Assembly: GCA_035476335.1 (NCBI GenBank)
Contig: DATILO010000105.1
Location: 1-37,312, forward strand
DNA length: 37,312 bases
Direction: 5' to 3'
Source of the DNA: Candidatus Binatia bacterium
GTDB taxonomy: Archaea > Nanobdellota > Nanobdellia > Woesearchaeales > ARS49
In this document: positions 1-37,312 of the stretch, piece after piece
Layout: each line of letters begins with the position of its first letter
Numbering within the stretch: the first letter of the stretch is position 1
Position numbers and translations under genes: made by a program
Notes under the pieces: model-generated
The model's database searches: none
What the model was told of the DNA's origin: nothing
The model's input: the letters and a program-made list of their open reading frames with translations, nothing else

Positions 1-116
1 ACCAAGTGCGCGAAGTGCTCACGAACAAGAAGCGGCTCACGCTGGCGGGATGGTTCCACGAGAGTCGTACTCTCGTGGTGCCGCCGAAACGGAGGTTCGG
101 TGAGCACCATGGATAA
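1..116 (+). CDS. 3' end of a 2OG-Fe(II) oxygenase (prolyl-hydroxylase / OGFOD1-Tpa1-like catalytic domain), truncated by the window edge
   Basis: Frame 3 reads QVREVLTNKKRLTLAGWFHESRTLVVPPKRRFGEHHG, with stop TAA at 114-116. The R-L-x-L-x-G-W-F-H strand is the typical C-terminal signature of P4H-type 2OG oxygenases. It is absent from the ORF track because no start codon lies in the window. Confidence 0.4.
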   Translation, partial: QVREVLTNKKRLTLAGWFHESRTLVVPPKRRFGEHHG

Positions 117-675
117 ACTCGCCGACTGGATTAACCCCGCATATCTCGACCGCGGAACCGTGGACGAGCTTCGCGCCGTGTTCGAAAAGGAAAAGCAAAT
201 CCTCCTCAAGGACTTCTTGCGCAAGGACGCCTATGAACTGGCGATGAAACTCGCGCGTGCTGCGAAATTCAAGCGCGTGTTCATTCCCGACCAGATGTCG
301 TGCGCATTCGCGATGAAGCCGGACGCGCTGCTGGCGTTTTTGGTGTCGGAAAAGTTTGCACTCTATATCGAGATGATCACCGGTGTCAAGCCCGGGCACA
401 AGGCGTTTTACACGGAATTCCGCGCCGGCGATTACGCAGTCATCAAAGACTTGCCGCAGGATTGGAAGCTCGTCGCGCATCTCACGCTCTCACCCTGGGA
501 TGAATCGTGGGGCGGCCGCATGATTTTCCGTGATGCGCAAGGCAATCATCTCTCCAGCTGTCCCCAGGCAAATGCACTTCTTTTGACTCAGAACCAGAAG
601 AAGCTGCGCGGCTACGTCGAATATGTGAACCATCATGCGGGCAAGAAGACCTCGGTCACCGCAAATGTAGGCTAA
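109..675 (+). CDS. 2OG-oxygenase-like double-stranded beta-helix protein with a degenerate metal triad (Ofd1/Tpa1 C-terminal-domain-like)
   Basis: ATG at 109 (GTG at 100 is an alternative) overlaps the upstream stop by 8 nt. The N-terminus WINPAYL...LLKDFL and the core FRAGDYAVIKD...WGGRMIF fit the 2OG-Fe(II)_Oxy_4 / Ofd1_CTDD pattern by eye. The His of HxD is Ile (IKD), and no clear distal His is seen. Confidence 0.45.
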   Translation: MDKLADWINPAYLDRGTVDELRAVFEKEKQILLKDFLRKDAYELAMKLARAAKFKRVFIPDQMSCAFAMKPDALLAFLVSEKFALYIEMITGVKPGHKAFYTEFRAGDYAVIKDLPQDWKLVAHLTLSPWDESWGGRMIFRDAQGNHLSSCPQANALLLTQNQKKLRGYVEYVNHHAGKKTSVTANVG

Positions 676-678
676 TCT

Positions 679-1473
679 TCAACCAAATAGCCGCTGATAG
701 TTCAGCCAGACGTTGTTCGCGACTTCCTCAACGTCAAACTTTTTCTGCTTCGCGATGAACTTGACGCTCTCGAGCACGTTCTTCGGCTCATTTCTCTCGC
801 CGGCAACCGGACCGAGCCATGGCGAGTCCGTTTCCGTGAGCAACTGGTTGATGCCGAAGACGTTCACAATCATTTCGTAGTGCTGCAGTCTTACGCAGAC
901 CGGCGGAACGCTGGTGTAGAATCCCAAATCCGCGGCCTTGCGTGCAACGCTCTTGCGCGCGCCGAAGCTGTGCAAGTCGACTTTCTTCGCATTGCTCGAT
1001 TCGAGCATGTCAATCACATCTTTTTCCGCGTTGCGCGTGTGGACAATGAGTGGCTTCTTGATTTTCTCGGCGAGCGCGATGATTTTCTCGAAGTTCTCCC
1101 GCATCTTCTTCTGCAACGCCGGGTCGGTCACGAACTTGTAATCCAATCCGACCTCGCCGATGCCGACAATCTTGTCCTTTTGCGACTTGATGAACTCGAT
1201 TTCCTTGTCGAGATTGATGGGGTGCATCGGTCGCGTCAGGCCGGATTCGCCTTCCAAATCCAGCCCCAATGCGTCAATCGGATACGCTCCCAGCGCGGGC
1301 TTGATGAGCGGATGCTTCTTTGCGAGCTCAAGGACTTCACGATTTGTCGGCTCGTTTACGCCGTTGACCACAATCGCCTTGACTCCTGCCGCTTTCGCCC
1401 GCTCAAGCACGTCGTTCAGGTCTTTTTTGAACAATTCGTGCGTCAGGTGTGCGTGGACGTCGACGAGGAACAT
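679..1473 (-). CDS. tatD: TatD-family metal-dependent hydrolase/DNase
   Basis: MFLVDVHAHL... carries the HxH motif, with TIM-barrel hydrolase pattern throughout (GEVGLDY, HTR, SF, TDSPW). The start is set at the internal ATG at 1473, because the longer ORF to 1587 would run through the tRNA promoter and the tRNA itself. Confidence 0.85.
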   Translation of the reverse strand: MFLVDVHAHLTHELFKKDLNDVLERAKAAGVKAIVVNGVNEPTNREVLELAKKHPLIKPALGAYPIDALGLDLEGESGLTRPMHPINLDKEIEFIKSQKDKIVGIGEVGLDYKFVTDPALQKKMRENFEKIIALAEKIKKPLIVHTRNAEKDVIDMLESSNAKKVDLHSFGARKSVARKAADLGFYTSVPPVCVRLQHYEMIVNVFGINQLLTETDSPWLGPVAGERNEPKNVLESVKFIAKQKKFDVEEVANNVWLNYQRLFG

Positions 1474-1493
1474 GGCAGAAGTTTGGTGGGTAG

Positions 1494-1505
1494 ACTTTAA
1501 AAAGA
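1494..1505. promoter_or_regulatory. shared TATA box (CTTTAAAAAG) for divergent tatD and tRNA-Arg(CCG)
   Basis: An A/T block lies about 27 nt from the tatD ATG (1473) and about 29 nt from the tRNA 5' end (1529). Confidence 0.5.
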
Positions 1506-1528
1506 GATGCCTTTCTTCGTGGAGAAGT

Positions 1529-1602
1529 GCTCCTGTAGTATAACCTGGATAGTACTCGGCCCTCCGAAGGCTGTAGTCGGGGTTCAAATCCCCGCAGGAG
1601 CG
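1529..1602 (+). tRNA. tRNA-Arg (anticodon CCG)
   Basis: Hand-folded cloverleaf. Acceptor GCTCCTG/CAGGAGC, D stem GTAT/GTAC, anticodon stem CGGCC/GGCTG with loop CTCCGAA, T arm CGGGG-TTCAAAT-CCCCG, discriminator G. 74 nt, no encoded CCA. Confidence 0.9.
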
Positions 1603-2886
1603 TTATTGAGCCGCGCGCTCATCGCGCAGCACTTCTCGCACGGGCAGCGTGCGGCGCTCCTTCACGGTCAGCAGCACGAGGAATGAGCCGACGAAAAAGA
1701 GCACGAGCGAAAGCACCGCAATCCGTTGGTTTGCGGTCACGGACGAGACAACGCCGAACACCAACGGCCCGAGCGTTGCCGCGAGCTTGGACGCGAACCC
1801 GTTGAAGCCGAACAGTTCAGCTGAGTTCTCAAGAGGTACAAGGATGCTCAGCAGCGAGCGCCCGACGGCCTGCGTCGTTCCCAAAACAAGTCCTCCTAAG
1901 ACCGCAAGCAAGTAGAACATCCACGGCGTCGTCGTGTACGCGAGCCAGACTGCTGCAACCATCCAACCAAGAATGCTGATGAGCAGGATTTTCTTGTGCC
2001 CGAACTTATCCGCCAGTTGCCCGGCAGCAAACGTCGCGGGAAAACCGACAGCATGCACGATGAGGAACAACACCAGCACGCTCGAGAGCGGCAGTCCGAG
2101 TGTGGTGACGGCGAAAATGCCGGTGAACGAGATGAGCGTGAACATGCCGTCATTCACCAAGTAATAGCCGATGAAGAATCGGAAGATGTTCGCGTACTGC
2201 CTGATGTGCCGCAGCGTGTGGAACGCGCGATGGAAACCGTGCCCTATGAGGAACGGAATCCGCGCGCGCATCTTGTCTCCGCGGTCGTGGAGATGAAGGA
2301 ACGCAGGAATCGAGAAGAGCAGGAAAAACAACGCCGTGAGCGGGAACGTAAGCCGGAACGCGGTCTCATGCCCTGCATACCCGTGAATGTAGAGGGGGAT
2401 GAAGAGCAATGCCGCAACAATACCACCGAGATACCCCAATGCCCAGCCAAATCCGGAAATCCGTCCTGCGTACTGCGAACCCACAATGAGCACGAGGAAC
2501 GAATCGTAGAGCACAATCGCGTTCTCATACGCGAAATTCGTGATGATAAACAGCAGTCCTGCCGCGAGGACGCCTCCCGGTCCCGTAAAGTACAACGAGG
2601 CCGTGCCGAGAATGGCGATGATGCTGAAGAACACAAACAACGGCTTGCGTTTCCGCGCGTAATCCGCAACCGCGCCCATCGCCGGAGCCGCGAGCGCGCC
2701 GAGCAGCACGCTCGTGGAGAGCACGACGCCCCAGAGCAAGTCCGCGTGCGCGCTCCCTTGCGCAATCACGTTACGGAAATAGATGGAGAACAGCAGCGAG
2801 ATAACAATGATGGAATATGAGGAGTTGGCAAAGTCGAAGAGTGCCCAGGATACCACCTCTTTCGTGAGCAAGTCGCGGAACTTCAC
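1603..2886 (-). CDS. MFS transporter (UMF1/Atg22-like)
   Basis: About 12 hydrophobic helices. The N-terminus VKFRDLLTKEVVSWALFDFANSSY matches the UMF1-family start. A GTG start at 2886 is chosen because the longer ORF (to 3186) overlaps the upstream gene 2912-3289. Confidence 0.75.
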   Translation of the reverse strand: MKFRDLLTKEVVSWALFDFANSSYSIIVISLLFSIYFRNVIAQGSAHADLLWGVVLSTSVLLGALAAPAMGAVADYARKRKPLFVFFSIIAILGTASLYFTGPGGVLAAGLLFIITNFAYENAIVLYDSFLVLIVGSQYAGRISGFGWALGYLGGIVAALLFIPLYIHGYAGHETAFRLTFPLTALFFLLFSIPAFLHLHDRGDKMRARIPFLIGHGFHRAFHTLRHIRQYANIFRFFIGYYLVNDGMFTLISFTGIFAVTTLGLPLSSVLVLFLIVHAVGFPATFAAGQLADKFGHKKILLISILGWMVAAVWLAYTTTPWMFYLLAVLGGLVLGTTQAVGRSLLSILVPLENSAELFGFNGFASKLAATLGPLVFGVVSSVTANQRIAVLSLVLFFVGSFLVLLTVKERRTLPVREVLRDERAAQ

Positions 2887-2911
2887 GCGCAAATGAAACC
2901 GAACGGAGTTT

Positions 2912-3289
2912 TTAAGCGTTCCTGCCCAACAATGCAAGGACGTCTTCCACGAGCGGCTTGACATCGGGCACGTCCTTCTCGGTAACAAAATGCCGCGCGG
3001 CACGCGGCGAGATGAGAATGCGGTACGAGCCGAAACCCATCCCATCAGATTCGTACGCAAGGATGCCTGCCGCGACTCCCAAAGAAAACAGGTCCTGAAG
3101 CTCGATGCACTTCTTTCCCAGAACGCCGTCGGCAAAATGGAGTCTGCTGGGACGGGCCTGATGCGCATCGTAGAGGGCAAGTTCAAGTGAGCGGTCGCCG
3201 CAGGGAACGCGCGCCGGTTCCTCCTTCGCGAGGATACGATACCAGGAAAAGAACGCGACCGAGAACTGATAGAGTTCGAAATCGTTCAT
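2912..3289 (-). CDS. hypothetical 125-aa protein translationally coupled to deoxyhypusine synthase
   Basis: The ATG at 3289 overlaps the DHS stop (ATGA at 3286-3289). The product MNDFELYQFSVAFFSWYRILAKEE... has no motif I recognise. Confidence 0.5.
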   Translation of the reverse strand: MNDFELYQFSVAFFSWYRILAKEEPARVPCGDRSLELALYDAHQARPSRLHFADGVLGKKCIELQDLFSLGVAAGILAYESDGMGFGSYRILISPRAARHFVTEKDVPDVKPLVEDVLALLGRNA

Positions 3290-4287
3290 TTGAACGCCGC
3301 CGCCACGAGCAGCGGGAACAGAATCGTTGCGTCCCCGACCACCTTGACGTGCTCGGCCTTTGCTCCGATTTTTCCCCACGAAATCGCTTCCTCGGGCTCG
3401 GCTCCCGAGTCGGAACCGTCATATTCCATTGCAGTATTGATGTACACCGCATACTTCAGCCCCTCGCGGAACATGTTCGCGTTGCAGATTTGGTGTTTCA
3501 CCAGGCCGGCGCCGATAATGAGCGCACCCGTCTCCTTCGCGTCAATTGCGAGGTTGTTGAGCCGGAACGTGTCCTCGAGAATGTCCAACTTGAGCTCGGG
3601 CTGGTTGTACTTGAAGAAGAACATGATGTCGCCGATGCTGCCATCCGTCAACGCGGGACAGAACACCGGGATGTGGTGCTTGGCCGCCCAGTAATAGATG
3701 CTTTCCTCATTATTGATGCGCTCGCCAAGAATCTTGATAATCTCTGACGGCGAGCAAATCTTGCCTGACTTCTTCTGCTCGGCAACGAGCTCCTTCAAAA
3801 TCGGGGTGAGGAAGTCCTCGAACGCGCCGTAGCGGTCGTTGGGAACAAAGATGTTGCCGATGCGGTTGATGCCCTGCTCGCGCAGGGGTGCGCCTTTTGC
3901 GCGGAAGTCTCCCAGGACAAACGGCTTCAAGCATTTGATAATGTCTTCCTCGATGCCGCCTGCGGTGGTGACGATGACGTCCACCTGGTTGTTCTTGACC
4001 ACGTGCAGAATCGCTTCACGCACGCCTGAAGAAACCATGTTGGACGTGTAGCCGAGAAACAACCGCAAGCCATTCTTGCGCGCGTCACGCATCTTTTTGG
4101 TGAGTTCCACCGCTTTCGCGAAATGCGTTGCCTGAAAGCCGGTGGCAGCATACGCGTCGATGAACTTTTTCAAGTCAAATGTCTTGGAGAAGTCATATCC
4201 TTTGATGGTGACTTCCGCCTTCGGCTCCTTCGAGCGCTTGAAGATGGATTCCTTCGCCTTCGCGAGCTTGTCTTTCGAGACCCCCAT
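3286..4287 (-). CDS. dys: deoxyhypusine synthase
   Basis: Full-length match by eye to DHS, including GYTSNMVSSGVRE, VDVIVTTAGGIEEDIIKC and EAISWGKI. Confidence 0.9.
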   Translation of the reverse strand: MGVSKDKLAKAKESIFKRSKEPKAEVTIKGYDFSKTFDLKKFIDAYAATGFQATHFAKAVELTKKMRDARKNGLRLFLGYTSNMVSSGVREAILHVVKNNQVDVIVTTAGGIEEDIIKCLKPFVLGDFRAKGAPLREQGINRIGNIFVPNDRYGAFEDFLTPILKELVAEQKKSGKICSPSEIIKILGERINNEESIYYWAAKHHIPVFCPALTDGSIGDIMFFFKYNQPELKLDILEDTFRLNNLAIDAKETGALIIGAGLVKHQICNANMFREGLKYAVYINTAMEYDGSDSGAEPEEAISWGKIGAKAEHVKVVGDATILFPLLVAAAFK

Positions 4288-4308
4288 GCCCTCCTTTCTC
4301 GACGGTTC

Positions 4309-4319
4309 GTTTATAAAGA
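4309..4319 (-). promoter_or_regulatory. TATA box (TTTATAAA) for dys
   Basis: Lies about 26 nt upstream of the dys ATG at 4287, implying a leaderless transcript. Confidence 0.45.
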
Positions 4320-4347
4320 TTGTGCTGGATAGCAGAGGCGATAAATG

Positions 4348-4357
4348 CTTTTATAGT
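4348..4357 (+). promoter_or_regulatory. TATA box (TTTTATAG) for purF
   Basis: Lies about 29 nt upstream of the purF ATG at 4382. Confidence 0.45.
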
Positions 4358-4381
4358 GGTCAACCGGCTTTACCACAAGAT

Positions 4382-5827
4382 ATGGGGGAAATTAAAGAGG
4401 CTTGTGGCATCTTCGGAGTCTACAGCCATCCCGATGCGGCATACCTGACTTTTCTCGGACTCCAAGCGCTGCAGCACCGCGGACAGGAAAGCTGCGGCAT
4501 CGTTGTCAGCGACGGAACCGTGATGCGGCACCGCGTCCGCATGGGTTTGGTCGCGACCAATTTCGCACCGGAACATTTCCCGGGCAAGAACAGCAACGGG
4601 GAAGCGCTGTACGGGTACATTGCGAGCGGGCACAACCGGTATTCCACGACCGGCTCGTCACGAATCGAAAACGCCCAGCCCTTGTTGCTCGACATCAAGT
4701 ACGGGCCGGTTTCGCTGGCGCACAACGGCAACATCACGAATGCGGAAAAACTCCGCAACGAACTCAAGCAGCGCGGTGCGGACTTCAAGGGCACCACCGA
4801 CAGCGAAGTCATCGGCAAGCTCATCGCGTTCTCCTCATCACCGACGCTCCAAGGGGCAATCATGGATGCATTGCCGCGGCTCGAAGGGTCGTACTCGCTC
4901 GTCATCACGAGCAATGATGCTCTCTATGCTATCCGCGACCCGCACGGGTTCCGACCATTGTGCTTCGGCTACCGCGACAATGCCGTCATCGTGGCCTCGG
5001 AAAGCTGCGCGCTTGACGTGGTGAACGCCACCCTGAACCGCGAGATGAGCCCGGGCGAAATGATTGTCGTCGACAAGGACTCCTGGCAGACGGAAGCGCG
5101 CTACCGCAGCGAATGGATTGTGCCGAAAGAAATCACCAAACCCTCCTTATGCCTCTTCGAGCTCATCTATTTCGCCCGGCCCGACAGCATCATCAACGGC
5201 ATCTCGGTCGCGGAAGTGCGCAGGAAACTGGGACAGCAATGCGCACGTGAGCATCCGGTCGAGGCAGACATCGTCGTTCCCGTGCTTGACTCGGGACTGT
5301 ACGCCGCCCAGGGCTATGCCAAGCAGAGCGGCATCCCGCTCGAGCTCGCCTATGTTCGCAATCACTACGTGCATCGCACCTTCATCAATCCCAGCCAGCA
5401 GGAACGCGCCAAGCAGGTGAACCTCAAGCTCAACATCATCAAGACCTTGGTCAAAGGAAAGCGCGTCGTGGTCGTGGACGACAGCATCGTGCGCGGCAAC
5501 ACCGCATCGAGCAGGGTCGCGGAATTCAAGGCGTGCGGCGCAAAGGAAGTCCACATGCGCGTCAGCTGCCCGCCCACCCGGCACCCGTGCTTCTACGGCG
5601 TCGACTTCCCCACCAGCAAGGAACTCATTGCCGCAAACAAGACCATCAACCAAATCCAGGAACACATTCGCGCCGACAGCTTGGGCTACGTGAGCATGGA
5701 TGGAGCCATCGAAGCCGCGAAAGGGGTTGCTTCGGGATACTGCACTGCCTGCTGGACCGGCAAATATCCGACGGCCCTCACGGACGCGAGCCAGGGGCTC
5801 ACCGTGCAGAAATTCTACAACAACTGA
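4382..5827 (+). CDS. purF: amidophosphoribosyltransferase
   Basis: MGEIKEA propeptide followed by CGIFGV (N-terminal nucleophile Cys). PRTase motif VVVVDDSIVRGNT. C-terminal Cys ligands (CFYGVDFP, CTACWTG). The start is moved to the ATG at 4382, since the longer ORF overlaps dys. Confidence 0.9.
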   Translation: MGEIKEACGIFGVYSHPDAAYLTFLGLQALQHRGQESCGIVVSDGTVMRHRVRMGLVATNFAPEHFPGKNSNGEALYGYIASGHNRYSTTGSSRIENAQPLLLDIKYGPVSLAHNGNITNAEKLRNELKQRGADFKGTTDSEVIGKLIAFSSSPTLQGAIMDALPRLEGSYSLVITSNDALYAIRDPHGFRPLCFGYRDNAVIVASESCALDVVNATLNREMSPGEMIVVDKDSWQTEARYRSEWIVPKEITKPSLCLFELIYFARPDSIINGISVAEVRRKLGQQCAREHPVEADIVVPVLDSGLYAAQGYAKQSGIPLELAYVRNHYVHRTFINPSQQERAKQVNLKLNIIKTLVKGKRVVVVDDSIVRGNTASSRVAEFKACGAKEVHMRVSCPPTRHPCFYGVDFPTSKELIAANKTINQIQEHIRADSLGYVSMDGAIEAAKGVASGYCTACWTGKYPTALTDASQGLTVQKFYNN

Positions 5828-5907
5828 CGCTACCGTCGAGTAAGGAAAGATTTATATATGCATTTTCTCCCAAGCGAACTGTTTAAATAACGCCATCGGG
5901 TGAAGAC

Positions 5908-8626
<2,719 letters not shown>

Positions 8627-8631
8627 TTTCT

Positions 8632-8913
8632 ATGCCCAAGAAAGTCCGCGCGTCCCACATTCTTGTCAAGACGGAACAAGAGGCAAACGGCATTCTCTTT
8701 GACTTGAAGCGCGGCGCATCCTTTGAGGAAACCGCGAAGGTAAAATCCATCTGTCCCTCTGCCAAGAAGGGCGGCGATTTGGGCTGGTTCGGCAAGGGCA
8801 TGATGGTCAAGGAGTTTGAAGACGCCGCGTTCTCGCTGCCCGTCAACGAGCTCTCGAAGCCCGTCAAGACGCGCTTCGGCTACCACATCATCAAGGTCAC
8901 GGAAACGCAGTAG
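8632..8913 (+). CDS. parvulin-type peptidyl-prolyl cis-trans isomerase (PpiC/PinA-like)
   Basis: SHILV...GGDLGWFGKGMMVKEFEDAAF...SKPVKTRFGYHIIK is the canonical parvulin pattern. The ATG at 8632 is preferred over the TTG at 8623. Confidence 0.85.
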   Translation: MPKKVRASHILVKTEQEANGILFDLKRGASFEETAKVKSICPSAKKGGDLGWFGKGMMVKEFEDAAFSLPVNELSKPVKTRFGYHIIKVTETQ

Positions 8914-8920
8914 TCGTTAA

Positions 8921-9082
8921 CCGTTCTCAGGCAGGTTTGTCGTATCGTTGCTTCGTTTATGTCGTTGCACCCTGGTGATGGTTGTCGTTCGTGCGTTATC
9001 GATTTTTTGAAGACGACGCTACAAAACTACCTGGGAAGAAGAGCCAAGGTACAAACGACGCCTCAAATCTGCCGGGGACGCG
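8921..9082. repeat. cluster of four degenerate core motifs of the structured-repeat family (two forward, two reverse), forming an imperfect long palindrome
   Basis: Forward cores at 8921-8955 (CCGTTCTCAGGCAGGTTTGTCGTATCG) and 8971-9002 (GGTGATGGTTGTCGTTCGTGCG). Reverse cores at 9011-9045 (ACGACGCTACAAAACTACCTGGGAAGAAGAGCC) and 9049-9082 (GTACAAACGACGCCTCAAATCTGCCGGGGACGCG). Compare the core CCGGCAGTTTTGTCGTTCGTACGCG at 22530-22554. Confidence 0.55.
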
Positions 9083-9132
9083 CCAACGACGATAGCGCAA
9101 CCTTAATAAAGCCAACAACGTGCATTTCCTTC

Positions 9133-10419
9133 ATGCCAAAGCCAGGTGACAAGGTCTCAGTAATCACCACCGATGAAACCATTCACGGCGTTCTCCTGCC
9201 GGAAGAAAAGGATTTCATCGTGCTCAAGCTCGAGTCCGGCTACAACATCGGCATTGACAAGAAACGCGTGCGCGAAGTCAAGGTCGTTGCCGCACACCAG
9301 GAGAAAACCGAGTCCGCGAAAACGGCCGCGCAGCGCAAGGGACTCCCCACCATCACGATTCTGCACACCGGCGGCACCATCGCGAGCAAGGTCGATTACG
9401 AGACCGGTGCGGTGACGAACCGCTTCACGCCCGAGGAGATTCTCGCGCTCTTTCCCGAACTCAAGGACATTGCGAACATCGACTCGCGCCTCGTGCGCAA
9501 CATGGCGTCCGACGACATGCGGTTCGCGCACTACAACATCCTCGCGCACGAAGTCGCGAAGGAAGTCGCGAAAGGCGTCAAGGGCGTCATCATCACGCAC
9601 GGCACGGACACGCTCCACTACTCATCCGCCGCACTTTCCTTTGCGCTCCGCAACCTCCCCATTCCCGTGCTTCTGGTGGGCGCGCAACGCTCCTCAGACC
9701 GCGGAAGCTCGGATGCGGGCATGAACCTCATTGCCGCGGCAACCTTCATCGCGCAAACGGACTTGGCGGGCGTCGGCGTGTGCATGCACGAAACCTCGAA
9801 CGACAACACGTGCGTCGTGCTGCCGGGCACCAAGTGCCGGAAGCTCCACAGCTCGCGGAGAGACGCGTTCAAGCCCATCAACTCCGCGCCGTGGGCGCGC
9901 GTGGACCCGCAATCCAAGCGCATCAACTACTTCCGCACGGACTACCCGCGCAAGTCCGGCACGTTCGTCGTCAAGCCGTTCAAGGAAACGCTGCAAGTCG
10001 GCATCCTCTTCATCCACACGAACATGTATGCCGAACAATTCGCGTGCTACAAGGGCTGGAACGGGCTCGTGCTCGCGGGCACCGGCCTGGGGCACATCCC
10101 GATGAGCGAAATCGACGCGGAAACCAAGGAACACGCGAAGATTTTCAACGCCGTCAAGGACATCATCAAGTCAGGCACCGTCGTTGCGATGGCGACGCAG
10201 ACGCTCTTCGGACAAGTGGACATGAACGTCTATGCGCCCGGCAGAAAGCTCCAGGAAGCAGGCGTCATCGGCAACCTCACGGATCTGCATCCCGAAACCG
10301 CGTTCATCAAGCTCGCCTGGCTCCTGAGCAATTATCCCAAGGACGAAGCCCAAGCGCTCTATACCACGAACATCGCGGGCGAGCTCAGCGAACGCATCGA
10401 GCCCGGCGCGTTCCTCTAA
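9133..10419 (+). CDS. gatD: Glu-tRNA(Gln) amidotransferase subunit D
   Basis: N-terminal small barrel domain followed by an asparaginase-like domain (ILHTGGTIAS, THGTDT). The start is set at the ATG at 9133, because the upstream part of the tracked ORF is the repeat-filled intergenic region. Confidence 0.9.
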   Translation: MPKPGDKVSVITTDETIHGVLLPEEKDFIVLKLESGYNIGIDKKRVREVKVVAAHQEKTESAKTAAQRKGLPTITILHTGGTIASKVDYETGAVTNRFTPEEILALFPELKDIANIDSRLVRNMASDDMRFAHYNILAHEVAKEVAKGVKGVIITHGTDTLHYSSAALSFALRNLPIPVLLVGAQRSSDRGSSDAGMNLIAAATFIAQTDLAGVGVCMHETSNDNTCVVLPGTKCRKLHSSRRDAFKPINSAPWARVDPQSKRINYFRTDYPRKSGTFVVKPFKETLQVGILFIHTNMYAEQFACYKGWNGLVLAGTGLGHIPMSEIDAETKEHAKIFNAVKDIIKSGTVVAMATQTLFGQVDMNVYAPGRKLQEAGVIGNLTDLHPETAFIKLAWLLSNYPKDEAQALYTTNIAGELSERIEPGAFL

Positions 10420-10422
10420 ATC

Positions 10423-10659
10423 ATGTATATCCTCGACCTCCTCAACAAAATCAAGTGGGACAAGAACGAGAGCCCCGCGGACTACACGTTCGCGTACGAG
10501 GACCGCGTGCTCCGCCAGCTCGTCGAGAAGAAGTACTCGGAAATCAAGCGCATCGAGCCCGCGTTCGTCGTTCTCGAGATGGCGGGCGAAGAAGTCGAGA
10601 TTCCGCTCTCGCGCATCAAGGTCGTCAAGAAACAAGGAGCACTCATATGGCGGCGCTGA
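10423..10659 (+). CDS. DUF504 / UPF0248 family small protein
   Basis: The 78-aa product LLNKIKWDKNESPADY...IPLSRIKVVKKQGALIW matches from memory the archaeal UPF0248 pattern (NKIKWD...IP.HRI). It lies 3 nt after the gatD stop and overlaps the gatE start by 13 nt. Confidence 0.65.
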   Translation: MYILDLLNKIKWDKNESPADYTFAYEDRVLRQLVEKKYSEIKRIEPAFVVLEMAGEEVEIPLSRIKVVKKQGALIWRR

Positions 10660-12479
10660 ACTGGAAGGAATTGGGACTCAAGTGCGGGCTGGAAATCCAC
10701 CAGCAACTGGAGGGATCGAAGCTGTTCTGCAACTGTCCCACGATGATTCGCGACGATCCCGCCCATTTCACGGTGCAGCGCAAGCTTCGCGCGGTCGCGG
10801 GCGAAACCGGCGATGTTGACGTCGCCGCAGCCCATGAGGTCGCGAAAGGCAAGCTCTTCACGTACGAAGGGTTCGAGGACACGACCTGCCTGCTCGAGCT
10901 CGATGAGACTCCCCCGCTCGACGTCAATGCGCACGCGTTCACCGCAGCACTCCAGGTCGCGCTCCTGCTCAAGGCCATGCCTGTCGACCAGGTTCACGTG
11001 ATGCGCAAGACGATTGTGGATGGCAGCAACACCTCCGCATTCCAGCGCACGGCTCTGGTGGCGCGGCACGGCATTCTCACCACGGCCCACGGCACGGTCA
11101 CCATCCCGAGCGTCAGTCTCGAGGAGGACGCGTGCAGAATCATCAAGAACTCGCCGACCGAAACGATTTATCGGCTCGACCGGCTTGGCATTCCGCTCAT
11201 CGAAATCGCGACCGGTCCTGAAATCAAGGATCCCGACCATTGCAAGGAAGTCGCGGAGGCGCTCGGACTGCTCATCCGGAGCACCGGCAGGGCAAAACGC
11301 GGGCTCGGGACCATCCGGCAGGACGTCAACGTGAGCATCGCCGGCGGCACGCGCATCGAAATCAAGGGCGCGCAGGACCTCAAACTCCTCCCCACGCTCG
11401 TTGCGTACGAGGCCGTACGCCAGAAGACGCTCATCGAGCTCATGGGCGAACTCGGCAAGCGCGGAGCAGGGGAGATCCGCGCAGTCATCGACAACGTCAC
11501 GCACATCTTCGCAAAAAGTGCAAGCGCCGTCATCAAGAATGCATTCAAGGACAAAGGAGTTGTTCTCGGCGCGCGCTTGCCGCACTTCGCAGGACTCATC
11601 GGCAAGGAAGTCCAGCCCGGCAGGCGCCTGGGCACCGAATTCTCCGACCGCGCGAAGGCAAACGCGGGCGTCGGCGGCATCTTCCATTCCGACGAGCTTC
11701 CCCAGTACGGCATCACGCAGGGTGAAGTTGAGGCGTTGAAGAAGGCACTCGCCTGCGGACCCCACGACGGGTTTGTGCTCGTGGCAGATGCGCCGGACAA
11801 GGCAGAACGCGCGCTCAAAGCCGTTATCGAGCGCGCCCGCGAGGCAGGCAAAGGCGTTCCGAAGGAAGTCCGCAAGGCAAACGACGACGGCACCACCACC
11901 TTCCTCCGCCCGATGCCCGGCGCCGCACGCATGTATCCGGAAACCGACGTGAAGCCCGTGCTGGTCCCGCAACTCCTCAAATCCATCGTGCTCCCCGAAC
12001 TCATCGATGCAAAGACGATGCGGTATGAACAATGGGGAATCGGGCACGACCTTGCCGAGCTGGCCGCACGGTCCGAGAAGGCGCCTGTTTTCGAGGGATT
12101 GGTGAAGAAATATCCCGGCGTCAAGCCCGCATACCTCGCAGAAGTGTTTCTCACGGCCGCGCGTACCATCAAGCGTCAGTTTAACATCGACATTGCTCCG
12201 ACGGACCGCGATTTTGAGACGCTCTTTGCGGCGCTCAACGAAAATAAGATTTCGAAGGAAAGCGTCCTCGACGTGCTCAAGGAAAACAAGCCCGTGAGTG
12301 CCGTGCTCGCACGATTCAGCGTCATGTCCGACCATGAACTCGAACAAGCGCTCCGCAAGATTATCGCAGAAAACAAAGGCATGCCCTTCAATGCCTTAAT
12401 CGGGAAGGCGATGTCCACCCTCCGCGGGAAGGCCTCGGGACAAAAGATTGCCGAGCTCCTGAAGAAGCTTGCAGAATAA
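10647..12479 (+). CDS. gatE: Glu-tRNA(Gln) amidotransferase subunit E
   Basis: The MAALNWKELGLKCGLEIHQQL... start is typical of GatE/GatB, and the C-terminal YqeY-like tail is present. The start is moved to the ATG at 10647. Confidence 0.9.
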   Translation: MAALNWKELGLKCGLEIHQQLEGSKLFCNCPTMIRDDPAHFTVQRKLRAVAGETGDVDVAAAHEVAKGKLFTYEGFEDTTCLLELDETPPLDVNAHAFTAALQVALLLKAMPVDQVHVMRKTIVDGSNTSAFQRTALVARHGILTTAHGTVTIPSVSLEEDACRIIKNSPTETIYRLDRLGIPLIEIATGPEIKDPDHCKEVAEALGLLIRSTGRAKRGLGTIRQDVNVSIAGGTRIEIKGAQDLKLLPTLVAYEAVRQKTLIELMGELGKRGAGEIRAVIDNVTHIFAKSASAVIKNAFKDKGVVLGARLPHFAGLIGKEVQPGRRLGTEFSDRAKANAGVGGIFHSDELPQYGITQGEVEALKKALACGPHDGFVLVADAPDKAERALKAVIERAREAGKGVPKEVRKANDDGTTTFLRPMPGAARMYPETDVKPVLVPQLLKSIVLPELIDAKTMRYEQWGIGHDLAELAARSEKAPVFEGLVKKYPGVKPAYLAEVFLTAARTIKRQFNIDIAPTDRDFETLFAALNENKISKESVLDVLKENKPVSAVLARFSVMSDHELEQALRKIIAENKGMPFNALIGKAMSTLRGKASGQKIAELLKKLAE

Positions 12480-13506
12480 GCTGCTCGATGCCCGCCGCCA
12501 CGGCGACAACGCCCTCATTCTTGTCCACGCGTTCAAGCGGTTGCAAGCGTTCCCGATAACTGCCGAGCTGCTGGAGAAAGCGGATGAGATTCTCCACCGT
12601 GATGCGTTTGACGCAGCAGCCATATCCCTCCTGGGCGAGCAGGAGCGCGTTGAGCTGCTGCTCAAACTGCTTCCGCACCGGCTCGGCGAGCACGGGCTTG
12701 CCGAGCATGATGGCCTCGCTGATGAGCGAATAGCCGCCGTTCGTGATGACCGCTTTGCACGTCGCGAGGTCGTGGAAAAATGCTTGTTCGTCAAACGTCT
12801 TGAAGGTGACGTGGGCGGTTCCTTTCCTGGAACCGAACCCGTAGACAATGAAGCGTTCCGGAAGCAAGCGCAGCAGCTCGAGGAGTTTCTTGTTCGAGCG
12901 CGACGTCTGGTACACCAGCACGTGCTTGCCGATGGTCGGCTGCAGGCGTTGGAGTTCCTTGCGGAGCAGCGGAGCAACGAGCGTCGTGCGCGCGGCAACC
13001 GGATGTCGTGAAAAAGAGGTAATGAAGTAGTGCCGCGCCGTGGGAATCAGGAGCGTGTTCGCAAACCGCGTCTTGAACGCCTCCCAACGATGCCGTCGGG
13101 AATGCCGTATCCACGCGCGATTGAGCAGGTGCTGGTTGTTGACGCTCAAGACGGGAATACCCAAGAAAATGCCGGTGTAACACGTAAAGGGCTCGTAATC
13201 GGTGATGATGATTGACGGCCGGAGCGTCAGCGCGAGCAGGAATGTTCGCAGGAATCCGTACACGAGCAAGGGCATGCGCACGAAGTTGTAGATGAACATG
13301 CCCAGGTTGCTGACGCGGTTGTTCCAATACACGATGTGGAATCCGAAGATGCGGTTGACGCGCGGGAAAAAACGACGCAAATAAAGATACGCCCTGCTCG
13401 AGCTCACGAGCGTCACCTGATGCCCGCGGAGCTGCTCGAGGATTGCCTTTGCGCGGGTGGCATGCCCCAACCCTTCACCCGCAACGCCGTACAGAATCCT
13501 GACCAT
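12388..13506 (-). CDS. GT-B glycosyltransferase (MJ1255/MGT-like)
   Basis: The N-terminus RILYGVAGEGLGHATRAKAI is the G-x-G-x-GH-x-x-R motif of this family, and a C-terminal GGYSLISEA nucleotide-sugar loop is present. The last roughly 30 codons run antisense into the gatE 3' end (a 92-nt convergent overlap). Confidence 0.7.
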   Translation of the reverse strand: MVRILYGVAGEGLGHATRAKAILEQLRGHQVTLVSSSRAYLYLRRFFPRVNRIFGFHIVYWNNRVSNLGMFIYNFVRMPLLVYGFLRTFLLALTLRPSIIITDYEPFTCYTGIFLGIPVLSVNNQHLLNRAWIRHSRRHRWEAFKTRFANTLLIPTARHYFITSFSRHPVAARTTLVAPLLRKELQRLQPTIGKHVLVYQTSRSNKKLLELLRLLPERFIVYGFGSRKGTAHVTFKTFDEQAFFHDLATCKAVITNGGYSLISEAIMLGKPVLAEPVRKQFEQQLNALLLAQEGYGCCVKRITVENLIRFLQQLGSYRERLQPLERVDKNEGVVAVAAGIEQLILQASSGARQSFVPRPSRGGWTSPSRLRH

Positions 13507-14273
13507 CAGTCCCCCGCAAACGCCGTGATGAGCTGTGCCGCAAGCAACGGCTTGCGCGTCAGGATAAGGTGATGGGTGGGAAGCTCACGATGAACGACGT
13601 GGCGATGCTCCCTGAGGACGCGCGTGAGTGCCGGTTTGCGCAAAAGCACATCATCACGACCGGTCAGGACAAGAATGGGCTTCTCGACAGAAAAGTCCAG
13701 CTCGACTCCCAATGCGCGCTCGATGGCGCGCGCCAAGTCACGCAAGTGAATTCCCTTGAGCTCCCAGAATGGGCTCAGGACAGCGGGAACGAGACGCTCA
13801 TGGGTGACCAGCTTGAGATGCCTGCGCTTAGGAACAATGGAGAGAACGCCGCGGATGGCGCGCGCGAGGGAGACAAGCCATTGGCTGCCGCGTGTCAAGG
13901 ACCGCGAACTCGGGCTGATGAGCACGACGCCCTTCGCTTGCTTCGGGAATCGCTTGGCAAGCTCAAGTGCGACGGGAGCTCCGACCGACATGCCGACGGG
14001 AATGAACTCCCGCACGCGCTCGCGCACGAGGACCTCGGCGATGTCGCGCGTCACGGCCTCGAGCGAGAACTTCCCGAAGCCCGAGAGCCCGTGGTTCCGC
14101 AAATCGACCGCGATGTAGGAACGGTCTCCGACGTAGGGCGTGATGCGGGACCAGGCAGTGTGGTTGCTCCCGACACCGTGAATGAGCACGAGCGTCGGGT
14201 TCTTCGGCTTCCGGTTCACCTGGTAGTGAATGAGCGCGCCGTCAAACGTGGCTGCATAATCGGATGTCAGCAT
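13506..14273 (-). CDS. alpha/beta-fold hydrolase
   Basis: LVLIHGVGSNH oxyanion region and GMSVGA nucleophile elbow. The stop overlaps the start of the downstream glycosyltransferase gene (ATGA at 13504-13508). Confidence 0.8.
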   Translation of the reverse strand: MLTSDYAATFDGALIHYQVNRKPKNPTLVLIHGVGSNHTAWSRITPYVGDRSYIAVDLRNHGLSGFGKFSLEAVTRDIAEVLVRERVREFIPVGMSVGAPVALELAKRFPKQAKGVVLISPSSRSLTRGSQWLVSLARAIRGVLSIVPKRRHLKLVTHERLVPAVLSPFWELKGIHLRDLARAIERALGVELDFSVEKPILVLTGRDDVLLRKPALTRVLREHRHVVHRELPTHHLILTRKPLLAAQLITAFAGD

Positions 14274-14275
14274 AA

Positions 14276-14350
14276 CGCGCCCGAAGGGATTCGAACCCTC
14301 GACCTTGAGGTTAGGAACCTCACGCTCTATCCAGGCTGAGCTACAGGCGC
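14276..14350 (-). tRNA. tRNA-Arg (anticodon CCU)
   Basis: The reverse complement is GCGCCTGTAGCTCAGCCTGGATAGAGCGTGAGGTTCCTAACCTCAAGGTCGAGGGTTCGAATCCCTTCGGGCGCG. It folds as a canonical cloverleaf with anticodon loop TTCCTAA. Confidence 0.9.
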
Positions 14351-14372
14351 ACCTGCTCTTTGTCCGACAGAG

Positions 14373-14385
14373 GGTTTAAAAAACT
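14373..14385. promoter_or_regulatory. shared TATA box (GGTTTAAAAAAC) for divergent tRNA-Arg(CCU) and truD
   Basis: Lies about 27 nt from the truD ATG (14406) and about 27 nt from the tRNA 5' end (14350). Confidence 0.5.
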
Positions 14386-14405
14386 TGTGCGGTTTCCGAC
14401 GAGAG

Positions 14406-15329
14406 ATGCGCATCAAACAGCAGCCCGAGGACTTCACGGTGGAAGAACTCTCACCGCAGCCGCTCGGAGCGGGCGAATACACGTGGTTCACCCTCAAAAA
14501 GCGGAATCTCGGCACGCTCGAGGCGTTGCACGCGCTCGCTGAGCGTTGGCACGTGCCCTTCAAGCGCTTCGGCTTCGCCGGGCTCAAGGACAAGCACGCG
14601 GTGACGACCCAAGTCTGCTCGTTCAAGGGCGTCGTGAAGGACTTCAAGGAACGCGACATGGAGATTCGTGTTGTGGGAACGTCAGACATTCCCGTCTCCC
14701 TGGGCAGCCACCGCGGCAACGCCTTCACGATCGTCGTGCGCGACCTCGAACAGGCACCGCAGCACAAACACGTCTTCATCAATTATTTCGGCGAACAGCG
14801 CTTCAGCACGAACAATGCCGCGATTGGCAAGGCAATCGTCAAAGGAGACTACGCAAAAGCCGTCGAACTTGCCATCGCGTCAGGAATGGCGCTGGAGCCT
14901 GGCTCACAGGGTCTTGCCGCGCTCAAGAAACTGCCGTTGAAGCTGTTGCGCCTGTTCGTCCACGCCTACCAAAGCAAGCTCTGGAACGAGGTGGTGCGCG
15001 AACATGAGCTCCACGGCGCCATCCCTGAAGAACTGCCGCTGGTAGGATTTGGTTCCGATACGTCTGACGAACTCGTGCAGGAACAGCTCAAGAACGAAGG
15101 CATCACGCCGCGCTCGTTTGTGCTCAAATCGTTTCCTGAATTGAGCGAGGAAGGAACCACACGCAACGTGCACGTGCACGTCACGGACTTGACCCTCGGA
15201 CCGATACAGGACGACGAACTCAATGCAGGCCGCAAGAAAATCAAGGTGACCTTCACGCTGCCTCCCGGGAGTTACGCGACCGAAATCATCCGGCAACTGT
15301 TCAGTCAAGCTCCGCAAGAATCTGCTTAA
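14406..15329 (+). CDS. truD: tRNA pseudouridine synthase TruD/Pus7 family
   Basis: MRIKQQPEDFTVEE N-terminus and the GLKDKHAVTTQ catalytic Asp motif. At 307 aa it is relatively short. Confidence 0.8.
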   Translation: MRIKQQPEDFTVEELSPQPLGAGEYTWFTLKKRNLGTLEALHALAERWHVPFKRFGFAGLKDKHAVTTQVCSFKGVVKDFKERDMEIRVVGTSDIPVSLGSHRGNAFTIVVRDLEQAPQHKHVFINYFGEQRFSTNNAAIGKAIVKGDYAKAVELAIASGMALEPGSQGLAALKKLPLKLLRLFVHAYQSKLWNEVVREHELHGAIPEELPLVGFGSDTSDELVQEQLKNEGITPRSFVLKSFPELSEEGTTRNVHVHVTDLTLGPIQDDELNAGRKKIKVTFTLPPGSYATEIIRQLFSQAPQESA

Positions 15330-15924
15330 ACACGGCGTCCGCGCTCCCGGAACCATCGACCTTACGCACGATGCCGCGCGGTTTGTAATATTCTATCAAC
15401 GGTTCCGTATCCTGATGATAGCGTTTGAGCCGCCGTTTCAGAATGGTGGGCTTGTCGTCTTCACGATGCACGAGCTTTGATCCGCACTTGTCACAAATGC
15501 CTTCCTTTTTGGGGCGAATGGTACTGCCGTAAACTGCGTGGCATTTCAGACAAATTCTGCGATTGGTTATTCGTTCAAGCGAGACTTTCTCGGAAACGTC
15601 AATGACGAGAACGGTATCGGGCTCATTCAGCATGTCGAGAAATTCTGCCTGGTCAGCATCGCGCGGATAGCCGTCAAGAATCCAGCCAGGTTCGGCATCA
15701 GGCTGTTCGAGACGTTTGCGAACAAGTTCATCGGTAATCCCGTCGGGAACGAGCTTGCCCGCATTAAGCGCTGAAGCGATTTTGTTGCCGATAACACTCT
15801 TCCGGGTGATTTCGTCACGAAGCAAGTCGCCGACGGAAATATGCGGGATATTCCACCTCGCAGCGATCCGCTCTGCCTGCACGCCTTTGCCTGACCCTTG
15901 CGGGCCGAGAATGACGAGTTTCAT
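15301..15924 (-). CDS. adk: adenylate kinase, long bacterial/eukaryal type with a Zn-lid
   Basis: GPQGSGKG P-loop. The lid has CLKC...CDKC, followed by REDD. There is a 29-nt convergent overlap with truD. Confidence 0.9.
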   Translation of the reverse strand: MKLVILGPQGSGKGVQAERIAARWNIPHISVGDLLRDEITRKSVIGNKIASALNAGKLVPDGITDELVRKRLEQPDAEPGWILDGYPRDADQAEFLDMLNEPDTVLVIDVSEKVSLERITNRRICLKCHAVYGSTIRPKKEGICDKCGSKLVHREDDKPTILKRRLKRYHQDTEPLIEYYKPRGIVRKVDGSGSADAVFKQILAELD

Positions 15925-16382
15925 CCGAGATAGCCGAGTTCTTCCTTGCTCGTCTGGGTGCCTTTCCAGGAATCGCGCATCTTGCGCACGAACGTCACGA
16001 GCGGCTCCTTAAAAAGCTGCCATTCCTTGAACGCGTGCTTGATGAATTCGGCATCAGACTTGTCATCGTTGAGAAGCTCGGCTTCGGTGAGCGAACGCCA
16101 GAGTGCCGCGAGCTTCTGCGAGAGTTCGTACGCTTTTCGCTTTTCCGTGTCGCCGAAGAACGAGCATTCCATCATGCTCCGCACGCTGTTCGGGTCGGGC
16201 TGGCAGATGGTGTCCAGAATTCCTGCGCCGAACTCAATTCGGTCATGGATGCGATGCCGGATTTCGCGCAGGGCGTTCTCTTCAACCTCGATTGACGCAA
16301 TCTCGAATTCACGGTCGAGTTCGTTGAAGGAGGGGAGGTTGTACTTCTTCCGTGCCTGCTCATACGCATCGCGAAGGGTCAT
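15921..16382 (-). CDS. hypothetical 153-aa protein coupled to adk
   Basis: The stop overlaps the adk ATG (ATGA). The protein looks helical and charged, with no motif I recognise. Confidence 0.5.
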   Translation of the reverse strand: MTLRDAYEQARKKYNLPSFNELDREFEIASIEVEENALREIRHRIHDRIEFGAGILDTICQPDPNSVRSMMECSFFGDTEKRKAYELSQKLAALWRSLTEAELLNDDKSDAEFIKHAFKEWQLFKEPLVTFVRKMRDSWKGTQTSKEELGYLG

Positions 16383-16424
16383 ACCGAGCGATGGCGAAGA
16401 TTGCTATTTAAGGGTTATGGCGCG

Positions 16425-16916
16425 TCAGAGCGTCGGCACGCGCTGCGGGTCACGGATGAGCGCATCCACGAGCGAGGGGTCGGCGAGGAATCCCTCGCGC
16501 TTCAGCGAATCCACGAGATAGTACACTTCGGTGCTGCGCACGTCGAGCTCCGCGCGCAGATGCTCCACAAAATGCTCGAGCTCCTTCATCGTGCGAAACA
16601 CGCATTCTGCGAGAAAGTCAAAACCGTTGTTGACCTTGTAAAGCGAGTTGACGAGCGGGTGTTTCACGAGATAGTCCTTCACGCCATCACGATCCCTTCC
16701 GCAGCGGAGGAGCACCTGCGCATGCGTCCCGAAACCGACGGCATCGAAGTTGATGAGGGAAATCGTCTTGACCACCACGTCCTGCTGGTACGCCGTCAGC
16801 TTGTCGAAGAGCGTGCTCACCGGAATGCCGGTGGCCCTGCTCAAGGCTGTGAGCCGGCAGCGCGCGTCCTGGCGGAAATGGGAGAGCACAATGAGGTCCT
16901 TTTTCGTGATTTCCAT
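16425..16916 (-). CDS. Lrp/AsnC-family transcriptional regulator
   Basis: N-terminal HTH (LTALSRATGIPVSTLFDKL) followed by a C-terminal RAM-like alpha/beta domain. Confidence 0.8.
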   Translation of the reverse strand: MEITKKDLIVLSHFRQDARCRLTALSRATGIPVSTLFDKLTAYQQDVVVKTISLINFDAVGFGTHAQVLLRCGRDRDGVKDYLVKHPLVNSLYKVNNGFDFLAECVFRTMKELEHFVEHLRAELDVRSTEVYYLVDSLKREGFLADPSLVDALIRDPQRVPTL

Positions 16917-16993
16917 GGGTCTCCGGCGGTGAACGCCAGACGCTCTTGGCCAATCGTGCAGTATATACTTTCTCCTTATACCTTATATATTAT

Positions 16994-17007
16994 CTTATAG
17001 CTATAAG
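16994..17007. promoter_or_regulatory. perfect 14-bp palindrome CTTATAGCTATAAG in the AT-rich divergent promoter region (candidate operator)
   Basis: Lies within the 133-bp Lrp / AbrB-PhoU intergenic region. It is flanked by CCTTATA direct repeats (16974-16987) and several TATA-like blocks (16961-17027). Confidence 0.45.
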
Positions 17008-17017
17008 AAAGCGAAAT

Positions 17018-17027
17018 CATTTAATAG
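17018..17027 (+). promoter_or_regulatory. TATA box (ATTTAATA) for the AbrB-PhoU gene
   Basis: Lies about 27 nt upstream of the ATG at 17050. Confidence 0.45.
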
Positions 17028-17049
17028 GGGAGCGCGCTCATTCCCGTCG

Positions 17050-17952
17050 ATGAAGCGGAAAGTCATCAAGCTCGCGCAACAGACGCTCGTCGTCTCGCTG
17101 CCCGCCGCGTGGTGCAAAAGCAACGGCATCCGCAAAGGCGATGAGGTCGACTGCCAGGAAAAACGCGGAAGCATCATCTTCGCGTCGAGCTCCCGCCCGA
17201 GCGTCTCCGAGGCGCAGTTCGACGGAGATGCGCTCGGCATTCTCTCCAAGCGTGCGCTGTACGAACTCTATCACGCGGGCGTCGACAAGGTCACCGTGCG
17301 TGCCGCGCGAAAGCAGACGCTCCAGGTCGTCAACGACACGCTCAACCAGCTTCTCGGCTACCACGTCGTGGAGCGGCGCGGCGAACATCTCGTGATTGAG
17401 GATTTGGGCAAGAACGACCACGACCTCGACCTCCTCCTTCGAAGATTCCTGCTCCTCATCAAGACGCTTGTGCAGGAAGGCGTGACCGCACTCGAGCAGA
17501 AGAAGTACGACGACCTCGGCATCCCCTGGGAACGCGACACGGACGTGAACAAGCTCGCGCACCTCTGCATCAGGATTCTCTCAAAGAACGTGCATATTCC
17601 GACGGACCATGCCGCGCGGATGCATACGCTCATCTACCAAGGGGAGCAGCTCGCTGATGAATACAAGCTCGTCATGCGCGCACTCCAGGAAAACACGGCA
17701 CAGATTCCGCGCGCACTCGACGCCGTGAGAAGCGCGGCACGCCTCTACGACGCCGCATACCAGTACGTGTTCCAGCGCAGCCGCATGAACGCCCAAGCGG
17801 TTGCCGCCGCGAACGACCACGCCCGGCGCGCACTCCAACAGCTCGGCTCGAACGTGGCGTTCGGCCATCTCGATTCTTTCGTGAAAAAAGCGGTGTCCAT
17901 CCAGGAATTATTCTTGCACCAGATGCAGGATGTGCACCATGGACCTCCCTAA
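17050..17952 (+). CDS. AbrB/SpoVT-domain plus PhoU-like domain regulator (archaeal phosphate-uptake-regulator type)
   Basis: The N-terminus KRKVIKLAQQTLVVSLPAAWCKSNGIRKGDEV is a swapped-hairpin AbrB motif, and the rest is helical and PhoU-like. Confidence 0.7.
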   Translation: MKRKVIKLAQQTLVVSLPAAWCKSNGIRKGDEVDCQEKRGSIIFASSSRPSVSEAQFDGDALGILSKRALYELYHAGVDKVTVRAARKQTLQVVNDTLNQLLGYHVVERRGEHLVIEDLGKNDHDLDLLLRRFLLLIKTLVQEGVTALEQKKYDDLGIPWERDTDVNKLAHLCIRILSKNVHIPTDHAARMHTLIYQGEQLADEYKLVMRALQENTAQIPRALDAVRSAARLYDAAYQYVFQRSRMNAQAVAAANDHARRALQQLGSNVAFGHLDSFVKKAVSIQELFLHQMQDVHHGPP

Positions 17953-19771
17953 CCCCTTCGGCAAATACCGGCTCGAGCGCGAGCTCGGCAAAGGCGCAAC
18001 GAAGACCGTCTGGGAAGCGTTTGACACCGTCCAGGAACGCAAGGTCGCGCTCAAGGTCTACGCTCCTGAAAACCTCCAAACCTCACCCAATGCCCTGTTC
18101 TATCCTCCCGATATGCAGTCCATTGAGCATGGCGAAGCAGTGGCGCAAACGCGGGCAGGACATCATCCCCACATCGCCACCATCTACGATGCAGGCCAGC
18201 GCGACGGATGGTTCTTCATCGTCGAGGAACTCATCGAAGGCAGGACGCTCGCGGACGTCGTCGCGGGACTCCCTCAACGTCGATTGCGCGCGTACGCGCG
18301 GGACATCTGCAGCGGGCTGCGGCATCTCCACCGGCGAGGCATCGTGCACGGCGACCTCAAGCTCGAAAACATCATCGTCGATGCTGCCGGTGCGCACATC
18401 ACGGATTTCGGCGCGGCCATGCTTCCCGCACGCCCGCCTGCAAGCCAAGGTTCCCTGCGCTATCGCGCACCAGAAATCATTGCAGGACAGAAGCTGACGC
18501 CTGCGAGCGATATGTGGCAGCTCGGCGTGCTCCTCTACCGCGCGGTCGCGGGAGCATTCCCCTTCAACACATCCGTCAGCGACTGGAGCGGTGCAACACC
18601 TGAACAGTTGCGGCACTATCGAGAAGAGCTCAAGCACGCCATCATGAACCAGCCGTTCACGCCGCTCAAAGGCGGCAACACGAACCTACGCGACGTCATC
18701 CACTCCTGCCTCCAGCAAGACCCGTCTCGACGCATGACGCCGCAGCAGGCCGCCTTGCGCCTCGGTCCCTTCGGCTGGTGGAAAGAACTGGCAATCGCAA
18801 GTGCGCTGAGCGTCGTTCTGGTGCCCGGCGTCTGGCTCGGGATGCGCCAGTATGCAGAAAAGACCGCCGACCCCGCGGACATCATCTTTACCGCATCGGA
18901 GCACGGTGCCGCATCACTCTACCGCGCAAACGCGAGCCTGCGCCCGGCAGAATCGCTCTCGGAAGGAGCATCCTTCGGGCTTACCGCGCACCCCTCGGGC
19001 AACGCATTCAGCTACGTCCGTGCATCCGTATCGGAACAGCAGCTACGGTTCCACACCGCTACGGACGAACGCGTGCTCTACACGGCAAAGCGCATCACGC
19101 AGCAGGCATGGTCTCCTGACGGCACCAAGCTTGCGGCGCTCGTGGAGACGGCAGACGATTACCTGCTCGTCATTCTCGGCAAGGATGGAACGCTCCTCAG
19201 CCAAGAGCGGGGACGCTATGAAAAAGACCTTGCCTGGCATCCGAGCGGCACCTATCTGACGGCACTTGCGAATAACGCGCTCTTTTGCCTCCAGCCCGGC
19301 CATTCACGCCGGGCAACCGAGTACCCTTCCGATATTATGACGTGCGCGTGGACGAGCCGCGGGCTCCTCGCCTATCGCCCTGACCCGGAACGCCCGCCCG
19401 GATTCATCGTGCGGTACGTGGGAAAGCAAGACGCCCCCGACAGGCACGAGCTCACGCTTATCTGGAACGAAACGTGGGGCAAGGCAAAGAAAATCGGCGA
19501 GCTGCGCGACAAGAGCGGCTACTGGTTCCTCAACGATGAACGGCTCACGGTCGAGCGCTGGGCAGACGCGCTCAATGCAACAATCATCAATGTTCCTGGA
19601 ACGGCGCTTGCGGCAGCGGAGGGGAAAAATGCAGAGGACTGGTTCATTGTTGCAAAACGCGACGGGCTTCCGGAATTATTGCACGCGCAGGTTGCGGGCG
19701 AACGGGTGCGCTGGACGCCGTATCTCGGAGCACGCGCGTTGGAAGAACTCATTTACCTCTCCAAACGCTAA
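17930..19771 (+). CDS. receptor-type Hanks Ser/Thr protein kinase: cytoplasmic kinase domain, one TM helix, TolB/WD40-like ectodomain
   Basis: Kinase motifs GKGATKTV, VALK, HGDLKLENIIVD, DFG and RYRAPE. TM helix LAIASALSVVLVPGVWLGM. The C-terminal half has repeated WSPDGTKLA / WHPSGTYLTA propeller-like motifs. Confidence 0.8.
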   Translation: MCTMDLPNPFGKYRLERELGKGATKTVWEAFDTVQERKVALKVYAPENLQTSPNALFYPPDMQSIEHGEAVAQTRAGHHPHIATIYDAGQRDGWFFIVEELIEGRTLADVVAGLPQRRLRAYARDICSGLRHLHRRGIVHGDLKLENIIVDAAGAHITDFGAAMLPARPPASQGSLRYRAPEIIAGQKLTPASDMWQLGVLLYRAVAGAFPFNTSVSDWSGATPEQLRHYREELKHAIMNQPFTPLKGGNTNLRDVIHSCLQQDPSRRMTPQQAALRLGPFGWWKELAIASALSVVLVPGVWLGMRQYAEKTADPADIIFTASEHGAASLYRANASLRPAESLSEGASFGLTAHPSGNAFSYVRASVSEQQLRFHTATDERVLYTAKRITQQAWSPDGTKLAALVETADDYLLVILGKDGTLLSQERGRYEKDLAWHPSGTYLTALANNALFCLQPGHSRRATEYPSDIMTCAWTSRGLLAYRPDPERPPGFIVRYVGKQDAPDRHELTLIWNETWGKAKKIGELRDKSGYWFLNDERLTVERWADALNATIINVPGTALAAAEGKNAEDWFIVAKRDGLPELLHAQVAGERVRWTPYLGARALEELIYLSKR

Positions 19772-20451
19772 CTGCACAGCTGCAGCGTCACCTGCAACGG
19801 CAACCCTGCAGTCGGCACAGGATTAGTTGACGCCTCAATCTCTCCGGAACAGTCCCCGCTCTCGAAATGGATGTCCTTGACCTTATCGGTTCCTGTGACC
19901 GAGAACGTGTAACTGCGCTTCCACGCACCCAGCGTTCCCGTGAGCATCTGCTCGAACGCATCGTGCACCGTTTCGCACGACGTTCTCCCGCCGCAATCAA
20001 TGCGCGAGAAAATCGCACAGTCCTGGAGGAGTTCAGTGACCGTTGCGTCGCGACAAGCCGAAGTGGTGCCAAGCATCGCAGTCACCATGCTCGAAGCGAG
20101 CTGCGACTCCTTGAACTGCCGCTCCGTCTGGGATGCGGGCGCGCGGAGCACGAAGAGAATCGCGAAGAGCACGCCGAGCATGATGAGCACGACGATGATG
20201 GCGAGTCCGAGGATTTCCATTTGTGCTCTTTTCTTCGGGGAGAGCGCCGCCTGTTGGCCAGCGAACGGAAGGCCGGGCGAAAGCTCCGGTGTTGATCGAC
20301 GCGTACGAACGACAAAACTGCCGGGGAACGGAGGAGCAGGGGACGCGGCGACCCTTGGCCGCAGCCAAGCTCCGAGCACCGAAGGTGCGAGGTTGGTGAG
20401 CGAGGCGCTCTCCCGGCGCGGCGAACGCGCGAACGTCCGAGCGTTACGCAA
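19768..20451 (-). CDS. type IV pilin-like protein A (class III signal motif KKRAQ then MEILGLAIIVVLIML)
   Basis: This is the last gene of the surface operon. The ORF opens at TTG 20451, overlapping the stop of gene B. The only in-frame ATG is at 20220, just after the KKRAQ motif, and an in-frame GTG lies at codon 25. Codons 13-71 are occupied by repeat copy 1, so the start is uncertain. Confidence 0.5.
   Translation of the reverse strand: MRNARTFARSPRRESASLTNLAPSVLGAWLRPRVAASPAPPFPGSFVVRTRRSTPELSPGLPFAGQQAALSPKKRAQMEILGLAIIVVLIMLGVLFAILFVLRAPASQTERQFKESQLASSMVTAMLGTTSACRDATVTELLQDCAIFSRIDCGGRTSCETVHDAFEQMLTGTLGAWKRSYTFSVTGTDKVKDIHFESGDCSGEIEASTNPVPTAGLPLQVTLQLCS
20238..20414 (-). repeat. structured repeat, copy 1 (177 nt)
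   Basis: Terminal helix GGGAGAGCGCC (20238-20248) / GGCGCTCTCCC (20404-20414). The core at 20296-20351 is 56/56 identical to the reverse complement of 22503-22558. Internal hairpins CTTGGC-CGCA-GCCAAG and GCACC-GAA-GGTGC. Confidence 0.75.
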
Positions 20452-20920
20452 AGACCGTCACCTCGAGATAGCCAAAAGCGTAGTGATTCGTTTCCGGCAG
20501 ATAGAGCAGCACGGGAATCTGCGCAACGCGTGACTCCTGCCGGTTCGGGTCTTCCTTGTCATAGATGACCACCTCATCGGCATCAGGGTATATCTTGTGC
20601 ACGGATACCTTTGCATACTCAAACGTCTTGAAGTAATCCACTTGCACATTCTCGTTCGTGAGCAGTTCCGCGAACTTTCTTGCCTTGAGTTCATCGACGC
20701 AGTTCTCTCGCTGGACGCCGATGCGCGAGCACTCAAGTTCGGGCAGCGTGAGCGATTTCTGCGCAATCTGAATGACCTTGAGCTGCGCATTCTCCTCCAT
20801 CTGGCGCTTCACCGAGGACTCCTGAAGCTTGAAGTAGAAGCTCGCGCCGAAGATGAGGAAAAAGAAAAATACTACGAGTACCGCGAGCGATTCAAACATC
20901 TTGACTTGTGCGCGTTTCAT
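20444..20920 (-). CDS. type IV pilin-like protein B (MKRAQ then VKMFESLAVLVVFFFF)
   Basis: The ATG at 20920 overlaps the stop of gene C (ATGA). A class III-like N-terminus is followed by a roughly 125-aa extracellular part with 2 Cys. Confidence 0.6.
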   Translation of the reverse strand: MKRAQVKMFESLAVLVVFFFFLIFGASFYFKLQESSVKRQMEENAQLKVIQIAQKSLTLPELECSRIGVQRENCVDELKARKFAELLTNENVQVDYFKTFEYAKVSVHKIYPDADEVVIYDKEDPNRQESRVAQIPVLLYLPETNHYAFGYLEVTVFA

Positions 20921-21951
20921 CAGTAAATCGTCGGGCAGCTCTGCCTGAGGAGTGCCTCGTTTTCTCCTGCGATGGATTGTGCGGCAACCGTAAGCGAGCC
21001 CAAGTCCGCGAGCGCGTCGACCTGTGCGGCCGCGCCTGAGCGCAGGACTTCCAGGTTCGTCGTGCTGTAGCCGCACCGGAGCAAATCGCCGTTGGCCTGA
21101 AGCACAATCGCGCGGTTCTCCATCACCTGCGCGACGTAGGACAGGCGCTTCACGGCCTCCTGCATGTTGCAGCGGTACATATTGTCATCATAGGCAAAAA
21201 TGGTGGCGAACAGCCCCGCATCGCCGATGTAGCTCAGCGCGCCCGACTGCTCACAGTCGCCGGTGCGCTGCGGATAGCACTTGAAGAACGTCGCCTGGCT
21301 GCCGGACAGGTGCACGCCGGTGATGTCCGTGTCCTTGAACGACTCGTGGAACGTCGTGACGCTCGGCGTTGTTTCGAGGAAGACAAACTTCACCTGCTGG
21401 TAGTTCTCGTTCTTCACGCAACCCGCATCGGAACTGCAAATTTGGGAGGGCTCGATGAACTCCGCGTTGATTTTGTCGGGAAGCTCCTGCTGCAGTTGCG
21501 CCTTGAGTTGGAGCGACGGCGTGCTGGAGTCAGAGACAAAAAAATACTTGATGCGGTCGTTGGTGACGTACAGGAAGTTTCCCGCACGGAAGGGCACGTT
21601 CCACGGCAGCGTCCAGAACACGATGTCCTTGCCCTCAATGTGATTCGGGGAAAAGATGATTTTGTCGCGATAGTCGCGGCTCAGCGAGCCGACCCGAAAC
21701 GCGCATGCGCATTCATCGCTGCACCCGAAGTCGATGCCCGTGCGCGGCAAATCAATGCGTTGTGCGCTTCCTTTGGACGATGCCGCACCCGTCGTGATGG
21801 CATCCAGCTCGTTGATGAGCGCGAGGGAAAGCTTCTCCTCGCTGACACTCCGCTGCTTTTGGATAATGCTGAAGAAGAACGCGAGTATCACCGCGCCCGC
21901 GATGATGATGAAAATCCAGTTGAACTGGACTTCAAGCATGCCGCGCTTCAT
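20920..21951 (-). CDS. type IV pilin-like protein C (MKRG then MLEVQFNWIFIIIAGAVILAFFF)
   Basis: The ATG at 21951 overlaps the stop of gene D (ATGA), with an alternative ATG at 21963. The extracellular domain is about 310 aa and Cys-containing. Confidence 0.6.
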   Translation of the reverse strand: MKRGMLEVQFNWIFIIIAGAVILAFFFSIIQKQRSVSEEKLSLALINELDAITTGAASSKGSAQRIDLPRTGIDFGCSDECACAFRVGSLSRDYRDKIIFSPNHIEGKDIVFWTLPWNVPFRAGNFLYVTNDRIKYFFVSDSSTPSLQLKAQLQQELPDKINAEFIEPSQICSSDAGCVKNENYQQVKFVFLETTPSVTTFHESFKDTDITGVHLSGSQATFFKCYPQRTGDCEQSGALSYIGDAGLFATIFAYDDNMYRCNMQEAVKRLSYVAQVMENRAIVLQANGDLLRCGYSTTNLEVLRSGAAAQVDALADLGSLTVAAQSIAGENEALLRQSCPTIY

Positions 21952-22616
21952 TGCGCGAGCCATGGACTCACCAACGCCCGGTCGCCTTTGCCTTCGAGGC
22001 GGAGCGTGACCTTTCCTTCGAGAATCTTCGTACAGAACGCACCGTTCGCGGCCTCGACGTGGTCAAGAAGAATCGGCGTCTCGGCAAGCGGGATGAGGAA
22101 GACGTTCTGCGCATTGCCCTGCGCCGACTCGAAAACGAGCGGATGTTCGGTTTGGAACGTACCGAGGGCGGGATTATCCTTGCGACAGTCGGCCGCCTTC
22201 GCGTCCATGCCTGGACTGCAGAGCACGCAGAGTTCCTGGTAGCGCGTGGGGAGCGTCAGGTCAAGCTTCTTGACGCTTCCATAGTCGAGACTCACCCCTT
22301 TCACGGCATTGCGGAATTCGGTCTCGAAATTGACGAACGCGACTTGCTCGGAGCGCTGCGTGAATTGGCTGATGGCTTTGTAGCCGTAAAGCAGGATGAG
22401 GATGAAAATCGCGGCTGCGAGAATTAAGATGAATACCTGGCCGATGATTTGGGCACGTTTCTGGAGAGCACGCGACTCGCTGAAGGCTGCCCCGCGCCCG
22501 TCTCGCCGCGTCCCCTGCTCCTCCGTTCCCCGGCAGTTTTGTCGTTCGTACGCGTCGACCTTATGCGGGACCATCTCCGGCCTTGACGTGCGCTCTTCAT
22601 GGCAGCCATCAGCCAT
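21948..22616 (-). CDS. type IV pilin-like protein D (QKRAQ then IIGQVFILILAAAIFILILLYGY) with a 52-aa pre-motif leader
   Basis: The ATG at 22616 overlaps the stop of the giant gene (TAATG). No ATG/GTG/TTG exists between the repeat and the KRAQ motif, so the leader, largely encoded by repeat copy 2, must be translated if the motif is used. Confidence 0.55.
   Translation of the reverse strand: MADGCHEERTSRPEMVPHKVDAYERQNCRGTEEQGTRRDGRGAAFSESRALQKRAQIIGQVFILILAAAIFILILLYGYKAISQFTQRSEQVAFVNFETEFRNAVKGVSLDYGSVKKLDLTLPTRYQELCVLCSPGMDAKAADCRKDNPALGTFQTEHPLVFESAQGNAQNVFLIPLAETPILLDHVEAANGAFCTKILEGKVTLRLEGKGDRALVSPWLAQ
22462..22599 (+). repeat. structured repeat, copy 2 (138 nt), inverted relative to copy 1
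   Basis: Terminal helix TGGAGAGC (22462-22469) / GCTCTTCA (22592-22599), which includes one G-T pair. Identical core at 22503-22558. Confidence 0.75.
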
Positions 22617-25600
22617 TATCTCCTCCTCTTCCGCTTTTCCCCACGCACGAACGCTTCGAGCTCCGCTTCCAGCTCTGCCTTGTGCGTTGCGTAGTACGCT
22701 GCGGTGATGCGGAGCTTGCGGAAGAGCTCTTCCATCTCCTCCTTCGTGAGCTTGCCTCTTCTGAGGAGCCGGAGCTTGAGGAGCAATTCCTTGCGCTCCT
22801 TTGGTGAGAGTCCTGCGAGCGCGAGTTCGCGGAGCCGGTCGAGCGGGGTTTCCTCGCGCTCGAGCTGCTTGAGGAGCTTCGGGTGCTCGCGTTCCGCGAG
22901 TTCGCCCTTGATGAACGCATCGAGCTTGCCGAACGTCTTTGCGCTCACGTCTTCGGGACCGAGCTTCTTGAGGTCCGCGACCGAGAGCCAGTCCTCAAGA
23001 TGAGGTGTTTCTGGCTGCTTCTTCTCAGGTGCCGGAGGTAAGGGCGGCGCTTCAGGCGCAAGGAACGGAATGCTCTTGCGGAACTGCCGCAGGCGGCGCT
23101 TCACTTCCTCGGGTTTCTTGCGATAGTAGAGATAGCCGAGCACGATAAGCAGCAGGAGCAACAGGAGGAGCAGCCACCAGAGCCATCCGAGACCGCTGCC
23201 GTCGGAAACCAAGGGGTTCTTGCCCAGGCGGAATTCTTCGAGATTCGTCAAGCCATCGCCGTCGGGGTCTGCATCGGCTGCGGCATCGCCCTCGCAGATG
23301 ACATCGCCGAAGAAGAGGATTCTCCACGAGTCCGGAATCTCGTCGCCGCACGAGTGGCGCTGGCTTGCGCTGCAGCCGTACTCGTCAACGACTTCTCCGG
23401 ATGGCGTTCCGGGACACTTGTCAAGCGCGTCAGGCACGCCGTCGCCGTCCTCATCGGCAATGGCTGCGCAGACGCCGTTCACGCACGAGGTGCCGTTGAT
23501 GCAGTCCGCGCTGACCGTGCAGCTCTGTCCGACACCGCACTTTTGGGAACAGGCGCCGCCGCAGTCAATGTCGCTCTCGAGACCGTCAAGCTTGCCGTTC
23601 TTGCACGGATTGTCCGAGCAGATGCCCGCATCACAGTAGTTGCTCATGCAGTCTTCATTGATCGCGCACGTCTTGTTATTCGCGCATTGCGGACACTGGT
23701 TGCCGCCGCAGTCAATGTCGGTCTCGTTGCCGCCGTTGATTTTGTCCGTGCAGAGCGAGGGCTGGCAAATCTTGCTTGCGTTGCAGATGCGCGACATGCA
23801 ATCTGAGTTGATGGCGCACTTCTTGTAATCGGCGCACTGGGGGCAGATTGCGCCGCAGTCGACATCGGTCTCATTACCCACGTCAAAGAGCTGGTTGAGG
23901 CATTGCGGCGGAATCTTGCTGAAATCGATGATGACGCCGTCGCTCGGGAGCTCGGTGCTCAGGAGCGATGCCTTGTTTTCGGCCTTGACGCGGAAGTAGT
24001 AGCTCGTGCCGTTCGTGAGATTCAATCCCGTGACCCACCAGGGCAGTCCGTCGAGAATGACGCTCGGCGTCCAGTTCTTGAGCACGACACTGGTCGCCTT
24101 TTCCTGGACAAGATAGTGATAGCGCGAGACATTGCTCTCATTGTCCGTGCCGTTCATCGCGATGCGGAGCTGATTCTTGAAGTACGAGTACTGCGGCCAC
24201 TCAGGGTTGTTGCTCGTGTCGTCTGCATAGAGCATGTCCGGCGGAGTCGTATCAACGTAGAACGTGACATTGATAGTCTTCTGCTCGATGCCTGCTGCGG
24301 ACGTGCCCGAACCGGTCGCGCACGTGACCGGGATGGAGTACGGTCCGGGTCCCGGGACCGTGATGAGCGTCGTGTGCGCCATCGCAGCCGTATCCGTGCT
24401 GCCGATGGGCAGGAGCGCGCCGTCCTGCTCATAATAGCAGAACGTGTCCTTGTTCGTTTCGACACCGAGAGGAACGGTGACATTGCCGACAAACGGCGGG
24501 ACAATGCTCTTGACGGTGAGGCTCAAGTTGAGGTTCACGCTGAACGTCACGGAAGCACTTGCGGGACCCAGCCCTGCGAGATTCTTGCAGGCAATCTTAT
24601 AGGTGTAGGACGCGGGCGCGGGAACCGTCACGTTGACCGCGTGGCCCTGCAGGCCGAGAATGCCGAACATCGGGAATACGCCTTCCATGAGGTCATAGTT
24701 GTTCGTAGTGTTGCTGTACTTACAGAAGGTGAGGTCATCCGTCTGCACTTTCAGCGTCGTCTGCAGCGGCATCTGGACAATCGGGTTGGGAATCGCGAAG
24801 GCCGTGACAATCTTGGGCGGGCTCGTGTCCACGGTAAGATAGAATGTGCTGCTTCCCGTGCCCGTGACCGGGTCGACGCAGCGCACATACACTTTATAGG
24901 GTGTGTTCTCCTTGGTGATTTCGTTAAACACGTTCTTCAGATGCACGAAGTCATTCGTGCTGTCAAAGGGCTGGAGCGCGGTGAACAAGCCGGGCGGCGG
25001 AACGGTCTGGCTGCTCCAGTAACGGCATTCCGCGACGCTGTCTGTCTCGACCGCGAACGGGAACGAGAACGTGCTGCTCACTCCGTACGGCGGGAGCTTG
25101 AGCGTGACGATGGGAGGGGCTGCGTTCACGACGAAGAGACTGCTGTTCGTCGCAGGCGAGAGCGGGTTACCTGCGTAGTCGGTGACGATGGGGCGGATGA
25201 TTTTCTTGCCCTCCGTCAGCGTGAGCGTCGCGGTGTACGTGCGATTGTCGTTGCCCTTTGCAAAGAGCCCGGTAATATCATGAATTTCCGGCACGCTGAT
25301 GGGTCCCGCGCTCGTGTTATAGATGACGTATTCAATGAGGGTGAAGTTCTGGACAATCACCGGCTCGCTGAAGTTGACCTTGAGTGTGGTCGAGCCCGTG
25401 CTCAGCACCGCGCTGTCGGTCGGCGTGTAGTTTGCAATCGGCGGCGTCGTGTCAACGACGGCAGGTACGCTCACCGGGGCGTCCATGTAGACGTTGTTCG
25501 TGTCACGTGCATTGGCGGAGAAAATATACTTCCCTTCGGCAAGCGATGTTCCCGACGGCACGGTGAGCGTGTACGCACCATTGAATCCTGACGCGGGCGA

Positions 25601-27667
25601 CTTGTCAAGTTCCGTGACGTCCGTGCCCTGGACAAAGCCCGCAAACGTCTGATCCGCGGGTTCGTTGTAGGAAATAATGGTCACGGGCGTGTGCGAGTTA
25701 GTATAGTAGGTTCCGTTGACCTTCCTTCCGGGCGTGATGTTGAGCGTGAGCATCTTGGGACCCTGGCACGCGGTGCAGGCGAAGACGTTGAAGGTCTTGA
25801 TGACTTCCAGGTTTTTGTTCGGGTCCTTGGAATAGTAGCGGAGCGTGTTCCAGCCGGGGCTCATGGTCAGGAGCGTCGTGTTGCCCTGCTTGAGCTCGAG
25901 GTCGTTGAAGTTGAGCTGGGTGAAATTCGTCGCGACAAAATTCGTGCACGGCGTTCCGCCTTGCGCGCCTGCGCAAAAGAACACGCCCCAGTTCACGTAT
26001 TCGGGAATCTTGGAATCACACTGCTTGACGCAGAACTGGAGCTGCTGCGACGGCTGGACGAGATGCCCGAACTCCGTTGCGTTGCTCCGCTCCCAGAGCC
26101 GGACATCGAGATAGTCGTACTTGCCCGCGCTGCCCGTCGGGATGAGTGTCGTGAGCGCGGGGAAATAGTCGCGTTCGCAGACCGGGTCGTTCACGCCGCA
26201 GTCCGGCCAGTACGACGTGAGCGGAGTCGCGTCGGCATTCTTGTGACAACCGGGATTATTGTTGAGCGGCACGCTGGAATCGTATTGGCACACCTTGATG
26301 CCGCACGGGTCGGTGCTCGGGTTCGCGATGCTGTTGTCCGGATTGAGCTGGATTGCGCCCTGCGGAGAACTGCACTGCCCCGGGGTATAGTCCTTGCAGG
26401 TGACGGTGCTGCAGTCAGAAGCTTGCCCATTCGTATAGAAGCACTGATGCTCAGGTGTGCTCAGCGCGATTGCCTTCTGGGGCGTGCACTGGTCGAAAAC
26501 ATTGTTGTAGGAATTGTACGTGGGCGCGCCTGCCGTGCCTTGCTTGTCGCACCAGGCGCAGTTGTTGAAGCGCTTGTCAACGCAGACTCCTGAACCGACG
26601 TCCGAGAACGTGTCCACCCACTCGCAGGCGCCGAGACCGCAGTTGTTGCGCTCGCACGCGCCCTTGCTCTTGTAGTCATAGCAGTTGAGCCCTTGGTTGC
26701 AAATGTAGCATGTATCCACGCTCGTCTGGCTCCGATCCAGGAAGCAGTAGTTTTCGTTGCCAGCCGTTCCTTCGCACTGGTCAACCGTGGCACCGAGCCC
26801 GAAAATACCCTCGTTGGGGTCGCACGGACCGGGTGAGCGGCATGATGGCGTGAGCCCTTGCGCGACGCAGATGGTGCCCGCATCACAAGGAAGGATGATG
26901 CTCAGCTTGTTGTCGACATCGCACGCGGCAGCCTTGTTGAACTTCGTGAAGAAGACCGCGCTTACGGCGCTGTCGAAGTTCACGAATGCAGATGCGGCTG
27001 TTGCAGGATCGCCTGCGTAGCCATACGTCTGCAGGTACGTCTTGAATGAATTATAATACGCGCTGGAAATGCAGAAGCTCTCGAGACCGTACTGGTTCTC
27101 GCATTCCAGGTCGCCCGTATTCACGCTCTTTGTCGCCGGCGGACTGTCGCCCTGGATGCTGTACTTCGCGATGACCTTGTAGGTGTACGCCGTATTCCAG
27201 CGCAGCTCAGGACTGCCGTCGATGAAACTCGATGCGGGCCCGATGATGGCGACCTGCTGGAAGTTCGAGCAGCTCGTGCCCGTGCACCGGCTGATGACAT
27301 ACGCGTCCGCAACGCAGACCTGGTTCCAGGAGAGCTTGATGGCGCGCTTGCCTTTCACGGGAACAACGCTCAGGTTGCCAGGAGCAGGATTGAATGACGC
27401 GGAACCGCATGCGCCTGTCGTTACATTAGGAATCGCGGTGACTTCTCCGCATTTCGTACTGCAGCTCTTATTGAGCGCGATGTCGGTCGCGGTGGGAGCA
27501 ACAAAGTCCGGGTATTCCGGCAGGCATTCGGAGGAAGGCAGATACGAATCGACCTGTGCGGTGGCCGCCTCCAGGTTGCAGCAGCAGCCCGAATCGGCCG
27601 TCACGGCAATCGCGGCAAGCGCGAACGCCAGCAGTACAATGAGTCCTATTCGCGGGAATGGTTTCAT
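22616..27667 (-). CDS. giant (1683 aa) secreted, C-terminally membrane-anchored Cys-rich surface protein
   Basis: Sec-type signal MKPFPRIGLIVLLAFALAAIAVTA. A long Cys-rich N-terminal region is followed by several Ig-like modules bounded by VDT(T/S)PP. Then come three Cys-rich modules (nt 23468-23911), D-x-D-G-D-G TSP3-like repeats (23195-23467), TM GLGWLWWLLLLLLLLLIVLGYLYY (23123-23194) and a 168-aa K/E/L/R-rich tail (22619-23122). There are many N-x-S/T sequons. Confidence 0.85.
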   Translation of the reverse strand: MKPFPRIGLIVLLAFALAAIAVTADSGCCCNLEAATAQVDSYLPSSECLPEYPDFVAPTATDIALNKSCSTKCGEVTAIPNVTTGACGSASFNPAPGNLSVVPVKGKRAIKLSWNQVCVADAYVISRCTGTSCSNFQQVAIIGPASSFIDGSPELRWNTAYTYKVIAKYSIQGDSPPATKSVNTGDLECENQYGLESFCISSAYYNSFKTYLQTYGYAGDPATAASAFVNFDSAVSAVFFTKFNKAAACDVDNKLSIILPCDAGTICVAQGLTPSCRSPGPCDPNEGIFGLGATVDQCEGTAGNENYCFLDRSQTSVDTCYICNQGLNCYDYKSKGACERNNCGLGACEWVDTFSDVGSGVCVDKRFNNCAWCDKQGTAGAPTYNSYNNVFDQCTPQKAIALSTPEHQCFYTNGQASDCSTVTCKDYTPGQCSSPQGAIQLNPDNSIANPSTDPCGIKVCQYDSSVPLNNNPGCHKNADATPLTSYWPDCGVNDPVCERDYFPALTTLIPTGSAGKYDYLDVRLWERSNATEFGHLVQPSQQLQFCVKQCDSKIPEYVNWGVFFCAGAQGGTPCTNFVATNFTQLNFNDLELKQGNTTLLTMSPGWNTLRYYSKDPNKNLEVIKTFNVFACTACQGPKMLTLNITPGRKVNGTYYTNSHTPVTIISYNEPADQTFAGFVQGTDVTELDKSPASGFNGAYTLTVPSGTSLAEGKYIFSANARDTNNVYMDAPVSVPAVVDTTPPIANYTPTDSAVLSTGSTTLKVNFSEPVIVQNFTLIEYVIYNTSAGPISVPEIHDITGLFAKGNDNRTYTATLTLTEGKKIIRPIVTDYAGNPLSPATNSSLFVVNAAPPIVTLKLPPYGVSSTFSFPFAVETDSVAECRYWSSQTVPPPGLFTALQPFDSTNDFVHLKNVFNEITKENTPYKVYVRCVDPVTGTGSSTFYLTVDTSPPKIVTAFAIPNPIVQMPLQTTLKVQTDDLTFCKYSNTTNNYDLMEGVFPMFGILGLQGHAVNVTVPAPASYTYKIACKNLAGLGPASASVTFSVNLNLSLTVKSIVPPFVGNVTVPLGVETNKDTFCYYEQDGALLPIGSTDTAAMAHTTLITVPGPGPYSIPVTCATGSGTSAAGIEQKTINVTFYVDTTPPDMLYADDTSNNPEWPQYSYFKNQLRIAMNGTDNESNVSRYHYLVQEKATSVVLKNWTPSVILDGLPWWVTGLNLTNGTSYYFRVKAENKASLLSTELPSDGVIIDFSKIPPQCLNQLFDVGNETDVDCGAICPQCADYKKCAINSDCMSRICNASKICQPSLCTDKINGGNETDIDCGGNQCPQCANNKTCAINEDCMSNYCDAGICSDNPCKNGKLDGLESDIDCGGACSQKCGVGQSCTVSADCINGTSCVNGVCAAIADEDGDGVPDALDKCPGTPSGEVVDEYGCSASQRHSCGDEIPDSWRILFFGDVICEGDAAADADPDGDGLTNLEEFRLGKNPLVSDGSGLGWLWWLLLLLLLLLIVLGYLYYRKKPEEVKRRLRQFRKSIPFLAPEAPPLPPAPEKKQPETPHLEDWLSVADLKKLGPEDVSAKTFGKLDAFIKGELAEREHPKLLKQLEREETPLDRLRELALAGLSPKERKELLLKLRLLRRGKLTKEEMEELFRKLRITAAYYATHKAELEAELEAFVRGEKRKRRR

Positions 27668-28965
27668 GAACTGGTTCCTGCAGGGATGCGGAACGTCAAA
27701 CGGTCCGTCAAATCGGGATCAGTGAATTGGGAGTCGGAGGCCTCGACGACGATTTGCACCTCGCGATAACTGCTCGCATCTTCGTACGTGACCGTGTAGC
27801 TTGGTTGCAGCGGATTCTGCTGCCCGCCTGCGAACGCGCGGAACGTCACGGCATCCTCATCGGGGTCGTACGCGCGCACTTCGACATTGAATCCGGTGAA
27901 TGAGCCGACGCAGTTCGACACGTCGCCCGACAGGTGCGTGCCGTCGAAGGAGATGACGCTGCCGTCGCAAAGCTTCCACGTCGCGATGGTGTCATTGGGA
28001 ATCCACACGAGCGCGGGAGCACGGTTCTTGCGCGCAACTTGGAAAACATATTGGACGCCTCCGAGACTGGACGCAGGGTCAATAAATTGCAGGAGATCGT
28101 CGTGCAGGTATGCGTCATGCGAGGTCGAGACCTGCACCTGGTCAAGCACGAGCGATGTGGGGTCGAACGACAGGTTGGTGACCTCCTTATCCATGACGTA
28201 ATGCGCAAGCTCGTGAATCGCCTTCATCCGCACCGGAAGCTCCGTCGCAAAGGAATCAACGTGCGTCTTGGTTCCGGAAACCTCGCTCGTGAGATTTGCC
28301 GGATAATAGAGCAGGAACGATGTTCCGCGCGTTCCGAACACCACCTGCAGGGAAGGCGTCCCGGTCTCGACGGAGAGTCCTTGCTTCTCAAACACGCTCC
28401 AATCGATGCAAGACTGCGTTTTGGCCAGGACCGCGGCTTCAAGTTCCTCCTGGAGCGAGTTCGTTCCTTCCAGTTGCAGCAGCTGATTTCTGCCGAAATA
28501 GCCTTGGAGATATTCCGGAATGAGCACGTCGTACGTACCGAGCGCGTTGGGCGTGTCGTTGTAGAGCATCGGGAACGTGGGCCAGGGATAGTCAGGAGTC
28601 TTTGCGAAGAAAAGCGTGCCGACGTTTCCTTCCGGCGGCAAGATGGCATAGGTCACCTTCGTGGTGCCGTCGAGCACGTAGTCCGTGCCGAGCACGAGCG
28701 GGTCGGGAGTGATGCCGCCCTGGCTCGTGTAGACGTGGCCTCCTTGCTTGCCGAGGATTTCAATGATGGAGCGTGCTGACAGGTCCAGGCACTGCGTCAC
28801 GTACTCTTGGACCGGCTTCAGGAGCGCGGCCGTCCGTTGCTGGGTTTCCACGCGTTCTTCCCCTCTTTTGCTGCTCGCGGAGCGTGCCGCGTACAAAACG
28901 ATGCCCACGATGATGAGCACCAACAAAACAACAATGATGATGAGCGTCAGCTGGCCACGGCGCAT
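27664..28965 (-). CDS. type IV pilin-like protein E (MRRGQ then LTLIIIVVLLVLIIVGIVLYA), 433 aa
   Basis: The ATG at 28965 lies 1 nt after the stop of the 1352-aa gene, and the stop overlaps the ATG of the giant gene (ATGA at 27664-27667). Confidence 0.6.
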   Translation of the reverse strand: MRRGQLTLIIIVVLLVLIIVGIVLYAARSASSKRGEERVETQQRTAALLKPVQEYVTQCLDLSARSIIEILGKQGGHVYTSQGGITPDPLVLGTDYVLDGTTKVTYAILPPEGNVGTLFFAKTPDYPWPTFPMLYNDTPNALGTYDVLIPEYLQGYFGRNQLLQLEGTNSLQEELEAAVLAKTQSCIDWSVFEKQGLSVETGTPSLQVVFGTRGTSFLLYYPANLTSEVSGTKTHVDSFATELPVRMKAIHELAHYVMDKEVTNLSFDPTSLVLDQVQVSTSHDAYLHDDLLQFIDPASSLGGVQYVFQVARKNRAPALVWIPNDTIATWKLCDGSVISFDGTHLSGDVSNCVGSFTGFNVEVRAYDPDEDAVTFRAFAGGQQNPLQPSYTVTYEDASSYREVQIVVEASDSQFTDPDLTDRLTFRIPAGTSS

Positions 28966-28966
28966 G

Positions 28967-31900
28967 TTACCCTGGCCGGAGTTTTGCCGTGAGGTCTCGC
29001 CACGCATTCGCGATGGGCGGGGTGGCAGTCTGGTAGACGTCCGTCACGATGCGCATTTCACCCGTGCTGTTCGTGCACGCGGCCTTGCCATCATATTTCT
29101 GGATGAGGTTGAAACAGGGATTGGGTCCGAGGTCGACGTTCGCGTAGCGCACGCCGATGTAATCCTTCGGCGGCAGCGCGGTGGAGAACTTGATGCCGGT
29201 CTCGTAGAACGCGAACAGCATATGGTCATCCGCGCGCGCGGCATAGAGCTTGTTGAACGTGTGCGTGTTGTCAAAGAAGGAAAAGTCATTGCCCACACCC
29301 GGATTGTTGAGCATGGCGGACACGAATTGTTTGAGCGCATTGAGCGGGTCCGCGATGAACTGGTCGAACCACTCGCTCACGGATGTTCCGCCGAGCGTGC
29401 CGGAGGGGATGGAAATGAGACTGTTCGTCTGCGGATTATACCAGAGTCCTGGTGCGCCGGAACACTCAGTGTACCCTGTTCCCGAGAGCGCGTTATCGCA
29501 CGCCGTTGCCGCCTTGTTGACGCCCGTCGGGTTCGTCAGGAAGCTCTTGGCTGCATCATCGACCGGGTTGTTCAGACTGACTCCCCACGCGACTCCGTTC
29601 GGCGTTTCGAGCACGCAGAAGTTGTTCACACAGGGAACGCCCGTGCCGAGGATGGAACAGCTGGAGTCGCCGACATAATTTGCGACGCTCTGCGGAACGT
29701 TCAACGCCTTATCCGATTTGTCGCAGAAGAGCCGGTACGCGGTCGGCGATGTGGAGTCAATGTAGTCAAAGAGTTGGAGTGCAATATTTTTCGTGCGCGT
29801 GCTCCAAATGCCGTTTTCACACGCGTGGTCCTTGATATACTGGCCGTCGGCAATACATTGAGGATAGAACACGCCAGGTGTGGTGTCAAAGTACTTGTCG
29901 GGCTGGTCGTTGTTGATTCCTGTACCTGCCGTCGTGATGAGGCACTGGTCTTCGCGCGGGCAGTAGCCCTTGACTCCCCGGTCCCAGCTGTAGCGGAGCG
30001 TTCGGAGAATCCAGTTGCCGCCCTCGCAGCGGTAGCCCGAGTCCGTCGAGCCGAACGGATACTGGTAGCCCCCTGCTGCACCGAGTTGATCGTTCTGGCA
30101 GCCCTGGTGCACGCCCGAGCCTTGGAGGTTGGAATCGCCGGTCCAGCAGCTGGTCGTGTTGCAGCATTCCTCAAGGAGCGTTCCCGCGGGAGCAGTCCAC
30201 GCGATGTTCTTGAGCTCGGTGCGGTTGGTCGGCGGCGAGTCAACCTTCCATTTGCCGGTGCTCGAGCAGAAGTATTCGCCGCTCGCGCTTGAGCCAGGGA
30301 TGACGTCGCACGCTTCATGAGACGTGGGCGCAGCGGAACTCGGGGAGCTTCCTGAGCTCTGCAGACTGCAGAGGTCGTCCGCACTCAATGCCTGCACGTC
30401 GGCGTCGCTGAGCGCGTGGTCATAGATTTGCACCTCGTCCAGTGCTCCGCGGAAATTTCCCGACGGGATGACATAGCCGCCGATGTACAATGGTTGGCTG
30501 TTCTGCAAGCTTCCGCTGGCAAGCGTTGTTTGGGTTTTCACCAACACCCCGTCAATGTACAGTTTGAGCTGCTTTCCTTGGCGTTCTGCCGCAACGTGGT
30601 GCCACTGGTCTTGCCAGAATGAAGGACCGTAATTAGTGGAATCATTTTCTGTGATGGTGGCGGTGGTTCCCTGAGAAATGAGGTAAAAGCTCAACGCGCC
30701 TTGCATGTAATACAACTCGTAGCCGGAAGGTTGGCTGACGAGATAAACGCTGGGTGATATCTTATAGACAATGACGTAACCTCCATCGTACGACGAGTCA
30801 GCGACGGGCTTCATCCAGGCGCTGATGGTGAAATCATCGCCGGAGCCGAAGTCGAGGTTCGGGTTGTCGCTGATGTTCACCGAGGAACTGGTGCTCAGGG
30901 AAAACGCCTGTCCGGTATGGCCTGCGGAGTAACTCGCGACGCCGTTGAATTTGCCATCGTTGCCATCGACGCTGTCTTGAACGTTTCCTTCTGCCTTCCA
31001 CCAACTCACGAGACCGTCGGGCGTGCAGGATTGTGCGGGAGCGGCGCTCACGGCTGCGTTGCAGCCCTGCAATGTTCCATTGAACGCGAGAATAGTTCCG
31101 TCCTCGACGGTGTTGCCGTTCGCGACGAACGTGCTGTCCCAGCACACGCCGATATCGCCGGGAGCCTCATACGTCTCATGCGCGTCGTCTGCCTCGGAAC
31201 AGCATCGTTTCGCAAGCCACGCGAAGCCCGCCTTGGTGCAGGATTCCTCGTCCTTGGAATCAAGGTCTTTCGTGTAGATTCCGTCTGATGCACAGTAATA
31301 CGTTCCGCCCGGCGTGAGAAGCGTCGTGCCCGTCGGCATGCTGTTGAGCATGCTGAGGCCGCCGTGCGAGCCCGCGCATTCCGTCGCGTTACGCTTGGTG
31401 CGATTGCAGGAGTAATAGTGAGGCAGATCAGAGATGTTGTTGATCCACGCGAGCGGGCGAGCGTCAAGCGTCGCGATATCGGTGGTGCTGCCACCGCATT
31501 CGTAGAATCCGCTGCCGTTGCTCACAACCGTGATGTCCGGACAGCCCGTGTCGACGGGCCGCAGGTCGGCAATATCGCCGGGAAGGTAATTGCTTGCCCA
31601 CTTCCACTTACCGTCGGCAGTCTTGCCGCAGATGCCGACATCCTGGAGGTAGGTGCCGCAGCTTGCGGTATCCATGCCGGTTGCGGCTGCACCGCAGCAC
31701 GTGCCGCCGTGGCCGTTCGGCCCGCCATAGGCAATCCAGTCGCCGCCTTGGTCAAGGCACGGCTTTGCCTGGATGAAGTCACAGGTTTTTTCCTTGTCCG
31801 CGTCGATGCAGGCGTACGCGTTGGCGGTGTCGGTTGATTGCGCAGTTATTTCCGTGTAGTCCGTGCTGCCGCCGAGCCACGTCATCACGTCGGAAGCCGT

Positions 31901-33025
31901 GTCACCGATGGTGACGGGGTACGCTGATTCCCAGTCACACTTGCCATCGTAGGTATTATCGGTGCAGGTGTAGAGATGATTATTGAGATTCGTCGTCTGC
32001 TGCACGCCATCTTGCGGCGTCGTGGTGGGCGTGTTCGCCGCGTCAAACCAGAGAAGCGTTGCGGCATTTCGATAGGAATTGTCAACCTTGAGCTGGGGGC
32101 TGCCGCTGAGGCCCGGGAGCAAGGAGGTCAGCGAACCCAAATCAACGGACTTGTCCCCCTCTGAGATGATTTTTCCGCTTCCCTGAGCTTTCGTGCCTGC
32201 AATGTCCCAGAAGGTCGCCGTAATGGTTCCCTTATTGATACCGGAATAGACCGCGCCACATTCGACAAACGTGATTTGATTGGCAGCGATGGGCGGGTCG
32301 AAGTTGACAAGCGGAGGGTACGTGTTATCACATCCCGAATCATAGACCGTTTGGCCGTTGTTCGTCACGAGTGCCTGCGTGGGTCCAAGATTGTTGTAGA
32401 AGCCATCGGTTGCCGTGAGCGATAATGACGAGAGGTAGTGTGTTCCACCCAGTCCCAGCCCGACCTTCATCTTACTCGATGAAGAGGTGGTGCTCGAACT
32501 GGTGTTCGTCTTCGTCACGGTTCCGTTGAAGATGCGCCAGTACGCCTCGCGGTTGCGCTGCAGCAACGGCTTCATCACGCCGAGCTGCTTTGCCTGGTCG
32601 TTGAGCCAGACGCCGGAGCTATTGTGCGTAATATCCGCGCCCACATACCAGAGCCCCCAGCTTTGGCCGTTCGGGTCGCGCCCGCAGACACGCACCTCAT
32701 CAGCCATGCCTGAGAAATGCTTCGTGGGCACCAAGACGCTGTCGCCATATCCCCACTCCTGGTCTTCCTGCTGGACAACGCCGTCAATGAGCAATTGAAT
32801 TCCGGTGGCAACCCACAAGCCGTGTTTGCCTGCATGCCAGTTCAGCGCATAGGCATCGAAAACGTACACTGGTGAAGGAACGGAAAAGACCGTTTGGTAC
32901 GCCCAACAGTAGTTGTAGGTGTAGCCGTTCGTTTTGCCGAAGATACTCCAGTCAAAGTTGGCTCCCTGAGCCACGGACGCGAGAAATACTATAGTAAGTA
33001 CTGTTAACAGACCTCTTTTTACCAT
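28967..33025 (-). CDS. giant (1352 aa) secreted Cys-rich protein with a central LamG/concanavalin-A-like domain
   Basis: Sec-type signal MVKRGLLTVLTIVFLASVAQGA. LamG_3-like segment (nt about 30386-31020): LVSWWKAEGN...FTISAWMKP...WHHVAAERQGKQLKLYIDG...PLYIGG...FRGALDEVQIYDHALS. No C-terminal TM helix was seen. Confidence 0.85.
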   Translation of the reverse strand: MVKRGLLTVLTIVFLASVAQGANFDWSIFGKTNGYTYNYCWAYQTVFSVPSPVYVFDAYALNWHAGKHGLWVATGIQLLIDGVVQQEDQEWGYGDSVLVPTKHFSGMADEVRVCGRDPNGQSWGLWYVGADITHNSSGVWLNDQAKQLGVMKPLLQRNREAYWRIFNGTVTKTNTSSSTTSSSSKMKVGLGLGGTHYLSSLSLTATDGFYNNLGPTQALVTNNGQTVYDSGCDNTYPPLVNFDPPIAANQITFVECGAVYSGINKGTITATFWDIAGTKAQGSGKIISEGDKSVDLGSLTSLLPGLSGSPQLKVDNSYRNAATLLWFDAANTPTTTPQDGVQQTTNLNNHLYTCTDNTYDGKCDWESAYPVTIGDTASDVMTWLGGSTDYTEITAQSTDTANAYACIDADKEKTCDFIQAKPCLDQGGDWIAYGGPNGHGGTCCGAAATGMDTASCGTYLQDVGICGKTADGKWKWASNYLPGDIADLRPVDTGCPDITVVSNGSGFYECGGSTTDIATLDARPLAWINNISDLPHYYSCNRTKRNATECAGSHGGLSMLNSMPTGTTLLTPGGTYYCASDGIYTKDLDSKDEESCTKAGFAWLAKRCCSEADDAHETYEAPGDIGVCWDSTFVANGNTVEDGTILAFNGTLQGCNAAVSAAPAQSCTPDGLVSWWKAEGNVQDSVDGNDGKFNGVASYSAGHTGQAFSLSTSSSVNISDNPNLDFGSGDDFTISAWMKPVADSSYDGGYVIVYKISPSVYLVSQPSGYELYYMQGALSFYLISQGTTATITENDSTNYGPSFWQDQWHHVAAERQGKQLKLYIDGVLVKTQTTLASGSLQNSQPLYIGGYVIPSGNFRGALDEVQIYDHALSDADVQALSADDLCSLQSSGSSPSSAAPTSHEACDVIPGSSASGEYFCSSTGKWKVDSPPTNRTELKNIAWTAPAGTLLEECCNTTSCWTGDSNLQGSGVHQGCQNDQLGAAGGYQYPFGSTDSGYRCEGGNWILRTLRYSWDRGVKGYCPREDQCLITTAGTGINNDQPDKYFDTTPGVFYPQCIADGQYIKDHACENGIWSTRTKNIALQLFDYIDSTSPTAYRLFCDKSDKALNVPQSVANYVGDSSCSILGTGVPCVNNFCVLETPNGVAWGVSLNNPVDDAAKSFLTNPTGVNKAATACDNALSGTGYTECSGAPGLWYNPQTNSLISIPSGTLGGTSVSEWFDQFIADPLNALKQFVSAMLNNPGVGNDFSFFDNTHTFNKLYAARADDHMLFAFYETGIKFSTALPPKDYIGVRYANVDLGPNPCFNLIQKYDGKAACTNSTGEMRIVTDVYQTATPPIANAWRDLTAKLRPG

Positions 33026-33037
33026 GCTGGGCTGCGT

Positions 33038-33059
33038 CTATTAAAAAGGTTTATATATC
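33038..33059. promoter_or_regulatory. bidirectional A/T-rich TATA region (CTATTAAAAAGGTTTATATATC) for the surface operon and the divergent Cys-rich gene
   Basis: This is the only A/T block in the 55-bp gap. It lies about 27 nt from the ATG at 33081 (+) and 18-29 nt from the ATG at 33025 (-). Confidence 0.5.
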
Positions 33060-33080
33060 TTCCTGTTCACGGGAAGCGAG

Positions 33081-33629
33081 ATGGAAAAGAAGGTGATTAT
33101 CGAAGGAGCATCCCTTTTGCTCGTCATTCTCGCAGTTCTGGGCATCTGGTACTTCGCACGAATGCCTGCCTCAGAACCCGCATCGCAAGCCACGATTCCT
33201 ACCTTTGACGCATCGCTGGCAGCCAAGGGCTGTATCGATGAAGGCAAAGCCGTGGTTGACCTGCTCGCGGCAGTTGACGCGAAAGATGCCGCTCGCTGTC
33301 CTTCACTCTCACCGCACAACGCGTTTTGCAAGGCAGCGCTTGGTGTTGACGAATGCGCCGGACTCGCGCTCATGCAGGAACAAGCATCATGCGCAGCCAT
33401 TCTCGCAAAGAAACCCGCCTCCTGTGAAAAGGATGAATTGTGTCACATTCTCGCCGGAGACACCTCCTGCTCGACCGGCACGGACCACGACTTCTGCATG
33501 GCCGCCGTTGCGCGAGATAGCAACAAGCTTACGGACCCTGCTGCGTGCGAGCAGATTGCGCAGAACATGCAGCAACGCATTACCTGCACCAGCCAGGCAC
33601 AAAACGACGCCGAAGCTGCCGCCTGCTAG
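33081..33629 (+). CDS. small N-terminally anchored Cys-rich protein (182 aa)
   Basis: TM helix ASLLLVILAVLGIWYFA followed by about 150 aa with about 13 Cys at roughly 10-15-residue spacing. I recognise no family. Confidence 0.55.
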   Translation: MEKKVIIEGASLLLVILAVLGIWYFARMPASEPASQATIPTFDASLAAKGCIDEGKAVVDLLAAVDAKDAARCPSLSPHNAFCKAALGVDECAGLALMQEQASCAAILAKKPASCEKDELCHILAGDTSCSTGTDHDFCMAAVARDSNKLTDPAACEQIAQNMQQRITCTSQAQNDAEAAAC

Positions 33630-34207
33630 TGCAGCGCGGATGATGCTTCCGACGGATGCATCCCCAAGACGACAAAAAGCGCTTTCAAATCATCAGGATT
33701 TCTCATTCCCGCAGGTGAGGCCGCGAAGCTCGCGATGTGCAACGGCACCTTGAACTTTCTGCAGAGCGAAATGTTCTGCGTCATTCTCCCGAGGAGTTGT
33801 GCGCGCCGTTCGCCGTGCGTTTCCAGCAACGAGCGGAACGAGAATGCGACCGCCACCTGGTTCTTTGCGCAGAGCCGCGCGAGCACATGGTTCAGTCCTG
33901 ACGCGCGCTGATGCAATGCGTCATGACGCGGACTCGATTCCAAATCAAAAAGGAGCGTCGGATGGCTGTGCTCCACGAGATGGACATCCTTGTCCGAACT
34001 CTTCACAAGCACGAATTTTGCCTTCTGCCGCGCGCGCTCCACGGCCAGGGGACCGGTGATGAGCGCATTGGTGATGGGAATCGGGGATGCCTGCCGGTAG
34101 AATGACGCAGGGTCGCTGTAGACAAACACGAGCTGCTTGATGCCCAGCGTCTGCGCACGGGCGATGAGCGCGGCCTCGTTGTGGTCGGGAAAGACGATGT
34201 CTTGCAT
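33626..34207 (-). CDS. rnp3: RNase P protein component 3 (Rpp30)
   Basis: SGLNHVLARLCAKNQVAVAFSFRSLL...ERRAQLLGRM...CRKFKVPLHIASFAASPAGMRNPDDL...VLGM aligns well from memory to archaeal Rpp30 (GIDHVLAKL...VALGFSLRPLL...ERANLL...SSA...R.PRDL). Confidence 0.75.
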   Translation of the reverse strand: MQDIVFPDHNEAALIARAQTLGIKQLVFVYSDPASFYRQASPIPITNALITGPLAVERARQKAKFVLVKSSDKDVHLVEHSHPTLLFDLESSPRHDALHQRASGLNHVLARLCAKNQVAVAFSFRSLLETHGERRAQLLGRMTQNISLCRKFKVPLHIASFAASPAGMRNPDDLKALFVVLGMHPSEASSALH

Positions 34208-34227
34208 ACGGCCTTCGTCCGCCGATG

Positions 34228-34238
34228 GTTATTTAAAC
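34228..34238. promoter_or_regulatory. near-palindromic TATA (TTATTTAAA) between rnp3 and the pseudouridine synthase gene
   Basis: Lies about 26 nt from the rnp3 ATG (34207) and about 160 nt from the ATG at 34393. A rightward transcript from this box would therefore carry repeat copy 3 as its leader. Confidence 0.4.
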
Positions 34239-34256
34239 GTTTGTAGCGAGAAACGA

Positions 34257-34386
34257 GGAGGACGCCGCCTGTTGGCCAGCGAGCTGAAGGCCGGCTGAAG
34301 TCCCGCATCAGGTCGCTGCTACGACGTCCAATCTGCCGGAGAACGGCAAACGACGCAATGCAGCGACAGCGAGCGGGGCGTCCTCC
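34257..34386 (-). repeat. structured repeat, copy 3 (130 nt)
   Basis: Perfect 10-bp terminal helix GGAGGACGCC (34257-34266) / GGCGTCCTCC (34377-34386). The interior aligns at about 70% by eye to copy 1 (CGTTCTCCGGCAGATTGGACGTCGT...CCGGCCTTCAGCTCGCTGGCCAACAGGCGGCG). It ends 6 nt before the ATG at 34393. Confidence 0.7.
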
Positions 34387-34392
34387 AACACC

Positions 34393-35100
34393 ATGCTTCA
34401 ACGACTCCAAAAAATCATCGCGGCAGCAGGCATCGCGTCGCGCAGAAATGCAGAAACGCTCATCGAACAAGGGCGCGTCATGCTCAACGGCAAACAGGCA
34501 ACTATTGGGCAGAGCGCCGACCCGGAAAAGGACGCCATTCTTGTCGACGGCAAGCCCGTCAAGCGCGAGCAGCACATCTACCTCATCCTCAACAAGCCGA
34601 AAAATGTCGTGACGACGCTCGCGGACGAGCTCGGACGCACGACGGTGCGCGACATCATCGACATTCCCGAACGCGTCTTTCCCGTCGGCAGACTTGACCG
34701 CAACGCGACAGGACTGGTGTTGCTGACAAACGATGGCGAGGTCGCGAACCGGATGATGCATCCCCGCTACGAGACCGCGAAAACGTACGTCGCAATGCTC
34801 TCGAGCCCCGTGACTCCTCAATTGCTCGAACGTCTCCGCAAGGGCGTCATGGTCGAGGACCGCAAGGTCGCGGTCGAGAATCCCGTCAAGGTGAACCTGA
34901 ATACCGTTCAGATTTCCATCCACGAAGGCAGGAAGCACGTCGTCAAGAAACTCTTTGTCCAGCTGGGCACGCATGTCGACGCGCTGACGCGCACCGAACT
35001 CGGTCCCTTGCGGCTCGGCACCTTGAAACCCGGCGAGTCGCGGAAGCTCACGCCTGCGGAAGTCTCAAGCCTGCGTCGTGCCCTGCAGCTGGAGAAATAG
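34393..35100 (+). CDS. RsuA/RluB-family pseudouridine synthase with an N-terminal S4 domain
   Basis: S4 motif LQKIIAAAGIASRRNAETLI. Catalytic motif GRLDRNATGLVLLTNDG. An in-frame TGA at 34285 excludes an N-terminal extension. Confidence 0.85.
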   Translation: MLQRLQKIIAAAGIASRRNAETLIEQGRVMLNGKQATIGQSADPEKDAILVDGKPVKREQHIYLILNKPKNVVTTLADELGRTTVRDIIDIPERVFPVGRLDRNATGLVLLTNDGEVANRMMHPRYETAKTYVAMLSSPVTPQLLERLRKGVMVEDRKVAVENPVKVNLNTVQISIHEGRKHVVKKLFVQLGTHVDALTRTELGPLRLGTLKPGESRKLTPAEVSSLRRALQLEK

Positions 35101-35976
35101 CTGGCACGTCGTGCACGTTCCCGCCGTCGAGGGCTCACCACAACTGCCGCACGTCTTGAGTTGCGCAACGTTCTGGTATTTCTCGCGCAACTGCGGAAGT
35201 TGTTTGATGAAAAACGCAATGATGTTTTCGCGCACGTTCGGAACGGTTTTTTCATAGGTCGCGAAGAATTCGCGGAGCGAGGTGCGCAAGCTTCCCTTCA
35301 CGCACGGGCACTTGCCGTAATGCACGACAAACCCGTGGAGCTTGCTGTACTTCTCGACGTCGTTTTCGCGAATGAAATACAGCGGCTTGATGCGCGGGAT
35401 CAATCCTTCCTTTTTCGCGGATGCCGGACCGAGGCGCGCGTTCTGTTCCGGGCGGTGCTTGATGATGTTCATCATCACCGCTTGGGCTTCGTCGTCGAGA
35501 TTGTGCCCCGTGACGACTTTGGTCGCGCCGAGCTCGCGCACCAGCTTGTTGATCAAGTGCCGTCGGGGAACGCCGCAAATCGTGCACGAGTGGACCTTGA
35601 CGTTCTTTTCCTTGAAGGCGTCGCGCATGTAGCACACGCTCATGCCAAACGCCTTCCGGAATGCGAGCTCGTGGAGCTTGATGTTCCTGTCACTGCAGAA
35701 CGCGCGCAAATTGATGAGATTCTGTTTCGTATAACAGCCGATGGCGGTATCGACGGTGACCGCCTCGAACGGAATGCCGAGCTTGTGGAACAGATGCAGC
35801 AGCACCGTCGAGTCCTTGCCTCCGGATGCGGCGATAACGAGTTTGTCCTGCGGTTCGACCAGGCGGTGTTCCGCAATCGTTTTCTGAACGATTTTCTCGA
35901 AGTTGGCGACGAATTTTTCGTCATCCGCGGTCCATTGCGGTTTCTCAATGACGTCAGGCAGCAGGCAAAGACTCAC
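35065..35976 (-). CDS. PP-loop ATPase of the TtuA/TtcA/NcsA tRNA 2-thiolation family
   Basis: SGGKDS PP-loop, GHNLDDEAQ, Fe-S type Cys (CTICG, KCPC) and a C-terminal CGSCG...CTTC finger. The GTG start at 35976 overlaps the upstream stop (GTGA). It lacks the N-terminal Zn finger typical of TtuA. Confidence 0.8.
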   Translation of the reverse strand: MSLCLLPDVIEKPQWTADDEKFVANFEKIVQKTIAEHRLVEPQDKLVIAASGGKDSTVLLHLFHKLGIPFEAVTVDTAIGCYTKQNLINLRAFCSDRNIKLHELAFRKAFGMSVCYMRDAFKEKNVKVHSCTICGVPRRHLINKLVRELGATKVVTGHNLDDEAQAVMMNIIKHRPEQNARLGPASAKKEGLIPRIKPLYFIRENDVEKYSKLHGFVVHYGKCPCVKGSLRTSLREFFATYEKTVPNVRENIIAFFIKQLPQLREKYQNVAQLKTCGSCGEPSTAGTCTTCQLFLQLQGTTQA

Positions 35977-36764
35977 GCGACGCCTCCGACGAGCGGGCGC
36001 AACACCTGCAGCGTTGTTTCGTACTGGTTCAATTCCTTGAGCGTGTCGCCGACGACAACGGCCTTCGCGCCCACTTTTTCTGCGATGACGTCGATATCTT
36101 TTGCTTCAATGATCCTCAGTGCGATGCCGCACGCGTATTTCGGAAGCACGGTCAGCGTGCGTTTTTCCGGCACGAGCGCAACAATCGTGCATCCGCGCTT
36201 CATGAGCAGCAATGCCGCGTCTTCGGCGCGCTTGGAATCAATGAGCGCGAGCACCGTACCTTCGATGCCGACGGGAAGCCCGCCGGGGCCTGCGATGGTT
36301 TCCGTGAGCACATACAGTGCGCCGTGGATGATTTCCACCACGATTTCTTTATCAAATGTTTCAAGACTGACTTTGGCGCCGGTCTGCTGCTGCACGAACG
36401 CGCCAAGACCGCGCGCGATTTCGTTTGAGGATAACGTGAACTGCTTGTCGAGCCGCGAGCACGTGACGCGAAAGGTCTTGCCCTTGATGCCCGGCAGTAC
36501 GGGCGTGACCGCATCCTGGAGCGATGCCAACGTTTTTCCTGCGTTGATTGCGGCGCTGTACGACGCGATTCCAAACACCTTGCTCAAGTCGGGCATCGCC
36601 GATGCGCGGACAAGAATTCTCCCGAAGCGGCGCTCGATATCCGCCGTGATGCCCTGGCTCTTGAGGCACGCGCGAATGTTGTCAACAAGCTTGTTTTCGA
36701 ACATGCTGCGGTTCTTGCCCTTAATGCCGATTTCGGCGTAGCGGATGAGGATAGTGTGGTGCAT
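35973..36764 (-). CDS. ThiI-like NFLD+THUMP RNA-binding protein with a truncated, degenerate PP-loop domain
   Basis: ILIRYAEIGIKGKNRSMFE is the ThiI N-terminus, followed by a THUMP region. Where ThiI has LSGG-x-DS the sequence reads LALIDSKRAED...LLLMKRGCTIVALV, and the domain ends after about 95 aa. Confidence 0.75.
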   Translation of the reverse strand: MHHTILIRYAEIGIKGKNRSMFENKLVDNIRACLKSQGITADIERRFGRILVRASAMPDLSKVFGIASYSAAINAGKTLASLQDAVTPVLPGIKGKTFRVTCSRLDKQFTLSSNEIARGLGAFVQQQTGAKVSLETFDKEIVVEIIHGALYVLTETIAGPGGLPVGIEGTVLALIDSKRAEDAALLLMKRGCTIVALVPEKRTLTVLPKYACGIALRIIEAKDIDVIAEKVGAKAVVVGDTLKELNQYETTLQVLRPLVGGVA

Positions 36765-36774
36765 GATAACTCGC

Positions 36775-36906
36775 TGGAGCTTGCCGTGCGCTCATGTCGC
36801 TGCTCGTCAGGCTCTTGCTTCCCCGGTAGTTTTGTCGTTGCGTTCGCAGCGACCAGTGGCCGGTTTGCAGAAGGTTCCTCACTCGCGCACCTTCAGGCAA
36901 GCTCCA
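36775..36906 (+). repeat. structured repeat, copy 4 (132 nt)
   Basis: Perfect 11-bp terminal helix TGGAGCTTGCC (36775-36785) / GGCAAGCTCCA (36896-36906). Core CTTCCCCGGTAGTTTTGTCGTTGCGTTCG at 36818-36846. The left end lies 10 nt from the thiI-like ATG (36764). Confidence 0.7.
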
Positions 36907-36937
36907 GCGTGCAGGCGTTCCTTTTCTTCACAGCCAA

Positions 36938-36949
36938 AGCTTTATAAAC
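36938..36949. promoter_or_regulatory. palindromic TATA (AGCTTTATAAAC) for rpl34e and possibly, leftward, for the thiI-like operon
   Basis: Lies about 27 nt upstream of the rpl34e ATG at 36971. A leftward transcript would carry repeat copy 4 as its 5' leader. Confidence 0.5.
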
Positions 36950-36970
36950 CCTCCCCTTTCCCACCGACGT

Positions 36971-37240
36971 ATGGTCGCACCACGACTGAGATCGCGAACT
37001 TTCACGCGCAGGAAGACGCGCACGCCCGGCGGCAGGCACGTCATTCACTATGCGCGGCGCAAGCCCGGACGGGCGGAATGCGCGTACTGCGGAGACTACC
37101 TGAAGGCAGTCCCGCGCGGACGTCCTTCCGAGCTCCGTGGCCTGCCGAAGTCCGCGAAACGCCCTGAACGACCGTTCGGCGGCGTGCTCTGCTCGAAGTG
37201 CATGCGCGCCCATTTCAGAAAAGCGGCACAGGCCATCTAA
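36971..37240 (+). CDS. rpl34e: 50S ribosomal protein L34e
   Basis: [16 protein letters not shown]...C-x-x-CG...GG.LC..C is the characteristic L34e pattern. Confidence 0.9.
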
Positions 37241-37289
37241 AGCTCCGGGAGTTTCGGCGACGGCTCCCTTTGAACACGGAGGAAAAAAC

Positions 37290-37312
37290 ATGTCATTGGA
37301 AATCGGAAGAGT
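37290..37312 (+). CDS. 5' end of a CDS, possibly ribosomal protein L14e (partial)
   Basis: ATG at 37290 is preceded by GGAGGAAAAAAC. The fragment MSLEIGR resembles the L14e start (x-IEVGR), but only 7 codons are visible. Confidence 0.3.

Follow-up and report, generated by a model that had tools for sequence, protein, structure and literature searches.

A conserved woesearchaeal operon of five pilin-like and two giant Cys-rich proteins: a candidate cell-attachment locus

What kind of surface structure is encoded by a run of tightly joined genes for five pilin-like proteins interspersed with two giant Cys-rich ones? The question is raised by the minus strand of a 37,312-nt stretch of DNA (hereafter, the window), which carries the NCBI label "Binatia bacterium", yet is archaeal (DPANN, Woesearchaeota), the host lineage being a tiny archaeon of symbiotic type. 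An initial sequence-only reading proposed a pilus-tip, pseudopilus or cell-cell attachment module outside any described archaeal surface system, and a literature search indeed returned no published description of this operon, which is unannotated to date. In our best reading, a surface-structure locus confined to Woesearchaeota and, it seems, Pacearchaeota has these seven genes as its conserved 5' module, and the operon is a strong candidate for encoding their cell-attachment apparatus.

Operon layout and conservation

An ORF check of the window confirmed seven minus-strand ORFs between positions 19768 and 33025, in the order G1-A-G2-B-C-D-E:

33050..33058, minus strand: TATA-like box ATATATAAA, ~29 nt 5' of the G1 ATG (sequence reading)
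28967..33025, minus strand: G1, secreted Cys-rich protein of 1352 aa
27664..28965, minus strand: A, pilin-like protein of 433 aa, MRRG/QLTLIIIVV
22616..27667, minus strand: G2, type I membrane protein of 1683 aa
21948..22460, minus strand: conserved part of B, KRA/QIIGQVFILIL, ~170 aa from the motif
20920..21951, minus strand: C, pilin-like protein of 343 aa, MKRG/MLEVQFNWIFIIIAGAVIL
20444..20920, minus strand: D, pilin-like protein of 158 aa, MKRA/QVKMFESLAVLVV
19768..20235, minus strand: conserved part of E, KKRA/QMEILGLAIIVV, 155 aa with 6 Cys

These genes form one coupled operon, as originally suggested, neighbours overlapping or lying 1 nt apart: TAA-C-ATG for G1/A (28963-28969), ATGA for A/G2 (27664-27667), TAATG for G2/B (22614-22618), ATGA for B/C (21948-21951) and TGATG, a 1-nt overlap and not the ATGA listed earlier, for C/D (20918-20922), while the stop codon of D (20446-20444) is overlapped by the TTG of E (20451-20449). 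Upstream, the reverse complement of the TATA-like box (TTTATATA) is located ~27 nt 5' of a divergent gene starting at 33081. Based on the known archaeal TATA-to-TSS spacing, this element is likely a bidirectional promoter, predicted to yield leaderless or near-leaderless mRNAs both ways.

The contig is GC-rich and contains many spurious ORFs, and the starts of B and E are doubtful. Hence the concern that the gene set is a chance or annotation artefact, i.e., unrelated ORFs that happen to combine a basic start with a hydrophobic stretch. A survey of relatives (18 complete and ~10 truncated loci from distinct Woesearchaeota/Nanoarchaeia MAGs) speaks decisively for co-conservation: orthologues of all seven genes occur in the same order in at least 25 species-level genomes (25–65% identity), both in the high-GC window and in low-GC relatives, with median intergenic distances of -6 to +1.5 nt, and three further loci, found via an additional family (F, see below), have an identical gene order. 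The E family alone comprises 1767 clusters (50% identity, E<=1e-3). Judging by codon-position GC, coding periodicity is evident in all seven genes (for B and E, in their conserved parts), and the AlphaFold models of A and E are confident. The synteny and conservation data thus lead us to reject the artefact, whose residual probability is negligible.

N-terminal signals of the pilin-like proteins

Proteins A to E are mutually non-homologous, sharing nothing beyond the N-terminal pattern (hhalign); minor pilin sets likewise share little beyond the N-terminal helix. Across orthologues, position -2 is occupied by K/R in ~90% and position -1 by G/A/S in 100% of sequences, and Gln follows at +1 in all A, D and E sequences (100%) and in 86% of B, with Met/Phe instead of Gln in the C family. 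The leaders are mostly short (4–8 aa) and basic, and are followed by an uncharged hydrophobic stretch of 22–27 aa. This combination was detected in 92 of 112 ORFs of the A–E families vs. 22 of 739 other ORFs; these 22 mostly belong to additional families of the extended locus. The class III signal architecture noted in the window therefore holds for all five orthologue families, except that in the long B and E ORFs of the window itself the motif is internal. Ser at -1, common in distant relatives, is outside the classical G/A rule and counts against a pilus.

As had been pointed out, the Arg and Ala (as well as Gly) codons of the motif differ between genes (CGC-CGT-GGC, AAA-CGT-GCC, AAG-CGC-GGC, AAA-CGC-GCA and AAA-AGA-GCA), and the suggested protein-level selection is borne out: in each family, conservation is highest over the first 25 mature residues (mean column identity 0.46–0.67, the highest value being that of C, vs. 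0.34–0.38 elsewhere). Such conservation is typical of pilin alpha1-N rather than of plain membrane anchors.

The two internal motifs are explained by repeat insertions:

22461..22613, minus strand: MITE-like repeat in B, 153 nt, in frame, between the ancestral ATG (22614-22616) and KRAQ
20236..20444, minus strand: MITE-like repeat in E, in frame, between the ancestral start and KKRAQ

In relatives, B and E start 4–6 codons ahead of the cleavage site (for B, ATG-AAA-CGC-GCC-CAA at the insertion site), so that both of the overlapping starts pictured earlier in fact cross an inserted repeat. The KRAQ motif begins at residue 53 of the long B ORF (ATG 22616, 222 aa) and at residue 73 of the long E ORF, whose ancestral start is TTG 20451 (ATG in relative L035); the NCBI annotation starts E at ATG 20220, giving 150 aa. 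The E element (216 nt) is oriented opposite to that of B, has terminal inverted repeats GGGAGAGCGCC at 20238-20248 and 20404-20414 and looks non-coding, its codon-position GC being flat (0.69/0.68/0.67). With 51 and 72 extra codons ahead of the motif, the expression and processing of B and E in this particular genome are uncertain.

Structure prediction provides a mixed picture. The model of E (pLDDT 85) contains helices 3-31 and 35-56, two more helices and a four-stranded sheet, a predicted lollipop topology that is pilin-like. The model of A (pLDDT 87) has a 72-residue N-terminal helix followed by an alpha/beta domain and, at the C-terminus, an Ig/cadherin-like domain in which a DPDE motif is invariant; residues 31-40, right after the hydrophobic helix, are highly charged and of low confidence (pLDDT 61), unlike canonical alpha1-C, which argues against a pilus. 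Foldseek searches with both models retrieved no solved pilin (best matches: cadherins and ribosomal uS3, E~1e-2), and known pilin HMMs (PF04021, PF07790, TIGR-type) matched none of the proteins, even with the N-termini at E<=10. The sole matches in PDB sequence-profile searches, though non-significant, are pilins: T. thermophilus PilA for E (E=1.1) and the archaeal 'flagellin-like' filament protein 8rey for F (E=1.4). In the window ORFs scanned with Pfam, T2SSE ATPase, T2SSF platform and A24 peptidase are absent, and in the relatives' loci examined the 10 kb on either side of the cluster likewise yielded no ATPase, platform or peptidase.

These null results are compatible with a different architecture, in which uncleaved signal anchors turn A–E into bitopic N-in proteins that, together with the G2 TM helix, form a fixed envelope complex (e.g., an anchoring stalk or S-layer-like scaffold) with neither a prepilin peptidase step nor a filament. 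The one N-terminal TM helix that each protein has, preceded by K/R, fits the positive-inside rule as well, intramembrane packing could also conserve TM helices, and a preprint describes DPANN genomes as devoid of T4P components (10.1101/2020.05.14.094862). We consider this arrangement rather unlikely. It leaves unexplained why Gln right after a small residue is invariant in the non-homologous A, D, E and F and nearly so in B, and why these sites are identical to EppA processing sites; in addition, in-frame repeats ahead of the B and E motifs would be better tolerated if the leader were removed.

Giant proteins and the extended locus

The two giants comprise the following elements:

30392..30892, minus strand: LamG/concanavalin A-like lectin domain of G1, aa 712-878 (Pfam)
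28970..30013, minus strand: conserved C-terminal module of G1, aa ~1005-1352
23132..23200, minus strand: C-terminal TM helix of G2, GWLWWLLLLLLLLLIVLGYLYY, aa ~1490-1512 (hydropathy scan)
22619..23131, minus strand: K/E-rich cytoplasmic tail of G2, ~170 aa

G1 has a Sec-type signal (MVKRGLLTVLTIVFLASVAQG/A), 44 Cys (3.3%) and 13 N-x-S/T sequons. Its lectin domain, already recognized by the sequence-only reading, is matched by PF13385 (E=6.2e-27) and PF02210 (E=4.8e-9); the NCBIfam TafC fimbrial protein model remained below threshold (52 bits, cut-off 410). Distant relatives share only the C-terminal module, which in five loci (L005, L011, L012, L016 and L031) is a gene of its own (~365 aa, with its own Sec signal) immediately 5' of A. 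G2 combines a Sec-type signal and an ectodomain with 78 Cys (4.6%) and 30 sequons with the C-terminal TM helix, seen in 14/14 orthologues examined, and a cytoplasmic tail of 115–191 aa in orthologues. The earlier assignment of a C-terminal anchor stands, with weak support for the Ig-like modules (faint TSP3/Big-type matches in orthologues). Judging by the lectin domain and the Cys- and sequon-rich ectodomains, both giants look like surface/adhesin proteins, as had been supposed. Its topology makes G2 no simple pilus-tip passenger or classical tip adhesin, and would suit the uncleaved-anchor complex.

In many relatives, the operon opens a far larger pilin-like locus as its 5' part (downstream genes being recorded only where readable DNA extends past E). 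Directly after E, many of them carry one to three tandem copies of ~90-aa, major-pilin-like F genes, whose products start with KK[GAS]/QSISINTIIIAAI and have an invariant +1 Gln in 18 aligned sequences, as well as ~9 more genes for proteins with a single N-terminal helix, including KK[GS] followed by a helix. One of these additional genes encodes peptidoglycan-hydrolase domains, and in relatives Amidase_2 or VanY domains occur fused to a pilin-like N-terminus. Their small size and tandem duplication make the F proteins resemble filament subunits, a further point against uncleaved anchors, and F is a candidate shaft subunit.

The same family bears on yet another option, i.e., that cleaved A–E form only a membrane stub which, as T2SS pseudopilins or Sulfolobus Bas, would hold, export or position G1 and the G2 ectodomain instead of building an extended adhesive pilus. 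The presence in the window of five distinct pilin-like proteins but of no obvious major subunit, a conserved module of a large secreted protein always encoded beside A, and class III signal proteins known from non-filament surface assemblies (PMC3047682) are all in line with such a platform. We nevertheless regard it as improbable, given that relatives carry a typical small shaft-type subunit right after E and that a dedicated secretion ATPase was not found in the locus.

Overall, the operon, the signal architecture and the surface giants are consistent with the proposed attachment module, apart from a simple tip placement of G2, and we give about an even chance to a lineage-specific, type IV-like surface structure for which the operon supplies adhesins and a set of proteins resembling minor pilins. 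We infer the following scheme. A–E would enter the membrane via the class III signal peptide, and an EppA/PibD-type peptidase, presumably encoded elsewhere, would cleave after [G/A], ahead of Gln or, in C, of Met/Phe. The conserved hydrophobic helices of A–E may then pack, minor-pilin style, to build a short filament or else a priming/tip complex. Secreted G1 would carry the lectin in its variable N-terminal part and dock via its conserved C-terminal module, and G2 would contribute a giant membrane-anchored ectodomain with a cytoplasmic tail; translational coupling would keep both in fixed proportion to the pilin-like set, and both may make contact with a partner cell or surface.

Comparison with known systems

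The closest parallels are provided by Epd pili of Methanococcus maripaludis, where EppA, whose sites in EpdA-E are experimentally defined (RAQI, KGQV, KGQL, KGQI), requires +1 Gln (PMC4371748). The window sites RGQL, RAQI, RAQV and RAQM match this type ([K/R][G/A]/Q[I/L/V/M], +1 Gln obligatory), and both systems include several pilin-like proteins of widely differing size and adhesin-like proteins in the locus. Pilin genes may stand away from the machinery: among archaeal TFF loci, large adhesin-like proteins are frequent, as are pilin loci that stand alone, and TFF system 1 (Epd-like) is present in some DPANN (10.64898/2026.04.22.720090). The differences are substantial as well: EppA, the EpdL ATPase and the EpdJ/K platform are not in or near the woesearchaeal locus, its proteins lack similarity to DUF361/Class_IIIsignal models, none of the five has the EppA-typical +5 Glu (E has Glu at +3, D at +6 and C at +2/+3, whereas A and B lack it), and two giant Cys-rich proteins are inserted between the pilin-like genes.

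The Sulfolobus bindosome (Bas) is similar in that class III signal proteins, aided by small pilin-like ones, serve a surface assembly that is no classical pilus; however, Bas loci have their own ATPase and platform (BasE/F) and solute-binding proteins as substrates, and nothing comparable to either was found here.

Bacterial minor-pilin operons (P. aeruginosa fimU-pilVWXY1E, T2SS GspH-I-J-K tip) likewise combine four to five unrelated pilin-like proteins in adjacent genes with a large Sec-secreted non-pilin, an oversized member without the conserved Glu (A; cf. GspK) and a major subunit gene that is separate or next door. This comparison is only an analogy: homology is undetectable and the PilY1 beta-propeller is absent here, leader and cleavage motif are archaeal (+1 Gln, not Phe-Thr-Leu-Ile-Glu), and one of the two giants, G2, spans the membrane and has a tail in the cytoplasm. 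Finally, a ConA/LamG-type lectin module accompanies a minor pilin set in Streptococcus sanguinis PilB/PilC, where glycan or partner binding is presumed (PMC9934059 and PMC8179133); in the woesearchaeal operon this module resides on the separate Sec-secreted G1 rather than being grafted onto a pilin.

Operon structure, conservation and genomic setting

The seven minus-strand ORFs proposed by the sequence-only reading were all recovered by ORF calling, and encode two giant Cys-rich proteins (G1 and G2) and five small proteins with pilin-like N-termini (A-E).

Genes of the operon in the window
28967-33025, minus strand: G1, 1352 aa
27664-28965, minus strand: A, 433 aa
22616-27667, minus strand: G2, 1683 aa
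21948-22616, minus strand: B, 222 aa
20920-21951, minus strand: C, 343 aa
20444-20920, minus strand: D, 158 aa
19768-20451, minus strand: E, 227 aa

The tight junctions claimed between these genes were also read correctly as TAA-C-ATG, ATGA, TAATG, ATGA and a TTG start overlapping the D stop, the one correction being that the C/D junction reads TGATG, not ATGA. A TATA-like box is located at 33050-33058, ~29 nt upstream of the G1 ATG, and its reverse complement lies ~27 nt upstream of a divergent gene starting at 33081; we infer that this palindromic TATA region is a promoter common to both genes. Rfam and tRNA scans yielded no match inside the operon.

A scan of a genome collection with gene A identified 27 loci; none of the 30 homologues of this gene is annotated, and an exact-protein look-up of A with either start returned no record. 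Synteny in related MAGs, which the sequence-only reading had proposed to survey, was established with the seven window proteins as BLAST queries against every stop-to-stop ORF in the related loci: the set is co-conserved, 18 complete and ~10 contig-truncated loci sharing the order (RNase P p30)-G1-A-G2-B-C-D-E (25-65% identity). The identical gene order was observed in 3 further loci found via family F, a ~90-aa pilin-like family encoded after E in relatives. The median gaps, computed with starts at the Met nearest the motif, are -4 nt (A-G2), -4 nt (G2-B), +1.5 nt (B-C), +1 nt (C-D) and -6 nt (D-E), and B is absent in the outgroup locus L007. The E family comprises 1767 clusters at 50% identity (E<=1e-3).

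Judged by its genes, the window (GC ~58%) is clearly archaeal and groups with Woesearchaeota despite its NCBI label (record title 'MAG TPA: Candidatus Binatia bacterium'; locus tags VLJ21_05235 to 05260). Archaeal markers detected by Pfam include GatD/GatE, deoxyhypusine synthase, CDC48, RNase P p30 and TruD, and all gene A relatives with a meaningful organism title come from Candidatus Woesearchaeota or Nanoarchaeia MAGs (DPANN). Mislabelling is also probable for several related TPA MAGs, whose titles read 'uncultured Methanosarcinales archaeon' or 'Acidiferrobacteraceae bacterium'.

Other features of the window
1528-1603, plus strand: tRNA-Arg, anticodon CCG (tRNA/Rfam scan)
14275-14351, minus strand: tRNA-Arg, anticodon CCT (tRNA/Rfam scan)
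17050-17952, plus strand: MazE/PhoU-like gene, preceding the Ser/Thr kinase gene
17930-19771, plus strand: Ser/Thr protein kinase with a single TM helix and an extracytoplasmic domain of ~300 aa at its C-terminus
33081-33629, plus strand: divergent small membrane-anchored Cys-rich protein, 182 aa, 14 Cys

Apart from the two tRNA-Arg genes, the Rfam scan of the window revealed no family at the gathering threshold. The kinase gene is convergent with E, their stops overlapping tail to tail by 4 nt. The MazE/PhoU-like and kinase pair is linked to the cluster in its closest relatives only (L003, L005, L008, L009); the kinase was rejected as a part of the system on account of this restricted linkage, and the pair is probably not a core component. 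The divergent gene at 33081-33629 occupies the interval from RNase P p30 to G1, which is empty in most relatives, and its product has a weak homologue at the equivalent position in L016 (E=4e-7).

The LamG domain claimed for G1 was supported by Pfam (PF13385, 95 bits vs. a cut-off of 27.6; PF02210, 37.2 bits vs. 22.9), recurs in the G1 orthologue of L005 and is the sole Pfam/NCBIfam match among all seven proteins. G1 is conserved solely in its C-terminal ~350 aa, its length among relatives ranging from 866 to 1640 aa; five loci encode this C-terminal module in a gene of its own, which has a Sec signal and immediately precedes A. In every G2 orthologue examined, a Sec signal is combined with a single C-terminal TM helix and a K/E-rich tail of 115-191 aa, and in some relatives G2 is split into two or three ORFs (L007 11292-18333; L024 6571-12708). 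The possibility that G2 is an ordinary S-layer gene was rejected because 4-nt overlaps embed it between genes of the pilin-like type. Neither G1 nor G2 had a significant match in phmmer and profile searches against PDB sequences.

N-terminal signals of A-E

As judged from their sequences, A-E are probably type IV pilin-like proteins with EppA-type class III signals. The class III-type architecture claimed by the sequence-only reading is present in all five, with the amendment that the motifs of B and E lie at residues 53 and 73 of long ORFs. In the window, the residues up to -1 (the last before the predicted cleavage site) are RRG, KRA, KRG, KRA and KRA, representing a basic leader with a small residue at -1. 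They are followed by an uncharged stretch, 22-27 residues long across orthologues (to the first charged residue counted beyond +8), for which hydropathy analysis indicates one hydrophobic N-terminal helix, and DSSP assigns a helix from residue 2-3 in the structural models of A and E. Across orthologues, leaders are mostly 4-8 aa long, -2 is K/R in ~90% and -1 is G/A/S in 100%, with Ser being frequent among distant relatives. Gln at +1 is found in 28/28 A, 20/20 D, 19/19 E and 19/22 (86%) B sequences and is invariant also in 18 aligned F sequences; in the C family this position is Phe, Met or Gln.

Among the ORFs of the A-E families, 92 of 112 fit this architecture in a rule-based scan, vs. 22 of 739 other ORFs (>=100 aa), and most of these 22 represent further families encoded in this locus. 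In all five families, conservation is highest over the first 25 mature residues (mean column identity 0.46-0.67 vs. 0.34-0.38 for the rest). The idea that A-E are paralogues was rejected by hhalign comparisons among the families, which revealed no similarity past the N-terminal helix.

The EppA sites of Methanococcus maripaludis Epd pilins are RAQI, KGQV, KGQL and KGQI, and Gln at +1 is required by EppA and rejected by FlaK (PMC4371748). The window sites RG/QL, RA/QI, RA/QV and RA/QM (slash, predicted cleavage site) are the same as EppA processing sites. These EppA-like sites, together with the need of EppA for +1 Gln, provide the strongest argument for a class III signal over a plain signal anchor, and the main rival explanation, by which A-E form a membrane complex of uncleaved signal anchors, is rated as rather unlikely. 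The absence of assembly machinery from the window, as claimed from the sequence, holds on a Pfam scan of the window ORFs (no T2SSE, T2SSF or A24 domains); no ATPase, platform or peptidase was found within +-10 kb of the cluster in relatives, and a motif scan over ~0.5 Mb of related loci detected neither an A24 GxGD-K motif nor a T2SSE Walker A.

The long ORFs of B and E are accounted for by a MITE-like GC-rich repeat (~90-180 nt, TIRs of 10-13 nt), present in four copies in the 37 kb of the window.

Copies of the repeat
20236-20444: within the leader codons of E, 216 nt in frame
22461-22613: within the leader codons of B, 153 nt in frame
34254-34346: intergenic, more diverged (TIRs 34257-34266 and 34377-34386)
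36769-36855: intergenic, more diverged

The inserts in B and E are oppositely oriented and 100% identical over a core of 56 nt, and both fall between the retained ancestral start and the motif, as seen against insert-free references (for B, L008, starting ATG-AAA-CGC-GCC-CAA; for E, L035, starting ATG-CGT-AGG-GGA-CAG-ATG and overlapping the D stop). Codon-position GC is flat in the E insert. The repeat is absent from all related loci, and its 30-nt core used as a query gave 0 matches among JGI metagenome contigs; an 18.3-kb stretch, both inserts included, is found with 100% identity in a second assembly (ENA ERZ27256872). The long N-terminal extensions were rejected as conserved features of B and E and attributed to a genome-specific repeat insertion. 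B has no alternative in-frame start, which implies a ~52-residue leader if B is functional, and for E the candidate starts are TTG 20451, GTG (residue 25) and ATG 20220 (the NCBI call). The tolerance of long insertions exactly in the leader is as expected if leaders are cleaved off, and is suggestive in this respect, though short of a proof.

Extended locus in relatives and proposed function

In relatives with readable DNA downstream of E, 1-3 tandem F genes follow it (L013, L015, L017, L019-L025, L037, L038, L040 and the outgroup L007). The F proteins (~90 aa) begin with M-x-KK-[GAS]/QSISINTIIIAAIALAVLVVLFAIFTGR (family pattern also written KK[GAS]/QSISINTIIIAAI...CCC) and continue with a ~55-aa Cys-rich head ending in CCC; the family has at least 2751 database matches, named only from Woesearchaeota and Pacearchaeota, and is the obvious candidate for a major-pilin-like shaft subunit. 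After F, there are approximately nine further genes, each encoding exactly one N-terminal helix, preceded by a basic residue and G/S in most N-termini read, and the extended locus (L037 10001-19284; L038 10001-18346; L040 10001-17869) ends at a replication protein A (RPA) gene. No ATPase, platform or peptidase was found in it, and its families have no Pfam/NCBIfam match, Amidase_2 and VanY/M15 domains apart. These two domains occupy the C-terminus of a protein at one conserved position, Amidase_2 in L038 (15459-16583; E=1.6e-31) and VanY/M15 in L040 (15760-16863; 30.3 bits, cut-off 25), the orthologous position in L037 being 16238-17395; the N-terminus of this protein is pilin-type (SKKG/IG...hydrophobic). 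The interchangeable peptidoglycan-hydrolase domains hint that the apparatus acts on bacterial cell walls. Neither F nor the other extended-locus families are found within the window, in the clade of which the kinase follows E.

The best-supported reading, which we consider evenly balanced between right and wrong, is that A-E constitute a minor-pilin-like set of a lineage-specific type IV-like structure coupled to G1 and G2. The set would nucleate or cap this structure and couple it to the secreted G1 (a variable lectin part with a conserved docking module) and to the membrane-anchored giant G2. A stub or pseudopilus variant, which would differ from this mainly in filament length, appears quite unlikely.

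A more far-reaching and tentative proposal, somewhat doubtful at present, extends the minor-pilin-like reading to a lineage-wide host-contact organelle of Woesearchaeota and Pacearchaeota, encoded by ~20 genes, nearly all with pilin-type N-termini. The window would then represent its conserved head (five minor-pilin-like proteins and two giant adhesins), to which relatives would add tandem 90-aa shaft pilins and pilin-like Amidase_2/VanY hydrolase fusions. Such an organelle would correspond, in archaea, to the minor-pilin/PilY1 priming complex of bacteria, and would attach to and breach bacterial hosts. Its assembly would have to rely on distantly encoded machinery or on a mechanism not yet recognised, given that the locus never has a linked ATPase, platform or peptidase.

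It has long been asked how DPANN archaea recognise their partner cells and stay attached to them, and Woesearchaeota, which are among the most widespread of them, have to our knowledge no cultured representative and no known attachment apparatus. The locus provides a concrete candidate for such an apparatus in the form of syntenic, lineage-wide and previously unannotated genes. If the candidate is confirmed, several pilin families would be new (with >1,700 clusters at 50% identity in the E family by itself), a minor-pilin-plus-adhesin architecture would be demonstrated in Archaea, and some of these archaea would be likely to have bacterial hosts.

Comparison with known pilin systems

The comparison of the N-termini with pilin models, also proposed by the sequence-only reading, came out negative: PF04021, PF07790 and the NCBIfam/TIGR archaeal models remained unmatched, with 0 pilin/archaellin matches for full proteins at E<=0.01 and for 40-aa N-termini at E<=10, and F and the extended-locus proteins gave nothing significant. 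Profile searches of the A, B, D, E and F families against PDB sequences likewise revealed no significant match, the top non-significant ones being Thermus thermophilus PilA for E (E=1.1) and the archaeal 'flagellin-like' filament protein 8rey for F (E=1.4). The model of A (AlphaFold2 on the A alignment, pLDDT 87) comprises a helix (2-73), an alpha/beta domain and a C-terminal beta domain, and its Foldseek matches in PDB are weak and limited to cadherins, which fits the invariant DPDE motif of A. The model of E (pLDDT 85) comprises helices 3-31, 35-56, 66-75 and 86-103 followed by a four-stranded sheet, a predicted lollipop topology compatible with a pilin; its best Foldseek match in PDB is ribosomal uS3 (E~6e-3 to ~1e-2), and no pilin is among the 50 best matches listed. 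Given these HMM, Foldseek and profile results, membership in a named pilin family is not established, and the pilin-like assignment of A-E draws on signal architecture and conservation pattern.

The literature on type IV filaments (TFF) in DPANN is contradictory: system 1, the Epd-like archaeal class, occurs in some of them (10.64898/2026.04.22.720090), whereas T4P components are stated to be missing from DPANN genomes (10.1101/2020.05.14.094862). A literature search found no paper describing this cluster. The nearest published mention found is 'Module 98', a set of 51 unknown, lineage-specific membrane/extracellular families of Woese- and Pacearchaeota, in a study that also mentions murein-degrading giant proteins in Woesearchaeota and Pacearchaeota (PMC8204110).

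The likeness to Epd/DUF361 pilins includes +1 Gln in A, D, E, F and mostly B. In contrast to these pilins, the A-E locus lacks a +5 Glu (A and E have L/F/I/M here, B has Gln and most C and D sequences have Phe, whereas E has its Glu at +3, D at +6 and C at +2/+3), as well as a peptidase, an EpdJ/K platform and an EpdL ATPase. The likeness to the bacterial minor-pilin/PilY1 priming complex is in the architecture of the gene set only, A-E, G1 and G2 having no FimU/PilV/W/X, GspH-K or PilY1 (PF05567) matches in Pfam or NCBIfam. Compared with these known systems, the locus appears to contribute new families of pilin-like proteins and adhesins, never linked to machinery, together with an unusual membrane-anchored giant.

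Follow-up and report, generated by a model that had tools for sequence, protein, structure and literature searches.

An exact inverted repeat in a woesearchaeal operon is probably the product of two independent insertions of a small MITE/RPE-like element

The surface-protein operon considered here lies in a stretch of 37,312 nt of contig DATILO010000105.1 (the window, by which we mean the whole stretch of DNA that was analysed) and carries the same 56 nt twice, in opposite orientations, in and around its genes A to D. This arrangement raises the question of whether the pair is a device that serves the operon or whether it arose for other reasons. The MAG to which the window belongs is a woesearchaeon mislabelled as Binatia. 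The two tracts are exact reverse complements without a single mismatch, as had been reported in the first-pass annotation, and no such inverted match occurred in 100 dinucleotide-preserving shuffles, with none expected by chance. At lower stringency the pair extends to arms of 92 nt that are 82% identical (20260-20351 and 22503-22594) and are separated by 2151 nt. The description of the pair as a perfect core in a diverged background also holds, with flanks that are 45% identical on the 5' side and 43% identical on the 3' side, as does the observation that it brackets genes B and C and most of gene D; the enclosed segment comprises the whole conserved part of D. The coordinates of all features are collected in Table 1.

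Table 1. Genes, inserted blocks, repeat elements and identical tracts in the 37,312-nt window.
Feature	Coordinates	Strand	Remarks
Gene A	19768..20451	-	TTG at orthologous start position, giving 227 aa
Gene B	20444..20920	-	Starts MKRAQ, followed by hydrophobic helix
Gene C	20920..21963	-	
Gene D	21948..22616	-	222 aa, protein HSU73225.1
Block inserted in gene A relative to orthologue	20233..20445	-	72 codons (216 nt, boundaries +/-3 nt)
Block inserted in gene D relative to ~97 homologues	22464..22613	-	~50 codons
7-nt tandem duplication ATGGCTG ATGGCTG	22603..22616	-	Adjoins c2
Core arm 1	20296..20351	+	56-nt tract; element sense on + strand, antisense to operon
Core arm 2	22503..22558	-	56-nt tract; element sense on - strand, operon sense
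c1	20234..20417	+	Full type A element, 184 nt; CM match 104 bits, E 7e-21; nhmmer
c2	22459..22603	-	Degraded type A element, 145 nt; CM match 57 bits, E 1.5e-10
c3	34252..34390	+	Intact type A element; CM match 148 bits
c4	36772..36910	-	Diverged family member; weak CM match, E 0.011
Type B mosaic element	8914..9100	-	Several core modules, both orientations

Each of the two tracts is embedded in a longer element, c1 and c2, respectively, and these belong to a multi-copy family of non-coding, hairpin-forming repeats with a G+C content of ~66% and a size of 106-185 nt across copies (typically ~140-185 nt). Element c1 contains an additional module of ~42 nt and is closed by a helix of 12 bp (GGGGAGAGCGCC/GGCGCTCTCCC); c2 is missing part of the 5' arm, its closing helix is reduced to 5+4 bp with a bulge, and its whole-element fold is no better than that of shuffled sequence (z = +0.5). 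The earlier statement that each copy keeps its own closing helix is thus clearly correct for c1 and weakly so for c2. The window holds at least five copies of the family and four matches to the strict core pattern, and the three related elements other than c1 and c2 had been overlooked in the first reading. One of them, c3, separates the TATA box of a pseudouridine synthase gene (34229-34237) from its ATG (34393), c4 is placed in the same way in front of a ThiI-like gene (TATA box at 36940-36947, ATG at 36764), and the type B mosaic element is flanked by the PpiC stop codon on one side and by the GatD TATA box on the other.

A search with the strict core recovered 23 contigs of metagenome Ga0307473, which together with the four matches in the window gives at least 27 copies in one organism, as well as two loci in a second Woesearchaeota MAG, JACQNC01; a looser core search returned 48 matches as compared to none in shuffled sequence. 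We equate Ga0307473 with the window's organism since the GT39 protein of metagenome locus L011 (HSU72766.1) and the product of gene D stem from one MAG submission; the window and the metagenome contigs share no protein synteny and match by their repeats alone. A match in Verrucomicrobiota (L003 and the identical L006) was discarded as a chance hit, since a 40-bit pattern should turn up about once in that database by chance. The family is mosaic in composition and occurs in both orientations: type A elements consist of a core hairpin within a closing helix, type B elements form a two-core palindrome (the mosaic element in the window and those at L013 and L014 are examples), and hybrids between the two exist. 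Copies are also found inside ORFs and between convergent gene ends, and two of them (c1 and L013b) are antisense to the adjacent gene. Four type A copies, c3, c4, L017 and L007, lie in sense orientation between a TATA box and an ATG, a placement that could hint at a function in the 5' leader.

Comparison with related genomes bears most directly on the origin of the pair. The closest relatives, with 80-89% protein identity, have the same operon in tightly packed form without c1 and c2, and in the orthologous operon (L028/L029) genes E and D overlap by 4 nt and genes B and A by 8 nt with no element in between. Likewise, the loci corresponding to c3 and c4 (L032-L035) are empty, with a TATA-to-ATG spacing of 22-24 nt, and a further copy just outside the window (L030:8036-8141) is missing in relatives. 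Overall, essentially no family matches were found when the syntenic loci of relatives were scanned. Since these loci lack the elements, the sequence comparison indicates that c1, c2, c3 and c4 are all recent insertions. The comparison of related loci had been set beforehand as a test of whether the operon acquired the pair for a purpose, and with gene order and orientation preserved in the closest relatives in the absence of either copy, its outcome speaks for incidental repeat insertion. In our judgement it is therefore likely that c1 and c2 represent independent insertions, in opposite orientations, of a small MITE/RPE-like repeat that has recently multiplied in this woesearchaeal genome. 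A composite transposon carrying genes B, C and D was considered and rejected, as relatives hold the same genes without the repeats and the arms are wrongly oriented with respect to the type B palindrome.

The same comparison weighs on the idea that the pair forms an invertible switch, in which recombination between the arms would flip the segment with genes B, C and D and thereby turn the putatively pilin-like genes on and off. The geometry, 56 bp of perfect inverted identity at a distance of 2.15 kb, would permit this and resembles switches of the fimS and hin type, where identical inverted repeats also surround a segment of a few kb with surface-structure genes. Furthermore, a Logan contig (k=31) breaks at the repeat, so that short-read graphs leave room for both orientations. 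However, gene order and orientation in the window correspond to the ancestral synteny of relatives without the repeats, this orientation is also the only one in a k=141 assembly, so that two assemblies agree, and flipping would disrupt an operon of overlapping genes. Unlike the arms of known switches, those observed here are ordinary members of a genome-wide family, and no recombinase or integrase was found nearby: none appears in the Pfam tables for the called genes in ~8-10 kb around the pair or around c3/c4, and none of the operon proteins is a recombinase by Pfam. We consider a switch very improbable. A diversity-generating arrangement (DGR) of template and variable repeat, suggested by the geometry, was dismissed as well, given that the repeats form a multi-copy family and the Pfam tables of the neighbourhood list no reverse transcriptase.

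Among 406 pairs of family members, the 56 nt shared by c1 and c2 form the longest exact tract, followed by tracts of 47 and 44 nt. The backbone of c1 and the flanks of its core are nearest to those of copy L007, and for the final 20 nt of the tract the nearest copy is L026. The first-pass annotation had offered recent gene conversion or strong constraint as causes. The former is supported by the abrupt switch from 100% to ~45% identity and by the different subfamily backbones of the two copies, while the latter is at odds with the 3' 20 nt of the tract, which are not conserved in other members. The most plausible source of the 56-nt identity is consequently gene conversion or recombination, in which a short conversion or a template switch between two nearby copies of different subfamilies would have produced the tract.

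In genes A and D alike, the element lies 0-2 codons past the ancestral start codon, and translation from that start could proceed through it in an open frame. The block in gene A is in frame and stop-free and separates M-R from K-R-A-Q-M-E-I-L; an alternative ATG at 20220 would yield a protein of 150 aa. The block in gene D, equally in frame and stop-free, directly precedes K-R-A-Q-I-I-G-Q, and the resulting N-terminal extension of 50 residues, which holds c2, is present in none of the 97 homologues. A third case is the GT39 gene at L011, where an element adds 43 aa in frame, so that three of the ~9 type A copies are in-frame insertions into ORFs. Taken alone, read-through without a stop codon is statistically unremarkable, as roughly one in two of the frames across the elements contains no stop (P ~0.23-0.4 per insertion). 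The ancestral ATG of gene D overlaps the stop codon of gene E, and the 7-nt duplication beside c2 puts this ATG into the frame in which the rest of gene D is read; judging from the sequence, the duplication may be a compensatory frameshift.

Archaeal type IV pilins carry a class III signal peptide, with a short basic leader, G or A at position -1 and Q at position +1, followed by a hydrophobic N-terminal helix and a beta-rich head. When genes A, B and D were tested for such features, the motif M-[KR]-[KR]-[GA]-Q was present in 50 homologues, and the AlphaFold2 model of the gene D family (pLDDT 94) displays an N-terminal helix of 57 residues followed by a beta-sheet head. Genes A to D have no match in Pfam, NCBIfam or the PDB, sequence and fold searches of the PDB with gene D gave no significant match, and exact-sequence look-up found no record for gene C and the kinase. 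The pilin-like nature of A to D is a prediction from the motif and the AlphaFold architecture. Genes A and D would remain expressible as N-terminally extended precursors, in which the added residues precede the basic M-[KR]-[KR]-[GA]-Q motif and the long hydrophobic helix, that is, a leader of prepilin-type appearance that would be cleaved. Because this leader would be cut off, the start positions of the two genes may be permissive for insertions.

Two alternatives invoke the transcript rather than the protein. According to the first, the elements are excised from the transcript in an intron-like manner, for example by bulge-helix-bulge (BHB) splicing, through which gene D would regain its MKRAQ start. 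Excision after the ATG(A) at 22598-22600 would indeed create ATG AAA CGT GCC CAA, encoding MKRAQIIGQ as in homologue P0012. The closing stems are, however, continuous over 11-12 bp and lack the pair of 3-nt bulges that defines a BHB motif, Rfam contains no matching ribozyme or intron family, excision from gene A yields no clean junction, and the ORFs are open in frame without any excision, which makes this reading exceedingly improbable. According to the second, the polycistronic mRNA folds back on itself so that the cores form a 56-bp dsRNA that loops out D-C-B and serves as a site of processing or translation control. Both copies lie in one direction of transcription, provided that the operon is one transcript, and the energy predicted for the duplex is -232.8 kcal/mol, as compared to -62.6 and -89.4 kcal/mol for the local folds of the two copies (-152 kcal/mol for both); the pairing is hence predicted to be favourable, as it would be for any inverted repeat. 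Yet both copies are translated and ribosomes would unwind the pairing, local folding of each copy comes first during transcription, and the operon runs without the repeats in relatives, so that a dsRNA device appears highly improbable. With the pair regarded as two independent insertions, it would itself have no dedicated function, and its potential for dsRNA formation and inversion would be a side effect.

A functional role could also be sought at the level of the whole family, as a structured RNA that acts as a cis-regulatory 5' leader or small RNA, with c1 and c2 regulating genes A and D. The closing helix of type A elements (11-12 bp) constitutes a terminal inverted repeat whose sequence varies among copies with compensatory swaps: in the 11-bp helix, five pairs show two-sided Watson-Crick swaps, no G-U pairs occur and no pair is broken, and 93.6% of the helix cells are paired as compared to ~40% when the partners are slid. 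Such compensatory changes, the strong fold z-scores of some copies (-4 to -5) and the four sense copies between TATA box and ATG, whose position implies that they must be transcribed as leaders of ~140 nt, are in line with a structured RNA. On the other hand, the same genes lack the element in relatives of 80-89% identity, the genes downstream of the copies are mutually unrelated, and insertion in either orientation, in ORFs and between convergent gene ends does not fit a leader. In addition, the two strands fold about equally well, revealing no asymmetry that would separate RNA from DNA structure, the closing helix is devoid of G-U pairs, c2 is not significantly structured, and an Rfam 15 scan of the whole window (E<=1) returned two tRNA-Arg genes only and no match to the elements. 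Taken together, a structured-RNA function seems quite unlikely. An H/ACA or K-turn small RNA, for which an ACA 3' of the hairpin in c3 and c4 was noted, was rejected, as c1 and c2 have no ACA and no family is matched.

For the insertions themselves, no target-site duplication of consistent length was detected when filled and empty sites of c1 to c4 and the flanks of five more copies were inspected, which gave only inconsistent repeats of 2-3 nt (AA, GAA and AAC). With a hairpin that folds alike on both strands, a closing stem that varies in a compensatory manner and no clear target-site duplication, the elements seem more likely to move by a hairpin- or ssDNA-dependent or a recombinational process than by classical DDE transposition. 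Closing repeats that differ from copy to copy with compensation are unusual for terminal inverted repeats (TIRs) recognised by a transposase and would be equally compatible with selection on an RNA structure. The genes flanked by elements are housekeeping genes, with no autonomous partner among them, no transposase or integrase is among the first 25 families listed for 54 large ORFs of the same genome, no RAYT (Y1/HUH) transposase is among the matches listed for the ORFs in the ~175 kb examined, and viral contigs contained no element matches.

The family shares features with several groups of small repeats. Rickettsia palindromic elements (RPEs) are interspersed palindromic repeats of ~100-150 nt that commonly insert in frame into ORFs, adding a peptide and leaving the gene intact (PMC10969869). 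In contrast to RPEs, the elements described here reside in an archaeal host and appear to have no sequence relationship to them, they are concentrated either at the very N-terminus of the protein or in the spacer from TATA box to ATG, and the encoded peptides are not conserved but unrelated, the frame used in c2 differing from that in the L011 copy and c1 being translated from the other strand. A woesearchaeal genome with 105 MITEs/Mb ranks among the most MITE-dense archaeal genomes (PMC11602168). Like MITEs, for example those of Sulfolobus and Haloquadratum, the elements are small (<~500 nt), non-coding and multi-copy, have terminal inverted repeats, differ in presence between close relatives and were multiplied in a burst confined to one lineage; unlike MITEs, they show no consistent target-site duplication, have variable TIRs with compensatory changes and a modular mosaic architecture, and no parent IS or transposase was found in the sequence examined. 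REP/BIME sequences are mosaic repeats interspersed in bacterial genomes and depend on RAYT transposases for their mobility. They resemble the present family in their short palindromic modules, in the mosaics of alternating orientation at gene junctions and in that hairpin structure is kept rather than exact sequence, but the units here are larger, lack a conserved tetranucleotide of the GTAG type and also occur in coding sequence and promoter-to-ATG spacers, and no RAYT/Y1 transposase was identified among the matches listed for the ~175 kb examined.

We raise as a rather doubtful proposition that the family is an undescribed mobile hairpin element of DPANN archaea, without fixed ends or target-site duplication, that prefers the starts of transcription and translation, either between TATA box and ATG or within the first two codons. 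If this were true, it would be tolerated because most of its frames are stop-free and because N-terminal leaders of prepilin-like and membrane proteins are dispensable, it would equip formerly leaderless genes with long structured leaders and give rise to new N-terminal peptides, and its mobilisation might need an enzyme that recognises hairpins or ssDNA.

On the favoured reading of independent insertions, a striking sequence feature is explained by selfish-DNA activity and not by a regulatory device. The family records how a structured repeat recently proliferated in the reduced genome of a DPANN archaeon, where elements are wedged into the only free positions, namely promoter-to-ATG spacers and first codons. 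This also has practical consequences, as ORF starts are mis-called through the elements (GatD, gene A and gene D) and the repeats break short-read assemblies. Finally, the three in-frame N-terminal insertions, together with the possible compensatory 7-nt duplication, constitute a small natural experiment on how a compact genome tolerates invasion by repeats.

Positions 20296-20351 are, as the first-pass annotation had it, the perfect reverse complement of 22503-22558, and with up to three mismatches allowed these remain the only two sites of the window that match the 56-nt tract, while the same search in 100 dinucleotide-preserving shuffles gave no match. The tract lies within arms of 92 nt (20260-20351 and 22503-22594) that are 82% similar and separated by 2151 nt. 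The description of a perfect core with diverged flanks also holds, the two repeat copies c1 and c2 sharing 45% identity on its 5' side and 43% on its 3' side. The arms are nevertheless not a two-copy feature; they belong to a multi-copy family of interspersed, hairpin-forming repeats. A sensitive self-comparison of the window revealed more partial copies at approximately 34263, 36819 and 8921, and five aligned window copies have a core in common (...ACGACAAAACTGCCGGGGAACGG...). In public collections, a degenerate 23-nt core pattern matched two loci in the groundwater Woesearchaeota MAG JACQNC01 and 23 contigs that all stem from one metagenome, Ga0307473, and a looser core search gave 48 matches in the fetched DNA versus none in shuffled DNA. 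A near-perfect 25-nt match to the core (GAACGACAAATCTGCCGGGGAACGG) on a bacterial contig, where a gene starts on the opposite strand about 10 nt away (Verrucomicrobiota MAG contig L003 and the identical metagenome contig L006), was taken as probable chance. The window and the 7.8 kb by which an identical contig (L030) extends it together hold six elements in approximately 45 kb.

Copies of the repeat family in the window
Feature	Position	Strand	Detection
c1	20234-20417	+	covariance model, 104 bits, E 7e-21
c2	22459-22603	-	covariance model, 57 bits, E 1.5e-10
c3	34252-34390	+	covariance model, 148 bits
c4	36772-36910	-	covariance model, 21.7 bits, E 0.011, weak
Type B mosaic, several cores	8914-9100		

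Contig L011 of Ga0307473 encodes a GT39 protein with 100% identity to HSU72766.1; gene D of the surface-protein operon that contains the pair (minus strand, gene order E-D-C-B-A) is HSU73225.1. Since both proteins come from a single NCBI TPA MAG labelled 'Candidatus Binatia bacterium', the Ga0307473 contigs belong to the same organism as the window. The window encodes RNase P p30 and an archaeal GatD, features TATA-box leaderless promoters and has its best protein matches in Woesearchaeota; judged by this content it is clearly archaeal and Woesearchaeota-like, and the Binatia record mis-binned or mislabelled.

The family features two architectures. Type A elements span approximately 133-140 nt (c1, at 184 nt, is longer because it carries an extra module) and consist of a closing helix of 11-12 bp, a 5' arm of the form GCC..TTGGCCAGCGAGCTGAAGGCCGG and a central hairpin with the tip CUGCCG-GRGAA-CGGCAG. 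Type B elements are palindromes in which two oppositely oriented cores lie about 25 nt from each other between CACTCACCAACACTCA-type ends. Two copies (L011, L026) are hybrids of both types, and the mosaic in the window carries multiple cores. In the type A closing helix, two-sided Watson-Crick swaps affect five of the 11 pairs, G-U and broken pairs are absent, and 93.6% of cells are paired versus about 40% when the partners are slid. Both strands of the elements fold about equally (z approximately -2 to -5); the fold of c2 (z = +0.5) is not unusual. The repeat has no match among Rfam families. Two sets of direct repeats lie outside the element family: 7496-7592/8321-8417 are the D1/D2 AAA domains of a CDC48-like gene, and 23555-23579/23702-23726, spaced by 147 nt, are an internal protein repeat in the gene of a 1683-aa surface protein.

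Comparison with relatives allowed filled and empty sites to be told apart. The 97 homologues of gene D, nearly all of 156-190 aa, cover only about 75% of the query, those inspected beginning with M-[KR]-[KR]-[GA]-Q-I-[IL]-G-Q; the 50-residue N-terminal extension unique to gene D of the window is c2 translated. The closest relative (L028/L029; 74% identity in D) has the same operon, in the order LamG giant protein, 427-aa protein, 1684-aa protein, D, C, B, A, with a 4-nt E/D overlap, an 8-nt B/A overlap and no element. Likewise, the spacer between RNase P p30 and pseudouridine synthase measures 52 nt in relatives (89% and 80% identity), where 22 nt separate the TATA box of the pseudouridine synthase gene from its ATG, versus 185 nt in the window, and the excess of 133 nt corresponds to c3 (nhmmer match 34255-34387, 133 nt). 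Similarly inserted, c4 separates the TATA box of a ThiI-like gene from its ATG, and just outside the window a type B copy (L030:8036-8141) occupies the spacer of a convergent gene pair, which in relatives measures 10-15 nt. The relatives' syntenic loci contain essentially no family match, the exception being a weak type B match in L034. On these alignments, the copies tested are insertions, and their presence/absence distribution is that of a mobile repeat with a recent expansion. The proposal of a dedicated operon feature thus gives way to the incidental repeat insertion that the first-pass annotation had named as its alternative, as the relatives carry the operon without the elements.

Both c1 and c2 lie at gene starts and are read in frame. 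The gene A orthologue starts with ATG CGT AAG GGA CAG ATG GAA (MRKGQMEIL), while the window has a TTG at the equivalent position (20451), from which a 227-aa ORF runs as M-R-[72 residues from the c1 reverse strand]-K-R-A-Q-M-E-I-L, the remainder of which aligns gap-free with the orthologue. The gene D ATG, located at 22616, overlaps the gene E stop codon, as in the orthologue, and the frame is open across c2 into K-R-A-Q-I-I-G-Q. A third start-proximal case is the GT39 gene on L011 (536-2038, minus strand), in which the element follows immediately on the ATG (ATGAG|GGAGAACGCC, against ATGAA|GAGCGCAC at c2) and where a type A/B hybrid encodes 43 extra residues before the conserved start. The reading frame and strand differ among the three copies, so that no particular peptide is conserved, and since stop codons are absent from about half of the six frames of these GC-rich elements (P approximately 0.23-0.4 for a given frame), read-through alone is unremarkable. 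Adjoining c2 on its 5' side, a 7-nt tandem duplication (ATGGCTG twice, 22603-22616) moves the ancestral ATG into the gene D frame; comparable duplications occur at only five places in the window, and this one hints at compensatory selection that would have kept gene D translated.

Other annotated starts are, or may be, affected by repeat DNA as well. The NCBI start codon of the L011 GT39 falls inside the element (P0219, 489 aa), and a JGI homologue from another sample (P0221, 66% identical) is extended at its N-terminus by about 45 aa of different sequence, which may reflect recurrent insertions at the same GT39 N-terminus in related lineages. The GatD ORF (8959-10419, plus strand) is over-extended by about 58 codons through the type B repeat, its family match beginning at residue 61; translation likely starts at position 9133, where an ATG follows a TATA box (9102-9111). 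The ORF of ribosomal protein S28e at L004:2250-2753 (minus strand), with a Pfam match to residues 100-159 only, is over-extended N-terminally by about 95 aa and may be another read-through of upstream repeat DNA.

The perfect identity had been ascribed to gene conversion or strong constraint. The tract begins with 36 nt of conserved family core; its last 20 nt (AGGAGCAGGGGACGCGGCGA) vary among family members and recur elsewhere only in L026 (15/20), so constraint cannot explain the identity there. Conversion is favoured by the different nearest copies of c1 and c2: both outer parts of c1 are closest to L007 (92% over 93 nt), while c2 is similar to c3 and L012 in its 5' part and to c4 in its 3' part. 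Among 406 family pairs, 56 nt is the longest exact tract, followed by 47 nt (within JACQNC01) and 44 nt. The identity is best read as a short gene-conversion or template-switch tract between copies 2 kb apart, consistent with the general mosaicism of the family.

Inversion of the intervening segment, which the geometry would permit, finds no support: B-C-D of the window have the ancestral order and orientation, judged by the relatives, and a k=141 assembly (L037) matches the window at 100% identity without a change of orientation; no recombinase domains were recorded among the called genes near the pair. A Logan k=31 contig (L036, window 22470-20322) covers the inter-repeat segment and ends 30 nt into the c1 core, a graph break that is expected at a repeat and holds no orientation information. 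Its other end starts 33 nt short of the c2 core; this suggests that the graph branches once more in the 3' part of c2, where the population may be heterogeneous. Long-range RNA pairing is feasible, with a predicted c2:c1 duplex of -232.8 kcal/mol versus -152 kcal/mol for the two local folds, and would be generic to any inverted repeat in one transcript. As to movement, no transposase was found beside the elements (neighbours being ribosomal protein S28e, NFACT, HIT and similar), among the matches listed (first 25 families) for 54 large ORFs of the same genome or in viral contigs, and the inspected copies showed no consistent target-site duplication. A hairpin that varies yet stays paired, along with the strand symmetry, suggests, speculatively, spread by structure recognition (ssDNA or hairpin) or recombination.

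The products of genes A, B and D all carry a basic M-[KR]-[KR]-[GA]-Q motif ahead of a hydrophobic helix. For the gene D family, AlphaFold2 predicts (pLDDT 94) an N-terminal helix of 57 residues and a head of beta-sheet, a layout that is pilin-like in the model; Pfam, NCBIfam, PDB sequence and PDB fold searches gave no match supporting membership in a pilin family. The gene D family comprises approximately 97 clusters, occurs widely in Woesearchaeota and DPANN, lacks a Pfam or NCBIfam model and may be an uncharacterised pilin-like family. If a putative prepilin-like leader of A and D were cleaved off, the N-terminal extension would be removed with it, which would explain the tolerance of insertions at this position.

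We found no published description of this repeat family. The elements behave similarly to MITEs and, in the in-frame cases, to Rickettsia palindromic elements (PMC10969869), and their mosaicism resembles that of REP/BIME; a woesearchaeal genome is among the most MITE-dense archaeal genomes in a census (PMC11602168). The inverted pair itself is ordinary, and the interest, which is modest, lies in start-proximal in-frame insertions within a compact DPANN genome.

Follow-up and report, generated by a model that had tools for sequence, protein, structure and literature searches.

Is the structured repeat in front of an RsuA/RluB-like pseudouridine synthase gene a regulatory RNA leader, or is it mobile DNA that came to lie beside a start codon? 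The locus belongs to a 37,312-nucleotide stretch of DNA that was analysed as a whole (hereafter, the window). The original prediction described in it four copies of a repeat closed by a covarying helix, the third of which (c3) would form the 5' leader of the synthase gene. This copy takes up most of the intergenic region 34208-34392, between the divergent genes for RNase P p30 and the RsuA/RluB-like protein, which contains the following features.

33626-34207, minus strand: RNase P p30 gene, with its ATG at 34207.
34229-34238: TATA box TTATTTAAAC, common to the divergent p30 and RsuA-like genes.
34257-34386, plus strand: c3, a type A palindromic element of 130 nt (covariance model, 135 bits).
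34257-34266, plus strand: 5' arm of the c3 closing helix, GGAGGACGCC.
34311-34367, plus strand: inner long hairpin of c3, GGTCGCTGC (34311-34319) with GCAGCGAC (34360-34367).
34377-34386, plus strand: 3' arm of the c3 closing helix, GGCGTCCTCC, 6 nt ahead of the ATG at 34393.
34393-35100, plus strand: RsuA/RluB-like pseudouridine synthase gene (S4 and PseudoU_synth_2), leaderless in relatives.

Repeat finding and alignment confirmed all four predicted copies at their places in the window. The remaining three, together with a relative of a second type (type B) and a further promoter, are as follows.

8914-9100, plus strand: type B relative, consisting of the core motif and an imperfect upstream complement.
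20238-20414, plus strand: c1, with a 45-nt internal insert and the helix GGGAGAGCGCC / GGCGCTCTCCC (125 bits).
22479-22613, minus strand: c2, with the helix GCTGATGGCTGCC (22613-22601) / GGCAGCCTTCAGC (22491-22479) (58.8 bits, held out of the model).
36775-36906, minus strand: c4, with the helix TGGAGCTTGCC / GGCAAGCTCCA (32.7 bits, held out of the model).
36941-36948: TATA box TTTATAAA, common to the ThiI-like gene (minus strand) and the L34e gene (plus strand, ATG at 36971).

The element is about 130 bp long (130-178 bp across copies) and has inverted-repeat ends of 10-13 bp and three hairpins around a conserved core, CGACAAAACTGCCGGGGAA. Its ends follow the pattern GGAG-NNN-GCC...GGC-N'N'N'-CTCC, and the bounding form of the arm pair is GGAGNNNGCC...GGCNNNCTCC. 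The most conserved part is the centre, not the termini, and no reading frame is kept across copies. The interior blocks said to be common to the copies are real, as the core 17-mer ACAAAACTGCCGGGGAA has six matches at ≤3 mismatches against 0.14 expected by chance; inside the inner hairpin of c3 the core is present in a diverged form, CGACGTCCAATCTGCCGGAGAA. For c2, the closing helix first proposed, TGGAGAGC (22462-22469) with GCTCTTCA (22592-22599), does pair, but it involves 18 extra nucleotides on the 3' side and is an additional or alternative helix. The homologous one is GCTGATGGCTGCC / GGCAGCCTTCAGC, which contains one T-T mismatch.

An exact-pattern scan returned 13 contigs of the JGI soil metagenome Ga0307473, and four of the 13 (L026, L037, L033 and L034) carry full copies of the same architecture, which brings the full copies to eight. 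The same scan gave chance matches only in GTDB genomes, including one in Micrarchaeota coding sequence, and none in IMG/VR. Protein homologues name the host as Woesearchaeota/DPANN. Because two other assemblies carry an identical c3, the element is not an assembly artefact; L054 extends the window by 7.8 kb. One contig ends inside c4, which is a typical effect of repeats. Rfam searches at the gathering threshold and at E≤5 left the element unmatched, their only returns being two tRNA-Arg genes and fragments of C/D boxes that match by chance, as expected from the earlier view that it belongs to no recognised class. ARAGORN made no tRNA-like call at the copies, searches of structured-RNA families gave no ribozyme-like match, and BLAST against plasmid and phage collections found no similarity. 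A six-frame concatenated peptide query against 5.8 billion proteins also returned nothing, the shared words being too short for detection.

To compare the four sites with their counterparts, we used homologues of the RsuA-like and pilin-like proteins to reach the syntenic loci of related genomes. Four of the four window sites are empty in the syntenic relatives L048/L052 and L056 (L050 for the first pilin site). The RsuA-like protein is 89% identical to that of the window in L052 and 80% identical in L056, and gene order is kept. At this site both relatives read p30-CAT, 21 nt, TTATTTAAA(C/T), 21 nt and ATG, giving an intergenic region of 52 nt versus 185 nt in the window (about 133 nt more), where the order is TATA box, 18 nt, the 130-nt c3, 6 nt and ATG; the TATA box at 34229-34238 is kept in the relatives. 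This comparison leaves about 3 nt unexplained, with no matching repeat beside the arms. The fourth copy, c4, separates a ThiI-fer/THUMP gene (ATG at 36764) from its TATA box, and here the distance from TATA to ATG is 17-18 nt in relatives versus 171 nt in the window, the latter made up of 10 nt, 132 nt and 29 nt. BLAST homology to the relatives ends exactly at the insertion edges. At c1, c2 and c4, the blocks missing from relatives exceed the helix-bounded element by 3 to about 35 nt, and these extra flanking nucleotides are not repeated elsewhere in the DNA examined. About 50 kb of the relatives' syntenic DNA, which was also scanned with the covariance model, contained no copy; the presence/absence polymorphism is between species, with none seen within species. 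A dedicated 5' leader, as the original prediction had it, should be present in front of orthologous genes; the element is absent from the p30-RsuA, the ThiI-like and both pilin orthologous sites with synteny, and it is therefore a lineage-specific insertion and not a conserved leader.

All eight full copies are start-proximal, and random placement relative to start codons was not seen. Five of them (c3, c4, L026, L037 and L034) lie between a TATA box and an ATG, and the other three (c1, c2 and L033) lie within the first three codons of a gene. The predicted distances of 6 nt (c3) and 10 nt (c4) to the ATG are correct. When orientation to the downstream gene was tabulated, six copies were sense and two (c1 and L034) antisense, which is inconsistent with a single functional orientation. 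The neighbouring genes encode the RsuA-like and ThiI-fer/THUMP proteins, two pilin-like proteins, a glycosyltransferase, a NOG1 GTPase, a MOFRL/DUF4147 protein and an unknown protein; they are functionally diverse, and the enrichment for tRNA and rRNA functions noted earlier is lost. No target-site duplication or target motif is consistent in the flanks of the eight copies, and no tetranucleotide is common to them. The absence of target-site duplications reported for the window is thus borne out for eight pairs of flanks, and the argument drawn from it and from the differing termini, against sequence-specific recognition of terminal inverted repeats (TIRs), is reasonable. Type B copies are placed differently: on reading of the flanks, with ORF ends checked for most cases, nine stand directly after stop codons in constant orientation and three upstream of a TATA box. 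The one at 8914-9100 directly follows the stop codon of the parvulin gene and precedes the TATA box of gatD. Relative to orthologous sites, the element is an insertion that occurs in both orientations and is kept only at gene boundaries.

In at least six window genes a TATA 8-mer starts at -30/-31 relative to the ATG, as in leaderless genes. When this rule is applied to the sequence of the RsuA-like gene, transcription is predicted to start at about 34259, the third base of the c3 5' arm; the predicted start of the ThiI-like gene is at about 36918. We infer that, with c3 inserted, the RsuA-like mRNA is no longer leaderless but has a structured leader of about 134 nt that lacks a Shine-Dalgarno sequence. 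The Shine-Dalgarno gate proposed for the closing helix finds no counterpart at this gene, where no such sequence lies between the c3 helix and the ATG and the TATA position is that of a leaderless gene. Folding of the predicted full leader with the start of the coding region gives alternative pairings, and access to the AUG is ambiguous. The c3 leader would probably lower translation of the RsuA-like gene and is probably not evolved regulation.

The copies inside reading frames bear on a second part of the original prediction, that of an untranslated leader throughout. Two window copies are contained in ORFs and are read in frame, within the following features.

19768-20451, minus strand: prepilin-like gene 1, with a TTG start (ATG in L048) and a GAGGTGA Shine-Dalgarno sequence.
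20234-20443, minus strand: c1 block of about 210-213 nt, absent from relatives, in frame and stop-free.
21948-22616, minus strand: prepilin-like gene 2, with an ATG that overlaps the upstream stop (TAATG) and GGAGGAG before the ATG.
22461-22613, minus strand: c2 block of 153 nt (51 codons), in frame and without a stop.

The c1 block, whose edges can be placed only to within a few A, is flanked by TTGCGTAA (start codon at 20451) and AAAAGAGCACAA-ATG. Prepilin-like gene 1 of the window thus reads TTGCGTAA, about 210 nt open in frame and then AAAAGAGCACAAATGGAA, while its relatives begin with ATGCGTAAGGGACAGATGGAA (MRKGQMEIL; L048) or MAKGQMEIL (L050); the GAGGTGA is the same in L048 and the window. 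The c2 block lies between the ATG at 22616-22614 and AAACGTGCCCAA (KRAQ) and includes 18 extra nucleotides 3' of the closing helix. With respect to the genes that contain them, c1 is antisense and c2 is sense. The gene upstream of prepilin-like gene 2 encodes 1683 aa in the window and 1684 aa in L048, in which the ATG of prepilin-like gene 2 also overlaps the upstream stop (ATGA). We considered ATG 22600 as the original start, which would imply a 137-nt insertion with a GAA repeat, and dropped it for ATG 22616 because the latter overlaps the upstream stop as in relatives, is preceded by GGAGGAG and leaves a 153-nt in-frame block. Homologues of this gene are 160-176 aa long and start with MRKGQ, MKRGQ or MKRAQ followed by I(L/I)GQVF. 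We take these starts to be class III (prepilin-type) signal peptides. The adjacency of c1 and c2 to the KRAQ codons, part of the original prediction, is therefore real, but it arises because both copies were inserted inside the leader-peptide codons of prepilin-like genes. A 111-nt insertion is found in the prepilin leader codons of GCA_964360075.1, at the same few nucleotides as c2 in the window.

The third in-frame copy, in L033, stands directly after an ATGA stop/start overlap and forms a 46-residue extension of a PMT_2/GT22-like membrane protein. The in-frame lengths are about 70 codons for c1, 51 for c2 and 46 for L033, and the downstream proteins are intact and homologous to those of relatives. 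We infer that the in-ORF copies are translated. With the insertions, the prepilin leaders would be 52-75 residues long. A long cytoplasmic prepilin leader is plausible because leaders of 2-25 residues occur in pilin homologues elsewhere, and one homologue, P0022, has a 37-residue extension before HRGQ. As 26 of 48 element frames are open, the chance that an insertion is both in frame and open is about 1 in 6; finding all three copies in frame and open is the outcome expected if purifying selection has kept the genes functional. Removal of the insertion by splicing at a bulge-helix-bulge, which would restore MKRAQ, was rejected: the arms are uninterrupted duplexes of 10-13 bp, there are no bulges and no exon helix, and the insertions are in frame.

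The compensatory change in the closing helix, on which the prediction of a selected structure was built, withstood examination. In a hand-registered arm alignment of the eight copies, both sides were changed in 6 of 13 closing-helix pairs and one side only in 0 of 13; this covariation and percentage of pairing were reached by 0 of 500 shuffles. Pairing was 82% in register versus 32-57% when the partner was slid by 1-3 columns. A covariance model, the check that had been proposed, was trained on five copies (L037, c3, L026, L034 and c1) and recovered the three held-out copies at full length, c2 (58.8 bits), L033 (56.5) and c4 (32.7). In the model-fitted alignment, the closing helix was 96% paired, with double changes in 4 of 10 pairs and no one-sided change, and in the inner hairpin (helix 3) one pair had changed on both sides, from C-G to U-A, between copy groups. 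With eight full copies, this covariation is indicative and below R-scape grade. Within the arms, GGAG at the outer end and GCC at the inner end never vary, whereas mid-arm positions do, and this gives five or six arm variants among the eight copies. Identical arms recur in different contexts, c3 sharing its arms with L034 and c1 with L026. The two arms are spaced 119-122 nt apart in every listed pair but that of c1, which makes six copies when both those seen again in L054 are counted; in c1 the 45-nt internal insert widens the spacing to 165 nt. The copies c3 and c4 share this spacing despite their large sequence divergence. In the predicted fold, the terminal helix closes a four-way junction.

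Strand-specific RNA normally shows G-U pairs and strand asymmetry. All changes in the closing helix are from one Watson-Crick pair to another, and G-U intermediates are absent. The folding z-score of c3 is -5.5 on the plus strand and -6.0 on the minus strand, and those of c4 are -3.1 and -3.4, so that the strands are equally stable. The lack of G-U pairs and the equal folding suggest a constraint acting at the DNA level or on both strands; the helix pattern points to a DNA palindrome, or to a structure needed on both strands. Of the two alternatives first offered, a selected RNA or a DNA hairpin, a constraint on DNA or both strands is thus favoured over a strand-specific RNA.

Taken together, these results suggest that the repeat is probably a palindromic mobile DNA element, non-autonomous and restricted to the lineage of its Woesearchaeota-like (DPANN) host. 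Copies survive only where the gene is spared, as in the gap of about 22 nt between TATA box and ATG of leaderless genes. The other such place is inside the first three codons, in frame and without a stop, of genes whose product has a dispensable N-terminus, either a cleavable prepilin leader or a cytoplasmic tail before the first membrane helix. A trans-acting enzyme whose gene lies elsewhere would presumably mobilise the element. Precedents are the IS200/IS605/RAYT enzymes, which recognise REP hairpins, and integrases, which recognise attC sites, in both cases as folded single-stranded DNA. The mobilising enzyme probably likewise recognises the ends by their folding into a DNA hairpin or cruciform and not by a fixed sequence, which would account for arms that vary while remaining Watson-Crick paired, a fixed spacing and the lack of target-site duplications. 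The window, and about 180 kb of related loci, contained no transposase or recombinase and no autonomous parent insertion sequence with matching ends; in the same DNA there was also no long element with the same arms, only copies of about 120 nt being recovered.

Each of several known systems resembles this family in part. Rickettsia palindromic elements (RPEs) are in-frame palindromic insertions in genes that are translated (PMC10969869). Like the window family, they are palindromic hairpins of about 100-150 bp that occur between genes and, stop-free and in frame, within them, with no transposase. RPEs differ in that they occupy many internal positions with a conserved peptide, whereas the present copies lie within codons 1-3 and use varied frames and orientations when inside ORFs. 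The hosts are also far apart, a DPANN archaeon here and an alphaproteobacterium for RPEs, and no similarity in sequence is evident. Miniature elements of the MITE kind (for example, Correia/NEMIS, ERIC and Sulfolobus SM) are also small, multicopy, non-coding and lineage-specific, have terminal inverted repeats and are co-transcribed with their neighbours. The density in the window, 4 copies in 37.3 kb or about 107 per Mb, is close to the 105 MITEs per Mb that a 2024 census gave for a Woesearchaeal genome, among the highest in archaea (PMC11602168). MITE-rich Woesearchaeota are thus already known at census level; a full-text literature search found no paper joining Woesearchaeota with MITEs, and for DPANN and MITEs nothing beyond the mention in that census.

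REP/BIME-RAYT systems and attC sites share with the element folded single-stranded DNA hairpins, structure kept over sequence and the lack of target-site duplications, and type B copies, as simple imperfect hairpins right after stop codons, are REP-like. On the other hand, no RAYT, TnpA or integrase was found, orientation alternates and there is no array. Type A is moreover a compound four-way structure with start-proximal placement, in contrast to the 3'-proximal REP. An integron attC identity was rejected, since the core sites (RYYYAAC/GTTRRRY) are absent and orientation alternates.

A further-reaching version of the mobile-DNA explanation, which is possible but doubtful, is that the element represents an undescribed class of archaeal mobile hairpin whose ends are recognised by structure and which prefers translation or transcription start points. 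Integration would then be directed to the region between TATA box and ATG, or to the position directly after stop/start overlaps, and different members might repeatedly strike the same prepilin leader nucleotides in different Woesearchaeota. The start-proximal placement of type A as against the 3'-proximal placement of type B is poorly predicted by tolerance of the host gene, and it could reflect targeting or function. This gene-start placement is the most interesting part of the biology of the element.

It is unlikely that the copies form an ordinary MITE family with sequence-specific TIRs, in which the apparent covariation would merely separate subfamilies mobilised by different masters or transposases and the hairpin itself would be unselected. 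The arms that are identical in different contexts, the invariant outer GGAG and inner GCC and the lack of G-U pairs are what such subfamilies would produce. However, five or six arm variants among eight copies would need as many transposase specificities, and the variation falls in mid-arm, where a protein reading GGAG and GCC has no need of complementarity. Canonical MITEs also keep their TIR sequence and a target-site duplication, whereas here the TIRs vary in a compensatory way, the centre is more conserved than the termini and no duplication is seen. This explanation is less likely than an element whose ends are read as structure, because of the many arm variants and the central conservation.

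Rather improbable, too, is a domesticated RNA module, that is, formerly mobile DNA whose helix now brings the mRNA 5' end beside the AUG or marks the leader for removal; in one variant, endonucleolytic removal resembling tRNA punctuation would restore near-leaderless translation. Such a function would account for the start-proximal placement of 8 of 8 full copies, not seen in type B, and for the constant size, the four-way junction closed by its terminal helix and the preservation of that helix between copies as diverged as c3 and c4. Sequence inspection nevertheless found no bulge-helix-bulge at any junction, there is no tRNA-like or ribozyme match, and two copies are antisense. The strictly Watson-Crick changes also argue against an RNA function, and the in-ORF copies, being open in frame, are evidently read through and not removed.

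The cis-regulatory RNA leader of the original prediction, in which the closing helix pairs GGAG with CTCC beside the start codon and gates RNA-modification genes, is very unlikely. A stable closed fold in a 5' UTR beside a start codon does resemble a riboswitch; c3, c4, L026 and L037 are sense in a predicted 5' UTR, their 3' arms ending 6-29 nt ahead of the start codon, and the closing helix shows compensatory changes. Against this, the element is missing at orthologues whose RsuA-like proteins are 80-89% identical, c1 and L034 are antisense, and c1, c2 and L033 lie inside ORFs. The proposed gate lacks a Shine-Dalgarno sequence between helix and ATG, its GGAG being more than 120 nt upstream of the ATG in a host that is leaderless by default, and the predicted transcription start cuts off the first two bases of the c3 5' arm. 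The neighbouring genes are functionally unrelated, and the closing helix has no G-U signal and folds equally well on both strands. A riboswitch or other cis-regulatory leader was accordingly rejected on its absence at syntenic orthologues, the mixed orientation and the lack of an Rfam family. Finally, an independent family of small non-coding RNA genes with their own promoters, suggested by a TATA box about 20 nt upstream of c3 and L037 and by transcription from the first bases of the element, is scarcely credible, because these TATA boxes belong to the host genes and persist in element-free relatives, c1, c2 and L033 lie in operon ORFs that have no TATA box, no terminator follows the element, and Rfam gives no match.

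The unusual traits of the element are its termini, variable in sequence yet complementary, and its start-proximal placement. Reading it as palindromic mobile DNA removes a false lead, in that a covarying helix beside a start codon, which looks like a riboregulator, is explained by selfish palindromic DNA. It also gives a first anatomical account of the repeats that underlie the very high MITE densities recorded in some Woesearchaeota, and shows how a compact leaderless DPANN genome houses such elements, in the TATA-ATG gap or as translated extensions of prepilin leaders. If the placement is targeting and the ends are read as structure, the family would offer a new model for structure-specific DNA transposition in archaea. 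For annotation, the insertions call for caution in gene calling, as N-terminal extensions or wrong starts arise at the RsuA-like gene, gatD and the pilins.

The repeat has a simpler relative, type B, whose core CGACAAAACTGCCGGGGAA pairs with an imperfect complement, TTCCCnnGCAGtTTTG, upstream of it to form a long hairpin. Type B hairpins were located in the window, in another assembly (L054) and in soil-metagenome contigs:

Window 8914–9100: type B hairpin
L054 8038–8125: type B hairpin
Ga0307473 contigs L020, L022, L034, L039, L041, L043, L044 and L047: type B hairpins

In approximately nine cases the hairpin lies immediately 3' of a stop codon and its orientation is constant; in three cases it lies shortly upstream of a TATA box. 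Type B may act as a 3'-end or terminator-like hairpin, or it may merely occupy another tolerated niche.

Two near-palindromic single TATA boxes were found in the window:

34229–34238: TATA box between p30 and the RsuA-like gene
36941–36948: TATA box between the ThiI-like gene and L34e

Each box appears to serve two divergent leaderless genes, p30 and the RsuA-like gene in the first case and the ThiI-like gene and L34e in the second. The ATGs lie about 21–23 nt from the shared boxes on both sides, and both boxes are kept in relatives.

Start-codon calling is misled here by repeats at gene starts. The longest gatD ORF (window 8959–10419) begins within the type B repeat, at 8959, and the true start is probably ATG 9135; a TTAATAAA box lies approximately 31 nt upstream of that codon. 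The RsuA-like gene in L054 was also called 29 codons short. The first pilin-like gene starts with TTG in the window (20451) and with ATG in its Woesearchaeota relative (L048 12010), and both loci retain the GAGGTGA Shine-Dalgarno sequence and the upstream stop-codon overlap.

This gene belongs to a conserved operon whose synteny is kept in three or more Woesearchaeota contigs:

Window 19768–33025, minus strand: prepilin-like operon

The operon contains two prepilin-like genes and several genes without any Pfam hit. It also encodes giant proteins, one of 1352 aa with a Laminin_G_3 domain and one of 1683 aa that matches nothing in Pfam, and its product may be a surface or adhesion apparatus. In another Woesearchaeote (GCA_964360075.1), the orthologue of the second pilin-like gene, encoding protein P0022, carries a different insertion at the site that copy 2 occupies in the window, directly 3' of the ATGA stop/start overlap:

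L050 1914–2024 (also present in L051): 111-nt in-frame, stop-free insertion

Its closing pair is GGTGAAC.../...GTTCACC, and its minus strand starts with GGTGAACGCCGC, which is similar to the type A arm GGAGAACGCCGC. The insertion was not found by the type A covariance model, and its fold z-score was not significant.

The core motif also occurs within coding sequence at three loci:

L018 ~750–780: core motif in coding sequence
L022 ~7270–7310: core motif in coding sequence
L023 ~1246–1290: core motif in coding sequence

These motifs are located at N- or C-terminal tails and are read in different frames (TTKLPGK versus DKTAGE), which suggests that they are additional translated pieces of the repeat. 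Window copies 1, 2 and 4 are accompanied by extra nucleotides missing in relatives, comprising one 45-nt internal insert and stretches of 18–29 nt beyond the closing helix:

Window 20353–20397, 20415–20443, 22461–22478 and 36907–36935: extra nucleotides

None of these has a second occurrence in the window or in the recovered related loci.

An independently assembled contig from SRR9648401 (L055) stops within copy 4, at window position 36856. Such an end is the usual sign of a repeat that breaks short-read assemblies, and repeat copy numbers in MAGs are therefore probably underestimated.

For the RsuA/RluB-like synthase (window 34393–35100), Chloroflexi and Dehalococcoidia proteins are among the named homologues outside the Woesearchaeota that share about 50% identity with it, which hints at a bacterial origin of this archaeal gene.
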